A stretch of DNA of 63,724 bases, counting the filler, from Rhizaria sp. SCN 62-66 (Eukaryota): assembly GCA_001724265.1 (NCBI GenBank). It is 3 parts of 3 records of this genome, joined end to end, with 100 filler letters (N's around TTAATTAATTAA, not from the genome) between each part and the next. Parts side by side here need not be neighbours in the genome. Positions count along the whole stretch, not along the records: positions 1 to 22,598 come from MEDY01000437.1; positions 22,699 to 45,291 come from MEDY01000438.1; 1 more part is not named here. One strand, 5' to 3'. Of the stretch, positions 1 through 63,724 are shown one piece after another (within the stretch, counting starts at the first letter, position 1; every line of letters begins with the position of its first letter). Below the pieces are notes generated by a model. That model did not search any database and was not told the origin of the DNA. It saw nothing but the letters and a program-made list of their open reading frames with translations. The position numbers were made by a program, and so were the translations under genes.

Positions 1-2043
1 GCGGTCCGCGGCGACATCGACCGCAACAGGGTGATCCGCGTTCCCGTTCAAGAGCAGAGTGGACTGCGCGGCCTTGAAGAGACCGCTGCCACTGCTGGCC
101 ATCGCCACACGCAGCTGCGGAGACAGCGGGTTGCCGGCGGCCGCGGTGATCGAGTCCCAGCCCACAGTCACCTGCGGTGCGCCGTCTGGCTTGACTGCAA
201 AGGTCAGCTCCGCGCCGTTGAACTTGACGGGACACCACGACCAGAGAAAATCGCTCGAAGCTGAGCCGGAAGAGGCTTCAACCACCTTGTTGTCGTCGCT
301 GGCGCCAGAGACGGTGTATTCAACAGTCGCCTCACAGTCCATGCTTTCGGCGACGTTGCCCGTCGCGCGCACTGGTGTGATATCCAAGTAGCCCGAGGCG
401 GGGAACGCTGCCCCGCCAGACGTGCTGATCGCGACAACGAAAGTTCCGTGTTCAGATTCGTAGCGCACAGTCGCAATGACGCCGGTGGCGGGGGTGCCGC
501 CACTCGACGCGGCCATCACCGAGACCGAGGGGGCGACGCCCGTGAAGAAGCCCTTGTCGGTGTCAGGCGCGATGCGGAAGACGTCCGCGCCAGTGAAGCC
601 GACGGTCTCGGTGAACGACTCCCACTGCACGCGCAGGGTCGCGGAGCCCGCAGTCGCGTGTGCGGGTTCAAACTTCGCGGTGAGTGCGACAGAGCCAAAC
701 TCGTTGCCGCAAGCCTCAGTCGCAGCGGTTCCATTGACACCGCCGTTTGTGCTGCTCAACATCGACAATTTATCAGGGTAGAGTGGAGCAAGGCTATACA
801 GGGTTGTGGTCCCACAAGACAACTAGGAGGCCAAGCGAACTTGGAATGTGAAAGAGTCCGCACCAGCATTGCTGAACACGGCAAGGGTGGTGTTGCTAAA
901 AACAATTGTGTGAACGTGCGACTCGAACAAAATGTTTGCAATCATGCTAGTGTCGGTGTTAAACGTTACCGAGCTCGTAACAACGCTACCAAGGATCTCG
1001 GTATCGTGTGCATTGACGATACTCAACTTGAGAGATGGCAGCGCGGTGCTGATAAAGCTATCCCATGAGACGGTGACAAAAACAACAGACGAGGCTGCGT
1101 TAGTAGTCATGCTGAGCTGCGTGCCGCGCATCTGGGGACACGATCCGAGATTTACGGTGACCTCGATGGGCAAACCTGTGATAGTGCCCGACGCCGCAGA
1201 CAGCGCGTAGACACCACTGGTGCCAGCAGAGGTGCACGGACCGATTATTTCAGAGGGGATGTGAATGGCGCTCGACGCCGGGAGCGACACGCCGGCAGAA
1301 AAAGTAAACGTCAGCGTGATCGTGTCGTATGTCTTAGTCGCCCTTAAAATAACGCCTTCGAAAACAACGAGATCACCAGAGGAAGTTATACGTGAAAAAA
1401 CACGTGCGCCAGTAACAGGCTCAAGCTTCAGCGTAAAACTGTCACTGGTAATGGGTTTCGAGAACTGTGACCACGAGAATGTCACCTCAGGAACGCCAAG
1501 AGCGAGAGAGGAAGTCAGCAAGGGGCTCGTAAAAATCAGTGGGCACATCGTCCAGTAATAGTTGGCGCTAATATGGGAAGGCTGGAGAGTAGAGTACGAT
1601 GATGACTCTAGGTGGAACGGGGTATATGAATTACATGGGATAGAAGTACTCGTGCGTTCTAAAGTAACAGTGATGCTATCGACACCAGAGGGGAAACCAC
1701 AGGAGGGGATCTGAATAGATATCCCACGGTTCACGATGACTGCATTAACGTCACACTACAGCGTTGAAGTGACGGAGGAGACCCCTTCGATCATGTTGGG
1801 CGAGTCAATGGCGCCGTTATACACGATAATGAACTCGTTTTGACTCCCACCATTGGTCTTTGAAGTCCACGCCACAGTGAACTGCGTGGTGCCACTCAGA
1901 CCGTTGTCGGCTGAGTCTTCAGTGAATGTGACCCCGTGGAAAGTAGTCTCTACCGTTATCGCAGACGCAAAAGATAAGAGAAATGTAAGCAGTATCACCG
2001 CTACTAGTGGGCAAGCCCGTCGAAGACCCCAAAGCAAAGTCAT
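1..2043 (-). CDS. Secreted/surface protein with tandem ~135-160 aa beta-rich repeats; 3'-truncated by the window edge; two in-frame TAG codons
   Basis: ATG at 2043 followed by a signal-peptide-like stretch (MTLLWGLRRACPLVAVILLTFLLSFASA). ORFs 1756..2043 and 823..1734 and the stop-free stretch 822..1 are all in one frame, separated only by TAG at 1758-1756 and 825-823 (681 codons to the edge). Recurrent C(P)..F/M...L......V.V.W.S motif. Confidence 0.8.
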
Positions 2044-3009
2044 CTATTATTAGGGGCATCCGCACAAAAGGTAAAAGGGTGGAGGTGATGAGATTGAGCG
2101 ATACTACTACTGTGGTGGAACATTGCTGAGAAATTAGTGAGAACATCTCCACAAAATATCATAGTTCTGTGCGGGTATCCTTTATACTGGACGTAAACAC
2201 ACGTCGTAAAGCTCCCGAATGGCAACGATGGTGCAGTGGTCATCTCGCAATCACGCCTTGCGATAGAATGCGCTCAGAAATGAAGTTGTAAAGGCCGACG
2301 TATAAAAATGAATAACATATGCATGCATTACATTAAAAAGCGCGCCCAGCGTTATCGTCCACAATGCTGTAGTTACACTATCTCTTCTTGAAAAGTTCGA
2401 TGGCGACACGCATTAGACGGTTTGCGATTTTTGCATTTTTTTTAGGTCCCCCCTTTTGAAGAAGTGTGGACCGATAAAATAGTCTGGCTTCAGCAAAGTT
2501 ACGAGCTACTTGTACCAATAAACGTTTAGCTCAATAAGGTATCTTTGTTATTACGTGTTGTCCCCCCCACCCCCCCCAATTATATATTAACTCTATGTAT
2601 TGTATCATATATGTATATATAAATTGCAATTGATGCCGAATCGGCATCAAACCTACTCAAGTTTATCGCCGTAATATCTCGAGCTTGAACGATCTCGGCC
2701 TTGCTTTGCTTAGCATTGCTTGACTTAACGTGATGTCACAGACTCTCTTTTTCTATGAGAACAATCAGAACCAGGTATATAATTCGAATTATATACGGTC
2801 TCTATGATATTATGAGTTGTTGTTGTTGTTTTCGCAGAAAAAAGAAGACTACGTACACAGGAAAACACCACCTTTATATTACGGCGGCCATGGCTGTTGG
2901 GTAGCGATTTTCACAGTGGTTTGCTGTGCGAAGGAGATTTTATGCAGAATGTCGATTGTAACACGTGACTTAGCTAGCTTTGATTTGGTCTGTTGCGCTC
3001 GTGACGCCA

Positions 3010-4767
3010 TCACTGCGGCCATAGCCCCTCCGGCATGATCGTCGGATGCGCGACCCTGCCTTCCCGCGCCGCCGCGGTGGCGTCTTTGGCCTGCTTCTCC
3101 CTTAGACGGTCTAAGTACCCGCGCGCGTCCCGGCTCTCCTGGCACAGCAGCGAAATGCATTTAGACGCCAAAAGACTCACAGTCATCGCCTCACGGCTTA
3201 CTGGCGCAGCTCCAGAGGTACTTCCACTCCCGCCGCCACCTACATTCGCGTTGCGCGAGAGCTCATCGAGCAAGTCAACAATACCAACGACAGCCCAGAC
3301 CTCGTCACCGCCCTGAGGGCCCTTAAGAACGCTCTCAATTACACCCAGCGCCGCCGCCATCTCGCCCAGCGCGTTGCCGCCGCCGCCGCTACCGCCGTCG
3401 CCTCCCGTCTGCTTACTAGGGCCCGCCGCCGCAGCAGCGAACAGCGCCTTCTTGTGCTGCCGCAGCGTCACGGCAGCCTGTTTCGCGCTCACCGCAGACC
3501 CCAGCACCTCGCGCGACACACGCGCATCGCCGACCAGCAGCGCCGCCGCCTCGGCCGCCGCGGCCGGCAGCAGCGCACAGCTCCTGAGCGCCAACACCGC
3601 GTTCTTCCTCAGCGCCTGCGGCGACGCCAGGTCGAGCGCAATGGTCGCGAGCGCCTGTAGTAGCCCCGGCTGCGCGAGCGCGGCGGCGCGGCCGGCGGCG
3701 TCGCAGGTGGCCGTGAGCGAGTGCACGGCCGCGGCGGCGAGGCGTTGGTGCTCATATACTGGCGAACTCAGCAACGGAGCAGCGGCGGCGACGGCGCCGG
3801 CGGAGACGAGGCGCAGACGCAGGGGCTCTGAGCTGCCGGCGAGCCGGACGAGCCAGTCGAGCGCGGCCGTGGTCGCAGAGCGCAGTTCAAGACGGCTCAG
3901 ACCGGCAGAAGCGGCGGCGGCGGCAGCGTCAGAAGCGGAGTTTGCGTTGACAGTGGCAGTGATGAAAGGGGCGGAGTATGAGGTAAGGAGTGAGATCACG
4001 GTGTCAACCGCCGTTGCGGGGGCGTACGCACAATGCGCTGCAAGCGCGGCGGCGACGGCGACGACTTTGGCGACGACGCGGGCATCCGGGTCAGCCGCCA
4101 GTGCAGTGTAAAGCGTACTAGCAACCGCAGTGGGCGCGATTGCGGCCGTGTCGCCACTGCCCTCTGCGGAGGCTGCCGTCGAGTCAGCAGCAGCGGAGTC
4201 GGCGTCGGCGCTGTCGTCGGCGCAGGTGAGCGCGGGCGCGATCTCGCTCGCGTCGGTGAGTGCGTGGAGGAGCTCCGCGGCGAAGTAACGGACACACGCA
4301 CTGGGGTCGGCAAACAGAGAGAGCGCCCCCGGGAAGCCTGCGGCGGCGTGTATGGCGGCGCGGCCGTCCGCGAAATTGGCCAGGCTGAGCAAGAGGCGAA
4401 CGCACTCGGCGCGGGCGGGGTAGGTGACGTCGTTGGTGGCGTCGGCGTCGGCGTTGTTGGCGTTAGATGAAGTGCCGTGCAGGGCGGTGGCGGGGGTCGA
4501 GTACTCGAGGTAAGCGGGGCAGGTGGCGTACAGAGCAAGGTCGTAATCGGTCCAGGCGGTGCCGTTGGGGGCGAGCTCGCTGTAGATGTTGTAAAGCTGC
4601 AGCAACGCAAGAGCGAGGTTGGCGTTGATGGCCTTGATCTTGCTCTCCTGGTGTGACAAGTTTCCGAGCAAGAAGTTCAGGGTGGACCACGAAGGGGGCG
4701 AAGACGGGTCGCCGTCCTCAAAGCCGCGCGTCACCTCGCGAAGCGCCTTCTCAAACGGGCTCTCCAT
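3010..4767 (-). CDS. Armadillo/HEAT-repeat protein
   Basis: 585-aa single-exon ORF ending in TGA. Ala/Leu-rich helical repeats with ARM-like segments (LRLRLVSAGAVAAAAPLLSSP, ALRKNAVLALRSCA, GALSLFADPSACVRYFAAELL). Confidence 0.7.
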   Translation of the reverse strand: MESPFEKALREVTRGFEDGDPSSPPSWSTLNFLLGNLSHQESKIKAINANLALALLQLYNIYSELAPNGTAWTDYDLALYATCPAYLEYSTPATALHGTSSNANNADADATNDVTYPARAECVRLLLSLANFADGRAAIHAAAGFPGALSLFADPSACVRYFAAELLHALTDASEIAPALTCADDSADADSAAADSTAASAEGSGDTAAIAPTAVASTLYTALAADPDARVVAKVVAVAAALAAHCAYAPATAVDTVISLLTSYSAPFITATVNANSASDAAAAAASAGLSRLELRSATTAALDWLVRLAGSSEPLRLRLVSAGAVAAAAPLLSSPVYEHQRLAAAAVHSLTATCDAAGRAAALAQPGLLQALATIALDLASPQALRKNAVLALRSCALLPAAAAEAAALLVGDARVSREVLGSAVSAKQAAVTLRQHKKALFAAAAAGPSKQTGGDGGSGGGGNALGEMAAALGVIESVLKGPQGGDEVWAVVGIVDLLDELSRNANVGGGGSGSTSGAAPVSREAMTVSLLASKCISLLCQESRDARGYLDRLREKQAKDATAAAREGRVAHPTIMPEGLWPQ

Positions 4768-5412
4768 TCTAGTCTAGGATGTATGTTGGATGAGCAAGGC
4801 TCGAGCTGGAAGGGAGTCAAAGTCGACTTTGACTGGGGAGGGAAGTGCTTCTGTCGGTGGGCCTAAAGAGGAAGGTAGGTGGTTTTGAAGACTGCAATAT
4901 AAATGGCAAAATGCATAAGCTCTGATTTTTCATGATCTCAATCAGCTAATCGTTTAACGGAGAATACACGGATATCTAGCACGTCTTCAAACTCGCTATG
5001 AGAAACGCTCACTTCTAAATTCCGATCACGGTCGGAATTCCGACGGCTGGACTCTCTCCCGGTCACAGTCACTTTGGAAGTTAGGTCCCACGGTCAGTCC
5101 GCGGTCTTCGTCCCCACGGAGCGAGACTCGATCGAGGGCCAATCTGCCAGAGTCGCATCTGGGCGCGATTGATCGTCAACATCGATGAAACTATTTCGAC
5201 AACATAGACCTATGATGTTTCTATCGTAGATTATCCTTGTGGTTGCTACGTGCCCTTTCCTGCGCCCTGTGGGTGTCTTCCCGTCATCCCCCCTTTCTCT
5301 CTCACATTCGCCAACCCTCAACTCACTCTCTTTCCCACCACTGCCATCCTTCGCCACACCCTTCCCTTGCCCTCGCCTCTCCCCCACATTTTTCCAACAG
5401 ACATCAGCTTCG

Positions 5413-6271
5413 ATGCAGACCATCCGCATTAACAAGAACGTCTGGGAGCGCCGCAACTACGCCAAGTTCGGCCAGTGCCGCAACGCCCCCGCCGGCCCCG
5501 AGCCCAACGTCACTGCGTTCGGCGAGACCTACGAGCTCAAGTGCGAGCCCGCGCGCCGCGAGGAGGACGAGCTGCTGGAGAAGACCGAGATCGAGAAGCG
5601 TCTCGAAGCCCGCGTCGTCGTCTGCTCGCACTGCCACGAGTCCGGCCACTTCTCGCTCAAGTGCCCGAAGCGCAAGGACATCAAGACTGCAGGCATGGCC
5701 GACCTTGCCGAGGACGGTCCCGTCCGCACCGAGCCTACGGAGATCACGCTCCGCGTCACCAACCTCCACCCCGATATCGAGGACAACAAGTTCCGCACTG
5801 TCGTCAACAACATTGCTTCACAGCATGGTATCCCCCAGCCTTCGCGTACTTTCATCGTCCGCGACCGCAACACTGGCGCCTGCCAGGTACGTCGATTTAA
5901 ACATCTTTAAATCAGCAGATGCTACTTTATGTATATTTGATTAGTATTCATGTATACCATATTCTAAATTCATTTCGAATTTCGCGCATCTTTCTCACTT
6001 TCTATCCTCCCCTTCTCTCTCGTTTTCTAACGCATCACAGGGTACGTGCTACGTGTCATTCATGCGCCGCGACGCCGCCGAGAAGATGCTGGCCAAGATC
6101 GACGGCTACGGTCTCGACAATCTCATTCTCCACGCCGAGATCGCGCCCCCTCGCGACGAGCGCCCTCGCCGCACGGACGGCGACAACGAAGGCGGCGACT
6201 CCCGCGGCGGCTACTCCGGGGCTGGCGAGCGTGATTTCGCTGTTGCGCGCAACATGCCTTGGCGCAAGTGA
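5413..6271 (+). CDS. eIF3g: Translation initiation factor 3 subunit G-like (zinc knuckle + RRM)
   Basis: Exons 5413-5886 and 6041-6271 (intron GTACGT..CAG). Motifs ERRNYAKFG, CSHCHESGHFSLKCP, TLRVTNL, DRNTGACQ|GTCYVSF, IDGYGLDNLILHAE. Stop TGA. The N-terminus may have an extra upstream exon (pyrimidine-rich 5250-5400 ends in CAG). Confidence 0.88.
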
Positions 6272-7081
6272 GAACGGAGACAGGTCAGATGATGAGCTCC
6301 GCAGCCGCAGCCGCAGCAACATCAATCACAACACCAACAACAACGAAGGCAGTCACAGCGCTAGCGATCGCGAAGCAATGCCCTCAGCGCTGATAAGGGC
6401 AACGACTGCTGCGGTTGGAACGTATGCGACGGTTGCGACATATGCGAACAACAACAGTGCGCACTGCCGCTGTGGTGCATGAGTCATGTGTTCCAGTTCG
6501 AGGGACACGTGATGAACAAACATGTTCGCTCCTTCGATAAGCAGTTGATTTTGCTTCGTTTGGCTTTGTTGTGACATTATTGCAATTGATGCTTGTTTAT
6601 ATGACTGTTTCTGTATGGGGCTTCTTTTCTTTCTCGTTCTCTCTCTCTATTAATTCGGATCTATTGGGATAAATAGTCGTCAGTCTCTGCGTTGTTTTGT
6701 TCATTTGTATCCACTTTGTTGCTCGTTGATAGCGTGCAACTAAAGTGACAATCGGGCCATGTAACGAACAACAATACGTCAAATAAAGTTAGTAGTATTC
6801 ACTCAAATGCGAGACACAGCCCTTGAATCAAATGATTCACAAAAAGAACTCATATCCATGTGGAGAGGTGTTGCTTATGATGTTGTATTGTGTATTGCTG
6901 TCATTTGATAGCAAGTGAAATTAACACTGGCCTGATTCATACATGAATACTTACTTGCATTCATCATTCATTTGTGGCCATCTTAGCCACTCACACGCCA
7001 ATGCTAAGTGCAGTTCTCATAACTTCACAAGTGCTCCAGAGCTGTTCAGCATCTGAGTTGTTCATTGCGTTGTGTTTGTGT

Positions 7082-8056
7082 TCAACCCTTACGCTGCTGC
7101 TGCTTGTTGCCCGCCAGCGACACTGCCACAATCCCCAGCCCCGGCGCCGCCGCTGCCGCCGCGCTCGTCTGCTGGACCACCGCCGCCAGCGTCGCCGTCT
7201 CGGCCGCGGCGTCCTTGGCCGCCTTGCACAACTCGACGAGCCGGGTGGCCACCGCTGACTGGGACGCAGCGACGCGGGACAGCTGTGCACGCGTCGGCAG
7301 CGCACTCGGGGCGGTCAAACCGGGCACAACAGAGCCAGCGCTTGCGTCTACACTCGCAGCAACGGCAGCAGTTGACTTTTCACCCCCACGCTTATTGTTG
7401 TTGTTGTTGTTGTTGCGGCCCTTAGTCTTGCCAGTCGCGTTGCCGGTGTCGTCATTCTCGTCGTTATCGGCAGCAGAAACAGCAGCAGTAGCGGTCGTAG
7501 CTGCGCCGGGATATGAGCTGGCCTGGGCAGCGGCGGTGGCAGCAGCGGCGGCGGTGGCCGCGGCAATCGCTTTGTCAGAGTCGGCCTCAAGCGCTGTCGC
7601 AATAGTTGCGGTGACGCCCCTACCAACGCTCGCGCGCAGAGCCGCCACGGCCACCACGCGCGCAGCAAGCCGCTATTCGAGTTTGGCGACACTGGCAACA
7701 AGTGCGGTGTCAAGGGGCTCGGTTGGCAGAGCAGCGGAGAGGGGGAGTTCCCAGTCGACCTTGGAGAGAGTCTTGGACATTAGGGAGTCCATCCAACACT
7801 CGAGGTGGGCCTTCAGAGACGCGCGCTCAATGCTGGAGAGGCGTTGCGCGCTCGGCTATAGCATATCAAAAAATAAAATGAAGCAAACATAGTTTGGGTG
7901 AGATCGAGGTGATCAAGTGGAGGAAAGTAGGGAGAGACAAGAGGGAACTTGGAGACGAACCACTTTCTTAGCGTCAGCAAGGTATTCCTCGCAACTTTCG
8001 ACAAGCAGAGCGCGGATTGCGTCGTACTGTGCGCTCGAGGCGTCGTAGCTGTTCAT
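7082..8056 (-). CDS. Probable kinetochore Nsl1/Mis14-like coiled-coil protein; one in-frame TAG
   Basis: Exons 8056-7961 and 7855-7082 (phase-0 intron GTTCGT..TAG). Segment EPLDTALVASVAKLE[TAG 7675-7673]RLAARVVAVAALRASVG resembles the Mis14/Nsl1 EPxDxxLxxxVxxL...VAxLR signature. Stop TGA. Confidence 0.55.
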
Positions 8057-8608
8057 TGCGGCGGGCGCTGGGGCTGATTAGCAGCGAACAGGCGTCGGGA
8101 AGCGAGCGGTGCAAGTAGGGAAGAGGGGCTTGAAAAAGCTACGAGAAAATGGGGGTATACACACAATTTAGCTACAGTTAAAAGAGATTCAAATAGAGTA
8201 CGCAGGTTTAATATGCGAACAAAAACGGGGATTTCAGGTTGACGACTGCTCATGACGATATTTTGAAAAGAAACTCGGCGAGCAAGGAACTTGACCGTTG
8301 ACTCTGCTCAGCTGGCTCTCCGCTTTGTCGACTGGACTGTGCCGTAAAGGCTTCTCGCAAAGTCACTCTTGAAATACACTATAGCCCGCTTCACAGTATC
8401 CGTCAGTGGACGAATCCCCGTGAATCGGAATATATTTTGAGGTTATGGTCGTGATATCATTAAGATGTTTGACGAGGGCGTCACCCACGTGCTGTATCTT
8501 CCCACAAATTCCCTTGCTTTTCGCACCCCATCACGCTCACCTTTTCTTGTTTCTCTCATGGCTTCCCCCGGCCCTGTGTCATGCCACGATGTCTCAGTCA
8601 GCCTCCGG

Positions 8609-9316
8609 ATGTCTCACATTGGCGATAACTGCCACTCGATTATTCTGGTACGTTTCGATCCGTTTCCCTGCCAGATACCGCACTCCAAGTTAAGTCTGCT
8701 AAATGCCAACCTTCGTTCATTTCCGCCATCCGTCTCACTCCCATGCCCCCCAAACGCTTTTTCATTACTTGCTTTCTCGACCACAACAGGCCCAGTTTAC
8801 CGACAAGCCCAACTCGAAGCACTACTCGGACCACGAGACCGTTTCTGGAGCTATGGAAGCTGTTTGCCAGCTCTTCGAGGCCAAGCTCAAGCAGATGAAC
8901 CCTGATAAGAAGAAGATTACTTACGACATCACCGATCTGTTCGAGTTCATCGACTCGCTTCCTGACCTCGGCGTCCTTGTGTACGTCAATACTGACCGCA
9001 TTACTTTGCCATCTTTGCTCAGAGCTTACTTTAACAGAGATTTTGCCACTTTCCAGTTCGTCACATCGATTAAACAAATCTCGATTTAAGGGAGATATCT
9101 CAGCAATGTCACCGTGCCCCAAGAGTTATCCTTTAAAATTAGATTTAACTCACATCAAACACTTTCAAGCTCTGTTTTTGTTTCTTTGGGCATTTATCTT
9201 GTGTGAATATTTCGTTGTTTAGGTACGACTCCGAGATCACTGCTTACACCCCTCACTCTAAGGAGTGGATTAAGAAGCGTATCTTTAACCAGCTTAAGAA
9301 GCTCGCCAGCAAGTAA
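8609..9316 (+). CDS. ERH: Enhancer of rudimentary homolog
   Basis: Exons 8609-8647, 8790-8980, 9223-9316 (two GTACGT introns). HSIIL|AQF...YSDHETVSGAMEAVCQLFEAKLKQMNPDKKKITYDITDLFEFIDSLPDLGVLV|YDSEITAYTPHSKEWIKKRIF. Stop TAA. Confidence 0.95.
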
Positions 9317-10199
9317 GTATCACGCATCACCCAAGGGTTCTTACATGAGATGTTGATATATTATATCTCACATCGAACAAGATCGAGTTTTACGCCGTCG
9401 CTACCAGTGTTGCTGCTGTTGAGTTTGTTGTACTTCAGTCGGTATGTCCATGATGCCTTGAGCCAAGACACGGTCTTGTCTTCCACTGGGTGACTTGTAT
9501 TTGCCCTCATGTGATTAAGCTTTGGCATTATCCATTCGGACGGCTTTAAACAACAGCTTATCACGCATTGAGATAACACAAACAACAGCAGCAATAGTGG
9601 AAATCGATGTCATACCAACTGTCATACTCTAGAATAACATCAATACGTATACGTAATCACACACAGAATATTCCTAATACCAATTCTCATACATAACACC
9701 GTTACATATTCACCGATAAGGAACAACATTTGTTTCCCAATATGAGTCAGCGTGGTCGAAACAGACACGTTTTGAGTTGAGTATTTTTGTGGAGACATGA
9801 GTATACTAGTATAACATCTGTATTGAACGAAACACAAACAGTGATTGCAACAATTACGTTGCCATTACGTTTTGTTTGACTGTCTCTCATTCATGACAGC
9901 GAATTGTGCTTAAATCATCAATATGACTTCATAGCTTTTTCCTTGATTTGTTTGGTGTTTGGTGTTAGTATTTTTGTTACTAGGCAGCTAAGACGGAGCC
10001 TTGTGCTGCCCAAATCGTATTCTCGAACGGAAAACACGACTCAAACATGTACATTTGTGTGCTATTTAATGCAGCTTTTCTCATCTCAACAACAGAACAA
10101 CCATCACATCACAGCTCATCTCACACACCGCATGACAAGTCTTGCGTACGGAGTTAAGTTACACATGTGTCGATACGGAGGCGTGTGGCTTCTGACAAC

Positions 10200-11165
10200 T
10201 TAGCAGAGCTGAGTGAGGTACATCTGCGCAACGGCACGGGCGCGCGCGTTGACGTTGAGCTTCAGGGACGACACCTCGGCATCGATGACCTTCATGAAGT
10301 GAATGATGAAGTCAACAATGGCGTCCTTCTTAAGCGCCTCAAGGTGGAAGTTGGTGATGAGGAACGAGATGTTGTAGCCGTCAACGGGCTTGCGGCGGAG
10401 GATCTCAAACTCGTCGGCACGCATGGCAAGGAAGCGGGAAAACTTCTCAACGATGACAGTGTCGAGAGCGTCGGACTGCTTGATGCGGATAGAGACGCGG
10501 ACGGCGTTGACGGAAGCCTCGATCATGCACTTCTGGTCCGAGTCACGCGCAATAACAAGGGGCTGCAGGATCAGCTCCTTGGACATGCTGTGGAGGGCGC
10601 AATAAGAGAGAACGCAAAAAAGAAAGCGTGCAAAAGCAAGCAAGCGTGCAAGAGAGAGAGAAGGAGACAGGGAGGGGTGAGGAACAAGGGGCGACTTTAG
10701 TGAAAGATTTGAAGAGGATGAACACGCATGTTGTTTGAAGCAAATGTCGATGAGCACCATAAAGTAAAGCGTGAAAACGTACCGAGCCTCAACCTCGGGC
10801 TTGTTGTGGCGCTCGACGACCTGCGAGGGGAAGTTACGCAGGGAGAGGGCGGCGTGGAGCGTCGCCTCGATCGCGTTCAAATACTTCTCAGCCTATGTAC
10901 ACAAACAAGAGCAAAGGCACAAGAAAGAAGGCAATCGAGTTAGCGAGGTCAGTAGATGATCAAGCAATAAATTAATGTTTGGTGTCAAAAAAGTGCATGT
11001 GCAGGGTACGAGAGGAGCCTTCAAAGCACCTCGTGGCCACCTCGAGGCTGTCCTCTCCCGAGTCGGAAATATCTGACCATTTGCGAGGTCTGATCGCAGT
11101 CTATGACGTTGCAAAAAGAATATAACATAGAACACGTCACAGAAAGTCTCATGTTGACGTACCAT
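10200..11165 (-). CDS. ARPC4: Actin-related protein 2/3 complex subunit 4 (p20)
   Basis: Exons 11165-11163 (ATG only), 10892-10783, 10587-10200. [70 protein letters not shown]. Stop TAA. Confidence 0.96.
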
Positions 11166-11736
11166 TGAATCTGTAGGAGCTTTCCTATCAGCAACGAACC
11201 AAAAGAGTTCGCTCGTGGACGCCTCGTCTCGTCTCTGAGAGACTGAGACGAGCGATCGACCGACTGTGAGTAGCGGCCGGTCAAAGTTAAGTCGCGAAGT
11301 TTGGAGTGACTGGTGGAGGCAGCCAGTCCCCTCGGTCGGTCGGTCTGGGCCTCCTTGGCCCCCTTCTTGAGGCCTGATTTGGTGTCTTTGAAATTGTCAG
11401 TGGGATTTCTAGTTATTTGTATGTGAATTTAGAGCTCTCGAAGTATTTAGCTTTGCGTTTGCTGTGTCGCTCAGACGACCCCTTTTGCTCCTGGGAGCTA
11501 CCCGAGAGAGCTTTTAGGCAGTGAGGTCACATTGCCTCCTGTCCTCACTTCTCACTGCTTTCAGACACCGCTAGACTGCCTGCATTGGATCTGTTTTTCC
11601 GATATGTCATACTCACACGTATAATTTCTCTTATTCTCTCACTCTTGTTTCCCCCCTTTGCGTTGTGCTTGCGTGAGTAGTGAAACCAGTCGGAGGACTG
11701 TCGAAGAAAGAGCTCATGAACAAGGAACCCACTAAA

Positions 11737-14700
11737 ATGGCTTCTCGTTCTGGTCTCTCTTCCCGTACTCTGGGCCTGGGGCTGGTGGCGTTCTACCTCG
11801 CCGCCCTCACCGGTGGTCTCGCGGCCGGTACCGAGCTCGGCGCCAAACCCGACCTCTTCCCAGCGGCCCCGAAGGGTGCTTGGGACCTGCCCGTCCACCC
11901 GGCCGGTCCCGTCGCTCCCCTAGGCGCCTCTAAGGTCCCCACGGCCTCATCCCCGGCCAAGCTGCCATACTTTTCCGACCCCATGTTTGCGCAGCACGTC
12001 GGCATGCCCGGCAAGCTCCCCGGCACGCGCGTCGTCGAGGGCATGGGTGTCCGCACCGAGGCCTACCCCTGGCTCCAGGCCGCGCTCCACCCGCACCTCG
12101 CGCCCCCGGCGCCCAAGGGCGCGCAGCCGCTCATCTACAAGCCCATCGCCGCGCTGCTTGGCCGCGACGCCCCCGGCGCCGCCGCGGGCCGCCCCGTCGT
12201 GCCTGTCGCGTCCCTCGCCGCGGGCCCCATCGACATCCCGGACCCGGCCAACCCGTCGACCGAGCCCGCGTCGTGGGCCGTGCTCTCTGGCAAGGCACCG
12301 GCCCCGCTGCCGCCCATCCTTGCTGAGCCCCCGTCGCCGCCGCGCGAGCCCGCTGACATCAAGGCGGACGAGCAGCGCCAGGCCGCCGCGCTCATGGAGG
12401 TCCAGGCGGCGGCCGAGGCCGAGGCCAAGGAGCGTCTCTTCCAGCAGACCCAGGTATGTGTAATCATTGATCTATCTACGTGTAAATATGTGTCATGTCT
12501 CCATAAGTTTCACTTTCATGTCAGGAATCTCACATCTCCATGTTCTCTACTCCTCCTTGTGTGACAATTCCCTTCAATTGACTTTAGGCCGAGCTTGAGC
12601 GTTACCGCGCTGCCGCCGCCGCGACCCCTGTCCCCGTGCAGACCGTGACGACGACCACTTACTACACGCACCCTTACATGGCCGGCGCCCAGGGCGCCCC
12701 CGCTGCTGGCGCGCCCGCCTACCCGTACGCTCGCCTCCCGGCCTACGCCCAGTTCTCCCCTTTGCCCGGCGCGACCCCGCAGCCCGCGCTGCACGGGTCG
12801 ATCCGTCTCCCCGACAACATGGACGGCTCCGAGGCGCGCTACCGCTCCGACCGTGCCGCGACGGACTACGACCGGCCGTACAGCGCCGTGCCCGCCGCGC
12901 GCCCTGCGTTTGACGAGCGTGTTCTGCCGTACTTCCACTCGCGCGAGATGAACGGCCGCCACGACCACCCGATGGCCAATACCGTTGATCGTGAGATTGG
13001 CCAGAAGAGCAACCGCGTCGTCGAGGAGACGCTGCCGCAGTCGGGCCCCGCCGGCTGGCGTGACGCTGGCAATGACCCGTTTTCGGCCTATCGTGTCGCC
13101 ACCCCCAAGGAGGTTGACCAGGTATGTCATATCGACTATTTCTCTTCGATGTAGCACTATTTTTAGATTAAATTTAAAAGTTCGATATTTAAATGCATTT
13201 CACCAATATCTCTCTCTTTGTAAACTGTTTATTCTACGTTACTCACATTGTACTCCTTTCTTGGTTTCGTGTTCCCATACCTTGTTTCAATTCTGTCTTA
13301 GGGTGTCAACACGATGACCCGTAAGGAGTTCACCCGCGCCGACGCCCGCGCCCGCGGTCTTAACGAGACTGCCGTCAAGAACGCCGTTGACTCGATCAAG
13401 CCCGTTGTCCGCAACCCGATCGAGGTCGACCAGTCTGAGTCTGCCCGTCTCGCCAACTCTTACACCGCTCCCCGTGCCCCCACGGCGTCCCCGTCGGCGT
13501 CGCACTCCAACTCCCTCGCCCGCCAGCGCCGCAACAAGCGTCTTAACGCCACGGTCGCCCAGAGCGAGGCCGACAAGGCTGCGGCGGCGCAGAACTCGAT
13601 CTCGGCCAACGCCGCCGCGGACAAGACCGCTGCCAGCACGCTTGCGACGGTCAACAATGACGCTGTCGAGGCGGCCAAGGCTGAGGAGTCTAGCTTCCTG
13701 CAGGTAGCTGATGCTCCTGCTCCCGTGCCCGTGATTGCTCCCGCCGCCACCGCCCCTGCTGCTGCTCCTGCTTCCACTGCTGCTGCTGCGCCCGCGCCTG
13801 TGCCTGCCATGCGCCCTTCACCCAGTGCCGTCGCTCCCGCGCCCGCCGCCACTGCTCCTGCTCCTGTTGCTGCCCCTGCTGCTGCGCCTGCTGCTGCCCC
13901 CGCGAAGCCCGCTGCTCCTGTCGCTTCTGTTGCCGCGCCCGCTGCCGCCGCCGCTCCCCTCGCTGCCGCCGCCCCCGCTGCTGCCGCGCCTGCGCCTGCT
14001 GCTGCTGCGCCAGTGGTTGCTGACGGCAACAAGGTTGGCCGTGCTAAGCTGCACCTCTCCGCCCCCGTCCAGGCCACCGAGTCGGTCCGCGAACGCGAGG
14101 CCTCTGCTTACCCGCAGCTCTCCCCCCGCGCTGCCAAGCGCGCCCGCGTCACCGAGGCTGAGAAGATCGCTATCCGCAACGCGCAGCGCCTCAAGGAAGT
14201 CGACGCACTCATCGCCCACTCGCGCGGTCCGCTGTACACGCGCCGCCACGGGCACAGCCGCGCGGCGCTCATGGCCGCGCTCGACCTCGAGAAGCCTGCC
14301 ACGGATGACTTCGCGCCGTCCAAGCACAACCTCCGCAAGGCTCTCGAGGAGGTCGACATCGCGTACCCCGAGCTCAAGCGCTCCGCAAAGGCCGCCGAAG
14401 CGCGCATTAACCACGACCACCTGCTCGAGCGCGCCGCGTCGTCGTTCCGTGACGCCGAGATCGAGGCGATCCGCACTAACGCCGCCGTCGCGCGCCACCA
14501 GGACATCCTCGCCAACCAGGAGGCCGTGCTGACCGGCAAGTTCGCCCGCCTCGCCGCCGCACTGGACCGCAATCTGCGCGCCCCCGTTGAGCTGGGCGCT
14601 GTCATGCCTGGCTTGCGCCTCGTCGCGGGCGCGGACGTTGCCGGTATGTCTCTGCTCCAGACCCAGTCGACCGCTCAATCCACCGCCAAGGCGAACACGA

Positions 14701-14978
14701 AGCAAGAGGAGGAGTTTTCGTTGTTTGACGCCGAGCTCGAGCGCCGTGTCCGCAGCGCCGATACCTTCGCCGCGCGCCCCATGCGCGGCGGCGTCCACGG
14801 CAACGCGCGCGCCCCGTCTGCGCACAGCGAGCTTGCCCCCTCTGGCGCTCTGTCCTATACTTACGGCGGCCGCCCCCGTGGCGCGCCCCAGGAGCAGCCG
14901 CTGCGGTCGTTCCCCGATGATTCCGTGCTGCTGAGCACCGAGGAGAGCGTGGCCATGCCCGACTTCCTGCGTGCGTAA
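11737..14978 (+). CDS. Large secreted Pro/Ala-rich protein of unknown function
   Basis: Signal-peptide-like N-terminus (MASRSGLSSRTLGLGLVAFYLAALTGGLAAG; alternative ATG at 11716). Exons 11737-12453, 12588-13121, 13302-14978 joined in frame by two GTATGT..AG introns. Strong codon bias. Stop TAA. Confidence 0.8.
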
Positions 14979-15478
14979 AGCGAGCGTTCGGGACAGTGCG
15001 CTCTCTTTTTAAGTGAATGGTTGGAGGAATGATGAGATGATGGTGTTTGGTGATGTTGTTGTTTGCGTTTTGCGAACCATATCTCGAATGATGATGAAGA
15101 AAATGTTTAATGTTTGAATACATTACATACCGATTATATCGTATTATTGACTGTTTCTTCGTTCTGTGTGATGATGCGTGATTGTTACTGCCTCTGCCAA
15201 TATCGCAGCTGTTGGTGGCGGGAAGTGGGGCAACGGGAACATCGAAGTGAGAGTGTTGTCGAGATGAGAACGATTGCAGTGGTGTGATCGTCAGTGGAGC
15301 TGAGTTTGATTTTTTTAGATCAAAGATAAATATGTAACTCTTGTGTCAAAGTTGTGATTGCTAAGCACTGCATTTATGGACTCTGATTGACACTACGTTT
15401 TTGCTTACTCCGCACTCTAATCTCGCCCCCCTTGTACTTCCCTCCCACACGATGTCTCTAGCCTGCAGACTCGCAGCC

Positions 15479-18400
15479 ATGGCGCAACCTGCGCGTAAGT
15501 ACGTACAAATACTACAAATCTACCTATAGATGTCTCAATACCCCTGATCTCGTTTGTGCTCAGTCTTAGCGGGGTGCGACTGACACAGCTTACTGCTCCC
15601 ACGCACTTCTCCTCCGAGTCACCACCTTTCTCACTTTCACACCACCAAACGAACACCAATCTCAACCAAACTAAACCAACACTTATAATACTACATGTTG
15701 ACCCGATATCATATTAACTCACTTTGTGTTGCGACTACAGTGTGTCTCGCGAGATCGCCGCCAAAGTGCGCGCTGGCTGGGCCCTCAGCGCCGTGCCATG
15801 CCCCATCTGCAACACTCTCCTCGTCCGCGAAAAGCCGTCGAACAAGCACTACTGCTGCCAGTGCCAAGTCTGGGCCGTAACCGAGGCTGAGGCGGCAACG
15901 ATGCGCCAGGGCCCCGCGCCGGCGTCGCTAGTTGCAGCGAAGCAGCAGAGTGACAATGCGAGTGCTGCTTACAAGCCCTTCAGCTACTCTGCCAACGCCG
16001 GCTCTCTGAGCAACATCAACAGCACGAACGCCGTCATCACTGCGAGTGCGAATACCAGCAGCAGCGGTGTCAGTGCCGCTAGCAAGCGTCCTGTTGCTGC
16101 GGTGGCTGCAGACTGGTCTGACGACGATGACTCTAACAGCAACAACAACACCGTCAACGTTAACACTGCTATTAACAGCAATATCCCTGCGCAACAGACT
16201 GAAGATACCGAGGTTGATCCCACTTCTCGCGCTGCCCGCGCCGCCGCGACCGCGCGCGCCTACGCTCAGCTCAAGTCTCAGGTTCAGAACTCGTACACAG
16301 AGGCTTACACTGAGCCCGAGGCTAACGATAACAAGAGCGACGCTGCCAATAACGCTGAGCTTGCTGAGACTGAGGCGGAGGCCGAGGCCAAGGCCATCGC
16401 TGCTGCTGTGGAGGCCGAGCTCTCCCGCTTCCGCGCCCGCTTAATCGCCACCGCCGCCGCTGGCACAAACGACGACTGCAGCAGCTATAGCGGGACCGAG
16501 AACGGTATTGCCGGCGGCGACTACGACGCGGGCGATGATGGCGACATCGGTGGTGAGTTTGCTGCGCTTGATGCTGCTGAGGATGCTCGTATCGAGGCTG
16601 AGATTGCAGCGGCGCGCGCGGCCGGGGAGCTCTCTGACGAAGACGTTCCGTCTAACGGTTCGTCTAAAGGTACTTACACCGGCTCTAAGGGTGTTGCGAC
16701 AAAGCGCAACGAGGAGGAGGAGGAGAGCGGCGACTTCAACAACAACATCAACAACGGCGACGACAACGACGGTGGCTATGGCAAGTACGATGGCAACGCG
16801 TATGGCAATGATTATGACGGTGACGGTGACTTTGACGATGACGATGCCAACTGGGAAAAGTACTTCGATGACACGTCTTCCCCTGCATACGCACTCCGCA
16901 TGCAGCGGAGTGACGCTGTGTCGGCGCTTACTGCTCAGCTGATGCTGCAACAGTGGTCTATGTCTCAGTACTCCTGCCCCAACGGACTCTTTGCCTGCAC
17001 CGGCCCGCTGATGCAAGCTCGGTACGTAATCACAAAACAAAAGGCTTGGTTGAGGTTATATATTTTAGTCATTTGAGAAAATAGTTTATATTTATTTTTA
17101 AATTTGCCTCTTTTATGTTTTATATCAAATTAACGGTATATGACTCATTTTTGGTCGATATATAATGACTTTCGTTGTTTTTATCGTCTCGCAGGCAAGA
17201 CGGCCTCCGCGCCCCGGCCCCCGCGGCCGCGACTCCGGCTTTACTTACCTACGCCCGCGCCAACCTGACCGAGCGTCTGGCGCGCGAAGTCGCCTCCGGC
17301 ACAATGACCGAGGCGCAAGCCCGCTGCGTCGACGTGTCGAAGCTCACGGTCCCGCCGGAGACTGTGCGCGGCTGGGTGGCGAAGGCGGGGCAGCTATGGT
17401 GCCCGCATTGCGGCTGCGTGTACGAGCTGGACCGCTCTACCGGTGGCAGCTCTGGCGAGGAGCTTGCGATTGTTGCGGGGGCCATTGATATCTCGGCCAG
17501 CAACACCCGGTACAGTGACTCGGACTCTGACTCTGAGACTGACGAGCTTAACAACAACCACGGCAACGGCCAGGACAACAACGACGACAAGAGTACTCGT
17601 GACTCTAGCAACACGGGCGTGAGTGCCGCAAGTTCTTTCACGGGCACGGGTACTGGAACACATGGTGCCGGTGCGTTGCCTCCTTTGCAGCAGAAGACCG
17701 AGGCCGAGCTCGATGCCGAAGCCGCGGCCGCTTGCGCCCCCGTTGCTTACCTCAACACGCCCAAGTCATCCTCGTTGATCGGCCAGTGTCTGGCACTGGG
17801 GTGGTCGATGCCTGAGCAGCCGTGCTTGCAGTGCGACACACCGTTAGTCTGCCCGCCCCCTTCCGACGACTATAACAATGATGATATTGAGAGCGATGGA
17901 TCTAAGCAGGTCAAGGCTGAGTGTGTAGCGTGCGGCGCTACTTACCCCGTCGACCCCCTGACACGCGAGGTGGTACTTACATCTGCCAGCACCGAGACGA
18001 AGCCATCAAAGGCCTCCAGCGACTCAACTACTGCATCTGTCTCTGCTGCCTCAGCTCCTGCTGCTGCTGATGCTACTCAGGGAGCGTATGACTTTGGCGG
18101 CGACGACGACGGCGACGAAGAGTGGAGTGACGAAAAGACCCGTGCGTTCCTCGCCTCCCCCGAACTCGCCGTGCGTTCCGCCGAGTCACGTGTCCGCTCC
18201 GAGCGGCTCGCTGCCGCGCTGGCACAAGGTCTCCGCATGACGTCGATTTCGTGTTGCGACTGCTATACGCCGTTGGTGGAGGATCCGGAGACGGGGAAGC
18301 AGAAGTGCGTTGGCTGCGGTGCCCGGTTCATGAGTGAAGCAGAGTACGAAGCCCTCCAAAGTCAAAGCCAGAGCCACGAGATCAACGTCAACGTCAACGG

Positions 18401-19601
18401 TGACAGCAACGGCGACGTCAGCAACATCAACAACAACGGTGATGGCGGCAAGAGCGACATCTATGATGCCAATAACCCGGCTGACGATTTCGCAAAGAAG
18501 ATTGCGGCGAAACTCGCTGCTCAGCGTACTCAAGATGCTAATGCAGCTGCTGCTTCTAACGCCGGAACGTCGTCTGCTCCTCTGGCTCTAGCTGAGCTTG
18601 CTGATGACAACAACAACACAAAGACTAACTCTACAAAGGCCAACACTCCGAGCTACAGCTCCCGCGCTGCCCCTGCTGCTGCTCCTGCTGCTGCAGCTGC
18701 GGCTGTGCCTGGTGTTTCTGGCCACAGCATCGCCACTCCCGCCCGCTCCCGCCCCCACCCTGCCGCTGCTGCTGCTGCTGGTACCACAACTCCCCGCGGC
18801 TACACTGCTAACTTGCCCGCGGCGCGCGCATTTGGCGGCGCCTCTGCCTACAGTGTTAATAGCGCTAACAACAGCGCAACGAGCAGTGTTGCGGCGTCGT
18901 TGCAGCGCATGGCCACTGTCGCCGCCCGCGCCGTCTCCGTCCACACCGCCAGTCTCGAGGCAGCACTCACCGCGTACGCGGATGCCGCGGCCGCCGGTCT
19001 GCCAGTTATGACTCCGGCCGCTGTCGCCGACTCGGTCCTGGCTCTTCCGGCTATGCTCGAGTGTCTGGTGTCTGCTCAACGCCACGCGTCCCGTGCCATC
19101 ACCACGAACACCACTTACAACAACAACGCCAGCGCTAACAACGCTGGTGCTGCCGTCGGGGCGAGTGCGTTTGGGAGTAGCGGCGCTGTGAGCAACAGTG
19201 TATGGGGCAGTCCTAGCCGCGCCAACGCTTTCGGTGCCGCTCGGCTTCCTGCGACCCCATCTCGGTCGCAAGTGACCGTCAGCAGCAGCGGTTCCGCAGT
19301 CAACACCAGTACTGCGTTGGGCCAGTCGACCAGCGGCGGAATGGCCGTGTCGTCCCGCGCTGTCGCCGCCGCCGTCGCCCGCATCGACGACGCGGTCCGC
19401 GTCACAGCCGCCGCGCGCGCCGCTCTGCAAGCCTGGGCAGACGCCGCCGCCAGTGCTATGGCCGCCGCAGTGGCGCGGGTGGGCGCCGGCGCGGGGGCCG
19501 GGGCCGTGGATGCGATGCAGCTGGGATCAGCGGTCAGTGCGGCGCTGGGCGCGGCGTGCGCGGCCGGCGCCGAGCTCGAGTCCCTCCGCAAGGGCCTCTA
19601 A
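15479..19601 (+). CDS. Protein with four Auto_anti-p27 (SSSCA1/ZNRD2-type) zinc-ribbon domains
   Basis: Exons 15479-15498, 15741-17021, 17195-19601. Four copies of S..[IL]...L..GW.M....C..C.T.L....C..C (e.g. GWALSAVPCPICNTLLV..HYCCQC; GWSMPEQPCLQCDTPLV; GLRMTSISCCDCYTPLV..QKCVGC). Stop TAA. Confidence 0.8.
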
Positions 19602-20212
19602 GCGGTGGTTGCTCAATTATAGTATGGCTTGGTTGAGTGCGAAAGTGATAGTGTGACACCTCATGAAGAAGTGCAATCATGTGTGCTCACTTTATTTGCT
19701 GCTCTGTGTTAGTCTTAAAGGGAGATGTTGTTAACTGATATTGATTTTTGCACATGGTGTTTGTTTTCATTTTAAGCTATGTGTATCGTCTGTTTGTGTG
19801 TGTTCGGACCGTTTTTTGCGAAGTGATGCTTCTACCGTCGATGCTAGTTTGCATCGTTGCAAGCTTAATAAAACACACGCAGATCTTAAACATGCAACAT
19901 TTCGATTTCGTACAAAGCATAGATCTTGAAGCAACTCGTTGCTCAACGACTGAGCATGTGTAAGCAGAAGAGAGTGCAAGATAAGAAACGTTTTGTATAT
20001 TGGATTTTGTTTGCTACAATTTGTAAAGCAAACATAATATTATTGAAAGTATATTAATCGAGAAAATCTAAGTATCATGCATTACCTCTGCAGTTATATA
20101 TCCTTATTTTAATAAAACCACCAAGAGCAAAATGTCTGGGATCCTATTTACGCGAACACTTACACTGACATCATTAAGAAGCACACGGATAGGCCTAAGT
20201 ACTCTAGAGTAC

Positions 20213-20656
20213 TTAGATGAGAACAATGGGGTCCTTAGACGCAGCCGAGAGGTTCACATACATAAGCCGCGCCCCGGGCCTTGTTCCAGCAGCAGCAGCC
20301 GCCGCCGCAGCAGCATTGGTATTGCCGCCGCTGTTGCCGTTGTTGCCGTTGCTGGAGTTGTTAGTATAGCCGCCCCAGCCTCCACGTTGAGGTGCTCCAG
20401 TGAAATCCATTACTCCGGCATCCATATTGCTATACTCATTGTGCGTATTCACGCCGGTATTGATCGCATTCCCGCCGCCGTGCCCGGTGTAATTCGCCTG
20501 CTGCGCACCGTTGTTGTTTGCGCTGACGCTACCACGGTTTTGCAAGCTCGCAATGGCCGGTGACGGCAAAGAACCGGGCGCGACGCCCACAGTCGGCGGC
20601 CTGTATTGAGTGTGAGAACCATGGGTACCTCCACGTGCTCCGGTCGCGCTCGTGTG

Positions 20657-20701
<45 letters not shown>

Positions 20702-22120
20702 ATTATCAGTGCCAGAAACAGAGCCGTAATAGTATGCGTCGTTGCTATAACCACCAAACGCAGCGCTACTGTTGTTGTTGTTATTATTGTTGTTCTGATA
20801 TTGTTGCTGTTGCTGTTGTTGTTGCTGGAGGGCGCGGGCTTCCCGCTCTTCTTCTTCTTCAGCAGCGCGGCGTTGAACAAGCTCGTCCGCGACGTTATCA
20901 TCCGGGGGCTCGAACACACGGCAGTCGGGACAGCCTCCATACTGCGTGACGTAGTGGTATAAGCATGCGACTCCCCAAACCACGACGCCTGCTAGCACAA
21001 GCCAGTGGCCGATACGGTTCCAGTTCTTGGTCAGGATGGAAATAGACGCGCAGATGTTGATGACAAGAGCGAAAAAGAGGGAGTATGTGCGGATTGTGTT
21101 CAGAACATCGACGTTGGACGGCCGAGCAGTGTAGTTGTACCAAATGAGGAAGAGAATCAACACGAAAATGGTGCAAATAACAATCCAAGGTGAGTAACCA
21201 CCGATTCCCCAGTAGGAAACGATGAATGCGGTGAAAACCTTAGCTTGGAAGTAAAACACCATGAAACGGTTGTCGAAATAGACTGCCTCAGAGCCACCCT
21301 CGCGGAGGACGAGGGATTTGTCGTCAATGATGGCGCGGATGAGCCGCGCCAAGAGCAGCGCATCGACGGTGTAGTAAAGCACAAAGACGACGATACCCAC
21401 GGAAAGCATGACAATATGCTGCTGGTGCCAGCACGTTACCGTGGGCAGCGCGGCTAACACTGGGAGATGGCCGCGCTCGTAGTCGCACGACAGGATGGAC
21501 ATGATCGTACTGGCGATGGGGAAGAGAAGCATCGATCCCAAGATCTGGGACGAGATGTACATAAACGTTTTATCGCCGGAATCCTTGACGATGACGTAGA
21601 TGGACACGGGGACAGCGACGGCAGCGAGTGCGACTGCTGTCCAGTACGTGTACTCGAATGAACTCTCTGTGAACTGTAAAAGCAGAGCCTTGGCGATGGT
21701 CTTCACCATAAGCACAAACACTTCGGCGGCGGAACGGTGGTCGCTGGTCGCGATAGGAGTTGACGCTGCAAACGAAAACGCAGCAAATGCGCAGGCGTCG
21801 ATGATAAGCGTGCAGAGCGCAATCCATGCGCTCACAGTGCGGGGGAGCCACATGCGTCGCGATTCAGCGATTCGCTGCGCTTGGAGCTTGCGGAGGTTGC
21901 GTATTGACTCGGCAGCAGCGCGGCGGCGCTGGGTAGAGCGGGATGAAGAGACAGAGTCATCGGCGTCGATGGCGTCGTCGTCGAGAGCGACGTGCTCGTC
22001 GTAGAGACCCTTAAGAGCGCCGGTGTAGCGGATGCAGAGGTTGAAGAGACGCAGGCAGCAGAGGAAGCAGAAACCAAGCGAGAGATTGATGCTTATTGCC
22101 GCAATCCAAATGTCCTTCAT
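20213..22120 (-). CDS. Multi-pass membrane protein (protist GPCR/TRP-C-like TM region) with N/Q-rich tail
   Basis: 635-aa ORF with about 9-10 hydrophobic segments. ILSCDY...LAALPTVTCWHQQH loop is of the kind seen in protist GPCR-like TM domains. Poly-N/poly-Q C-terminus. Stop TAA. Confidence 0.7.
20657..20702. repeat. (GTT)n trinucleotide microsatellite encoding poly-Asn on the - strand
   Basis: Pure TTG/GTT run within the 20213-22120 CDS. Confidence 0.9.
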
Positions 22121-22500
22121 TCTCCGCGCGTCTTACAAGCAAGACTACCGCGAGTGTGTGGTAGTATGTTGTTTGACGGACGTGGAAGAGCGAGGGACTT
22201 GTGCAAAAATCGAAGGCCTCAACTCCCCTCAAGTCTCTACGTCGCTCTCAGTCTGGCTTCCCTCAGCTCACGGTCAGCTCGAGCCCGCAGAAATGAGTAT
22301 ACGGAGGTATAGATCAATTCAGATAGTAATATAGTTCAGCAGGGGAGTACATTGAAATACCAGCAATGGATTGTTTATTCAATAAGAACGTAATTGGCAA
22401 TCCAATAACACGAGCAGCATCTTGGCGGAACAACTCGCTCTCTCCTCCCTTCACTCACATACAAAAGTCAACTTAAACGCACACGCACAAAGCAAACACT

Positions 22501-22598
22501 TTACGCGGTGGTGGTCTTCTTCTGGAACTTCTGGCCGGGCTTCTTGAAGACGCGCTTGGCAGGGCCGGCGTTCTCAACAGTGACGGGGACAGAGGACA
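22501..22598 (-). CDS. 3' end of a gene truncated by the contig edge (basic C-terminus)
   Basis: SSVPVTVENAGPAKRVFKKPGQKFQKKTTTA-TAA. Codon bias matches the well-expressed genes; UTR-like sequence follows. Confidence 0.6.
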
Positions 22599-22698
22599 NN
22601 NNNNNNNNNNNNNNNNNNNNNNNNNNNNNNNNNNNNNNNNNNTTAATTAATTAANNNNNNNNNNNNNNNNNNNNNNNNNNNNNNNNNNNNNNNNNNNN
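22599..22698. other. Artificial contig-joining spacer
   Basis: 44 N + TTAATTAATTAA (stops in all frames) + 44 N. Confidence 0.97.
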
Positions 22699-23409
22699 TA
22701 GTTTGACTGCAAATTGGTGGGCAAACCGGTGTTTTGACCGAAGACCACTGTGAAAAAGTGACTGGGAAAACAGCTAAATTGATCAGATCTCCGCATAATA
22801 ACGTCCTCAAAATAAGACAGTAGAGTATAATGTGTTTATTAGCAATTGAAATGTTGTGCACGAACTAAAACCCAGTTTTACGACATATCCATCAAGATTT
22901 CGTCAATAACAGCAATCGGCCCAATTTGTGCCCCCCCTGTAACACTTGAGAACACAAGATGCAGCAAACAAGATGAAAGGGCTAGAATAGGATTATCTCA
23001 GTAACAGAAGACCTGTCCGCATTAGGACAATAAATAAAAATGCTTGCACAGCTACATACTCACATATTGCATTTAAACAGTGACGCAGCAGCGACAGCTG
23101 TGTTATGTTGCGATGCGCCTCTTAGGAATGACACAAACGCAAAGAGCACCACAAGCAAGAAAGAAAGGGAAGAAAAGGAAAAGAAAGCACAACAGTCATG
23201 TAAACAAAAGTTCACAAGAAACAAAAATAAGAAAACAGAAAGAACTAACTGCTTAATACACACTGTTAACATCACATAGTTCCCACAAATCACATCAAAA
23301 TGGCTGCATCCATCCTCAGACTGACTCGCTCAGCTAACTAACTGACTGTCTCGCATCGCCTCGCATCGACTCGACTCAACTCACCCACCCACGTCAGGCA
23401 CCCCTCGGC

Positions 23410-26400
23410 TCACACGTTGCCGAGCGCGCCGCCGTAGCTCCCGCCGTAGCCGGCGGCGTCGATGCTGGGGTTGGCGGCTGTGCCGACCATGGCCAGGTGC
23501 AAGTAGCGCAGCACGACGTCGTCACCCCAGCGCGCCATCCGCACCAGCGGCGCCGCGGCACCCGCCAGCCGCACCGCGGGCTCGCGCGCCTTGGCCTCGG
23601 CTAGCTTCGCGCGCAACGCGGCCGGGTCGTCGCTGTCGCTGTCACCGTCGGAGTCCTCCTCCAGCGCGGTGAAGCTGCTCCGGTTAGCCATCGAGCTGCC
23701 CCGGGACCGGCTGCCGCCCGCCGCGCCACCCGCGCCGCCGCCGCGGAGGCTCGCGCTCGTCCCCGGGGCGCTACTGCGGGCGCCACTCGGCACGCCGCCC
23801 GTGGCAAAGGCTGGCGCCGTGGCTGCGTTGTAGCAGCGCGCGCCGCGGTCGCGTCTGGCGTCGTCGTCGCAGTCGTCGTCGTCGCTGCAGCCCTCGCCAC
23901 CGCAGCCGTCGTCGTTGCCGTCCAGGTCCAGGTCCTCGTACCCGTGGAGGTTGCCGCTCTCAGTCGCACGCGCGGTCGCACCGGCGCCGCCCGCGCTGCC
24001 ACCGTTGGCGAGCGCGACCGCGGCGCGGTAGCGGGCGCAGAGCGTCCGGAAGCCGCGGTACCATTTGCGCCAGGCGCGGCGCTGCTGCTCGTGCGAGCGG
24101 GCAAGCGCGGCGAGCGTGGCCAGGGCCTTGCCAAACACGGCCGCGTGCGAGAGGTCGTGAAACAGCAGCGAGGAGATGGCGGGTATGATGCTCGTCGCGG
24201 GCACCGTCGGCAGCGGCACGGCCTCCGCGGCCGGCGCAGCTACCGGGCTCGCCCTGAGAGTGGTGGTGGCGGCGTCTCTCATGCCGCTGTGCACTGGGCT
24301 TGCGTGTTCGGTCGGGCTCAGCGGGGTGGTGAACGTCGTGTTGCCGCCCTGCACGCGCATCTCGATGTCGCTGCTGTGCGCCGCCTTGTTGCTGCTGCTG
24401 CTGAGATTGACAGCAGAGGCAGTGGCAGCGTCAGCAGCAACGGTGCTCATGTTGCTGTTGTTGTTATTGTTATTGCTGATGTTACCGTTGAGGTCGATCT
24501 GGCTCTGCCGGCGGCTGCTGTGCGCGCTCGTCCTGACGGCATTCTCAGTCTCGCCCAGCAGGAAGCGCATGATGCGCGTCTTGAGCCCGACAAAGAGGTA
24601 CACAACGACGTCTTTGTTGCGGTTGAGCAGGCGCTTCATCATGGTCAGCGACGTGATGTCGACGCTGTTGATGCCGTGCGCGTTTATCACCGTGACCAGC
24701 CGCAGCCCCGCGGGCAGCGCGCTGCGCCAGCGCACGGCCGCGCGCTGCGCAGTCAGCGAGTCGGGCGGGAAGATGTGCTCGGGGCGCAGCGCGAGCGCCG
24801 ACGGGGACCGGAACAGGAACGGAGCGCTGCCGCCGCCGCCGCCGCTGCTGCTGCTATCGAGAGTCGAGCCGCTGGGGATGTGCAGAGAGAGCGCGCCGTT
24901 GGCAGCGTTGGCGTTGCTCTTGTTGCTGTTGTTGTTGATGATGCGCAGCGAGCTGCTGGGGGTGCGGCCGAGCGGCAGCGTGCCATGCTGTTGTTGGTCC
25001 TCGCTCGTCTCGTCGTCGCCGTGGGCGTCACCGCGGGGGCCGCCGTGGACCGCAACAGCGCCGGCGTCCTCTGCGGTACCAGCATTACCAGCGGAAGGAT
25101 TGGGGGCCGCAGAAGTCTTGCCAGCAGCGGCGTTAGCGATCTTCCTGCTGCTGTCGACAGCGTTCTTCTTGTTGCGCTTCGCATTCGCCTTGGTGTTGGG
25201 CTGGTTGCTCGCAGCATAATACGGGTGGGACCCGTACGTGCGGCTATTGTGCGCAGCAACGGCGGCCGCGGCCGCGGCGGCCGCGGCGAAGGCGGTGTCG
25301 AGCGTGGCCATCAGCTCCTGCTTGCACTTGAGGGCGACGTTATTTACGCTCACAACAGATAGACTTCCGGAGTTGTCGCTGTTGCTGTTGTTGAGGGCGC
25401 TGCGCTTGGGGTTGTGTGCGGTGTGAGCCGCTGTCGTGTTGTGCGCGGCAGCAATAGCGTCCTCGGCGGCTTCGAGCGATCTCAACAGAGCGAGCTTTCT
25501 ATCGACGAGACCAGTCAGCTTGGCGTAGAAAAAGTCCTGGTTCGCGAAGTGAAGCCTACAAAAGTGCAAGAAGAAAACATGGAATACAAGTGCGAGTGCT
25601 ATCAACGTTTTCATAAAATGAAAAGAAAAGACAAAATAGACTCAAATAAATCTCAAATATGTCTAACTACTACAGTTTCATTCAAGAATAAGCACTGCGA
25701 AGATTAGATAACGTACCGTGCGTCGAAGCGGAAGACGAGGAGGCTGGGGTCGTCGCGCGCCTCTGGATACTTCTCGACGGACTTGAACTGTTCGGTGCCG
25801 GGGAGGCGGCCCAGGACGCGCGTGCCGGGGCGCGCGGTGTGGAAGAGCAGGACGATGATGGAGATGGCAAAGGCGGCGATGACGCCCCACTGCGAGTCGA
25901 CAGCTAGCGTGACGAGGAAGGGGACAAGGTACGACACGGACTCGATCGGGGACACAAACCAGAGGTGGTAGGAGTAGGGCAGCTCCATGAGCATGCCGCG
26001 GAAGCTGGAAATGACGACGGAGGACAGGATGGCCTTGGGCAGGTGGAACAACAGCGGACCAGCGACCATGACGCAGAGCAGCACGACCGTGGCCAGGAAG
26101 AGGTTCCAGAGGATCGTCGCGGGCTTGAGCTGGTTGGTGACGGCGGAGCGTGAGAGCGACACGCACGGCATGTAAGCCGAGAACATCGACCCGACCATGG
26201 CGGACACCCCCAGCGCACGCATCTCCTGGTCGGGACTGATGGTGTAGCCGTTCTGCGCCGCGATCTGCTGCGAAGTCGCCACCGAGACGATGTCCACCAC
26301 GAGCGCAAGGATTAACGCGCCGCCGATCTGAGAGGCGAAAGAGCCCAACTTGGGAAACTGCGGCGTGGGAAAGCCGTCCTTGATCTTGCCGACAATGCCG

Positions 26401-27617
26401 ACGTCGAAGTTGTCGTGGAAACCCGCCAGGTAGGAGATGAGCGTGGCGACGATGATGAGCAGGATCTGCGACGGGATGGGCTTCTTGAGCTTGCGGCGCT
26501 TGGCCCAGATGTCGATATACATCAGCACGGACGTGGCAATAAGCCCAATAAGCAGCGCGGCAACGTTAGTATTGTTGATGTGGCCGAAGATGCGGATCCA
26601 CGCCTCAAAGAAAGACGCGTCGGCCGCGAGCTTGATCTGGAAGAAAGCTGAGGCCTGCGACGTGATGATGTTGAGCGCGCTGGCCATAAGAAAGCCCTTG
26701 ACAGCGGGCTCGGAGATAAGGCTGGAGATCCACCCGCAGCGCAGCAGCCCGAGGAGCGCGAGCAGCATGCCCGCCCAGAAGGAAAAGGACAGCGCGCCCT
26801 CGAGCACGAGCGCCGTGATTTCAGCCTGGTCCGTCATGCTCGCGATCTCGGGGAACGCCGAGAGGATCTGCTGGCCCAGGATCAGCGACGCTACGGCAAA
26901 CGGGCCGACCGAGGCCTCAGTCGACGTCCCCATCATCGTGTACATGATCACGGGGAAGAAGGACGCGTACAGCCCGTACTCGGCCGGAAGCCCGACCAGC
27001 GGCGCGTACGACAGGCCCTGAGGGATCATGATGACCGCGAGCGTGAGCCCTGTCAGCACGTCGCGCTGCAAGTGCGCAAACGAGTAGCTGTTGCGGAAGT
27101 CGTAGCCGAAGATGGGGAACGTGCCCTTGATCACGTCCGCGGCGGTGAGCGAACTGAAGTACTGGGACGCGCTGCGGCGGAACGAAGTCCACGCAGTGGG
27201 CTGCTGGCGCGAAACGAAGCGGGACGAGAACTCCGACGCCGTGGACATAATCGTGTTAATCTCAACGCCCCCGTTGACGCCGCCGACGGCGCAGTCCGCG
27301 CTGCTGCTGCCGTGGAGCGCGGCGTCGTGGTAGCTGCGCGGGGAGAGAGAGACCGCGGCATCGTCGTCGTCGTCGTCGTCGTCGTCGCTGTCGTAGCCGT
27401 AACGGCTGTCGGGACTGGGGGCGGCAGCGGGGTACGAGGCGTTGCTGGCAGTAGTCTTGGCGCTGTTGTTGCTGGGGATCGCGGCGCTGTTGTTGGTCAC
27501 AGTCGCGGTTGAGTTTGTGTTCGGGATGGCGCTGTTGCTGGGAAGCGATGCAGAAACGGGGATTTGCTGCGGATGTGCGCCGTCTTCAGCGGCAGGAGTG
27601 CCAGATGCGGGCTCCAT
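23410..27617 (-). CDS. SulP/SLC26 sulfate/anion transporter with STAS domain
   Basis: Exons 27617-25717 and 25555-23410. DVLTGLTLAVIMIPQGLSYAPLVGLPAEYGLY, SVGPFAV, SLSRSAV, LGRLPGT, FRFDAR|LHFANQDFF, VINAHGINSVDITSL. Stop TGA. Confidence 0.93.
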
Positions 27618-28092
27618 GTGATGTGTAGGAGCCGGCAAACGGCAGGGCAGAGCTTAGAGCTGCGGTGGTGCTGCGCGAGACCAGCTCGGAGCGAAGGGAC
27701 TTGCCGGGTGTTGCGGTACTGCGAGCGGGACGCAGATTGAGTGGTGTTTGATGATAACAAGTGTGCAAGAGTGCTAGGTCATAAAAAACGTAGAAAATAA
27801 CAATTTAAATCAAGTAGCCATGAAGAACGAGTGAGATTTGCGAAATATATGGTGGTTATGAAGCGAAGAGTCGAGGTCTGGGTGAGAGCGCGAGACTGTG
27901 GTCATGAGCAAATGATGAATGCAGATACAGCGGCCAAGATCGGCTCTGATTTAAAAGGAAATAAATATAAATACATAAAAACACGCTTTTTCCCAAAAAA
28001 CGGTTAAAATGACGACAATGACGATCTAGAAACCGCCAGATGCACTTGTAAACCTGACTTAACAGCCGATTGTGGTTGAGATGCATTGAGGC

Positions 28093-28117
28093 ACGCCTCG
28101 TCTCGTCAGTCCAGTCC
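28093..28117. promoter_or_regulatory. Candidate promoter motifs in the divergent SulP/GYF intergenic region
   Basis: ACGCCTCGTCTCGTC (28093-28107) also occurs at 11219-11233, and GTCAGTCCAGTCC (28105-28117) also occurs at 34353-34365. All copies lie in head-to-head intergenic regions. Confidence 0.4.
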
Positions 28118-28446
28118 GGTCAATTTTTGACGAACCGCCTTTGATGGCGCTGCTGGCCACAACAGCACTGCAACAGTCAGCAAGCGAACACATAAAGATG
28201 CCGTGAATAAAGGGGTCGCAGCGATCGTGAGACGCTGTCAAAGTCACGTGCGACCTCGTATCGGTCGAGTTCTACACTTAATCAATTTTGTAAATTAAAC
28301 ATATTCTTCCAAGGACATTCTATCTAGTCCACGCGACTGCACCTACTATCCGCTTCGCCCAGCCTGCCGCCCTGGCTCACCTTCCCACTCTCTCTCGATC
28401 CCTCGACCACACACTCACTGCTGCGCTCTGCCTGCTGCTGCACAGA

Positions 28447-30759
28447 ATGTCCCAGCCCAGCGACGCCTCGCGCGGGGGCAAGTACGTTCCCCCGCGCGCC
28501 CGCGACGTCACCGACGACGGATTCACCCTCGTCGCAAACACCCGCCGCAACGCTCCCCGTAACAACAGTAGCAATCCTAGCGACAGCAGCAGCAACGCGA
28601 CTGCCTCTGCCTCTGCCGGTGGCGCCCCTAGTGGTAGTCGCTTCACGCGTCCCACCTCCGGCGCCGCCACCCGCCGCCCCAACAACAGCAACAGCAGCGG
28701 TAGCAGCAGCTCTCACAACGCCGCTGCGAGTGGCGCCAACGCCCACGCAAGCTCCGCCGCCGCCTCCGGCAGCACTAGCGGCGCTGCCGCGGTGATCGCG
28801 CTGACCGCGGCGGCGTCCCCGTCGCTTGGCGCAGCGTCCCCGCCCTACGCGGCGTCGGATGTGCGCTCGCTGGTGCACTACGAGTCCGCCACCGCCACCT
28901 CCCCGCCCATCGGCGCCACGCTCGCGCCTTACGCCATGGGCGAGGTCAACCCGACGAAGCCGATGTACACGCGCGCGCAGATGCTCGGCATCTACACTAG
29001 CATTGCCTCGAGCGTGCCCGCCGCCGTCGCACCCGTCGCGGCCGACTCGGCCGACAGCAACGCCAACGCCAACGCCAACGCCGCCACGATGCTGATCGCG
29101 AGCGCCGACAGCGCGCGCATCCCACTGCTGTCGACGTACGCGCCCGAGAGCCTGGCCGCGCTGCCCGACGTCGTCTCTGCGCTGGCGCTGCCGCCCGCGC
29201 TGCTCCTCCCCGAGCCCGCGCAGTCGCGGCTCCGCGGCGCGCAGCGCTCGACCGCGGGCGCGCACGGCGCTCACGGTCACCTGCCGACGGGCAAGTCGCC
29301 CGCAGTGCGCCCCCGCGGCGCCTCGGCTGCGCCCTCACCGTGGCTCGCCGCCGCCACCCCCGCCGCGCAGAGCAACCAGAACGCAACCGCCCACAGTCAG
29401 GCTCACAACAACGGTCAGCAGCAGGCGGTGGCGAGTGGGTTCGGTGCCTCTCTGTCGCACCTCGCTCCCTCTCAACAACAGCTCAAGCAGCAGCAGCAGC
29501 AGCGGCAGGTCGACTCTCTCTCCGCTTTCTCGCTCGATAACAGCAGCAGCGCCGGCCTGGCCGGGCTCCCTGCGGCCGCCAGCGGCGCCATGTTCCCGCA
29601 GCTGGGCGCCCCCGAGCTCACGATGGGCTTCTCGGCCATGTCCATCGGCTCGGCCGCCGGCTCTACGCCGGGTTCGGTCACTCACGGTCTCAACCTCGAC
29701 CTCGGCCAGTCTCCGCAGCAGCCGCTGCAGTCGCTCCAGTCGCTCCAGAGCATGGCGGGGCACGGCATGGGGATCTTCCCCATGGGTGCGGGCCTGCTCA
29801 GCAGCGGCGGCGTGCCCGGCAGCGCCGAGACGCTTTATGCGGCGGCTTTCCACCCGGCGACGCCCCCCGCCGAGGCGCTGGCGCTTCTCTTCGGTCCCGC
29901 CGCCAGCCCGCTGTCGCCCCCCGCCGCGCAGTTCATCCTCACCTCGGCCCGCATCCTGCGCCACGGCCGCGAGCTCTACGCGCGCACCATGCTCGCCTCG
30001 CGCGGCGCGCCCGCGGTCGAGGCGCTGGGCACGGTGCTGCAGACGCTTGCCACCATGCTCACGCGGCTCCCGCGCCCGCGCTTCGGGCCCAGCGCCGTCA
30101 TGGCCGCCATCACCTACGCCGCGACCGTGCAGCAGCACGAGCTTGCGGGGCTCGTCCCGCCCACCGCGGCCTTCCCGCCCGAGGCGCTTGCGGCCGCCGC
30201 GGAGGCTGGCTGGCGCTACCGCGACCCCGTTGGGGCCATCCAGGTGCGTTCTCTTTCCTCTCATCAACCCAACACTTCTTTAAGTTCTTTTGAGGGCAAA
30301 GATAACTTTATTATTCGTATTTGACAATTTGATGTGGTGCTATGTTGAATTCCTAAATTAAATTCTGCTGCTTCACTTCAATTTACGTTCATTATATGGC
30401 GATATACTCATCACATCTTGTCCCCTTGCTTTACTCTTTGCTTTGCTCAGGGCCCGTTCCCGTCGGCGTCGATGGCCGAGTGGTGGGAGCAGCGCTACTT
30501 TCCGCACGACCTGCCCCTGCAGCTGGACGACAACGACCTGATCCCACTGGACGTGTGGTTCATCCACGGCCTGCCCGCCTTCCTGCCCGAGGTGCCCCCG
30601 GCGTTCCTGCCCTACGCCGCCGTTACGGCTGAGGTCGCGGCCTTCATGGCCGAGCTCAACCAGCAGATCCACCGCGCCACGGTCATGCAGATGCAGCAGC
30701 AACAGCAGCAGATGTTCAACATGAACAGTCTGGTCATGCAGCAGCAGCAGCCTCAGCCC

Positions 30760-30792
<33 letters not shown>

Positions 30793-31325
30793 TCCCAGGC
30801 CCCGCCTGCTGCTCAGTCCGTGCAGAGTGTGATCTCCCCGCTTAAGATGCCGCAGCCGGGCACCGGCCAGACCATGGCCGGCATGCTCTCCAAGAAGCTC
30901 GGCGTCACCGCCAGCACCAGCGCGCTCCCACAGTCTCAGTCTGGCTCGAGCTCCGGTGACGCCATCTCGCCCTCTAGCGCCAACGCCTTCGCGGGCGCCG
31001 CAGTGCCCGCCGACGACGACGACGATGATGATGACGTCATCGGCAACCGCCTGCCGCAGCCGGTGCAGTACGACTCGCTGGCGGGGCTGTCGCTGGGGCG
31101 CATTCCCAGCGACGACGCCGACGCGGCCTCCGCGCCCACCTACCGCGCCGCGCAGCAGCTGCAGCAGCAGCAGCAACAGGCTCAGCCGCAGCGCGGCGGC
31201 GAGGACGACGCCAAGACTGCCGCCGCCACTGCGCAGCAGCAGCAGCAGCAGCGCGAGCAACAGGCGGCGCTGGCGGCGGCGCGCGAGGCTGCCAAGGTCG
31301 CTCAGCGCGAACGCGAGCTGAAGCA

Positions 31326-31369
<44 letters not shown>

Positions 31370-32940
31370 CTAAGTCTGCCAAGGCTACTGCGGCTACCGC
31401 AAAGCCCGCTGCGACTGTCCCTGCTGCCACTGCGGCTGCTGCGGAGCCCAAGGTTGATAAGGTTTTGGAGGCGGCCCTGCGGAGCGCGTGGGCAGCCCCG
31501 AAGCCCCCGGCGACGGCTGACGCAGGCAAGTCGTTCGCCGAGCTGCAGCGCGAGGAAGAGGACCGGATGCTCGCCGCGCGCCGCCAGCGCATGGAGGCCG
31601 AGGCCGCCGCCAAGGCGCGCGCGCAGGCCGAGGGCAGCGTCTCGATTGCTGCACTTATTGCCGGCAACGCTGGAGCCGGTGCCAACTCCAGCGGCAGCGG
31701 CTGGGGCGTCCTGTCGCAGTCGCATGCGACCGGTGCGAGTGGCGCGGCCGCGCCGCCCGGCGGCTTCCCCGCGCTCGGCGGCGGCGCCAGCGCAAAGCAG
31801 CAAAAGCAATCCGGCGCTGCTGCTGCTGCTGCTGTTGTCGGCGGCAGCGCCAATAGCGTCAAGCCCCCGGTCTCGCTCGCCTCCCTTGTCACCCCCGCCA
31901 AGGCTCCCCGCACCCCCGCCGCCGCCGCCGCCGCCGCCACCGGCGCCGGCGCCGGCTCTGGCTACAGCGGTCTGGCGGCGGCGTCCCCCGCGTCGTCGCT
32001 GACGGCGATCTCGCAGGCGCAGCGCGTGGGACTGGCTCTGGGCCGGCCGACGATCCCGCCGCCCGTGGCCGCCGCCATCCCGCGTCAGGTCCTCACGCCG
32101 GCACACGCGCATCGCAGCGTCTTGGGCCACGCGCCCCTCGACGGCGACGACGACGGCGACAGCGGCTTCGCGCGCGAGCTGTACGGCGGCGGCGGGGGCG
32201 CGTTCTGGGAGAGCGCTCCGACCGTCGAAGGCATCAACGCTAGCGCCAGCGCGGGCACGCCGAAGGCTGGGAACAAGACTGTCTCTGCTGCTTCCGCTGC
32301 GACTACGCCCGCGCAGAGCGCCAAGGCCAAGAAGGCTGCGACGGCGAAGCGGAGCTGGCACATGTCGGCCGAGATGTGCGCGTGGAGCAACAGCGCGCTG
32401 GCAGCGCTTACGGGGCTCGACGACAACGCCGCGTTCCACGAGTACTTGCAATCGCTGTCCTCTGACACGCTCGTCTACGACGCGATCGTGGCCAACACCG
32501 GCGACGTGGCGTTCGCGGAGGAGTTCCTGACGCACAAGGAGTTCGACAGCTGTGCTGAGAAGGTCGGCAGCGCAGGCGCGCCCGCTGCCGCCGCCGCGAC
32601 CGCGACCGGCGCCGCGGCGGCCGGGGGCCAGCAGAACAAGAGCAAAAAGCAGCTGCAGCAGGAGGCTGCGGCGGCGGCGGCGGCGGCGGCGGCGGCTGCG
32701 GCGGCGGCCAGTAAGGCCAAGGCCGCCGCAAAGGCGCAGGCGGCCAAGTCGAGCGCGTTTGCCTTGCTCGGCGACACCACCGACGAGGAGGAGGGCGAGG
32801 ACGCCGCCGCTGCAGCTGCTGCTGCTGCTGCTGCCGCCGCTGCGGCTGCTGCGAAGGGTGGCAAGGGCCAGCAGCAGGGCCAGCAGGGGCAGGGCAAGAA
32901 GAAGAAGGACGACTGGTTCAAGAGCAACAAGCGTAAGTAA
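28447..32940 (+). CDS. GIGYF/Smy2-like GYF-domain protein
   Basis: Exons 28447-30243 and 30451-32940. GYF domain spans the intron (WRYRDPVGAIQ|GPFPSASMAEWWEQRYFPHDL). N-terminal YTRAQML; KSFAELQREEE; C-terminal FHEYLQSL..VYDAIVANTGDVAFAEEFL. Stop TAA. Confidence 0.82.
31324..31368 (+). repeat. (CAG)n tract encoding poly-Gln
   Basis: Near-pure CAG run inside the GYF gene. Confidence 0.85.
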
Positions 32941-33551
32941 GCACTTTGACGAAATGTGTTCAGTCGCCGACGTCAACTAGCTACGTGTTTTAACTCCTTT
33001 TTTATTGCGGTGTTTAAAACAGTAATTTTTGAATAAATCTGTATAGTTGAACATCTCCGCCAGTAATAACAATGTTAGCTACGTCTGATTCGTCGGCCGT
33101 AAGACTCGCACAAGCACACCAGAAAAAGCAATGTGTTCCCCATATAAAAAGCTGCCTGAGCTACGTTGTGGCTGCTATGACGAGGAGTTCGTCGCGAACA
33201 ATTCGTCACTGGTCATTGATTCCTTCACTAGTTATGTTGTCTCACGTTGTTGATCATGCGACTCGACTCTTGTTGATATAAGAAGTTGATACAAATATAA
33301 ATTATGATTCTATTGATACGGATAATACTAAAGAAAATTGTAAAATAAACGAAAGTTAAGCCGAAACAGGCTCGTGATTAAGTGACTAAAAAACGCGTGA
33401 AAACTTAACCCACAAAAGCCCACTTAACATCTTCCCACTCCTCGCGTGAAAGCTGTACACGCAGCAGCCGCGATCGTTTGCCTGCAAAGCCATTGAGAGA
33501 ACTAATGCTGATGTTAATGTTTTTGTTGGTTTGTTGTGATTGTGGTTTTGC

Positions 33552-34184
33552 TTAAAGCACGCGGTCAGCGGCCTTGGCGAAGAGATTGCGAATGTTGTGG
33601 TTCCAGCCCTGCTTGAGCGTGCGGCCCGACGTCTCCACGGGCTCGGCCTCGCCGGTGATCCAGTTCGGACGCGTCGCCTTAATCTGCGCGGCGCAGCGTG
33701 CAGCGTGACGCAGTCGAGAGAGACGGAGATGAGGAACGTGGCGAACGAGAGCGAGTAAGAGTAGAAGAGAGAAGATTAGAAAGGGAAAGAGGAAGGTCAG
33801 ACAGTTGACCAGGACGAGGAAAAGCGAGAGCTAGGATAGATACAAAGCGGTGTTATGAATGGCGTGTGTGTGGTTATGCGATGAAATATAGGAGTTGTAG
33901 AGCGGCCAGGAATGCAACGTACGGAGGACTGGGCGCGGAGGTTGGGCTGGATGTCGTAGTGGAGGCGGGAAACGCGGTTGGCGACGTCCTGGTAAGAGGC
34001 AGCCATCTGTGAAACAGCAAAACATGTACAAATAAAGAAAGGTAAGAGGCATGTGTGTGTGACAGCGCCTGAATGTAGGATCGAGAGGTGAATGGAATGG
34101 GGAACGTACGTCCTTGAAGGTGACCGCGTACATGACGGCGGAGCAAGCCACGCCGAAGGCAAAGTTCTGCAACCGGGCCTGCAT
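33552..34184 (-). CDS. Small membrane protein (96 aa), probable MICOS Mic12/Mic13(QIL1) family
   Basis: Three phase-0 exons (34184-34110, 34006-33923, 33683-33552) with GTACGT..CAG introns. N-terminal TM (NFAFGVACSAVMYAVTF) and C-terminal LKQGWNHNIRNLF (K..WN..I motif). Stop TAA. Confidence 0.6.
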
Positions 34185-35315
34185 CTAAGCTCTCAACAAA
34201 ATAATAAAAACAAATGTTCGGGTTGTAAATGGGAAATGAGTCACATAATCACTGACGGATGTTTGGAGTCCAGAATTCGATTGCCAAGTGAGGCTCGACA
34301 AACAGTCGGCCGCCCATCATCACGTTGCTTCAGTCGCCACGGTTCGCAAAAAGTCAGTCCAGTCCAAGGTCCAATATAAGTCAAATTAAATGCATACATC
34401 ACGTATACATTCTTATTATTACAATATGACATAAATGAATGCTAGTGTGCACATAGTTATCTTATCTCACTTTATTTTATTGTAAAAATGGTTTATTTAT
34501 TCCGGTATATCGATGGTTAGACTAGACCGCAGTCTGTCACAATGATACACTTGAATAATGACAATACAGGAAGAACAAAGCATAAATCGGCAAATAGTCG
34601 AAACACATAGCGAAAAACGTAACATCTTTACGGGTGAGCAGTAAAAATGAAACTAAGGCGGGATTCACTCTTGCGAAGGTTGACTGTGAGCAAAGACCTC
34701 CACAACAAAGCGAGTCTGGCCTTGGCACGCATTTCCAATTACTGATGCATCACTTGAACGCATCGTCAAACTCATTTAAAACACAGTATGTATAATTATT
34801 TTGATTTGAAGTACTGCGTATTTTAACGACATTTGATGATGCTGCAAGGATCCGCAAAATATAACTCAACTTCAAGTCGTCGCCGTGCTATGTTGTTGCT
34901 GCTCAGCGCATGTCGTTTCGAGTCGTTTTAACTGCGCAATAAGCCCACTTCTAAGGATCAGCACACTTGAAATTAGAACACCCAACATATGTATCAAATG
35001 TAACTTTGTGATCCATCTTTAGTCTCAACGTTTTCGCTCACATTCGCTCCTTTCATTCTCTACTCCCCCCCTCCACAACAACAAACTGTCGCTCGTTTTA
35101 TCGTTGTGCTAATCCTTTGTATTCCATCGTGTGCTGTCCAGTTTTCCCCTAAAGTACTCGCTGTTGCGGAAATTACCCCTGGGATTGCGTTATAATCCTA
35201 TCGCTTAACAGCTGTGCGCCGACGCCAAAAGTACATCAGTGCAAGCCACACTTGATCACACCGCCCTTGCCGAAGCGCGCCTCAGACCGCCTTTTGCGTC
35301 TGCCCCTCCGCCGCA

Positions 35316-38300
35316 ATGCAAGCCCTCGGCTACCAAATCGCGCCGCCGTCGTGGACGATGACGCGATTCCAGGGCTTCCTGGGCTCCTTCGCGCTTGCCT
35401 CCGCCGCCGCGGGCGTCGGCGCCGCGGGCGGGACGGCCGGCATGACCAGCGACGAGGCCGCGGCCGCGCTGGCCAACAACGAGAACACCTCGCACCCGAC
35501 GATGACGCTGCTGGTCCCGTCTCTGCTGGCGGCGCTGGGGTGCATTGCGTTTCTGCCGCTGGGCGTTGTGGCCGGCTTCAACACCGCGGACACGTGCTCT
35601 GTTGTCGACAATATTGCGCTCTTTTCCTGCACCGCATTCGCAACCGTTCAGATGGGTGTCTTGCTCATCCCAACCTTTTTCTGCGCCGTGTCGGCGCTGT
35701 GCGTGTACAAAGCCGTAGAGCCCTTTTGGGCCCTGTACAGCTTCTACAACAAGCGCATCAAAGCCGGCAACGCCTTTGCGCAGCCCAGCAGCTCGAGAAG
35801 CGGCTCTGTTGCGAGTAGCCAGCAGCAACGCCCGTGGGCCTCTGAGCCCCTGTTGCCTCACTCATCGGCTGCGTCTGCGGCGGCCTCTGCGGCCGTCCCC
35901 GCCGCGTCCGCTGCTGCTGGCTCTGGCGTAAATAACAACAGCAGCAGCGTTAACAGCAGCGCTAGATACGGATCGTCGTCAGACGCTAGCTCTAGCGAGT
36001 CAAGCAGCAGTGGTAGCAGCAGCAGCAGTAGCAGCAGCAGCATCAACAGCAACAGCAGCACTACCGCTGCCGGCGGCGGCAGCACCAACCAGTCGTTCCT
36101 GGGCGCGCGCTTTGCCGCCTGGCGCCGCTCCCGCACCGAAGCCCGTCTCGCCGCTGCCGCGGCCGCTGAGAGTGCAAGCGCGGTTGCGGACGCAACGGGC
36201 GGGGGCCGGCTGACCGCCGCTGTTGGTGCGCCGGTGGCCTCGGCGGTGACCGTGCGCACTGCGCCTGAAGACGTGGGCATTGAGACCGGGGAAGTACGCA
36301 CGCGGCCCTATTGCAGCAATTACCGCTTCGTCTTTGTGGTCATAATGGCGACGGTAACGCTGATGGTGCTGGCTGTGACGATCATGGTCGAGATCACGCA
36401 AATTGCGCTCTCGCAGGGCCCCAGCAGCAACTGCAACTGCATTGTACGTTATATCCTCTGCTGAATATCAAACTACTCAATCAAATTCATAATAATACCA
36501 ATATTTTGTAATAGGCATTTTAACGTGCCAGTATTTTTTTCAAACTCCTTAAAACACTCAAACGCTTCGCTTACAACTCCAACAAAATGTTTGTATTGTC
36601 GTATCTCCAGCCCATGCCCCTTTACGTCGTAATCAACGCGCTCATCCTGCTCTCGTGTCTCTACTGTGAGTACATTGTGCTCTCGGGCGCCTTCTGCGCC
36701 GTGGGCAACGCATGCACGAGCGCGCTGTCGATCGAGCCCGTGCTCGTGCGCGCGCACCTGCGCGTGCTGCTGCAGCGCCGCGTGCGCCAGGCCATGCTGC
36801 AAGTCAGCAGCGCGCTCACCGCAAACCCCACGTCCTTCAGCAACGACGCCAACGCAGGGCTCGCGCGGTCTGGATCATCAGCACTGCCTGAGGGTAACAA
36901 CAGCAGCAGCAGCAACGTCGGCGTGAGCAGCAGCAACAGGGACAGGAGTGCGCTTCAAAGCCCTGCTGCTGGTGCCGGGGCCAGTGGCGCGGGCAACAAT
37001 GCTAGCTCCAGCTCTCTTCAGCAGCAGCAGCAACAAGAACAGCAGGAACAATAGCTTGAGCCGCAGCCGCAGCTGACGCCGGCAGAGGCCGCCTCCGCCG
37101 CAGCGCAAGACACAATCAGGGAGATCATGCTGCGCAACTGCGAGATCGACATGGCGGGCAACAAACTCTTCATCTTCGACCAGCGCTGGGCGCGCGCGCC
37201 CGTCATCCCCGTCGCCATGATTATCGACAAGGATGGCAACGCCGCGCCCGTGCCGGGGAACAACATCCCTGCATCTAGCGCCGCCGCTGCTGCGAACCCT
37301 GGCGCGGGCGCAAGTGCTGGCGGTGCAAACGCGAATGCAAGTGCGCAGAGAGAAAACCCTCCTGCGCCTGCGCCTGCGCCTGCGCCCGTGCCCGAGTCCT
37401 CCGAGCAGCACCAGCGGCAGCAGCAGCACGCCCATGCCAGTAGCAGCAGCAGCAGCAGTAATAGCACGCCGCTATCGCCGACATCTCAGGACGCTCTGCT
37501 GCCGCTACAACAACAGCCTGTTAGTGCTGGTGCCAGCGCAGGTGCAAGTGCAAGTGCAAGTCATCAGCAGACGAGTTCGGCCTCCGTATCCCCGCTTGCT
37601 CACGGTCACTCGGCGCACGGCCACTTCGGCGCTGCGAGTCGCCGCGCGAGCAGCGGACATGAGGGCCAGGCTGGACTGGAGATGACTCCGCGCGGCGGCT
37701 CTGCTGCCCACGCTCACTCTACCGCTCACGGTCACTTCAGTCCCCAGCCACTCGCTGGCAGTCCCGCCGCTCCAGGCTCATGGTCTGGTCTAAACAACAC
37801 TCGTGATCACACTGCTGCTGCTACCCGTGTCGGCGCTGGCGCAGGTCCTGGCGCTGGCGTGCCGATGACCGACGGCGACGACATCGGCAGCGCGGGCAGC
37901 AGCCCTCTGGACGCGTTGCGCGACATCGCCGTATCCCCGTCCTCACAGCTCCCCGGCGGCGAGCCGAGCCCCGTCGACGGCAGCAACACCAACGGCAACG
38001 CAGGCAACATTGGCGAGAGCGCGATGGCGAGTGCAAGTGCAGGTGCGAGTACAGAACCTGAGCGCACGCTGATTTCGCTCCGCCGCCGTCCGTCGGCCAC
38101 GACCGCTACAAACGGTCTTGCGAGCGCACTCAGTGAAGGTGTAACCACGCGATCAAAGTCTGCGGCCGCCGCGGCTGCGGCTGCAGCGGTTGCTGGCAAC
38201 CATCGCAGCGACAACAGCGAAGATGAGAGCAAACGCAGTTTTGACGCGGAAGGAAACAGCAGCCACGCAAGCAATGCCAATGCAACCACGGCAGCTGACG

Positions 38301-39927
38301 TCACTCCTGTTCCTGCCGCCGCCGCACCCGCCGCTGCCGCACCCGCCGCTGCCGCGCCCGCCGCTGCCGCGCCAGCCGCACCCGCCGCCCCTGCCCCTGC
38401 CGCAGGCGGTCCCACGGCAAACCTGCCGATGGCGGCGCCATTCCGGCTGCAGCAGCGCATCGCGACCTACAAGTGGTACTACATCCACCTTACTCCGATG
38501 CCCGTCGAAGGCGCCATTGCGCCCGCCAACGTCGCGGGCGCCGCGGGCGCCGGCGGCATGCGTCCGCAGACAATGCTGTCTTTCTACCGCGTCAAGCGCT
38601 ACAAGCCCGTCGTCGCGCCGACCCCGGCCAACACCAGCGGCGGCGGCAGCGGGAGTAGGGCGGGCAGGCTGGCGGTGTTGCCGGGGTCGAATGGCGTTGC
38701 GACCACGCCCAGCGCCTCCGCAGTTGCCGTCGCCGGCGCCAGCGCAAGCGTCAGCGGCGCCGGTGTGAGCAGCAGCGCTCTAGCGACTGGTGGCGGCGTG
38801 CGGCGGGACCGTGAGGGCACGTGCTTCGACCGCGCCGCGCACTCGCAGCTTAGCTCGGGCATAGTGCCCGCCGTTGCGCAGTCACCCAGTAACACTACCG
38901 CAGGCGCAGGCGCGGGCACGGGTGACACGGCGGAGAGCCACGGTCACGGTCACGGGCAGGGGCAGGGGCAAGCGGCCGAGGAAGAGGAAGACATGTGCGT
39001 GATCTGCTGTCTCGCACTGTGGCCGGACCAGTATCGCGGCTTTCAGAAGCAGTGGGTTGAGGTCAGCAACAAGCCCAAGCGCCCGCGCACGCACGCCCAC
39101 AGCCACGCGGGCGCATCGGCCCACGGTCACCTGGCCGCCCACGGTCACTCGGGGACGGCGGCTGCAGACCGGGAAGTCACACTGGGGACGCCAAGTCACG
39201 GCCACAGCGGGCAGAGCAGCAGTCGGCCGCCGCTGTCTGCGGTCTCCGTCGCAGCCGCCAATCACAACAACAGCGGCGGCAGCAGCAGCAGTGCGGGTGC
39301 GCTTAGCACGGCAGACTCGTACAACAGCGCGACGTTTGGGCCGGGCCCGCGCGCGTCGGCCGTAACCATTGCGGCGCCGCTGCCCGTGTCCTTCGGCGAG
39401 GTCGTCAGCGTCTGCGCCGCCGCGGGACACGCGCGCATGCACGCGCACTGCGCAGACGACTGGCTCTGGCACCAGGCCGTCTCACAGGTACGTGAATAAC
39501 AATTAAAACTACGTTCTATGAGTTTTCTATGCTATTAAAATATCGTCGTAACTGTGTTGATGCAAGTTATGTGAAATTTAAACTGTGTTACAACTACTTC
39601 TCACCCGCGTCCACTCCTGTCTGTTATCTTTGCTTTGCGCACGCTCACACAGGGCCACCCCAAGTGCCCCGTCTGTCGGTTGTCGTTGCCGCTGATGGTG
39701 GACCTGGTTAAGCAGGTTCAGGGTGCGATGGACGCCATCGACCTTGCGCGCTCGGTCCACGACAGCCACCTCGCTCTCCTCCGCAGCGGCGGCGTCGCCG
39801 GCTACGGCAGCCCCAGCCCTGGTGTGGGCGCGGGCGCGGGCGCGGGCGCGGGCTTGAGTGTGGGAGCGGCGGCGGCGCCCGCACTGCCCGTGCTGCCGCC
39901 GCCCCGAGTCAACGGACAGCAGCAACA

Positions 39928-39958
<31 letters not shown>

Positions 39959-40024
39959 GACCAGGGACAAGAGCAGGGAGAGGCAGAGCGCGCAGAAGAC
40001 GAGCGCAACCGCGATCGTCGGTGA
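35316..40024 (+). CDS. Multi-pass membrane protein with C-terminal RING-H2-like domain (probable E3 ligase); one in-frame TAG
   Basis: Exons 35316-36443, 36611-39487, 39653-40024. N-terminal TM segments. CVIC...CAAAGHARMHAHCADDWL..|GHPKCPVCR. TAG at 37052-37054 inside exon 2, in frame with ORF 37127..39499. Stop TGA. Confidence 0.75.
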
Positions 40025-40835
40025 TAGGCGACTGCGGCTGAGCGCGGGTCGTGGCGATGAGTGCGGACTCGTGACAGGTGACAAGTGACTGCAATCATGT
40101 GTACCTGGAGATGAGGTCGATTTCCAAGAGGTCTAACAAAGAAATGGTATTATCATTGCGTGATTTTGTAATGAACCTCTTAGGAAATATCCATTTTGAA
40201 CAAATTTGAACAAGAAAAGTAAGTTCTGTGATTGCAGCTCGCATTGCAAGCACCGCTGTGGTAGTGTTGCTAGCCGCGACAATAGCTGTGTAAACATGAA
40301 ATAGTGAAAGAATACTGTTTTTGATTTTAAAATAGTGATTCCAAGCCATGCTGAGCAATGACAAGGCATTTTCTAGCACTAACTCTGTACAAACTCTCAA
40401 TATGGTCTGGATTGTGACGCGTAATACAAGAAAGATTTGAGTTTGCAATGACTGTAACTCAGGCGAAAAATGACGATTTTTTACAGCATAGTAAACATTT
40501 TATAGTGTTAATCTGAGGTGCATAATAACTTAAAATGCGTTTTGACCAAAAACGTTTTTTTAGAGCGCATAGCCTTTGTAAAGTGCCCAGGTATCATTGC
40601 GAATGTGAGTTTGAACGCGATTTGTGGCTCAGACCCGTTGCCCGTTCACGCGCCTCCAATATCAAGGCTCTCGTCAAACTTCAAGAGTGTCAGGGGAGGT
40701 GCTTGAACGTAATTATCCAATGGTGGTATAATTTCATGTTGTAAAATTTCCTCATATTAGTACTTTTCAAATTATGTTTCTTGCGTAGACTGTCTTTCCA
40801 CTTCGCAGTTCTGATTAGCAAACCGCTTTCTGGCA

Positions 40836-41577
40836 ATGTCCTCAGGGTCATCCAGCGCATACTTGCGCTCGGATCCTAGCTCAGGTACGTCTCATTTCCT
40901 TCTGAAATTAGCGCCTTGTGATGTGCCATCTCTATTTTATTGTTGGCTTACTGTCTTGTACCTGTTAACTCTGCCTTTTCCATCCTCCCCACGATAGCGC
41001 GCAACCGCAGCAAGGGCGATAGGCACAACAAGAAAGACAAGAAAGACAAGAAACACAGCCACAGCTCCCACAGTAATGAGAGGCCCATGTGCCGCGACGA
41101 TGACAACCGCGACAAAGACCGCGTCAAGTCCGACAAGAAGCACAAGAAAGACAAGAAGGATAAGAAGGACAAAAGGGACAAAAAGAGCACCGCGGCCGCG
41201 CCCGCCGCCGCGCCCGTGCCCGGCAGCTTCGTCATGGGTCCAAACGGCGAGCACCCGCTGGGCCTGTACGGTCTGGCCGCGCTGACGGAGCTGCTCGCGC
41301 GCACGGCGCCGCGGCACCCGTGGCAGGAGGCGCACATGCGCGCCAACCCACACCCGGCGTGCCGCGGTCCCACGCCCGTGCCCTGGCTCGAGCGCCAACA
41401 CGTCGACGTGCAGCGCTTCTTTGTGCTGCACGACCGCCTGGCTGAGGCCTACCGCAAGGAGAGCGGCATCGAGCGCCGCGACGCTGTCCGTGAGGGCGAA
41501 GGCGACGGCGAGAGCAATGGCGGGAACCAGAACAGCCATGGAGCTGGGCGCGCGGGCAACAGCAACAGCAACAGCAT

Positions 41578-41617
<40 letters not shown>

Positions 41618-44311
41618 AGCAGGAGCAGGAGTCGCAATAATGGCGAGTTTAGCAACGGCGTGAGCAGTCCAAGCAACAACGTTAACAATGACGACGACGA
41701 TGGTGACAGTGAGACCGAGAATATCAGCAAGCACAAAAACACCAATCGCAATCATCTCAGAAAACGCGGCACGACCATCAACAACAGTCCCAAGAGCTCC
41801 CTAAACCAGAGGCCGCAGCAGCAGCGGCGGGACAATGACGACGATGACGACGGCGACGATGAAGAAGAGAATGAGGAAGAGGAGGAGGAAGATGTGCGGA
41901 GTTACCGCAAGACGCGGTCTGGCACCCAGGCCGAGCGCGAGCTCAACCAGCGCGTTACGCGCAGCCTCCGCGCCGGCGCGGGGTCAGGCACGAGCGCGCC
42001 GAGGGGGAGCGGCAGCAGCATTGGGCCGGTCAGCAAGCGCATGCGGTAGGCAAGGCAGCCCCCTTATGTCTTGAGCAACACTAACTACCACGACGACGGC
42101 AATGGCTACGACGACTGTGACGACGGCGAGGAACCCGACGGCGGCGACGACATGTGCGAGAACAGCACCCGCGCCGGCTCTGCGCCGGCGTCAACAGGTG
42201 CGCTCGCAGCAGCGATGGCGGCTGCGGCCGCTGCCTAGGCTGAAACTATTGCGAACCTAGAGGACGAGCTGCGGAACCTTGATCTCGGCCTTGATACAGC
42301 TCTCGCGGCCGTAGTTGCAGCCTCGGAGGAGCCTACTTCTCTTCCCACTGCCGCCGCGGACGCCGGACCTGACGCAGACGCAGACCCAGGTGCGGACACA
42401 GATGCAGAGCACGCCTCGAGGCTCTTGAGCGCCCTCGCCCGCAGTGACGGCCTCGCGGCGCGCGCCGCGGCGGGGCGGGCTCCCGCGCGCGCGATCGCGC
42501 GGCAGCAGCAGGACGCTGCGCTGGCCGCGCTGCTGGCCGAGATCACCGCGGAAGAGATTACGATGACAGGCGAAATTGCGACAGGCGAGGGCGCGACGGG
42601 CGGCGAGCGTGCGCGGTCGACGGCGCGCGCGGCGGCGGACGCGGCTGCGGAGCAGTACGCCGCCGCGACGGCCGCGCTGGCGCAGGTCGAGGCCGCGCAC
42701 CGGGCCCGGTATCACCTCGACGCGCCCGAAGGCAAGAGCGACTGCGACGGCGAGCGTGATACCGACGGCGAGGGATCTGGTTCCACTCTAGGCTCCGACT
42801 CCCAGTCCGGCTTTGATGCGGACAACTGCGACGCGATCGCGGCGGCGCAGGCGCTCAAGGAACTCCGCACTACTTCAGCCGCCGCCGCCGCCACCGCCGC
42901 CACCGCATCGAGCCTCGAGGCCCGTCTGCCCCGGCCCAGTCCCAGCCCCGGTGAGAGCCAGGATAGCCGCGCCCGGGGCGGCGCCACCGCTTCTGCCCAC
43001 GGTCGCAGCCGAGGCCGTGGCGGCAGTGCCAGTGCTATCGACGTCGGTCGCGGCCGCGGTTGGCGCCGGAGCCTCGGCGCCTCATCGGGCGCCAGTGCGC
43101 GCGCGTCGTCTGAGCAGTTCATCGGTCTGTCCACCAGTACTGGTCTGCCGCGGACCAAGGCGTCCATCACCTCCGCCGCTGTTGCCGCGCCCAACGACCC
43201 CGGCGACGTGTATGTCGTCAGCGATGGAGACAGCTACTGCGACAGCGATGGTGAGGAGCAGGCGGGGCGCAGGGCTGGCCGCACGCCTGCCAGAAGTGGC
43301 CACTCAATGCGCAGCAGCGCGACCGCCAGCCGCGACCGCGACCGCGCGCTGCCACCGCCATTGCCAGCGCCGGCGCCACCAGCGTCATGCCACAGCCACT
43401 GCCAGCGCGGGGACGGCTCGGCAGACTCAGACGTGCATCCGGGCTCTGTGTTGGCGCAGGCGCTGGAGCGGCAGCGGCGCGAGCGGCAGCAGAACGCGCT
43501 GGCGAGCCTGCTGCAGAAGCAGCTGCGGCAGCAGGCCGCGCAGCAGCGCGCGCTCATGTACGGCATGATGCCCGCGGGGGGCGCTGCGGCGTACGGCGGG
43601 GGCGGCAGAGGCTGGCGACGCGGCAGAGGGGGCGCGCTGAGCAGCGCCCGCGGCTCCGGCAGCAGCAGCGCGGGCGGCCGCGGCAGCGATGCGGAACTGG
43701 GCCTGATGTCCGATATGGCGGCCGAGGCAGCCGGGGCAGCGACCGCAGCCGCTGTCTCCGCCAGCTTCGGGCTCGGCTTCGGCCTTCCTTCGGGTAACGG
43801 GCAGAGTCTTTCGGCCTCATCGCCTACCTTGCATGCGAACTCGTTGTTTTCAGCCTCTCCGTCAGCGTCGGCATCCACGCCTGCAGTTACTGCGCCTTTA
43901 GCGACCGTGCCGTTACCAGTGGCGGCGTTGCCAGTGGCTGGGTCTGGGCGGGACTCGGCGCCGTCAGCGACAATTTCCTTTGAGAAAGTCAATGGACTTA
44001 AGCTTATCGAGCAAATGCAGGTGCCGTCTTCGCAGCCCTATCCATCTCAACATCAGCATCACCACCAGCGCTCACAGCTGCTGCCGTTGCAGCCACAGTT
44101 GCTGTCGCTGCAGCCGAAACCGATGCAGTACGCACAGTTCCAACCGCAGTCACGCGCGCAGGCACAGATCCAAACGCTGGCGCTGTTGTCGCCGCAGTTC
44201 GTGTCACCGCAACGACACAATCAAACGCAGCAATTGCACCAACTGCAGCATCAACGGCAGCGGCAGCTGCAGCAGCCCCAGCAACAGCAATCGACACACC
44301 AGCAACAGTAA
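40836..44311 (+). CDS. Low-complexity, probably nuclear protein of unknown function; two in-frame TAG codons
   Basis: Exons 40836-40884 and 40998-44311 (phase-1 GTACGT..TAG intron). KKDK repeats, acidic tracts and a Q-rich end. ORFs 40940..42049 and 42425..44311 share a frame interrupted only by TAG at 42047 and 42236. Stop TAA. Confidence 0.7.
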
Positions 44312-45291
44312 CGCACCTTAACTACAGTTTCAACGGTTGCATACGAACACATGCTCATGATGATCATGCGCCAATGTCACTCACACTGCGAGGTATCTTC
44401 CTACAAAATTGATATTTAGAAAAGGAACGAAACGAAAGAGTGAGGCTTGATATAGTGTGTTCAAGCCTCTTTTGTCACATCCAAAACGACTCGAAGCACT
44501 TGAAAGACTGAGACTTCGTTCAATATAAATCATGGATATAGATTAGGTTACTCAACATCAACAAGATAAATAACCATATTTCCATAATTAATCTTGTTAA
44601 AATTATCACTTGGTGGAGTCTTGGACTTGTATTTATTGATAATGTCGCGCTATCCCAAATTTGTTGTTCGTCGTAGCAAAGGTGGCTGAGTAGGATCTCC
44701 CCACTCACGAGTTCAAAGTCGCGAACTCGTTGCCAAAAGCGTTGTCTTTTTGTACTGGATGTTTGTTTAACTAAAATTGATTATATATTTAATGATGTTT
44801 TTGGAAACTTCGTTTGACGCAAGATCTCACCCGATCACTTCTGACCTCTGTTTTGTTACCTCACGTTGATCACACCCGTCCTGAAGACGTTCTTAACGCG
44901 CTCTTCAGGTGCAACCCCTGCATCAAACGGTTCAGCTTTGTTTTTTTAAAACAACACCGTTGTCCACGTCTGCTTGAGACTTTGCCGTGATGAGCCTTTA
45001 TTACCAGCCGGTTCCCCCATCTCATCCTCGCCCCGCTGACAACCGACTGCTCCTGACCTCGCGAGTGCGCCCATCTGCGATTGAAGCTATATTAACGCTC
45101 CGCTGCTTGTGACAGGTTTTATTGCTAGGTAAAGCGTTATCTTAGTCTATATTGTACGTTAAACCGTTACAAACGACCCCATGCATCAGCCACTTCACTT
45201 TGTTAAGGTCTCCGCTGAGCGACTTTCGGATAATCAGTGGCATCACCATCGCAGCTACTGCGTCGTATCGCTTGCCTAAGTTTGACCAAAA

Positions 45292-45391
45292 NNNNNNNNN
45301 NNNNNNNNNNNNNNNNNNNNNNNNNNNNNNNNNNNTTAATTAATTAANNNNNNNNNNNNNNNNNNNNNNNNNNNNNNNNNNNNNNNNNNNN
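45292..45391. other. Artificial contig-joining spacer
   Basis: 44 N + TTAATTAATTAA + 44 N. Confidence 0.97.
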
Positions 45392-46763
45392 CATGCCCGC
45401 CAGGCTGGCGGCAAACAACAGGTTGGTACCCACCAGCACCGGGCGGCCACCGTGTTGGTCGATGGCCCGGCCCGCCCCGCGCGCCGCGCCTCGACCACGG
45501 GCAGCTCCGCCGCCTCCCCCGCCACCGGCGCTGCCGGCGCTGGCGCTGCTGCTGGCGCTGGCGGCGCCGCGGCGGCCGCGCCGGCCGCGCCTCCCCGCCC
45601 TGCGAAGCCGGGCTCGCTGGCCGCCGGCGCCGCCGCGGCCGCGCCCGAGCACGAGGCGGAGCCCGAGATGGTGGTGTTTGACCCCACGCGCACGCCCACG
45701 CTCGTCGGCGGCTGGGAGCGCATGTACGACGACACCAACAAGGCCTACTATTACGAACACATCCACGAGGCCACCACGCAGTGGGAGGTTCCCGAGGTGT
45801 TTCTCACCTGGTTCGCTGATAACGTCGTCAACCAGTCGCCGCCCGAGGCTGAGCGCAGGCTTCGCGCCGCGCAGAGCGCCATCGATGCCGCCGCGGCCGC
45901 CGCCGTCGCTGCCGAGGTCGCTGCTGAGCAGGCTGCCGTACGTCAATTCTTCTCAATATTGGTTTTATTTCAACGTGTTTGACCTATTTTCAATCTATTC
46001 ATTATAACGATTATATCTCCTTGTGATATTCTTTTTTCGCTTTGCTTGTTCACCATCTCAGGCTGCTGCCGCTGCCGCCGCCGTGGCGCCCGCGTCCCCC
46101 GTCGCGCCCGTCGCGCCCACCGCCCCTGCGCCCGCGGTCGCCGCGGCTGTGGTGCCCCCCGCGCCTCCCGTCGCCCCCTCTGCCGCGACTGCCACCACTG
46201 GCGGCCCCCCGCCCCCGCCCGACATGGACTTCGACTTCGGCTCTCCCGCGCCCGCCGTCGTCTCCGCGGCCGTCCCCGCCACTGCCGGCGGCGCGCCCCC
46301 GCCGCCCGCGCCCGACTTCGACCTCGACTTCAGCTCCCCCGCGCCCGCCGCCGCTTCCGGCGCCGCCCCGTCCGGCGGCATGGCTGCCGGCCTCGCCGCG
46401 GGCATTAAGGGCGGCGCGGCTCTGCTTAAGCCTGCCGGTGCGAACGCCGCCGCGCCGCGCCCGGGCCCGCCGCCCACGATGGATCTGATGTCGAGCATCG
46501 CGCAGGGCGTGCAGCTGCGCAAGGCCGCGTCTCGTCCGGCGCCCCCGCCCGCGGCGCCCGGCCCCCAGGACATCTTCGCGCAGATCCGCGGCGGGCTCCA
46601 GCTCAAGAAGGTTGACACCACGGCGACGCAGAATCTGCCGCCCGCAGAGGAGGCTGGGCCACTCACGCTCAGCTCCGCGCTCAAGAAGTCGCTGGCCAAC
46701 TACCGCAAGTTCGTGCAGAAGGAGGACGAGGACAACGACGACGACGACGAGGACGACTGGTAA
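45392..46763 (+). CDS. WW-domain, Pro-rich, WH2-central-acidic (WCA/VCA) actin nucleation-promoting factor; 5'-truncated
   Basis: Exons <45392-45937 and 46062-46763. WW: GWERMYDDTNKAYYYEHIHEATTQWEVP. WH2: DLMSSIAQGVQLRKA and DIFAQIRGGLQLKKV. C helix LSSALKKSLANYRKFV. Acidic end EDEDNDDDDEDDW-TAA. Confidence 0.85.
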
Positions 46764-48472
46764 ACAAGAAACTAGGGATTAGGATCAAAAAGCGAGTTTG
46801 AAACAATGAGGCTAGAACGATAGACGAGAAATTCATGTTTATTATCGTTTTGTTTTTCGTTTCGTTGTTTGAGTATTTCTTCTTTATTTTGTCGTCTTTT
46901 GCTCTTGTTTGTTCTTATTAGTGATGGAGGTGCCGAGTTGTGACGTGTCTAGGATGATCGTTTCACTGTGCTTTGTTTTGATTTTATACTCTACATATCT
47001 GTGTTTATATGTGTCTTTCTCTGTTGTGTGTTTGCACATGTGTGTGTGTGTGTGTTTGTTTTCACTGTCGCTGCTTCTGTGCGTTTTCAAGCACCGCAGT
47101 TTGTCGCGTCAGCTGCAAGCAACACTGCTGCTGTTGAATGCCCTTTTTGACCTGCATATGTCTGCCCGCTGTCAACGCAATCACAATCATCATCAGGTCA
47201 GTTGTCGCAAGGGGCGAACCGCGAAGCAGCAAAAACAACAATCACGTTGTCGTTTTGTTTTTCAGCTTGTTTGTCCTGACAGTTGATTTCTTTCCTTCCT
47301 TCCTTTCAGCCAGCCTCCATCATTTATTGCGTGTGTCCACTCAATACCGCAGTACTGCAATCATTATTACGAAATCCTTGCAATTCCTTTATGGCAATAT
47401 TTGTTTATTTTTCATTTAGTTTAAAAATAAGTCCGCTTCTGCGGCCGTTTCGCGTGCTTTGCGTGTCGTACCTTGCTTTCTTGGCTTGTCTTTACACACA
47501 CATCGTTTGCACGGCCAGTCTAATACACTTCCGTGTTACAGCTTATTCCTTATGAAACGCTATATATCAATGTCGGCAGGGTCATATTCGAGATTTACTG
47601 AGGTGTGCATACATTTAGAGCTGAATCTCGGTCACATTGTTGCTGGGCATCAGGGTGCATTTTGGCCATGTGGTTAGTGGTGGGCTGATGACGGTCAACC
47701 TGAGCGGCAGATTTAAAAGACGTTTTTCGCACCACCGCAACCGTTACTGTTGCAGTAGCCAATGTTTTAGTACGACAATGGGGTTTGTTTCAATATATGT
47801 TGTTTCCATTGCACCTAATATTCGATCTTTCGACACTGCGTGGTGTCTTGCGCAGGCCTTCCTCGAGACCCCACGCCTGCAGTCCGATCTTTGCCTTGCT
47901 ACGCCTGGGCAGCCACACTCTCCGCTTCTGTGTGGTTATGCTACTACTGTTTTCCGATGTGCTTAAGTGCACTCTTTACATTTTCATTATTCATTCACTC
48001 TCAAGTGCTTTGCATCACCGTCGACAGGCCACAATATGGCGCGGTTGAGCGGGTTGTTTCACCTATCGTCGGAGTATCGCGTCAACAGCTTCGGAGTTTA
48101 CTTTAACATCGACATATTGATTTAAGCCTTCAACATGTATTACCGCATCTTCTAACCTTTCTTACCCCCCTGGTTATTCCGTGACTTGACATACTTTATC
48201 CCTCTGTTGCCCTACTGAAGGCTTCGTCCACGCAGGCTAGTTAAACTTGCGTTGCGAGCTTTCGTTCCTTGAGCTCCGAGTCCTATCTCACTACAACTCG
48301 GAGGACTCTTCCCTCATTCATAGCGCTATCAGCGCTCTCCCATTTCTCCTAGTCTTGTCCTCGCGGTGACTTAGGCAACAGCAACCGCAGTTTCTGCTTA
48401 CAGACAGAGCGTCGTTTGAGTTGCATTGATCTTGCTCGTCCCTGATCTTGCGCCTCCCTGAAGCGATCCGTG

Positions 48473-51400
48473 ATGGCGACTTTGCGCGTGTTGAACTTCA
48501 ACACCTGGGACCTGCCCTACTCCAAGGACCTGTCCCTCCGCATCCCCATCCTCTGCCGCATCCTCGCGCTAAACGACCGTGACCCCGTGGCCGTGGGCGC
48601 CATATCCCAGGCAGAGTTCGATGCCCACGTCGACTTCCTCCGCGCCAGCGCCAACGCCAGCGCCAGCGCGTCGAGAGTGGGCGTGTCGACCGGCGTTGTG
48701 GGCGCCGGAGTGCTCGCGTCCAGAGCCGCTGGTAGTCCTAATGCTCACACCGACTCTAACGCCAGCGCGAGCGCTAGCGCTAGCTCGCGCGCGAGCGCTA
48801 GTGTGACTCCCCAGCAGTACCATCGGACCTTCTCCAACGCGTCCGCTTCCGCTGCGACGTCATCGTCGTCATCAGCGACGACGTTTCCCGTGCCCACACC
48901 CGTCCCCATCTCGGCCTCGGCCCCCGTCGCCCCAGCGCCGCTCGCAGCGCCCGCTGTGCCCCCCAACCCCAACCCTGTCTCAGCCTCAGCGGCAGTGTCC
49001 GCACCTGACACCATCTCCGTCTCTGTCTCTGGCACGACGTCGCCCGCCGGATCTGCCGCCGCGTCCCTCTCTGACGCCCACTTTGCGGCCACCTCAAGCA
49101 CCGGCGCGCACTCGTCCACGGTCAACGTCGCGGCAGTGAACGCGGCGGCAGTGATGACGCCCCCGCCGTACCTGCGGGGCTATGACATCATCGGTTTCGA
49201 GGAGGCCTTCATGTCCAAAGACCGTGAGGCGATGATCCTTGCCGCGCGCGCCGGCGGGCTCCAGTATGCGCATTTCTTCGAGTCCGGCATGGGTTTCCCC
49301 GCCTACCCCGCCGGCGGCTCCCCGTCGGGCCTCATGATCCTGTCGCGCTTCCCGATCATCCAGACGACTTTCCACCGGTACGCGCTGAACGGCAAACCGC
49401 AACGCCTGCTGCACTGGGACTGGCACGTCGGCAAGGGCGTCGGTCTTGCCCGCATCTCCACGCCCTTCGGCCTCGTCGACGCGTACGTCTCGCATTTCGT
49501 CGCTTCTTATGCGGTCACCCCGGCCGACTACGACGAGTACATGGCGGACCGCGTTGCGCAGGCCTACGAGTGCGCCGAATTCATCCAAATGTCGCGCCGA
49601 GCGCCGCTCGCGCTCATGTTCTGCGACCTCAACTCGATGCCAGACTCGCAGCCCTACGCGATCATGGCCAACCTGGCCGGCATGACCGACTCCTACGGCC
49701 ACGCCAACCCGCACGACCCTGGGCACACGTGCAACACGAACAAGTACGCCGACGGCCACTCGCGCCGCGTCGACTACGTCTTCTACGCGGCCTCCCCGCT
49801 GCCCTCGCTACCCGACGACCTCCCTGGCGCCGCGCGCGCGATGGCAATGTCCGGCGCGCCTCTGGGCACGGGCCCCGCGGCCGCGCTGGCGCAGTCGCTG
49901 CAGCGCGTCGCCGCCCGGCCGCGCACAGCGGGCACCAAGATCGAGGTGTCGGCCGAGGCCGAGTCGTTGCTGCAGCGGGCGCTGGGGTCGACCGGCGTGG
50001 TGCGGAACACCGAGCGCGGCGCGGACCTGTCGATCACAGTCAGCAGCGACCTCTGCGCGCCCACGCTCTCACTCTCCTCCTCCGGCTCCGCGAATAACAC
50101 TGTCGCTGGCGCCGCGAACACGGCGGCGAACGGGGGGAATAACACGCCCCTGACCGCGTTGTCACTGACTGTCTCCGCCTCCGGCAGCGGCAGTGCACAT
50201 CAGTCCTCGAGCCCACACCTCTCCGCTCTCCCCGGGGGCTTCAACGCCGCTAACGGCTTTGCAGGCGGCGTCGCGACGGGCTTCCTCTCCCCGGGCCCGC
50301 TATCACCGGGCAGCACGGCCTCGCGCTCCGCCGCGCCGGACGCCCTCGTGCGCTCTTTCGCGGCCCGCTCCTCTCGGCCTAACCTAAGCCACGCGCAGTG
50401 GGAGCTGCGGTCCGCTGAGCTCGTGCTCGACGACCCACTGTGCTCGCAGTCCTTCCCGGTCATCCGCCCCTCGGCGCACCAGCGTGCTCTGGCGCTGGCG
50501 CTTACCGGCGCCTCTCTCGCCACCGGCGAGCCCGTCGTCACGGACGACGACGACAGCGGCGGGAGCAGTGGCGGCGCCGTGTTCCACCTCTCGGACCACT
50601 GCGGCATCTCGGCCACGTTCGTGCTCAACGTGCCCTTGCCCGACGGCCTCGCGTCCCCGTACTTCGCTCTGTCTGACAGCAACAGCTACAGCAACAGCAC
50701 TCTTGGCATTAGCCTTAACAGCGGGAGCATCGCCGCGTCTGCCGCTGCGGCGGCGGCCGGCCTCACTGCAGTCTCCCCGCACAGTGGCTTCACCAACGCG
50801 CAGCGGCCCGCGGCCGGGGGCGGCGGCAACAGCGGAGTCTACGGCGCGCTTCCGGCGCCCAGCGTGAGCGTGCTGCCGCTGCCACTGCCCCGCAGCGGCA
50901 ACCCGCAGGCCCCGTCGCCAGCGCTTTCGTCGCGTTCCTCGGTCGCGCCCCTCGCGGCCGGGCTCGCGGGCGCGTCGGGCCGCGCGCGCCGCTGGTCCAT
51001 CGTCGGCTCCCCGCTGGACCTGGACCTGACGCGCGAGCAGGAGGCCGTGCTGCGCCGCGCGCTCAAGACGATCGAGACGGGCATGGTCGACGCGCGCGCC
51101 CGCCAGTCGGCCTCGCGGCAGCGCCATCTCGCCATCTTGCTGATTGCCGCGGCGTTGGTGTGGGCGGCGTGGACCGAGCGCGTCGGCGTGTGGTGGCTCG
51201 TTGCCGTGCTGCCACTGCTCACGCTCGCCGCGACGGCCGAGTTCTACCTCCACACGATGTTCAGCAACGAGGAGCAGTCGGCGCTGTCGGCTGCGTGGCA
51301 CGCCATGGCGCTGCGGCTGCAGCTGGGTCCCACCGTCTCGCTGTACAACATCCGCCAGCGCGAGCACATGACCTCGGCGGCGCTGCGGGCCGGGGGCGAC

Positions 51401-51913
51401 GTCGGCGGTCTGTCCGCGGCGCCGTCGTCCACCGGCGGGAGCTCACGCTCGCTGCGGGCCGGCCTGCCGGAGTTCGCTGATGAGCACGGCCACGGGCACG
51501 GCTACGACGGGGACGCTGCGGCGGCGCGCGCGCTCGGCCTCGCCCCCGGCTCGGGCTCGGGCGCGACTGCGGCGGGAACGAGCACGCGGAACCAGGATGG
51601 GTATCACTATGCGCAGGCCGCGGCGGCTCAGGCGCCGGGGATTTTCGGCCGCGTCATCAATCTTGTGCAAATGCTCACTGGCGTCGGCGGCGGGCGCAAC
51701 CCGCATCATCACGGGAAGAACTCCGCTGCGTCTGCGTCCGCTTCGGCGGCTGCGGCGGCGGCGAGCACGGGCGGAGTCGGTGCTGGTCCCGCCGCCGCTA
51801 GGGCCGGCCGAGCGGCGGCCGCGGCGGCGGAGACGGAGGGGCTGCTCACGGTCGACGTGCAGGAGGTCAGCGGACTGCTCTCGGGCAAGTACCGCCGCGA
51901 CACCAAGGACTAA
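48473..51913 (+). CDS. Neutral sphingomyelinase / ISC1-SMPD2-like phosphodiesterase (EEP fold) with C-terminal TM pair
   Basis: LRVLNFNTW, YDIIGFEEAF, SGLMILSRFPI, YALNGKP..HWDWHVGKGVG, CDLN, RRVDYVF, SDHCG; two C-terminal hydrophobic helices. Single exon, stop TAA. Confidence 0.9.
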   Translation: MATLRVLNFNTWDLPYSKDLSLRIPILCRILALNDRDPVAVGAISQAEFDAHVDFLRASANASASASRVGVSTGVVGAGVLASRAAGSPNAHTDSNASASASASSRASASVTPQQYHRTFSNASASAATSSSSSATTFPVPTPVPISASAPVAPAPLAAPAVPPNPNPVSASAAVSAPDTISVSVSGTTSPAGSAAASLSDAHFAATSSTGAHSSTVNVAAVNAAAVMTPPPYLRGYDIIGFEEAFMSKDREAMILAARAGGLQYAHFFESGMGFPAYPAGGSPSGLMILSRFPIIQTTFHRYALNGKPQRLLHWDWHVGKGVGLARISTPFGLVDAYVSHFVASYAVTPADYDEYMADRVAQAYECAEFIQMSRRAPLALMFCDLNSMPDSQPYAIMANLAGMTDSYGHANPHDPGHTCNTNKYADGHSRRVDYVFYAASPLPSLPDDLPGAARAMAMSGAPLGTGPAAALAQSLQRVAARPRTAGTKIEVSAEAESLLQRALGSTGVVRNTERGADLSITVSSDLCAPTLSLSSSGSANNTVAGAANTAANGGNNTPLTALSLTVSASGSGSAHQSSSPHLSALPGGFNAANGFAGGVATGFLSPGPLSPGSTASRSAAPDALVRSFAARSSRPNLSHAQWELRSAELVLDDPLCSQSFPVIRPSAHQRALALALTGASLATGEPVVTDDDDSGGSSGGAVFHLSDHCGISATFVLNVPLPDGLASPYFALSDSNSYSNSTLGISLNSGSIAASAAAAAAGLTAVSPHSGFTNAQRPAAGGGGNSGVYGALPAPSVSVLPLPLPRSGNPQAPSPALSSRSSVAPLAAGLAGASGRARRWSIVGSPLDLDLTREQEAVLRRALKTIETGMVDARARQSASRQRHLAILLIAAALVWAAWTERVGVWWLVAVLPLLTLAATAEFYLHTMFSNEEQSALSAAWHAMALRLQLGPTVSLYNIRQREHMTSAALRAGGDVGGLSAAPSSTGGSSRSLRAGLPEFADEHGHGHGYDGDAAAARALGLAPGSGSGATAAGTSTRNQDGYHYAQAAAAQAPGIFGRVINLVQMLTGVGGGRNPHHHGKNSAASASASAAAAAASTGGVGAGPAAARAGRAAAAAAETEGLLTVDVQEVSGLLSGKYRRDTKD

Positions 51914-52450
51914 GAGCTCGACTTAAGAGAAAGGAGACCTGACTGGTCACTCGGCGAGATTGGCTGGAGGCAGTAAACGCACGTTTTAAGTTTGTATTGC
52001 GACCGGCCTGGCGTTGAATTTAGGTGCATAGATAGCACGAAGATATGATATTCTATTAAACAATGACAATTTATCCTTATACAAAGATATTGTTTCAGAC
52101 ATGTCGCTGTCGCATCTTGGATGTAGTTGGTCGCGTGCCACTTTTTCGGAACCGCTGTTGGGGAAGCGAGGGAAAGCAGACGGCACGAGTCGGCCTTGCA
52201 CTTAGAAAGAAATCCTATTTCTTCGTTTCGAGCGACAGTAGACGCACGCATGCGTGGTTGGTTTACGTTCTTAACTGATCGGGCAGTTCCATGTTTATTT
52301 AGTTTCACCTCTGTTAAGCGCACACACTGAGCTATTGTCGATGATATAACTTTCGCCTGTCCTCCCCACACCCGAACGCTCACCCTTGCTGTTTCATTCC
52401 CGTGCGTCTCTCGCTCTTCGCAGGCACCCCAGCCACGGTTCCTGACAGTG

Positions 52451-55400
52451 ATGTCGGACGATACTGTTAGCTGGTACGTCTTCCTCTAACTCTTATTTGC
52501 TGCAGAGCCTTCGCAGGCACCTGCCGAAAGTGGCCCGTTTTGCTTCTTTTCTCTGCTCTCCCCTTAGGTCTTCTTACCATCCCTTCGTTTCACTCACCTG
52601 ACACCCTTTGTGCCTCGCGCGCGCTCACCTCACTCCTTCTTGCATTTTCCCCACGCCACTATCTCTCTTGTGCAGGTACTATGCTGGAGCGCAGGGCCAG
52701 GCCGGCCCTGTCCAGCGGGCAGAGCTCAAGACTGCTTACGAGGTATGCAAACAATCGCAACACTCCCTTTTGGCCATTCGTTTCGTGCTTTGCATCGATT
52801 CTCCGCACACTTTTCTGCATGCAAACTTAACAATAACTTGTAATTTCTCACGCTTCATTGTCTTTGTCTTTTTTTTTTCTCATTTTGTACTCGCTTTGCG
52901 TGAATTGTTGTACTGCCCGCGCAGACCTCTGTCATTAATGACGACTCCCTCGTCTGGAACGAGACCATGACCGGCTGGACTCCCGTCAGCCAGGTCCCCG
53001 GCCTTCTCGAGTACGTCAAGCCCGCTCCTGTTGCCGTCCCCGTTGCTGCAGCGGCAGCTGTGTCCCCCGCGGCCGCGTCTGGCCCGCAGTTCAACCCCTT
53101 CGCCGGCGGTGGTGGCAACGACCTCGCCTCCATCCTTGCCGCGCGCGCCCAGCGTGCCGCCGCCACCCCCGCCGCCGCACCCGCGGCCACGGCCTTGCCC
53201 GCCGGCACTTCCTCGGGCTTCCCCCGCGCCGCCGCGCCCGTCGCGTCCCTTGTCGCCGCTACCGCGGCCCCCGCCGCGGCCGTGACCGTGACGCCTCTGG
53301 CTACCAACGCGGCCCCCGCGAACCCGGCCGCCGCGGCGCTGGCCGCCGCCGTGGCGTCTCCGACCGCCCTGCGCAGCGCGCTCGCGTCCCCGCGCGCCAC
53401 CGGCGCTGCGGTCGAGGAGGAGAAATCCGTGCCCACTAAGGCCGCCCCGCCGCCGCCCGCTAAGGCCGCCGGCGAGGACGCGGGCTGGGTCGAGCTGCTG
53501 ACGCCCGAGAACGTGCCATACTACTACAACAAGGTGACGAAGGCGACGACGTGGGACAAGCCCGACTGCCTCAAGTCCTCGGACGAGCTTGACAAAGACG
53601 GTGAGTGGGTCTGGATGCCGCACGCCGACTGGGGCTTCGTCCCGGCCCGCATGTCGCAGCAGAAGTGGTCCGACGGCAACCACCATGTCGAGACCGAGGA
53701 CGGCGCGCAGCACACTGTGTCGGGCAAGATCCAGCTCGATTCGCTCATCTGGTCCTCGCTGCGCCGCAACGTGAGCGACCTCGTTATGCTCGACGACATG
53801 TCGCTGCCGCTCATCCTGCACGCACTCAAGTCGCGCTTCCAGAAGAATGAGATCTACACCAATGTCGGCACCATCCTCATCTCGGTCAACCCGTACAAGC
53901 GCCTGCCGCTGTACACGCCCACGATTATCTCGCAGTACCACAAGCGCGGCAACAAGGTCATGGCGCCCCACGTCTACCTCGTCACGTCCTCGGCCTTCAA
54001 CAACCTCATCGAGGACCGCAAGCCGCAGTCGATCGTCATCTCGGGCGAGTCCGGCGCCGGCAAGACCGAGTGCACGAAGCAGGCGCTGCAGTTCCTGGCC
54101 GAGATCGCCGGCTCGTCGACCTCCAACGTCGAGCAGAAGATCCTCGCGTCGAACCCCATTCTCGAAGCCTTCGGCAACGCCAAGACGGTGCGCAACAACA
54201 ACTCGTCCCGCTTCGGCAAGTACGTCGAGATCAACTTCGACCACAACCTCCAGATCACCGGCTCCACCAACACCAACTACCTGCTGGAGAAGATCCGTGT
54301 CGTCAAGCAGTCCCCCGGCGAGCGTAATTACCACGCCTTCTACCAGCTCTGCCGCGGCGCGCCCGCCGCGCTTAAGACCCAGCTCCGGCTCCGCGACGTC
54401 TCCGCGTACTGGTACCTGTCGCAGTCCGGCTGCGACACGGTCGACGACGTCAACGACGTGGCCGAGTACGAGGACGTGCTCAACGCCATGCGCGAGCTCG
54501 GCTGGGCACAGTCGGAGATCGACGACGTGTACCGCACGCTGGCCGGTGTGCTCCACCTCGGCAACATGCAGTTCACGGCCACCGGCGACCGCAAGTGCGA
54601 GATGGCCAACAAGGACGCGCTCGACGCCACCACCACGCTGCTCAAGCTCGACCCCGCCGGCTTCGCCAAGGCCGTCACCACGCGCGTCATGCGCGTGACG
54701 GGCCAGCAGGACATCGACGTCTTCCTCTCCAAGGAGGAGGCTGAGGCTGCGCGCGACGCGCTCGCCAAGTTCATCTACGAGAAGCTCTTCGACTGGATTG
54801 TGCAGCGCATCAACAAGTCCATCGGCAAGGGCACTGTCGCGACGGGCCCCAGGGGCGCGGCGACGATTTCCATTCTTGATATCTTCGGCTTCGAGATCTT
54901 TGAGCACAACCAGTTTGAGCAGCTCTGCATCAACTTCACCAACGAGAAGCTGCAGCAGTTCTTTAACCAACACACGTTCAAGAAGGAAGAGGAAGTCTAC
55001 ACCTTCGAGGGCGTCACGTTCACCCACGTGCAGTACATCGACAACCAGCCCGTGCTTGACCTTATCGAGCTCAAGCCCGCCGGCATCTTGCCCATGGTCG
55101 ATGAGGAGATCAAGATGCCCAAGGGCTCCGACAAGACGTTCGTGGAGAAGCTGGTCTCTGCGCAGAGCAAGAACAAGGACTACTTCAAGCCCTTTATGAA
55201 GGACCCCAAGATGTTCGTCGTCGAGCACTACGCCGGCACGGTCCGCTACGACTCGACTGGCTTCCTGGAGAAGAACCGCGACCAGCTCAACGACGACGCC
55301 TACGCCGTTATCCAGCAGTCGCAGCTGCCTTTCCTCGTCACGCTCTTCGACGAGCGCGCCATGGCCTCGTCCACCGCCACCGTGTCGGGCGGCCGCAAGG

Positions 55401-58237
55401 CCACGCTGGGCTCTAAGTTCGCCCGCCAGCTCACGGACCTGATGACTGCGCTTAACGCGACGGAGCCGCACTACATCCGCTGCGTCAAGCCGAACCCGAA
55501 CAAGGCGCCGATGGAGTTCCACCCCGTCATCGTGCTTGAGCAGCTCCGTTACTCCGGTGTGTTCGAGGCCGTCAAGATCCGCAAGTCCGGCTTCCCGTTC
55601 CGCTACACGCACTCTGACTTCGTCAAGCGGTTTAAGTGCATCATGCCGCCCAAGACGACGTTCCCGTCCGACATCGCCGGCTGCCGCACGCTGATCAAGG
55701 AGATGGGCCAGACCGAGGACAAGGTCCAGATCGGCAAGTCGCGCGTGCTGTACCGCGCCGAGCAGCACCGCGAGATGGAGCTCAAGCGCAACGTCGCCGT
55801 CGAGGCCGCGACCATCAAGATCCAGACCTGCGCCCGCGGCTGGCTGGCGCGCCGCATGAAGCGCCGCCTGCGCGACGCCAAGCCCAAGCTTATCGCCGCC
55901 ATGAAGACGCGCACGATCGAGGCGCTCGACGCGTGCTTCGCCGCGCTGCCGTACCTGGGTTTCGAGCTGTACGAGCTCACCAAGGCCAAGCGCCTCCGCT
56001 TCGTCATCGTTGAGGAGAAGCGTGTCGAGGCCGAGCTCGAGCGCCTGCTGACCCAGGACCCCGAGCGCATCTTTGAGGAGCTCTCCAAGGCCATCGCGGC
56101 CGCGGACGACATCGAGCTTAAGTCCGCCACGGCCGAGCGCGCGCGCAAGGCCCTTGCGGACATCAAGGACCGTCGCCAGGCACGCGCGTGGCTCGCCGAG
56201 GGCGTGGCTGAGGCCGACGAGGATAAGCTCTCGTGGGCCGTCGCGACCGTGCGCCGCCTCGGTATGGCCGACAGCACTTCGGCCGCCGACGCGATGCTGA
56301 CACACATCGCCCGCGAGAAGCAGCTCATCGCCGCCGTCGAGGCCGCCGCCGCCTCCGGTGGCTTCCTCAAGGAGGGCGACGTCATTTCCCCCGCGCCCCT
56401 GCGCTCCGCGGTCGACGCGGCGTCCACGCACGGCGTCAAGACCAAGGCCGGCATCGCGGCTTTCGCGCGCGGCCAGCTTGTGGCGCGCGTCCGTGAGACA
56501 CTGGTTCGCGCGCAGGGCACCAAGGACAAGGACCTCTGGCGCGCCGTCTCAGACGTGCTGCGCACCGCCGCGGACGGACTCGAGCAGCTGCCCGAGGTCC
56601 AGGCCGCGCTCAACGAGGTCTCGCACCAGGCCGCCGTTGACGAAGTCGCTGAGGCGCTGGAGCGTGCTGTGGCCGGCCGCGACCAGGAGGCGCTGACGTT
56701 CAATCTCGACCAGGCCGCGCGCCTCAAGGTCGACGAGGGCAAGTACCCGATCGTGCCGCAGGGCCGCGAGCTGCTGGCGCACATCATCGAGGTGCGCCGT
56801 CTGCTCGACGCCGCGATGACACAGGTCGAGGAGCAGGCGCTCATCTACGCCGTGCAGTACGCCGAGTCGATCGCGTACGAGACGGCGCAGGTCACTGCGG
56901 GCCGCCAGCTGCGCGACGCAGTGATGCAGCTCAACGTCGAGGCCGCGTACGCGTGCAAGATGCTCGAGGAGGGCCCCATGCGCGAGATCCTCCAGCGCGC
57001 CGAGGCGCTGCGCCTCGTCACGCCCGACATCGCGCAGCTGCGCACGTGGCTGTTCGAGACGTCGGAGGAGAAGTTCGTCCAGGCGCAGCTCAAGGCCGCC
57101 GTCGCGCATACGGACCTCGGCCGCCGCATCCGGCTCACGATCCGCCTCAAGGACATCTTCTTCAAGACGCAGGGCAAGATGTTCGAGTGGGCGCTGTACC
57201 CGCAGCTGCGCTCGCCCAAGGACTGGGCCGACATGAAGTTCATCTCACTCAACCGCGAGAAGCTCGCTGCTGGCGCGCACAAGTTCACCAAGGACTCGAT
57301 CCACGTCGCGTTGACCGAGACGGAGGATTCGAAGCAGTGCGACATGGCGTGCCGCATGTTCAAGAACATCCAGGGCTACACGGGCGTGCGCTCCTACTCC
57401 CAGCCCAACGCGCTGGCTATCGAGCTCATCACAAACTGCCTCGCCGACCCGTGGCTCCGCGATGAGGTCTACTGCCAGCTCGTCAAGCAGCTCTCCGACT
57501 GCCCCCTGCCCGAGCCCGAGCGCCGCGCATACGCTCTCCTGGCCGCGTGCCTCGAGTCGTTCCCGCCGCAGCCGGAGCTGGAGAACTACCTCGAGACGTG
57601 GCTGCGCACGGCCGTGCCCGGCAACCTCCGCGAGCGCTACGTGCGGCTCTTCCACTCGGTCGTGTACGGCGGGCCCCGCTCTACGCCGCTGACGGAGATG
57701 GAGCTCCAGCGCGTGGCCAACGGCGACTCGCTGCGCACGATTGACTTCGACAAGCCGCTGGTGTACGACACGCCGCAGGCTCGCATCCCGCCCTACGGCC
57801 AGGCCGGCGTGTACTACCAGGAGATGCTCCGCCAACAGCAGGTCGACGCGCAGAAGAAGCAGCAGGAGGCCGCCGCTGCCGCGCAGCGCCAGGCCGAGCT
57901 GGGCGGCTATGCGGGCGCGTCCCCCGCGGCGCTCACGGCCGCGCACAACGCCATCGCCGCCGGCGGCACGGCTGCTGGCCAGTATGGCCAGCAGCAGATG
58001 CCGACGATGACGACGCAGCAGCAGTTCGGCTACGGGCCCGAGGCCGAGGCCGCCGCCGTGGCCGCCGCGGCCGCCGCGCCGATGCCTGAGTACGTGCCAC
58101 CGCCCGCCCCCAAGGCCGCGGCGGCGCCCGTCGAGGACCTTGCCAACTGGGCTGTGGCTTACTCGGACGGCACGCCCTACTACTACAACACCGTCACCGG
58201 CGCCACGCAGTGGGATAAGCCCGCCGGTATGGCGTAA
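52451..58237 (+). CDS. Unconventional myosin: GYF_2 - WW - motor - IQ - helical tail - MyTH4 - WW (class IV-like)
   Basis: Exons 52451-52473, 52676-52742, 52925-58237. GESGAGKT, LEAFGNAKT.RNNNSSRFGK, LDIFGFE, IQTCARGWLARR, MyTH4 (LRDEVYCQLVKQL..SFPP), two WW motifs. Stop TAA. Confidence 0.95.
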
Positions 58238-59887
58238 GCGTGGCGAAGAAAACACGCGTTGCGTTCGTCAATGCATCAAAAGCAACAAACTCGTGTTTGT
58301 TTGTTCTTGCTGATGTAAGTCGTTTCCGTTTGTTTCCGTTTGTAAGTTCTCGTTTCGTTCCTCGCTTGTTCTTTTTTCTTCTTTTTTTTTCGGTTTCGTT
58401 TTTAGCTTTGTTTTTAGTGTCGCAAAATTCAATTCATTCATGTATTGTTCCCCAACATGTACACTCTTCGTTCTTTTCTTTCTTTTATTTTTTCGTTTCT
58501 TTGTTTCTTCAAAAGTTCAAGTCACAGTCAAAAGTTAAATCACCACCTTTCTCCCGCGTTTGCTCGTCACCACAGTCAGAGAGTTTCGTTGTTAACAGTT
58601 GCACTTTGCATCCTTTGTGTGCATTGGTCCCGTTAACTCCTTGCTTTGTCAGTTGCGTTGTTCGGTTCGCAGGACGTGAGAGAAAGAGTGAACAAAATCT
58701 CACAAAAAGATGTCACCAAAGTTATAAGTCTCAACAACAATAACATAACAACCCCCAAATAACGCTAACTTAACACATCAGTTACCTCGTCTAACGCTGT
58801 GCACAGTCTGTTTGTTTGCTCGCGTTGACCACTCAGTTCTTTATTCGCGGTCTTTCCTTCACACTACGTTCGTCTCTTTTCTAGCCAAGCCCGTCCCGTT
58901 GTTTCTCTGTGTGCCCTCTTGTGCCATGTGTGTTTATATTGTCGGTTGTTGTGATATCGCTTGAGCCTGGCGCTACCGCTAGTCACGCTGTACAGTGCTG
59001 CGCTTTCACTCCGTTGCGATCACGAGGCTCTGCTCTAAACGAGTCTCTTGTTGAAGTAATCTGAGTGTAAAACGCTGTGACTGCGGGGGAAGCACGCATG
59101 CCAGCGTTGCTGCCCTTTAACGGCATTCTCTCTCTCTGCCACTAGGGCACCTACCTCCACAACAACTCTCTACAAAACACACACGTACACATCAGCGTGC
59201 TCGAATTTAAGAGCAATAACGATCCGATCATACGAGCTTGATGACATTCTTGATTGATTGACTGTGGCGGAACACGTCTGCCAGTGGTATCTGCGATGAT
59301 TTCGCGGTTTGTCAAAATAAATACATACAATTCAAATATAACCCCTATTGAGTTATACTAAACCGTAACATTACATTGATTGCCGTCAAGCTCATAGCAT
59401 TAGACATCGAAATGAAATAAATGTCAGGCGGCTGCCCAAGTGAGGTCATTTTTTCGGAACTTGTCTCGGAATGTGGACGACGCGACCACAGTGATTCGTG
59501 GCGAGTGAGTTGCGCTGAGTCATCGGTACAGAGACGCAATTTGTGGCTGGTAGCGGGGCGGTTTAAGGGTTTTTCTTATTCTTGGTCGTTATATGCGTAG
59601 GAAATCCATCTATTTAGCTATTCCTGACGCTATACTTTCCGCGACGTGCCTCGTTTCGGAACTGAGATCTGGCCGAAGACCATATCATCGATCAGACGCT
59701 TCCTCCTCTTTGGAGTGCGCCTTGCTCTTCCCCAGACCACGTTTTACGGATCTACATTCCTACAATCCCTGAAAAGTTTCCTGTTACTTTCTCTGATCTC
59801 ACAATTATTCTCTGCTGTATGCACCTATACCCCTGTTTTGTCCCCTCCCTTCTTTTTCCTTCGGTTCCTCCATGACTCTAGTCGGCA

Positions 59888-62749
59888 ATGGGTTACGAGG
59901 TGTTCGACGACGTAGCATTCTTCTACGTTGCCAGCGCCTTCCTTGCCTCTGTTATCTTTCCCATTACGGGATGGATTCTCTACTCTGAAATCAGCGCCTA
60001 TTTGGAGGCGCGCAAGGTGTCCTCGGGCACCGAAACCAACGCTGCGTCTGCCAAGTTCATCGAAGACAAGCTCCGTGAGAAGGGTACTATCAAGACCGTT
60101 TCCCTCAAGGAGAAGTATCTCCGCAAGCGCTACGTTTTGCTCCTCATCTGCTGGGTCGTTTTCTTCTACCTCATGACCATGCTGCCCTCCATGAACACCA
60201 AGGCCTTCGCGTCCTTCGAGCCATACTCGATCCTCGGCGTTGAGGTCGACGCCGATGAGGGCGTTATCAAGAAGGCCTACCGCAAGCTCTCGCTCAAGTG
60301 GCACCCCGATAAGAACCCCGACAACAAGGAGGAGGCGGAGACCCAGTTCCTTCTCGTCTCCAAGGCTTACACCGCGCTTACTGATCCTCGTGTCAAGGCT
60401 AACATGGAGCGTTGGGGCAACCCCGACGGCTTCCAGGTACGTTCTCTTTTCCACTACGTAGATTACGCCTCTTTATATATTTCTTAGAACATATCTTCAT
60501 TACGTCTCTTTGCAACTCAACGTAATTTAAGACCCTGTCCAACTTTGAGTCCACAAACCCGCATTTATCTCACTCTTTATCTTTAAACCCACTCTTCGCC
60601 TCTATGCCTTCTCTTTTCCCCTCTTTTCCCCTCCTTATCTTAGGGTTACTCGATGACCTACGGCCTGCCCGAGTTCCTCGCGTCTAAGGACCACCAGATC
60701 CTGGTCATGCTTCTCTACGCCCTCGTCGTGCTCGGCGTGCCTCTGGCCGTCTACTTCCTCTGGGTCCGCAAGGACGGCAAGTCTGCCCACCCGCTGGGCG
60801 TCGACGAGGAGTCCGTCAACCGCTACGCGCAGACCGTCAACGAGAACATGGGCAACAAGTTCCTCATCGAGCCCTTCGCGCTGGCGACCGAGTTCGCTGT
60901 CAACGCGTCCCCGGCGCGCGAGGCCGAGCGTGTGGCTCTGCTGCCCTCCATCAAGGACCGTCTGGCGCCGCCCAAGTTCGACAAGTTCTGGCCCGCGCAG
61001 TACGCCGCGGCGACGCTGACGGGGTACATGTCGCGCAAGACGCTCGGCGTGCTCCAGCAGGCCGACCTGCCCAAGTTCCTCGCGTCTGCGCACCCGCTGC
61101 TGGCGGCCATCACCGAGATCGCCAAGGCGCGCCACCAGTCTCGGCCGTACAACGGCGCCATCGACATCATGCAGCACATCGCGCAGGCCATGTGGTTCGG
61201 CGAGACGGACCTGATGCAGCTGCCCTACATCGGCATGTCGGAGCTCGTCGCGCTGGGCCGCAAGAACATCCGCGTCATGCCGCAGCTGCGCGTGCTTCCC
61301 GAGGAGGAGGTCCGCGCTGTGCTGGCCCCCACCCTGTCCGCTGCGCAAATCACCGAGGTGATGACTGTTGCCAAGGCCATCCCGAGCATCGACGTCGACC
61401 TTAAGTGGCACGTGCCGGGCGCCGAGGATATCTGCGAGAACGACGCTGTGCACATCGACATCGCGCTCAAGCGGCTGCCCACTTCGTGGTACTTTACCGG
61501 CGCCCGCCAGCGCCCGCTGACCGCCGCCGAGGAGGCCGAGGCGAAGAAGGCCAAGGAGGACGAGGAGCAGAAACAGCGCACCGCCGCCGCCGCCAAGGCC
61601 GCCCAGGAGAGCGCCGACTCGACCGAGACCAAGACCGACTCTACTACTGCTTCTACCCGCCCCGCGGCCGTCATTCCCAGTGACAACAAGAAGGCCAACG
61701 GCAAGAAGGCCAAGATGACCGCCGAGGAGCGCGCGGCCGAGGACGCCCGCATCGACGCGCTGATCGAGAACTTCGAGATCTACGAGAAGGAGGAGAAGAA
61801 GGAGACGTTCGACGACAAGGTCGCGCCCCTGGTCCACGCGCCCTCGCTGCCCTTCACCAAGCGCGAGGTCTGGTACGTCGCCCTGCTCAACATCGGCCCC
61901 AACAACAAGGAGATCCTCGTCGACGCCCGCAGCGTCAAGCGCTTCGAGGACGCCGTGGACGTCAAGTTCGTGCTCCAGGCGCCCCCCAAGCCCGGCAACT
62001 ACATCTTCGAGATCCAGATCCGCTCTGACTCGTACGTCGGCTGCGACCTCTCTGCGCGCTTCCCCATGATCGTCAAGGCTGCCGCGGGCATGAGCAACAA
62101 CAAGCGCAAGAAGGCCGCCGCGCGCGGCGCCGGCGGCTGCTGCGATGACGGCCACGGCCACGGCCACGGCGGCGCCGCCGCCGCGGGCGCGGACGACGAC
62201 GAGGAGGAGGAGGACGAGACCGCCACCCGCAAGCCCAAGGCCAAGGCCAGCAAGGCCAAGGTCGAGGTGCTCGACGAGGATGGCAACCCCATCGCCTCTG
62301 CCGAGGACGACGGCGAGGACGAGGAGGAGGAGGAGGAGGAGGAGGACGAGGAGGAGGCCGAGGAGGCGCGCCGTATGGCCGAGCTCAACAAGCCCACCGA
62401 GGAGCTCCCCGGCAAGTGGTACTTCCTTGGTGCCGGCTCGTTCCTCGAGATGCTGGTCAACGTCGTCGTGCTCGGCGTTGTCGGCTTCTACGCCTACAAC
62501 TTCCTCCACTCGCGCGGACTCTGGCAGAAGTGGTTCGAGCCCGTCGTGTCGGTCGTGTGGAAGCGCGCCGCGCCCCTCGTCGCCACCGTCAACACCGTCA
62601 CCGCGCCTGTCACGACGCCCGTGCTGGCGCTGCTTACGGCCGTGTTTGCGCGCTTCCTCGGCACCGACGCCGCGATGCCCGAGCACATCCGCCGCGAGAA
62701 GCTCAACAAGATGAAGAGCCAGCGCAACCGCCGCACCCCCTTCGCGTAA
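59888..62749 (+). CDS. SEC63: Translocation protein SEC63 (3 TM + J-domain + Sec63/Brl domain)
   Basis: Exons 59888-60436 and 60644-62749. FEPYSILGV..IKKAYRKLSLKWHPDKN..VSKAYTALTD..NMERWGNPDG; YGLPEFL; LMQLPYI; VHAPSLPFTKREVWYV; SDSYVGCD. Stop TAA. Confidence 0.95.
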
Positions 62750-63724
62750 ACGCACTCGCGTAAATGCACTGTAATTGCAATAAATGCAGTACTTCTGTAC
62801 ACTGCGATTACGCAAAGCAAAGATGGAGAGCCGCGGAGTTTTTGCGTAAATCGCCGTGTTTTTGCGTCAAACATGTGTTTGATCTTCTCCATAATCGACC
62901 GCTCCAGCGTCAGTCAACATCACCATCGAGTTCACGCTTATCATCTTCACCATTGTTCATAGTATAGTATTTGAACCTACAGATAGATTGTACATCAAAA
63001 GAAATATTAGCTGAAAAAACCCTACAAAAAAAAGAAGCAATGTGAATTTGTTTTTAAATGTCTCTTACTGTATGCAGTCGTTACAAAAGACTTTTGGGGT
63101 GCACTTCTTTGACACATCACACAATTCACGCCCGCTTGCGCTCAGAGCGAATTTGACATCACCTACATCACTGTGTTGCTGTATATTAACAAAAGCAATA
63201 CGCTCCCGTGCTGTGCTTGGAAGGTCTGTTCTCTGTGTGTGAGTGCGCGTGCAATCAGTGTCACCGTTGTATAATGCCACTTTAGTCGTTTTGTTTCGAT
63301 TCGTACTGGACGAGGCTGTATATGATATCCAGAAAATAAATAAATCAACTATTAAACTAAACAATTTCCCCACAAATCTTCATTCGAACCACAATTCAGA
63401 ATCTTAGTTGCGTAAGTAAGTATGCTTGACTGTCAGTGAGCTGTTATGAACATCTATGCAGTCTTAAGTGAGGAGATCACAAATGAAGACATCGGAATCG
63501 GAGGAAGTAAAGAACTACTGTATGAAGCGTTGAGTACGCACGACATTTGAAACAACATGAACACTCACACTAACACTATAAACACAGTGAACAAAAAAAA
63601 AAAAAGGTAAACAAATGGTCAAGAGGTGCTGTATTAAAAAGTACGCTTATGGAGATATTTCGCCCAGAACTTCATGTGTTGTGATTACGATTAATATGAT
63701 ACCGTGTTACTATGACTACACGTC

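What the first reader, a model, noticed from the sequence alone, without database searches (positions are those of the whole stretch)
823..42238. Variant nuclear genetic code: UAG read as a sense codon (probably Gln) while UAA and UGA remain stops
Seen in sequence: six in-frame TAGs (825-823, 1758-1756, 7675-7673, 37052-37054, 42047-42049, 42236-42238) lie in four genes on two separate contigs. In each case the same frame continues as coding-like sequence, with no AT-rich intron or GT donor to splice the codon out. No in-frame TAA or TGA occurs in any reconstructed gene. All 18 visible gene ends are TAA (13) or TGA (5), none TAG. Established knowledge: UAA and UAG nearly always share a meaning in nuclear codes; UAG-only reassignment is known from few lineages (e.g. 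UAG=Gln in the fornicate Iotanema, UAG=Leu in an uncultured rhizarian, some ciliates). Inference: this organism has such an uncoupled code, which would need a tRNA with a CUA anticodon and an eRF1 that no longer recognises UAG. It is a new instance if the taxon is not one of those known.
Basis: partly seen in the sequence, partly recalled or inferred. Interest (0 to 1): 0.93.

Follow-up and report, generated by a model that had tools for sequence, protein, structure and literature searches.

The report
Protist that translates the TAG stop codon
An uncultured, GC-rich wastewater protist appears to read the stop codon TAG as an amino acid while still ending its genes with TAA or TGA, a rare kind of genetic-code change that here looks young because TAG is still very scarce.

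Summary
All six TAGs are at the stated coordinates, in four genes on two of the window's three contigs. Three sites have homology support. TAG 1758-1756 is TCG (Ser) in a diverged allele, and every indel between the alleles is a multiple of three on both sides. TAG 7675-7673 lies inside a gapless alignment to a 199-aa orthologue, where it meets Ala. TAG 825-823 lies inside a tandem repeat unit, and a profile of the upstream units finds more units downstream only in the same frame. The three TAGs in the two low-complexity genes rest on frame statistics, DNA confirmation and poly(A)-RNA contigs further downstream. An unbiased scan found 5 of 46 TAG, 1 of 66 TGA and 0 of 24 TAA with true-frame coding on both sides. 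None of 14 plausible gene ends is TAG. Which amino acid TAG encodes is unresolved; Gln is not shown. No tRNA, eRF1 or whole genome could be examined. The taxon is unknown, but a class-IV-type myosin argues against ciliates, fornicates and green algae. Verdict: a probable new instance of a known, rare kind of code.

The parts
1..2043 (-). Secreted tandem-repeat (all-beta type) surface-like protein gene, P0001. It starts at ATG 2043-2041 and runs off the contig end. It has at least 5 repeat units and two in-frame TAGs.
   Evidence: Translation. Allele/paralogue P0005/P0012 and locus L002 are 82% identical. Repeat units are shown.
1756..1758 (-). In-frame TAG, codon 96 from the ATG, in the hypervariable N-terminal unit.
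   Evidence: It aligns to TCG (Ser) in L002 and in P0005/P0012. There are in-frame indels only (12, 6, 3, 6, 3, 3 nt) on both sides. The same TAG is in the independent contig L001. There are 69 coding-frame codons before the next ATG.
823..825 (-). In-frame TAG, codon 407 from the ATG, inside repeat unit C.
   Evidence: It is conserved as TAG in L002. After it there are 6 synonymous and 6 non-synonymous differences and no new stop in 70 codons. A profile of the upstream units hits the downstream DNA only in the same frame: E=5e-5 against at least 0.29 for the other five frames, and 0 of 500 shuffles reach the score.
7082..8056 (-). Mis14/Nsl1-like (sub-threshold Pfam match) small coiled-coil protein gene. 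Exon 1 is 8056-7961, the intron is 7960-7856 (GTTCGT...TAG), exon 2 is 7855-7082, and it ends in TGA.
   Evidence: Sequence. Orthologue P0011 (199 aa) is collinear from the exon 1/2 junction to the C-terminus. Pfam Mis14 gives E=0.015 for the window protein and 0.0021 for the orthologue, both below the cut-off.
7673..7675 (-). In-frame TAG in exon 2 of the Mis14-like gene.
   Evidence: A gapless HSP crosses it, 61% identity over 54 aa, E=3e-16, with TAG opposite Ala. There is no ATG anywhere in the 196 codons that follow. A 39-aa ORF from another assembly (P0009) ends exactly here.
36587..39499 (+). Low-complexity protein gene, P0002. It has an N-terminal hydrophobic segment and a C-terminal Cys/His-rich RING-like tail (my reading), and ends in TAA. 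The 5' limit is uncertain.
   Evidence: Translation. There is no Pfam match. Poly(A)-RNA contigs lie at 37160-37353 and 38404-39142, and depth falls to 0 after 39471.
37052..37054 (+). In-frame TAG at the end of a Q/E run (QQQQQEQQEQ-TAG-LEPQPQ).
   Evidence: Context. Frame posterior is 0.999 upstream and 1.0 downstream. A DNA contig of another run covers 36092-37353 with 0 differences. There is no homologue across it: the only hit is the same-species downstream ORF P0006.
41087..44311 (+). Low-complexity protein gene, P0003, with two in-frame TAGs. It ends in TAA.
   Evidence: Translation. There is no Pfam match. RNA contigs lie at 41762-42026 and 42988-44124, and depth is 0 after 44287.
42047..42049 (+). 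In-frame TAG (KRMR-TAG-ARQPP).
   Evidence: Frame posterior is 0.84 upstream and 1.0 downstream. A DNA contig covers 41641-43328 with 0 differences. A roughly 1% diverged strain contig (41840-42236, 3 differences) keeps this TAG.
42236..42238 (+). In-frame TAG (AAAAAA-TAG-AETIANLEDE).
   Evidence: Frame posterior is 1.0 on both sides. There are 108 coding-frame codons before the next ATG. A DNA contig covers 41641-43328 with 0 differences.
10200..11165 (-). ARPC4 gene, used as the reference for intron signals and for a TAA gene end. Exons are 11165-11163, 10892-10783 and 10587-10200. The introns start GTACGT and end TAG or CAG.
   Evidence: Pfam ARPC4 E=4e-63, matched to position 166 of 167. 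Sequence. PDB ARPC4 chains match at E=1.6e-44.
52904..58237 (+). Myosin with GYF, WW, SH3-like, motor, IQ and MyTH4 domains and a C-terminal WW (class-IV-type architecture). It is used only as a taxonomic hint. It has no TAG and ends in TAA.
   Evidence: Pfam. Class IV is described in PMC3942036 (passages read).

Best explanation
The organism is an uncultured, intron-bearing, GC-rich eukaryote from wastewater and bioreactor communities. It decodes UAG as an amino acid and terminates at UAA (mostly) and UGA.

Shown: TAG sits inside coding sequence that continues in the same frame, at positions where an allele and an orthologue carry ordinary sense codons. TAG is genuinely present in DNA from other assemblies.

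Inferred: a tRNA with a CUA anticodon, or efficient near-cognate decoding, reads UAG, and eRF1 has lost or weakened UAG recognition. UAG is rare (6 of about 12,600 codons examined). It is confined to the less codon-biased, fast-evolving genes, which suggests a young or inefficiently decoded codon. The encoded amino acid is not determined. Ser, Gln, Glu and Lys are all compatible, while Leu, Tyr and Trp fit the two aligned sites worse.
For: (1) The Mis14-like gene has a gapless HSP across TAG 7675 to orthologue P0010/P0011 (E=3e-16). It is collinear to the C-terminus. No ATG occurs in the 196 codons after the TAG.

(2) P0001 TAG1 aligns to TCG in L002, P0005 and P0012. All six indels between the alleles are multiples of 3, three on each side of the TAG.

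(3) P0001 TAG2 is conserved in L002 and in 5 of 5 cluster members, all of which end there. Downstream, a profile of the upstream repeat units hits only the same frame (E=5e-5; 0 of 500 shuffles reach 12.0 bits, best shuffle 10.2). There are 6 synonymous and 6 non-synonymous changes, and the frame stays open.

(4) Frame classifier: 5 of 46 TAG against 1 of 90 TAA+TGA have true-frame coding on both flanks.

(5) Coding signal starts at the codon after the TAG, 69, 108 and more than 196 codons before any ATG at three sites.

(6) DNA contigs of another run show TAG at 37052, 42047 and 42236. A roughly 1% diverged strain keeps 42047. L001 keeps both P0001 TAGs.

(7) Poly(A)-RNA contigs lie 0.1-2.1 kb downstream of the TAGs and stop near the TAA ends.

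(8) 0 of 14 plausible gene ends use TAG. TAA is confirmed as an end by the ARPC4 Pfam model. TGA is confirmed by the orthologue's end.
Against: No whole genome was available, so there are only six sites.

Three of the six (P0002 and P0003) have no homologue across the TAG. No RNA contig bridges any TAG.

'All six are TAG' has P=0.04-0.07 under random nonsense mutation. '0 of 14 ends' has P=0.02-0.10 for a TAG share of 15-25%.

If the four genes simply ended at their first TAG, 4 of 18 ends would be TAG, an ordinary share.

No tRNA gene is in the window.

TAG1 of P0001 is polymorphic, so that allele alone could be a null allele. Strain differences in P0002 and P0003 are only 8 synonymous to 12 non-synonymous.

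The 13 reference ORFs contain no TAG, but they were chosen as uninterrupted ORFs.
Confidence: 0.75

Rival explanations
1. UAG is ambiguous rather than reassigned. It is a leaky or context-dependent stop that is read through in some genes, by near-cognate tRNA or a low-level suppressor, and still terminates elsewhere in the genome.
For: TAG is very rare: 6 of about 12,600 codons, and absent from the 13 strongly biased reference ORFs. It occurs only in fast-evolving or low-complexity genes, where partial truncation might be tolerated. Only 14 gene ends could be judged. Ambiguous stop/sense codes are described in other protists (PMC11687900 introduction, read).
Against: 0 of 14 plausible ends use TAG. 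One TAG sits at about codon 93 of a small, probably single-copy kinetochore-type gene whose C-terminal two thirds are conserved with the orthologue. P0001 and P0003 each need two read-through events.
Confidence: 0.13
2. The code is standard, and the TAGs are real stops. They would be either nonsense alleles or decaying genes, or true gene ends followed by unrelated open frames that arise easily in GC-rich, low-complexity DNA.
For: Long open frames on both sides of a stop are common here for all three stops. Random nonsense mutation would give TAG about 60% of the time. TAG1 of P0001 is polymorphic, with a TCG allele in the same sample. P0002 and P0003 lack cross-TAG homologues.
Against: An orthologue and an allele continue across two TAGs. 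The downstream frames carry the true-frame codon signature from the first codon, without ATGs. There is no frameshift and no TAA or TGA in 2,983 codons of the four genes. Indels are in-frame only. TAG2 and the frame after it are kept in a diverged copy. Four broken genes among roughly two dozen (my estimate), in a population seen in several samples and in RNA, would be extraordinary.
Confidence: 0.08
3. The TAGs are artefacts or are removed from the message, through assembly or sequencing errors, small introns ending in ...TAG, or RNA editing.
For: Three real introns in the window end in TAG or CAG, and two in-frame TAGs elsewhere (10895-10893 and 7858-7856) are intron acceptors. No RNA contig bridges a TAG.
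Against: The same TAGs are in other assemblies. Alignments are gapless through two sites, so nothing is spliced out there. The few donor-like motifs upstream (GTNCGT, GTAAGT and similar) lie 288-564 nt away, inside sequence with coding signal. No GT..AG joints appear at the sites in the listed rows.
Confidence: 0.04

Closest known systems
Iotanema spirale (Fornicata): UAG = Gln, UAA stop (PMC5304391, passages read; cited in PMC11687900)
   Same: Only UAG is reassigned, UAA is retained as the dominant stop, and UAG codons are described as scarce.
   Different: Here neither alignable TAG meets Gln (Ser and Ala). The window has spliceosomal introns of 105-270 nt, an Arp2/3 subunit and a class-IV-type myosin, which does not look like a fornicate (that view of fornicates is recalled, not tested). 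GC is about 59%.
Rhizarian exLh (Sainouroidea): UAG = Leu (PMC5304391)
   Same: It is a non-ciliate protist with UAG alone reassigned and UAA/UGA as stops. UAG is rarer in highly expressed genes. Rhizaria are among the groups listed as having class IV myosins (PMC3942036), so a rhizarian origin of this window is not excluded.
   Different: exLh has 384 in-frame UAG in 71 genes, at conserved Leu. Here there are 6 in about two dozen genes, and 0 of 2 aligned sites is Leu.
[quoted passage not shown]
   Same: UAG is sense, UAA is the preferred stop, and the finding comes from metagenome or genome mining.
   Different: In those ciliates 78-91% of genes carry UAG. Here it is 4 of roughly 24. These contigs carry several genes each, are GC-rich and have long introns, and the myosin class is not listed for alveolates in PMC3942036.
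Scotinosphaera (green alga): UAG = Ser, UAA stop (known to me only as cited in the discussion of PMC11687900)
   Same: UAG alone is reassigned. Ser is the residue opposite TAG in the one allele comparison here, and sits opposite TAG2 in 2 of 3 sister repeat units (my own register on the Cys).
   Different: The organism here is not a green alga by gene content (inference). Ser is common in P0001 (13.5% of residues), so the hint is weak.

Membership tests
Nuclear codes with UAG alone reassigned to sense (UAA and UGA stops) | In-frame UAG inside coding sequence, aligned to sense codons of homologues | tested here: met
   2 of 6 sites are met directly: TAG opposite Ser and TAG opposite Ala. 1 of 6 is met through same-frame repeat homology. 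The other 3 of 6 rest on frame statistics only.
Nuclear codes with UAG alone reassigned to sense (UAA and UGA stops) | UAG not used as a terminator | tested here: inconclusive
   0 of 14 plausible gene ends are TAG. P=0.02-0.10 under a 15-25% TAG share. Only about 5 ends are independently supported.
Nuclear codes with UAG alone reassigned to sense (UAA and UGA stops) | UAA and UGA still terminate and do not occur in frame | tested here: met
   TAA falls at the ARPC4 model end. TGA falls at the orthologue's end. TAA ends coincide with the end of RNA cover. There are 0 TAA and 0 TGA in 2,983 + 9,608 codons. The scan gave 0 of 24 TAA and 1 of 66 TGA, the latter in junk-like sequence. The sample is small.
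Nuclear codes with UAG alone reassigned to sense (UAA and UGA stops) | Cognate tRNA with a CUA anticodon | not testable with these tools
   There are no tRNA genes in the window (ARAGORN; Rfam) and no genome is held.
Nuclear codes with UAG alone reassigned to sense (UAA and UGA stops) | eRF1 with altered stop recognition | not testable with these tools
   eRF1 is not in the window and no genome is held.
UAG = Gln codes (Iotanema type; NCBI table 15 meaning) | UAG at positions of conserved Gln | tested here: inconclusive
   0 of 2 alignable sites is Gln (Ser, Ala). One site ends a poly-Q/E run. There are too few sites to decide.
UAG = Leu codes (rhizarian exLh, TARA phyllopharyngeans) | UAG at conserved Leu, used often | tested here: not met
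   0 of 2 aligned sites is Leu. There are 6 TAG in about 12,600 codons, against 384 in 71 genes in exLh (PMC5304391). This rests on very few sites.
Ambiguous stop/sense codes (Condylostoma, karyorelicts, Blastocrithidia) | The same codon also terminates genes | tested here: inconclusive
   No TAG among 14 plausible ends. The sample is too small to exclude this.
Class IV myosin (used only for taxonomy) | Myosin head with a MyTH4 tail and N- or C-terminal WW domain | tested here: met
   Pfam finds Myosin_head E=5.5e-234, MyTH4 8.7e-17 and WW 3.4e-16 in two stretches. The definition is from PMC3942036. Membership was judged by architecture only; no tree was made.

The most novel reading that the evidence does not exclude
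This is an independent and evolutionarily young capture of UAG in a lineage outside ciliates, fornicates and green algae: one of the class-IV-myosin groups (Amoebozoa, Apusozoa, Ichthyosporea, Rhizaria or stramenopiles). It would be caught at the stage where the freed codon is only starting to re-enter genes. UAG makes up 0.05% of codons, occurs only in weakly biased, fast-evolving genes, and is still polymorphic (TAG/TCG) at one site. It possibly encodes Ser rather than Gln. If so, this abundant wastewater protist would be a natural system for watching a codon reassignment spread. It would also be a candidate type of host for the TAG-recoded giant viruses noted elsewhere in this scan.
Probability: 0.4. 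Interest if true: 0.8.

Novelty: new member of a known kind. Interest (0 to 1): 0.66.

Why it matters
UAA and UAG nearly always change meaning together. Cases where UAG alone becomes sense are few: Iotanema, one rhizarian, Scotinosphaera and some ciliates (PMC11687900). Each new case tests ideas on how eRF1 and tRNAs uncouple the two codons.

This case would be unusual in three ways. The genome is GC-rich, where codon capture by AT pressure cannot explain loss of TAG. UAG usage is very low. And the organism recurs in wastewater and bioreactor samples, including a poly(A) metatranscriptome, so RNA and metaproteome tests are feasible.

There is also a practical point. Standard-code gene callers split these genes, as seen in the database ORFs that start or stop at the TAGs.

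Tried and rejected
- **Whole-genome analysis:** not possible, because no genome is held. Earlier scan notes on this genome or on look-alike stretches: none.
- **Log-odds codon score:** a simple coding-versus-other-frames score was not discriminating. At threshold 10 it kept only 1 of the six sites and flagged two antisense shadow frames. It was replaced by the six-frame classifier.
- **blastp of P0001 against itself:** no internal repeat found. The repeats are visible only by profile and in one HSP (E=1e-4).
- **AlphaFold2 of P0001 with a 3-row alignment:** mean pLDDT 32.4, unusable. No fold search was made.
- **ESM Atlas for P0011 and P0012:** no hit reached 0.9 and TM stayed at or below 0.51. 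The tandem beta-sandwich surface proteins listed are leads only.
- **Homologue searches for P0002 and P0003:** they returned only a same-species downstream ORF or nothing. Low complexity saturated the word index.
- **Strain polymorphisms in P0002 and P0003:** 8 synonymous and 12 non-synonymous, too weak to show selection.
- **RNA:** none of the listed poly(A) contigs bridges a TAG. 1,670 pieces were not shown, so the lack of a bridge says nothing either way.
- **Rfam on the window:** 0 matches. No rRNA was found, so there is no marker for taxonomy.
- **PDB searches with ARPC4 and the myosin motor:** they confirm the families but give no taxonomy.
- **Paper searches:** searches for a wastewater or MAG eukaryote with UAG sense, and for Rhogostoma with stop codons, found nothing specific. 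That covers those two searches of the held library only. Supplements were not consulted.
- **Intron explanation:** considered and rejected for the six sites. It is accepted for the in-frame TAGs at 10895-10893 and 7858-7856, which are intron acceptors.

Full report
**What the window is.** It is three contigs (1-22598, 22699-45291, 45392-63724) joined by N/TTAATTAATTAA spacers. GC is about 59%. No whole genome is held.

The window is eukaryotic. ARPC4 has two introns with GTACGT donors and TAG/CAG acceptors. It also holds a 1,777-aa myosin, a sulfate permease, a Sec63-type protein, WH2 and GYF proteins. Public runs that hold the stretch are bioreactor, wastewater and activated-sludge metagenomes, plus one poly(A) metatranscriptome. 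So this is an uncultured protist from a metagenome.

**Checking the observation.** In this GC-rich DNA, long open frames flank all three stop types: with at least 100 codons each side there are 21 TGA, 12 TAG and 6 TAA. Openness alone therefore proves nothing.

I trained a six-way frame classifier on 13 other ORFs (9,608 codons). At five sites the TAG's own frame has a posterior of at least 0.999 on both 60-codon flanks. At 42047 it is 0.84 upstream and 1.0 downstream.

I then applied the classifier blindly to every stop with 60 open codons on both sides. 5 of 46 TAG, 1 of 66 TGA and 0 of 24 TAA have true-frame coding on both flanks (Fisher p=0.017). The lone TGA, and a TAA seen at a 40-codon setting, sit in regions whose ORF translations (a different frame for the TGA) read as junk.

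**P0001 (1-2043, minus strand).** This is a secreted, Ser/Thr-rich protein made of at least 5 diverged tandem units. The protein database holds a second form (P0005/P0012, 405 aa, 82% identity). A metagenome collection holds both forms as DNA: L001 is identical to the window and L002 is the second form.
- At TAG 1758-1756, L002 has TCG (Ser). The alignment runs on at both sides, and all six indels between the forms are multiples of three, three on each side of the TAG.
- The segment after this TAG is hypervariable, with 2 synonymous and 28 non-synonymous differences in codons 97-170. This suggests a surface protein under diversifying selection.
- TAG 825-823 is kept as TAG in L002, and all 5 database forms end there.
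- Beyond TAG 825-823, both copies stay open for 70 aligned codons. The 12 differences split 6 synonymous to 6 non-synonymous, starting with two synonymous changes in the first two codons. P is about 0.05-0.12 against neutrality.
- A profile built only from units upstream of TAG 825-823 finds two further units in the downstream DNA in the same frame (E=5e-5). The other five frames give nothing (E at least 0.29). 0 of 500 shuffles reach the real score (12.0 bits against a best of 10.2).

**The Mis14-like gene (8056-7082, minus strand).** Exon 1 is 8056-7961, a 105-nt intron runs 7960-7856 (GTTCGT...TAG), and exon 2 starts at 7855. An exhaustive HMMER search found an orthologue from a related organism: P0010, whose longer cluster member is P0011 (199 aa).
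- The orthologue confirms the splice junction.
- It aligns without a gap across TAG 7675-7673 (61% identity over 54 residues, E=3e-16, TAG opposite Ala).
- It stays collinear to the C-terminus.
- The 196 codons after the TAG contain no ATG at all, so they cannot be a separate gene.
- A 39-aa ORF from another assembly ends exactly at this TAG.
- Both proteins match Pfam Mis14 below its threshold (E=0.015 and 0.0021). The name is a lead, not a membership claim.

**P0002 and P0003.** These are low-complexity proteins without Pfam matches and without cross-TAG homologues. The evidence for them is indirect:
- the frame signal;
- 108 coding-frame codons after TAG 42236 before any ATG;
- TAG confirmed by DNA contigs of another run, with 0 differences over 36092-37353 and 41641-43328. 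Two of the runs look like one data set filed twice;
- TAG 42047 kept in a roughly 1% diverged strain;
- poly(A)-RNA contigs lying 0.1-2.1 kb downstream of the TAGs, with RNA cover ending near the TAA codons at 39499 and 44311.

No listed RNA contig bridges a TAG. Strain differences are 8 synonymous to 12 non-synonymous, which is weak.

**Stops.** Of 23 ORF ends inspected, at least 7 run into introns and 2 belong to doubtful genes. The 14 plausible ends are 11 TAA, 3 TGA and 0 TAG. TAA is confirmed as an end by the ARPC4 model, and TGA by the orthologue's end.

**Evidence against.**
- 0 of 14 has P=0.02-0.10.
- Random nonsense mutation would make TAG 59-65% of the time, so 6 of 6 has P=0.04-0.07.
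- If the four genes ended at their first TAG, the TAG share would look normal.

What defeats the standard-code reading is the homology and the frame continuity, not the counts.

**Which amino acid.** This is unresolved. The aligned residues are Ser and Ala. TAG 37052 ends a Q/E run. In my Cys-anchored register, two of three sister repeat units have Ser opposite TAG2, but Ser makes up 13.5% of this protein.

TAG accounts for 6 of about 12,600 codons, against 455 CAG. All six are in genes with GC3 of 0.64-0.78, and none is in the reference ORFs, most of which (8 of 13) are more strongly biased, GC3 0.82-0.94.

**Taxon and comparison.** No rRNA or tRNA is present. The myosin has the class IV architecture. 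PMC3942036 lists this class for Acanthamoeba, ichthyosporeans, apusozoans, rhizarians and heterokonts.

The known UAG-only codes are Iotanema (Gln), rhizarian exLh (Leu), Scotinosphaera (Ser), phyllopharyngean ciliates (Leu and Gln) and Protocruzia (Gln) (PMC11687900; PMC5304391). Only a rhizarian affinity remains open. exLh uses UAG far more often, and for Leu.

**Mechanism.** This is inferred, not shown: a CUA-anticodon tRNA together with weakened UAG recognition by eRF1. A leaky or ambiguous UAG is the main rival.

**Verdict.** UAG as a sense codon is probable (about 0.75, plus 0.13 for an ambiguous form). Gln is unproven. This is a new member of a known, rare kind of code.

Noticed in passing
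window 1-2043 (-), L002, P0005, P0012-P0014: The surface-like repeat protein exists in at least four mosaic haplotypes. One N-terminal segment is hypervariable (2 synonymous against 28 non-synonymous differences in codons 97-170) while the rest is nearly identical. This pattern suggests diversifying selection or gene conversion in an antigen-like gene family.
   Followed up: partly
window 52904-58237 (+): An intron-less 1,777-aa myosin with GYF, WW, SH3-like, motor, IQ and MyTH4 domains and a C-terminal WW (class-IV-type architecture). GC3 is 0.92.
   Followed up: partly
window 15718-17076 (+) and 17169-19601 (+): Two neighbouring ORFs each carry an Auto_anti-p27 (Sjogren/scleroderma autoantigen 1) zinc-ribbon domain. 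They may be tandem paralogues or one gene split by an intron of about 90 nt.
   Followed up: no
window 10895-10893 (-) and 7858-7856 (-): Two further in-frame TAGs that merge ORFs are simply 3' splice acceptors (...ATAG). Introns here are 105-270 nt with GTACGT or GTTCGT donors.
   Followed up: yes
window 23410-25641 (-), 28294-30324 (+), 35256-36464 (+): Long ORFs with a strong coding signature (GC3 0.77-0.86) but no Pfam family. The ORF at 35256-36464 runs into a GTACGT donor about 140 nt before P0002, so it may be an upstream exon of the same gene.
   Followed up: no
window 35000-45291: A strain about 1% diverged from the window occurs in 2025 activated-sludge runs from a different study, and poly(A) RNA of the same study covers both low-complexity genes. 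The organism therefore recurs across years and studies.
   Followed up: partly
window 22599-22698 and 45292-45391: The contig joints are N runs around TTAATTAATTAA (stops in all frames). They are an artefact of concatenation, not biology.
   Followed up: yes

Follow-up and report, generated by a model that had tools for sequence, protein, structure and literature searches.

Probable reading of UAG as glutamate, with UAA and UGA as stops, in the nuclear code of Rhizaria sp. SCN 62-66

Few nuclear genetic codes separate UAA from UAG. Where UAG alone has changed, it was described as Gln in Iotanema spirale, Hartmannula sinica and Trochilia petrani, as Leu in Rhizaria sp. exLh and the TARA phyllopharyngean MAGs, and as Ser in Scotinosphaera (PMC5304391, PMC11687900). 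The codon accounts for about 8% of the Gln codons in Iotanema and for 6.5-32% in the ciliates (PMC5304391, PMC11687900). Both UAR codons are read as Glu in Campanella and Carchesium (PMC10553269) and in Blastocrithidia, in which UGA is recoded under AT pressure and a tRNA-Glu-derived CUA tRNA was shown (PMC12153298). Oligohymenophorea sp. PL0344 uses UAG for Glu, UAA for Lys and UGA as the stop, and carries 10 CUA tRNA genes (PMC10553269). In the available sections of PMC11687900, the meanings given for UAG where it alone has changed are Leu, Gln and Ser; Glu appears for UAG only in PL0344, together with UAA as Lys. In the literature searched, mostly open papers, we found no report of UAG as Glu with UAA kept as a stop.

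The genome of Rhizaria sp. SCN 62-66, an uncultured protist, is represented by a eukaryotic assembly of 34.9 Mb in 714 contigs and occurs in bioreactor and wastewater runs. The presence of dyneins and kinesins indicates a flagellate, and the named eRF1 sequences matching its own are about 70% identical. If UAG is Glu in this host, as we consider probable, its code is like the UAG-only codes in mechanism and like the UAR=Glu codes in amino acid, and falls under the full definition of neither. As in the UAG-only class, UAG occurs inside conserved coding sequence as a sense codon, genes end in UAA or UGA, a CUA tRNA was found but, among the pattern matches, no UUA tRNA, and Thr32 of eRF1 is altered (T32G in Iotanema, T32S here); the amino acid differs, and UAG makes up only about 0.5% of the Glu codons. 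The hallmarks of a UAG=Gln code are missing: UAG does not align with conserved Gln (one paralogue site has CAG) and the tRNA is not Gln-derived. The Glu alignment and the Glu-type tRNA fit, with moderate strength, the UAR=Glu and PL0344 class, whereas the UAA reassignment of that class does not. PL0344 and the host thus share UAG as Glu and CUA tRNAs nearest to tRNA-Glu, but in the host UAA is the commonest stop (39/72 gene ends), and the pattern matches held a single CUA gene and no gene for a UUA tRNA. Blastocrithidia shares with it UAG as Glu through a tRNA-Glu-derived CUA tRNA; in contrast to Blastocrithidia, Campanella and Carchesium, where UAA and UAG are both Glu, the host changes UAG alone, and does so in GC-rich exons.

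The starting point was a window of 63,724 nt, the whole stretch of DNA analysed, in which positions 22599-22698 and 45292-45391 (N runs with a short AT linker) are artificial contig joins. A preliminary description had drawn attention to a TAG embedded in a Gln tract. The codons it quoted are present, with the TAG at 37052-37054 on the plus strand, and translate as QQQQQQEQQEQ*LEPQPQL. The tract had been placed in frame with an ORF at 37127..39499, and when only TAA and TGA are counted as stops a single frame, 36524-39499, is indeed open for 991 codons, with this as its sole TAG and the ATG at 37127 in the same frame.

The model of the gene, all on the plus strand, was deduced from the DNA. 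Exon 1 (35316..36443), for which the first in-frame ATG at 35316 is the presumed start, encodes three TM-like stretches and gave no Pfam match. It is followed by a putative phase 0 GT...AG intron coinciding with an AT-rich dip (36444..36610). Exon 2 (36611..39487, 959 codons) would encode one initial TM-like stretch, a long low-complexity linker with the TAG, and the first RING-like ligands. The intron expected behind the TAG has a predicted counterpart in intron 2 (39488..39652, GT...AG, phase 0), whose donor follows the TAG at a distance of 2433 nt, and the putative exon 3 (39653..40024) ends in a TGA at 40022-40024. Exons in the window are GC-rich and introns AT-rich. The proposal that a stop here would part a TM region from a RING domain held for the first half, as the TM-like stretches at 35499, 35613, 36321 and 36623 are all upstream of the TAG. 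The second half stands by eye only: a RING-H2-like Cys/His pattern (38996..39679, ligands at 38996, at 39410-39451 and in exon 3) is split by an insert of about 130 aa and by intron 2, and the Pfam search of the gene returned neither a RING match nor a family name. Four of 13 runs (X3-X6) were compared with the window, all of them in the form of contigs; those listed for the RNA run lie outside position 37052, one of them retains intron 2, and among the junctions listed none matched either intron. The terminal TGA directly abuts a TAG (40022-40027), which would not serve as a backup stop if UAG is sense. Runs X4 and X6 contain a strain in which 23 nt are inserted into intron 2 (window position 39600) and substitutions are scattered.

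The standard code leaves four explanations for such a TAG: a genuine stop, a lesion in a pseudogene, the acceptor site of an intron, or a mistake of the assembly. An assembly error at 37052-37054 was ruled out by contigs X3 (36092-37353) and X5 (36784-37113) from two further studies, which span the site with 0 differing letters. Use of the TAG as an intron acceptor, a possibility raised at the outset, was ruled out as well: the 60 nt on its 5' side contain 8 T, where the two real acceptors of the gene are preceded by 17 and 19, and the GC content stays at 61-74% throughout 36701-37500. No AATAAA or ATTAAA occurs within the exon carrying the TAG. Two coding-frame scans both recovered this TAG. 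Further in-frame TAGs in the window are found at 42047..42049 and 42236..42238 (plus strand) in the next gene, whose frame 40922-44311 ends in TAA, and at 7673..7675 (minus strand) in a coding segment recognised by the coding-frame scans.

Genome-wide, stops were surveyed with a Markov coding scan of 180 overlapping sequences (0.98 Mb). Stops with coding flanks on both sides comprised 21 TAG, 3 TAA and 2 TGA, although TAG is the rarest stop triplet overall (10,460 vs 12,461 and 24,401). Six of these 21 internal TAGs were preselected, their loci having been fetched for them, and without them the ratio is 15 vs 5. At 72 terminator-like gene ends found in a reverse scan the stops were TAA in 39, TGA in 29 and TAG in 4. 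One of the four TAG candidates is internal to a poly-Q tract; the other three are low-scoring and could be ends, so that a Condylostoma-type dual use as stop and sense could concern at most 3/72 gene ends. The difference between internal and terminal stop use was highly significant (Fisher p 5e-13, the six preselected sites included). A TAG located 33 codons ahead of a TAA end reads as coding, and TAA is the stop of the eRF1 gene and of the ubiquitin genes.

Conserved families were searched for the same signal. Stops were present in 14/142 kinase matches, 13 of which were inspected: among nine with a single TAG, five TAGs were internal and four, at the edge of the match, were intron acceptors, and the TAA or TGA codons of the remaining four all lay inside read-through introns. 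Lone internal TAGs were also detected in eRF1, UBE2J1, USP5/13, three ankyrin repeats, a MORN repeat and a ubiquitin-like domain; searches of the DEAD, kinesin, ABC, WD40, Ras and dynein AAA_6 families yielded no internal TAG. A TAG at the edge of a family match was not counted as evidence, since 9/9 of those checked were intron acceptors, and the Gln-like edge TAGs of Ras and DEAD were dropped for this reason. The existence of such edge artefacts, and the derivation of the other readings from DNA sequence, speak for the standard code. Against it stand the window site, unchanged in two other studies and devoid of acceptor features, the internal TAGs in intact conserved domains, the recurrence of the eRF1 TAG in an independent metagenome contig, the presence of a cognate tRNA and the near absence of TAG from gene ends. 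We regard the standard code as scarcely credible here, and UAG as almost certainly a sense codon. It is a rare one, with 39 occurrences in 193,330 modelled codons (about 0.02%), an upper bound given that the TAG was the reason for including some of the loci, and a few of the 39 may be calls in the wrong frame; the same set holds 6,645 GAG, 1,085 GAA, 6,799 CAG, 1,314 CAA and 98 ATA codons. In the public protein set the USP5/13 gene (L189, contig C108) is split at its TAG into P0245 and P0250.

A single gene for a tRNA with the CUA anticodon was identified outside the window, at L090:1489-1561 (minus strand) on contig C84. Initially found by a pattern search, it was confirmed by ARAGORN and by Rfam (58 bits); its CCA is not encoded, a T run follows downstream, and it is situated among host-type genes. 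In an ungapped comparison over 73 positions it was identical to Glu(CUC) at 47, to Glu(UUC) at 40, to Gln(CUG) at 33 and to Gln(UUG) at 29, Glu(CUC) being the nearest of 39 other distinct tRNA sequences. It matches Glu(CUC) exactly in acceptor pairs one to five and throughout the T stem, and relative to that tRNA 21/21 stem pairs are kept, five of them through two-sided changes; the retention of pairing, partly by paired changes, implies that this tRNA is old and maintained. It differs from the host Gln tRNAs at each of the first three acceptor pairs and at the discriminator, and at 73 nt it has no long variable arm of the tRNA-Leu type. ARAGORN labels any CUA tRNA as pyrrolysine. That identity was rejected in view of the U1-A72 pair and the Glu-type body, since tRNA-Pyl identity includes G1-C72 (PMC9976931). 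A wider CUA/UUA pattern gave 29 matches, about as many as the control; after ARAGORN was run on the candidates no second CUA and no UUA tRNA was found among them, the others being arms of Leu, Thr or Ser tRNAs or non-tRNA sequence. The Rfam search scored 63/506 candidates, and the assembly may lack further tRNA genes. Copy numbers are one for the CUA tRNA vs eight matches for Glu(CUC), and genes for both GluRS and GlnRS were located in the assembly. The tRNA-Ala(AGC) and (UGC) genes (L004, L031, L079) have atypical T loops and score low in comparison with the other tRNAs.

The preliminary description had taken the window site as evidence that UAG is Gln. The sense reading is upheld by the genome-wide tests and the CUA tRNA; the amino acid is not, given the Glu-type tRNA and three orthologue columns. 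A lone site in a low-complexity tract is uninformative on the amino acid inserted, and that TAG is one transition away from CAG most likely tells of its origin, not of its meaning. For eRF1, 117 of the 120 homologues listed were aligned (three fused forms were left out), and the column at the UAG held E106 D10 V1 and no Q. The single Val belongs to the closest relative, P0004 (84% identical), which tells us that this site can vary in the lineage. In UBE2J1 (the best 120 of 130 matches, in an alignment anchored only on the right and gapped left of the site) the column was D57 S14 E13 N9 T9 H6 G5, again with no Q, among 113 sequences with a residue. In USP5/13 (HMMER search, 150 of 297 matches, the two split pieces of the host's own protein left out) it was E77 S11 D6 A6 N6 Q5 for 131 confidently aligned sequences, and the two closest relatives among the matches listed had Glu in an ungapped alignment even though the query carried Gln. 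The three columns, none of them invariant, point towards Glu or another acidic residue and away from Gln. Pfam bit scores summed over 12 sites, three of them shared with the orthologue columns, were, relative to E, -2.0 for Q, -2.6 for K, -8.5 for D, -9.3 for S, -13.2 for Y and -17.1 for L. This test excludes Leu, Tyr and Ser and is weak between Glu and Gln, 2 bits apart. Leu, the worst of the 7 residues at -17.1 bits, was rejected also on account of the tRNA, which has no Leu-type body. A pattern search for EF-hands carrying TAG in place of the Glu codon gave 0 matches against an expected yield of about 1.

Several signals nevertheless resemble Gln. In a ubiquitin-like domain on contig C681 the TAG stands opposite a CAG of the host ubiquitin, in a copy differing by 27 synonymous and 7 other changes, and TAGs lie in Gln tracts at the window site and in L077, L062 (two) and L146. 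A codon-context model applied to 39 TAG sites and 20 residues ranked Gln second and Glu fourteenth. The context departed from that of pure Glu (sum log2 ratio -21.3, expected 12.5 +- 6.2, P below 0.001), but pure Gln was rejected too, less strongly (-0.9, expected 33.6 +- 12.0, P 0.011). The control was the rare Arg codon AGA, whose context ranked Ser first and Arg twelfth. It follows that the surroundings of a rare codon reflect the source from which it mutated, and after this control context was rejected as a test of amino acid meaning. For UAG to be Gln, with UAA and UGA as stops, a Gln-type tRNA would have to be absent from the assembly, or GlnRS would have to charge the Glu-derived CUA tRNA through U35; bacterial amber suppressors are often glutaminylated via the central U of the anticodon (PMC9976931). 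Set against the Q counts of the three columns (0/117, 0/113 and 5/131 among the homologues listed), the acceptor pairs and discriminator foreign to host Gln tRNAs, the single CUA gene among the 29 pattern matches and the Ser-like context of AGA, which marks context as a trace of origin, we find the Gln reading unlikely. The window tract already has two Glu codons, and its TAG is most likely a CAG-to-TAG change in a tract tolerating Glu. The gene on C681 (L138:601-2088) is AT-rich and fuses a host-ubiquitin copy with a coiled coil and a Peptidase_S74 (endosialidase chaperone) domain; it may be a mobile element or one of viral origin.

A nuclear code with UAG as Glu and UAA and UGA as stops is the reading that we hold to be probable; its rank above Gln and above an ambiguous UAG reflects the tRNA ancestry and three orthologue columns on one side, and one paralogue site and the Gln tracts on the other. 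In the proposed course of events, a copy of tRNA-Glu(CUC) would have acquired the CUA anticodon by one base change (A36 gained). Charged by GluRS, as its ancestry and the Glu-type CUA tRNAs of PL0344 and Blastocrithidia suggest, it would read UAG and not UAA, in agreement with the pairing of a CUA anticodon with UAG and not with UAA (PMC5304391). An eRF1 with altered stop-reading motifs would lose efficient termination at UAG. New UAG codons would then come from point mutations, with the CAG codons of low-complexity tracts as a frequent source, and be kept very rare.

The eRF1 gene (L076:3170-5087, minus strand, contig C63) has its in-frame TAG in domain 1, at human position 107. It encodes T32S, M34V, G57S, T58K and K130Q, which turn the motif GTS into GSS and TASNIKS into KASNIKS; E55, NIKS, S70 and YxCxxxF are intact. 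Position 32, here Ser, is Thr in 117/117 homologues, and T58K is unlike 116/117; the relative P0004 has T58K without T32S. In the account of Panek et al., the G of UAG is in contact with Thr32, a residue replaced by Gly in Iotanema (PMC5304391). T32S or T58K may weaken the reading of UAG. A scan of metagenome contigs for eRF1 returned 4 loci, namely three distant eRF1s and the host's own copy.

A mild set of eRF1 changes, in which T32S retains the hydroxyl, is also what would be expected if UAG were ambiguous, either because the tRNA competes with an eRF1 still partly reading UAG or because both GluRS and GlnRS charge the tRNA, so that the codon is avoided as stop and as sense. Its rarity (below that of ATA), the single CUA tRNA gene facing eight Glu(CUC) matches and the mixture of Q-like and E-like signals fit such a state. 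The GC-rich genome and the single tRNA copy also account for the rarity, however, the CUA tRNA is old and structurally maintained, and UAG lies within essential single-match genes such as eRF1, with which much termination is hard to reconcile. An ambiguous UAG is in our view very improbable. A related idea is that the UAG of eRF1 is itself a feedback sensor, with residual eRF1 activity competing with the lone tRNA-Glu(CUA) and thereby tuning the eRF1 level. Bacterial RF2, which senses itself, is the model for it. At a rough rate of one TAG per 7,000 conserved-domain codons, a gene of 432 codons such as eRF1 would have a chance of about 6% of containing one, and the Val of P0004 at this site counts against a sensor. 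No report of eRF1 self-regulation via an in-frame UAG was found in the literature searched, mostly open papers, and we consider the idea unlikely; if it were true, the organism would be a living, stable 'ambiguous intermediate'.

The code with UAG as Glu and UAA as a stop, if true, would be a new variant and a possible intermediate towards the PL0344 and UAR=Glu codes. For their two cases Panek et al. lacked the tRNA, its parent tRNA and eRF1 in combination (PMC5304391); the presence of all three in one genome here makes the roles of T32S and T58K directly testable. That UAG stays at about 0.02% in exons rich in GC, although its tRNA is old, is at odds with the AT-pressure route of Blastocrithidia. 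Codes of such low use can escape screens, and in practice public protein sets cut genes at UAG sites.

Further observations concern the ubiquitin genes and the SSU rRNA of the host. The ubiquitin genes (L136, L139, L140) carry an extra Met-Ser ahead of the monomer, diverge from typical ubiquitin and seem to have been collapsed by the assembly. An amino-acid insertion between polyubiquitin monomers was described for Rhizaria/Cercozoa (PMC12930898), and the extra Ser before the monomer, in an assembly with no monomer junction, is a weak hint towards Rhizaria. On contig C706 (L089:1501-5945) a divergent SSU rRNA was found with four group I intron matches; its last long helix appears shortened, and one of its inserts encodes a His-Cys box homing endonuclease (PF05551, E 4e-14).
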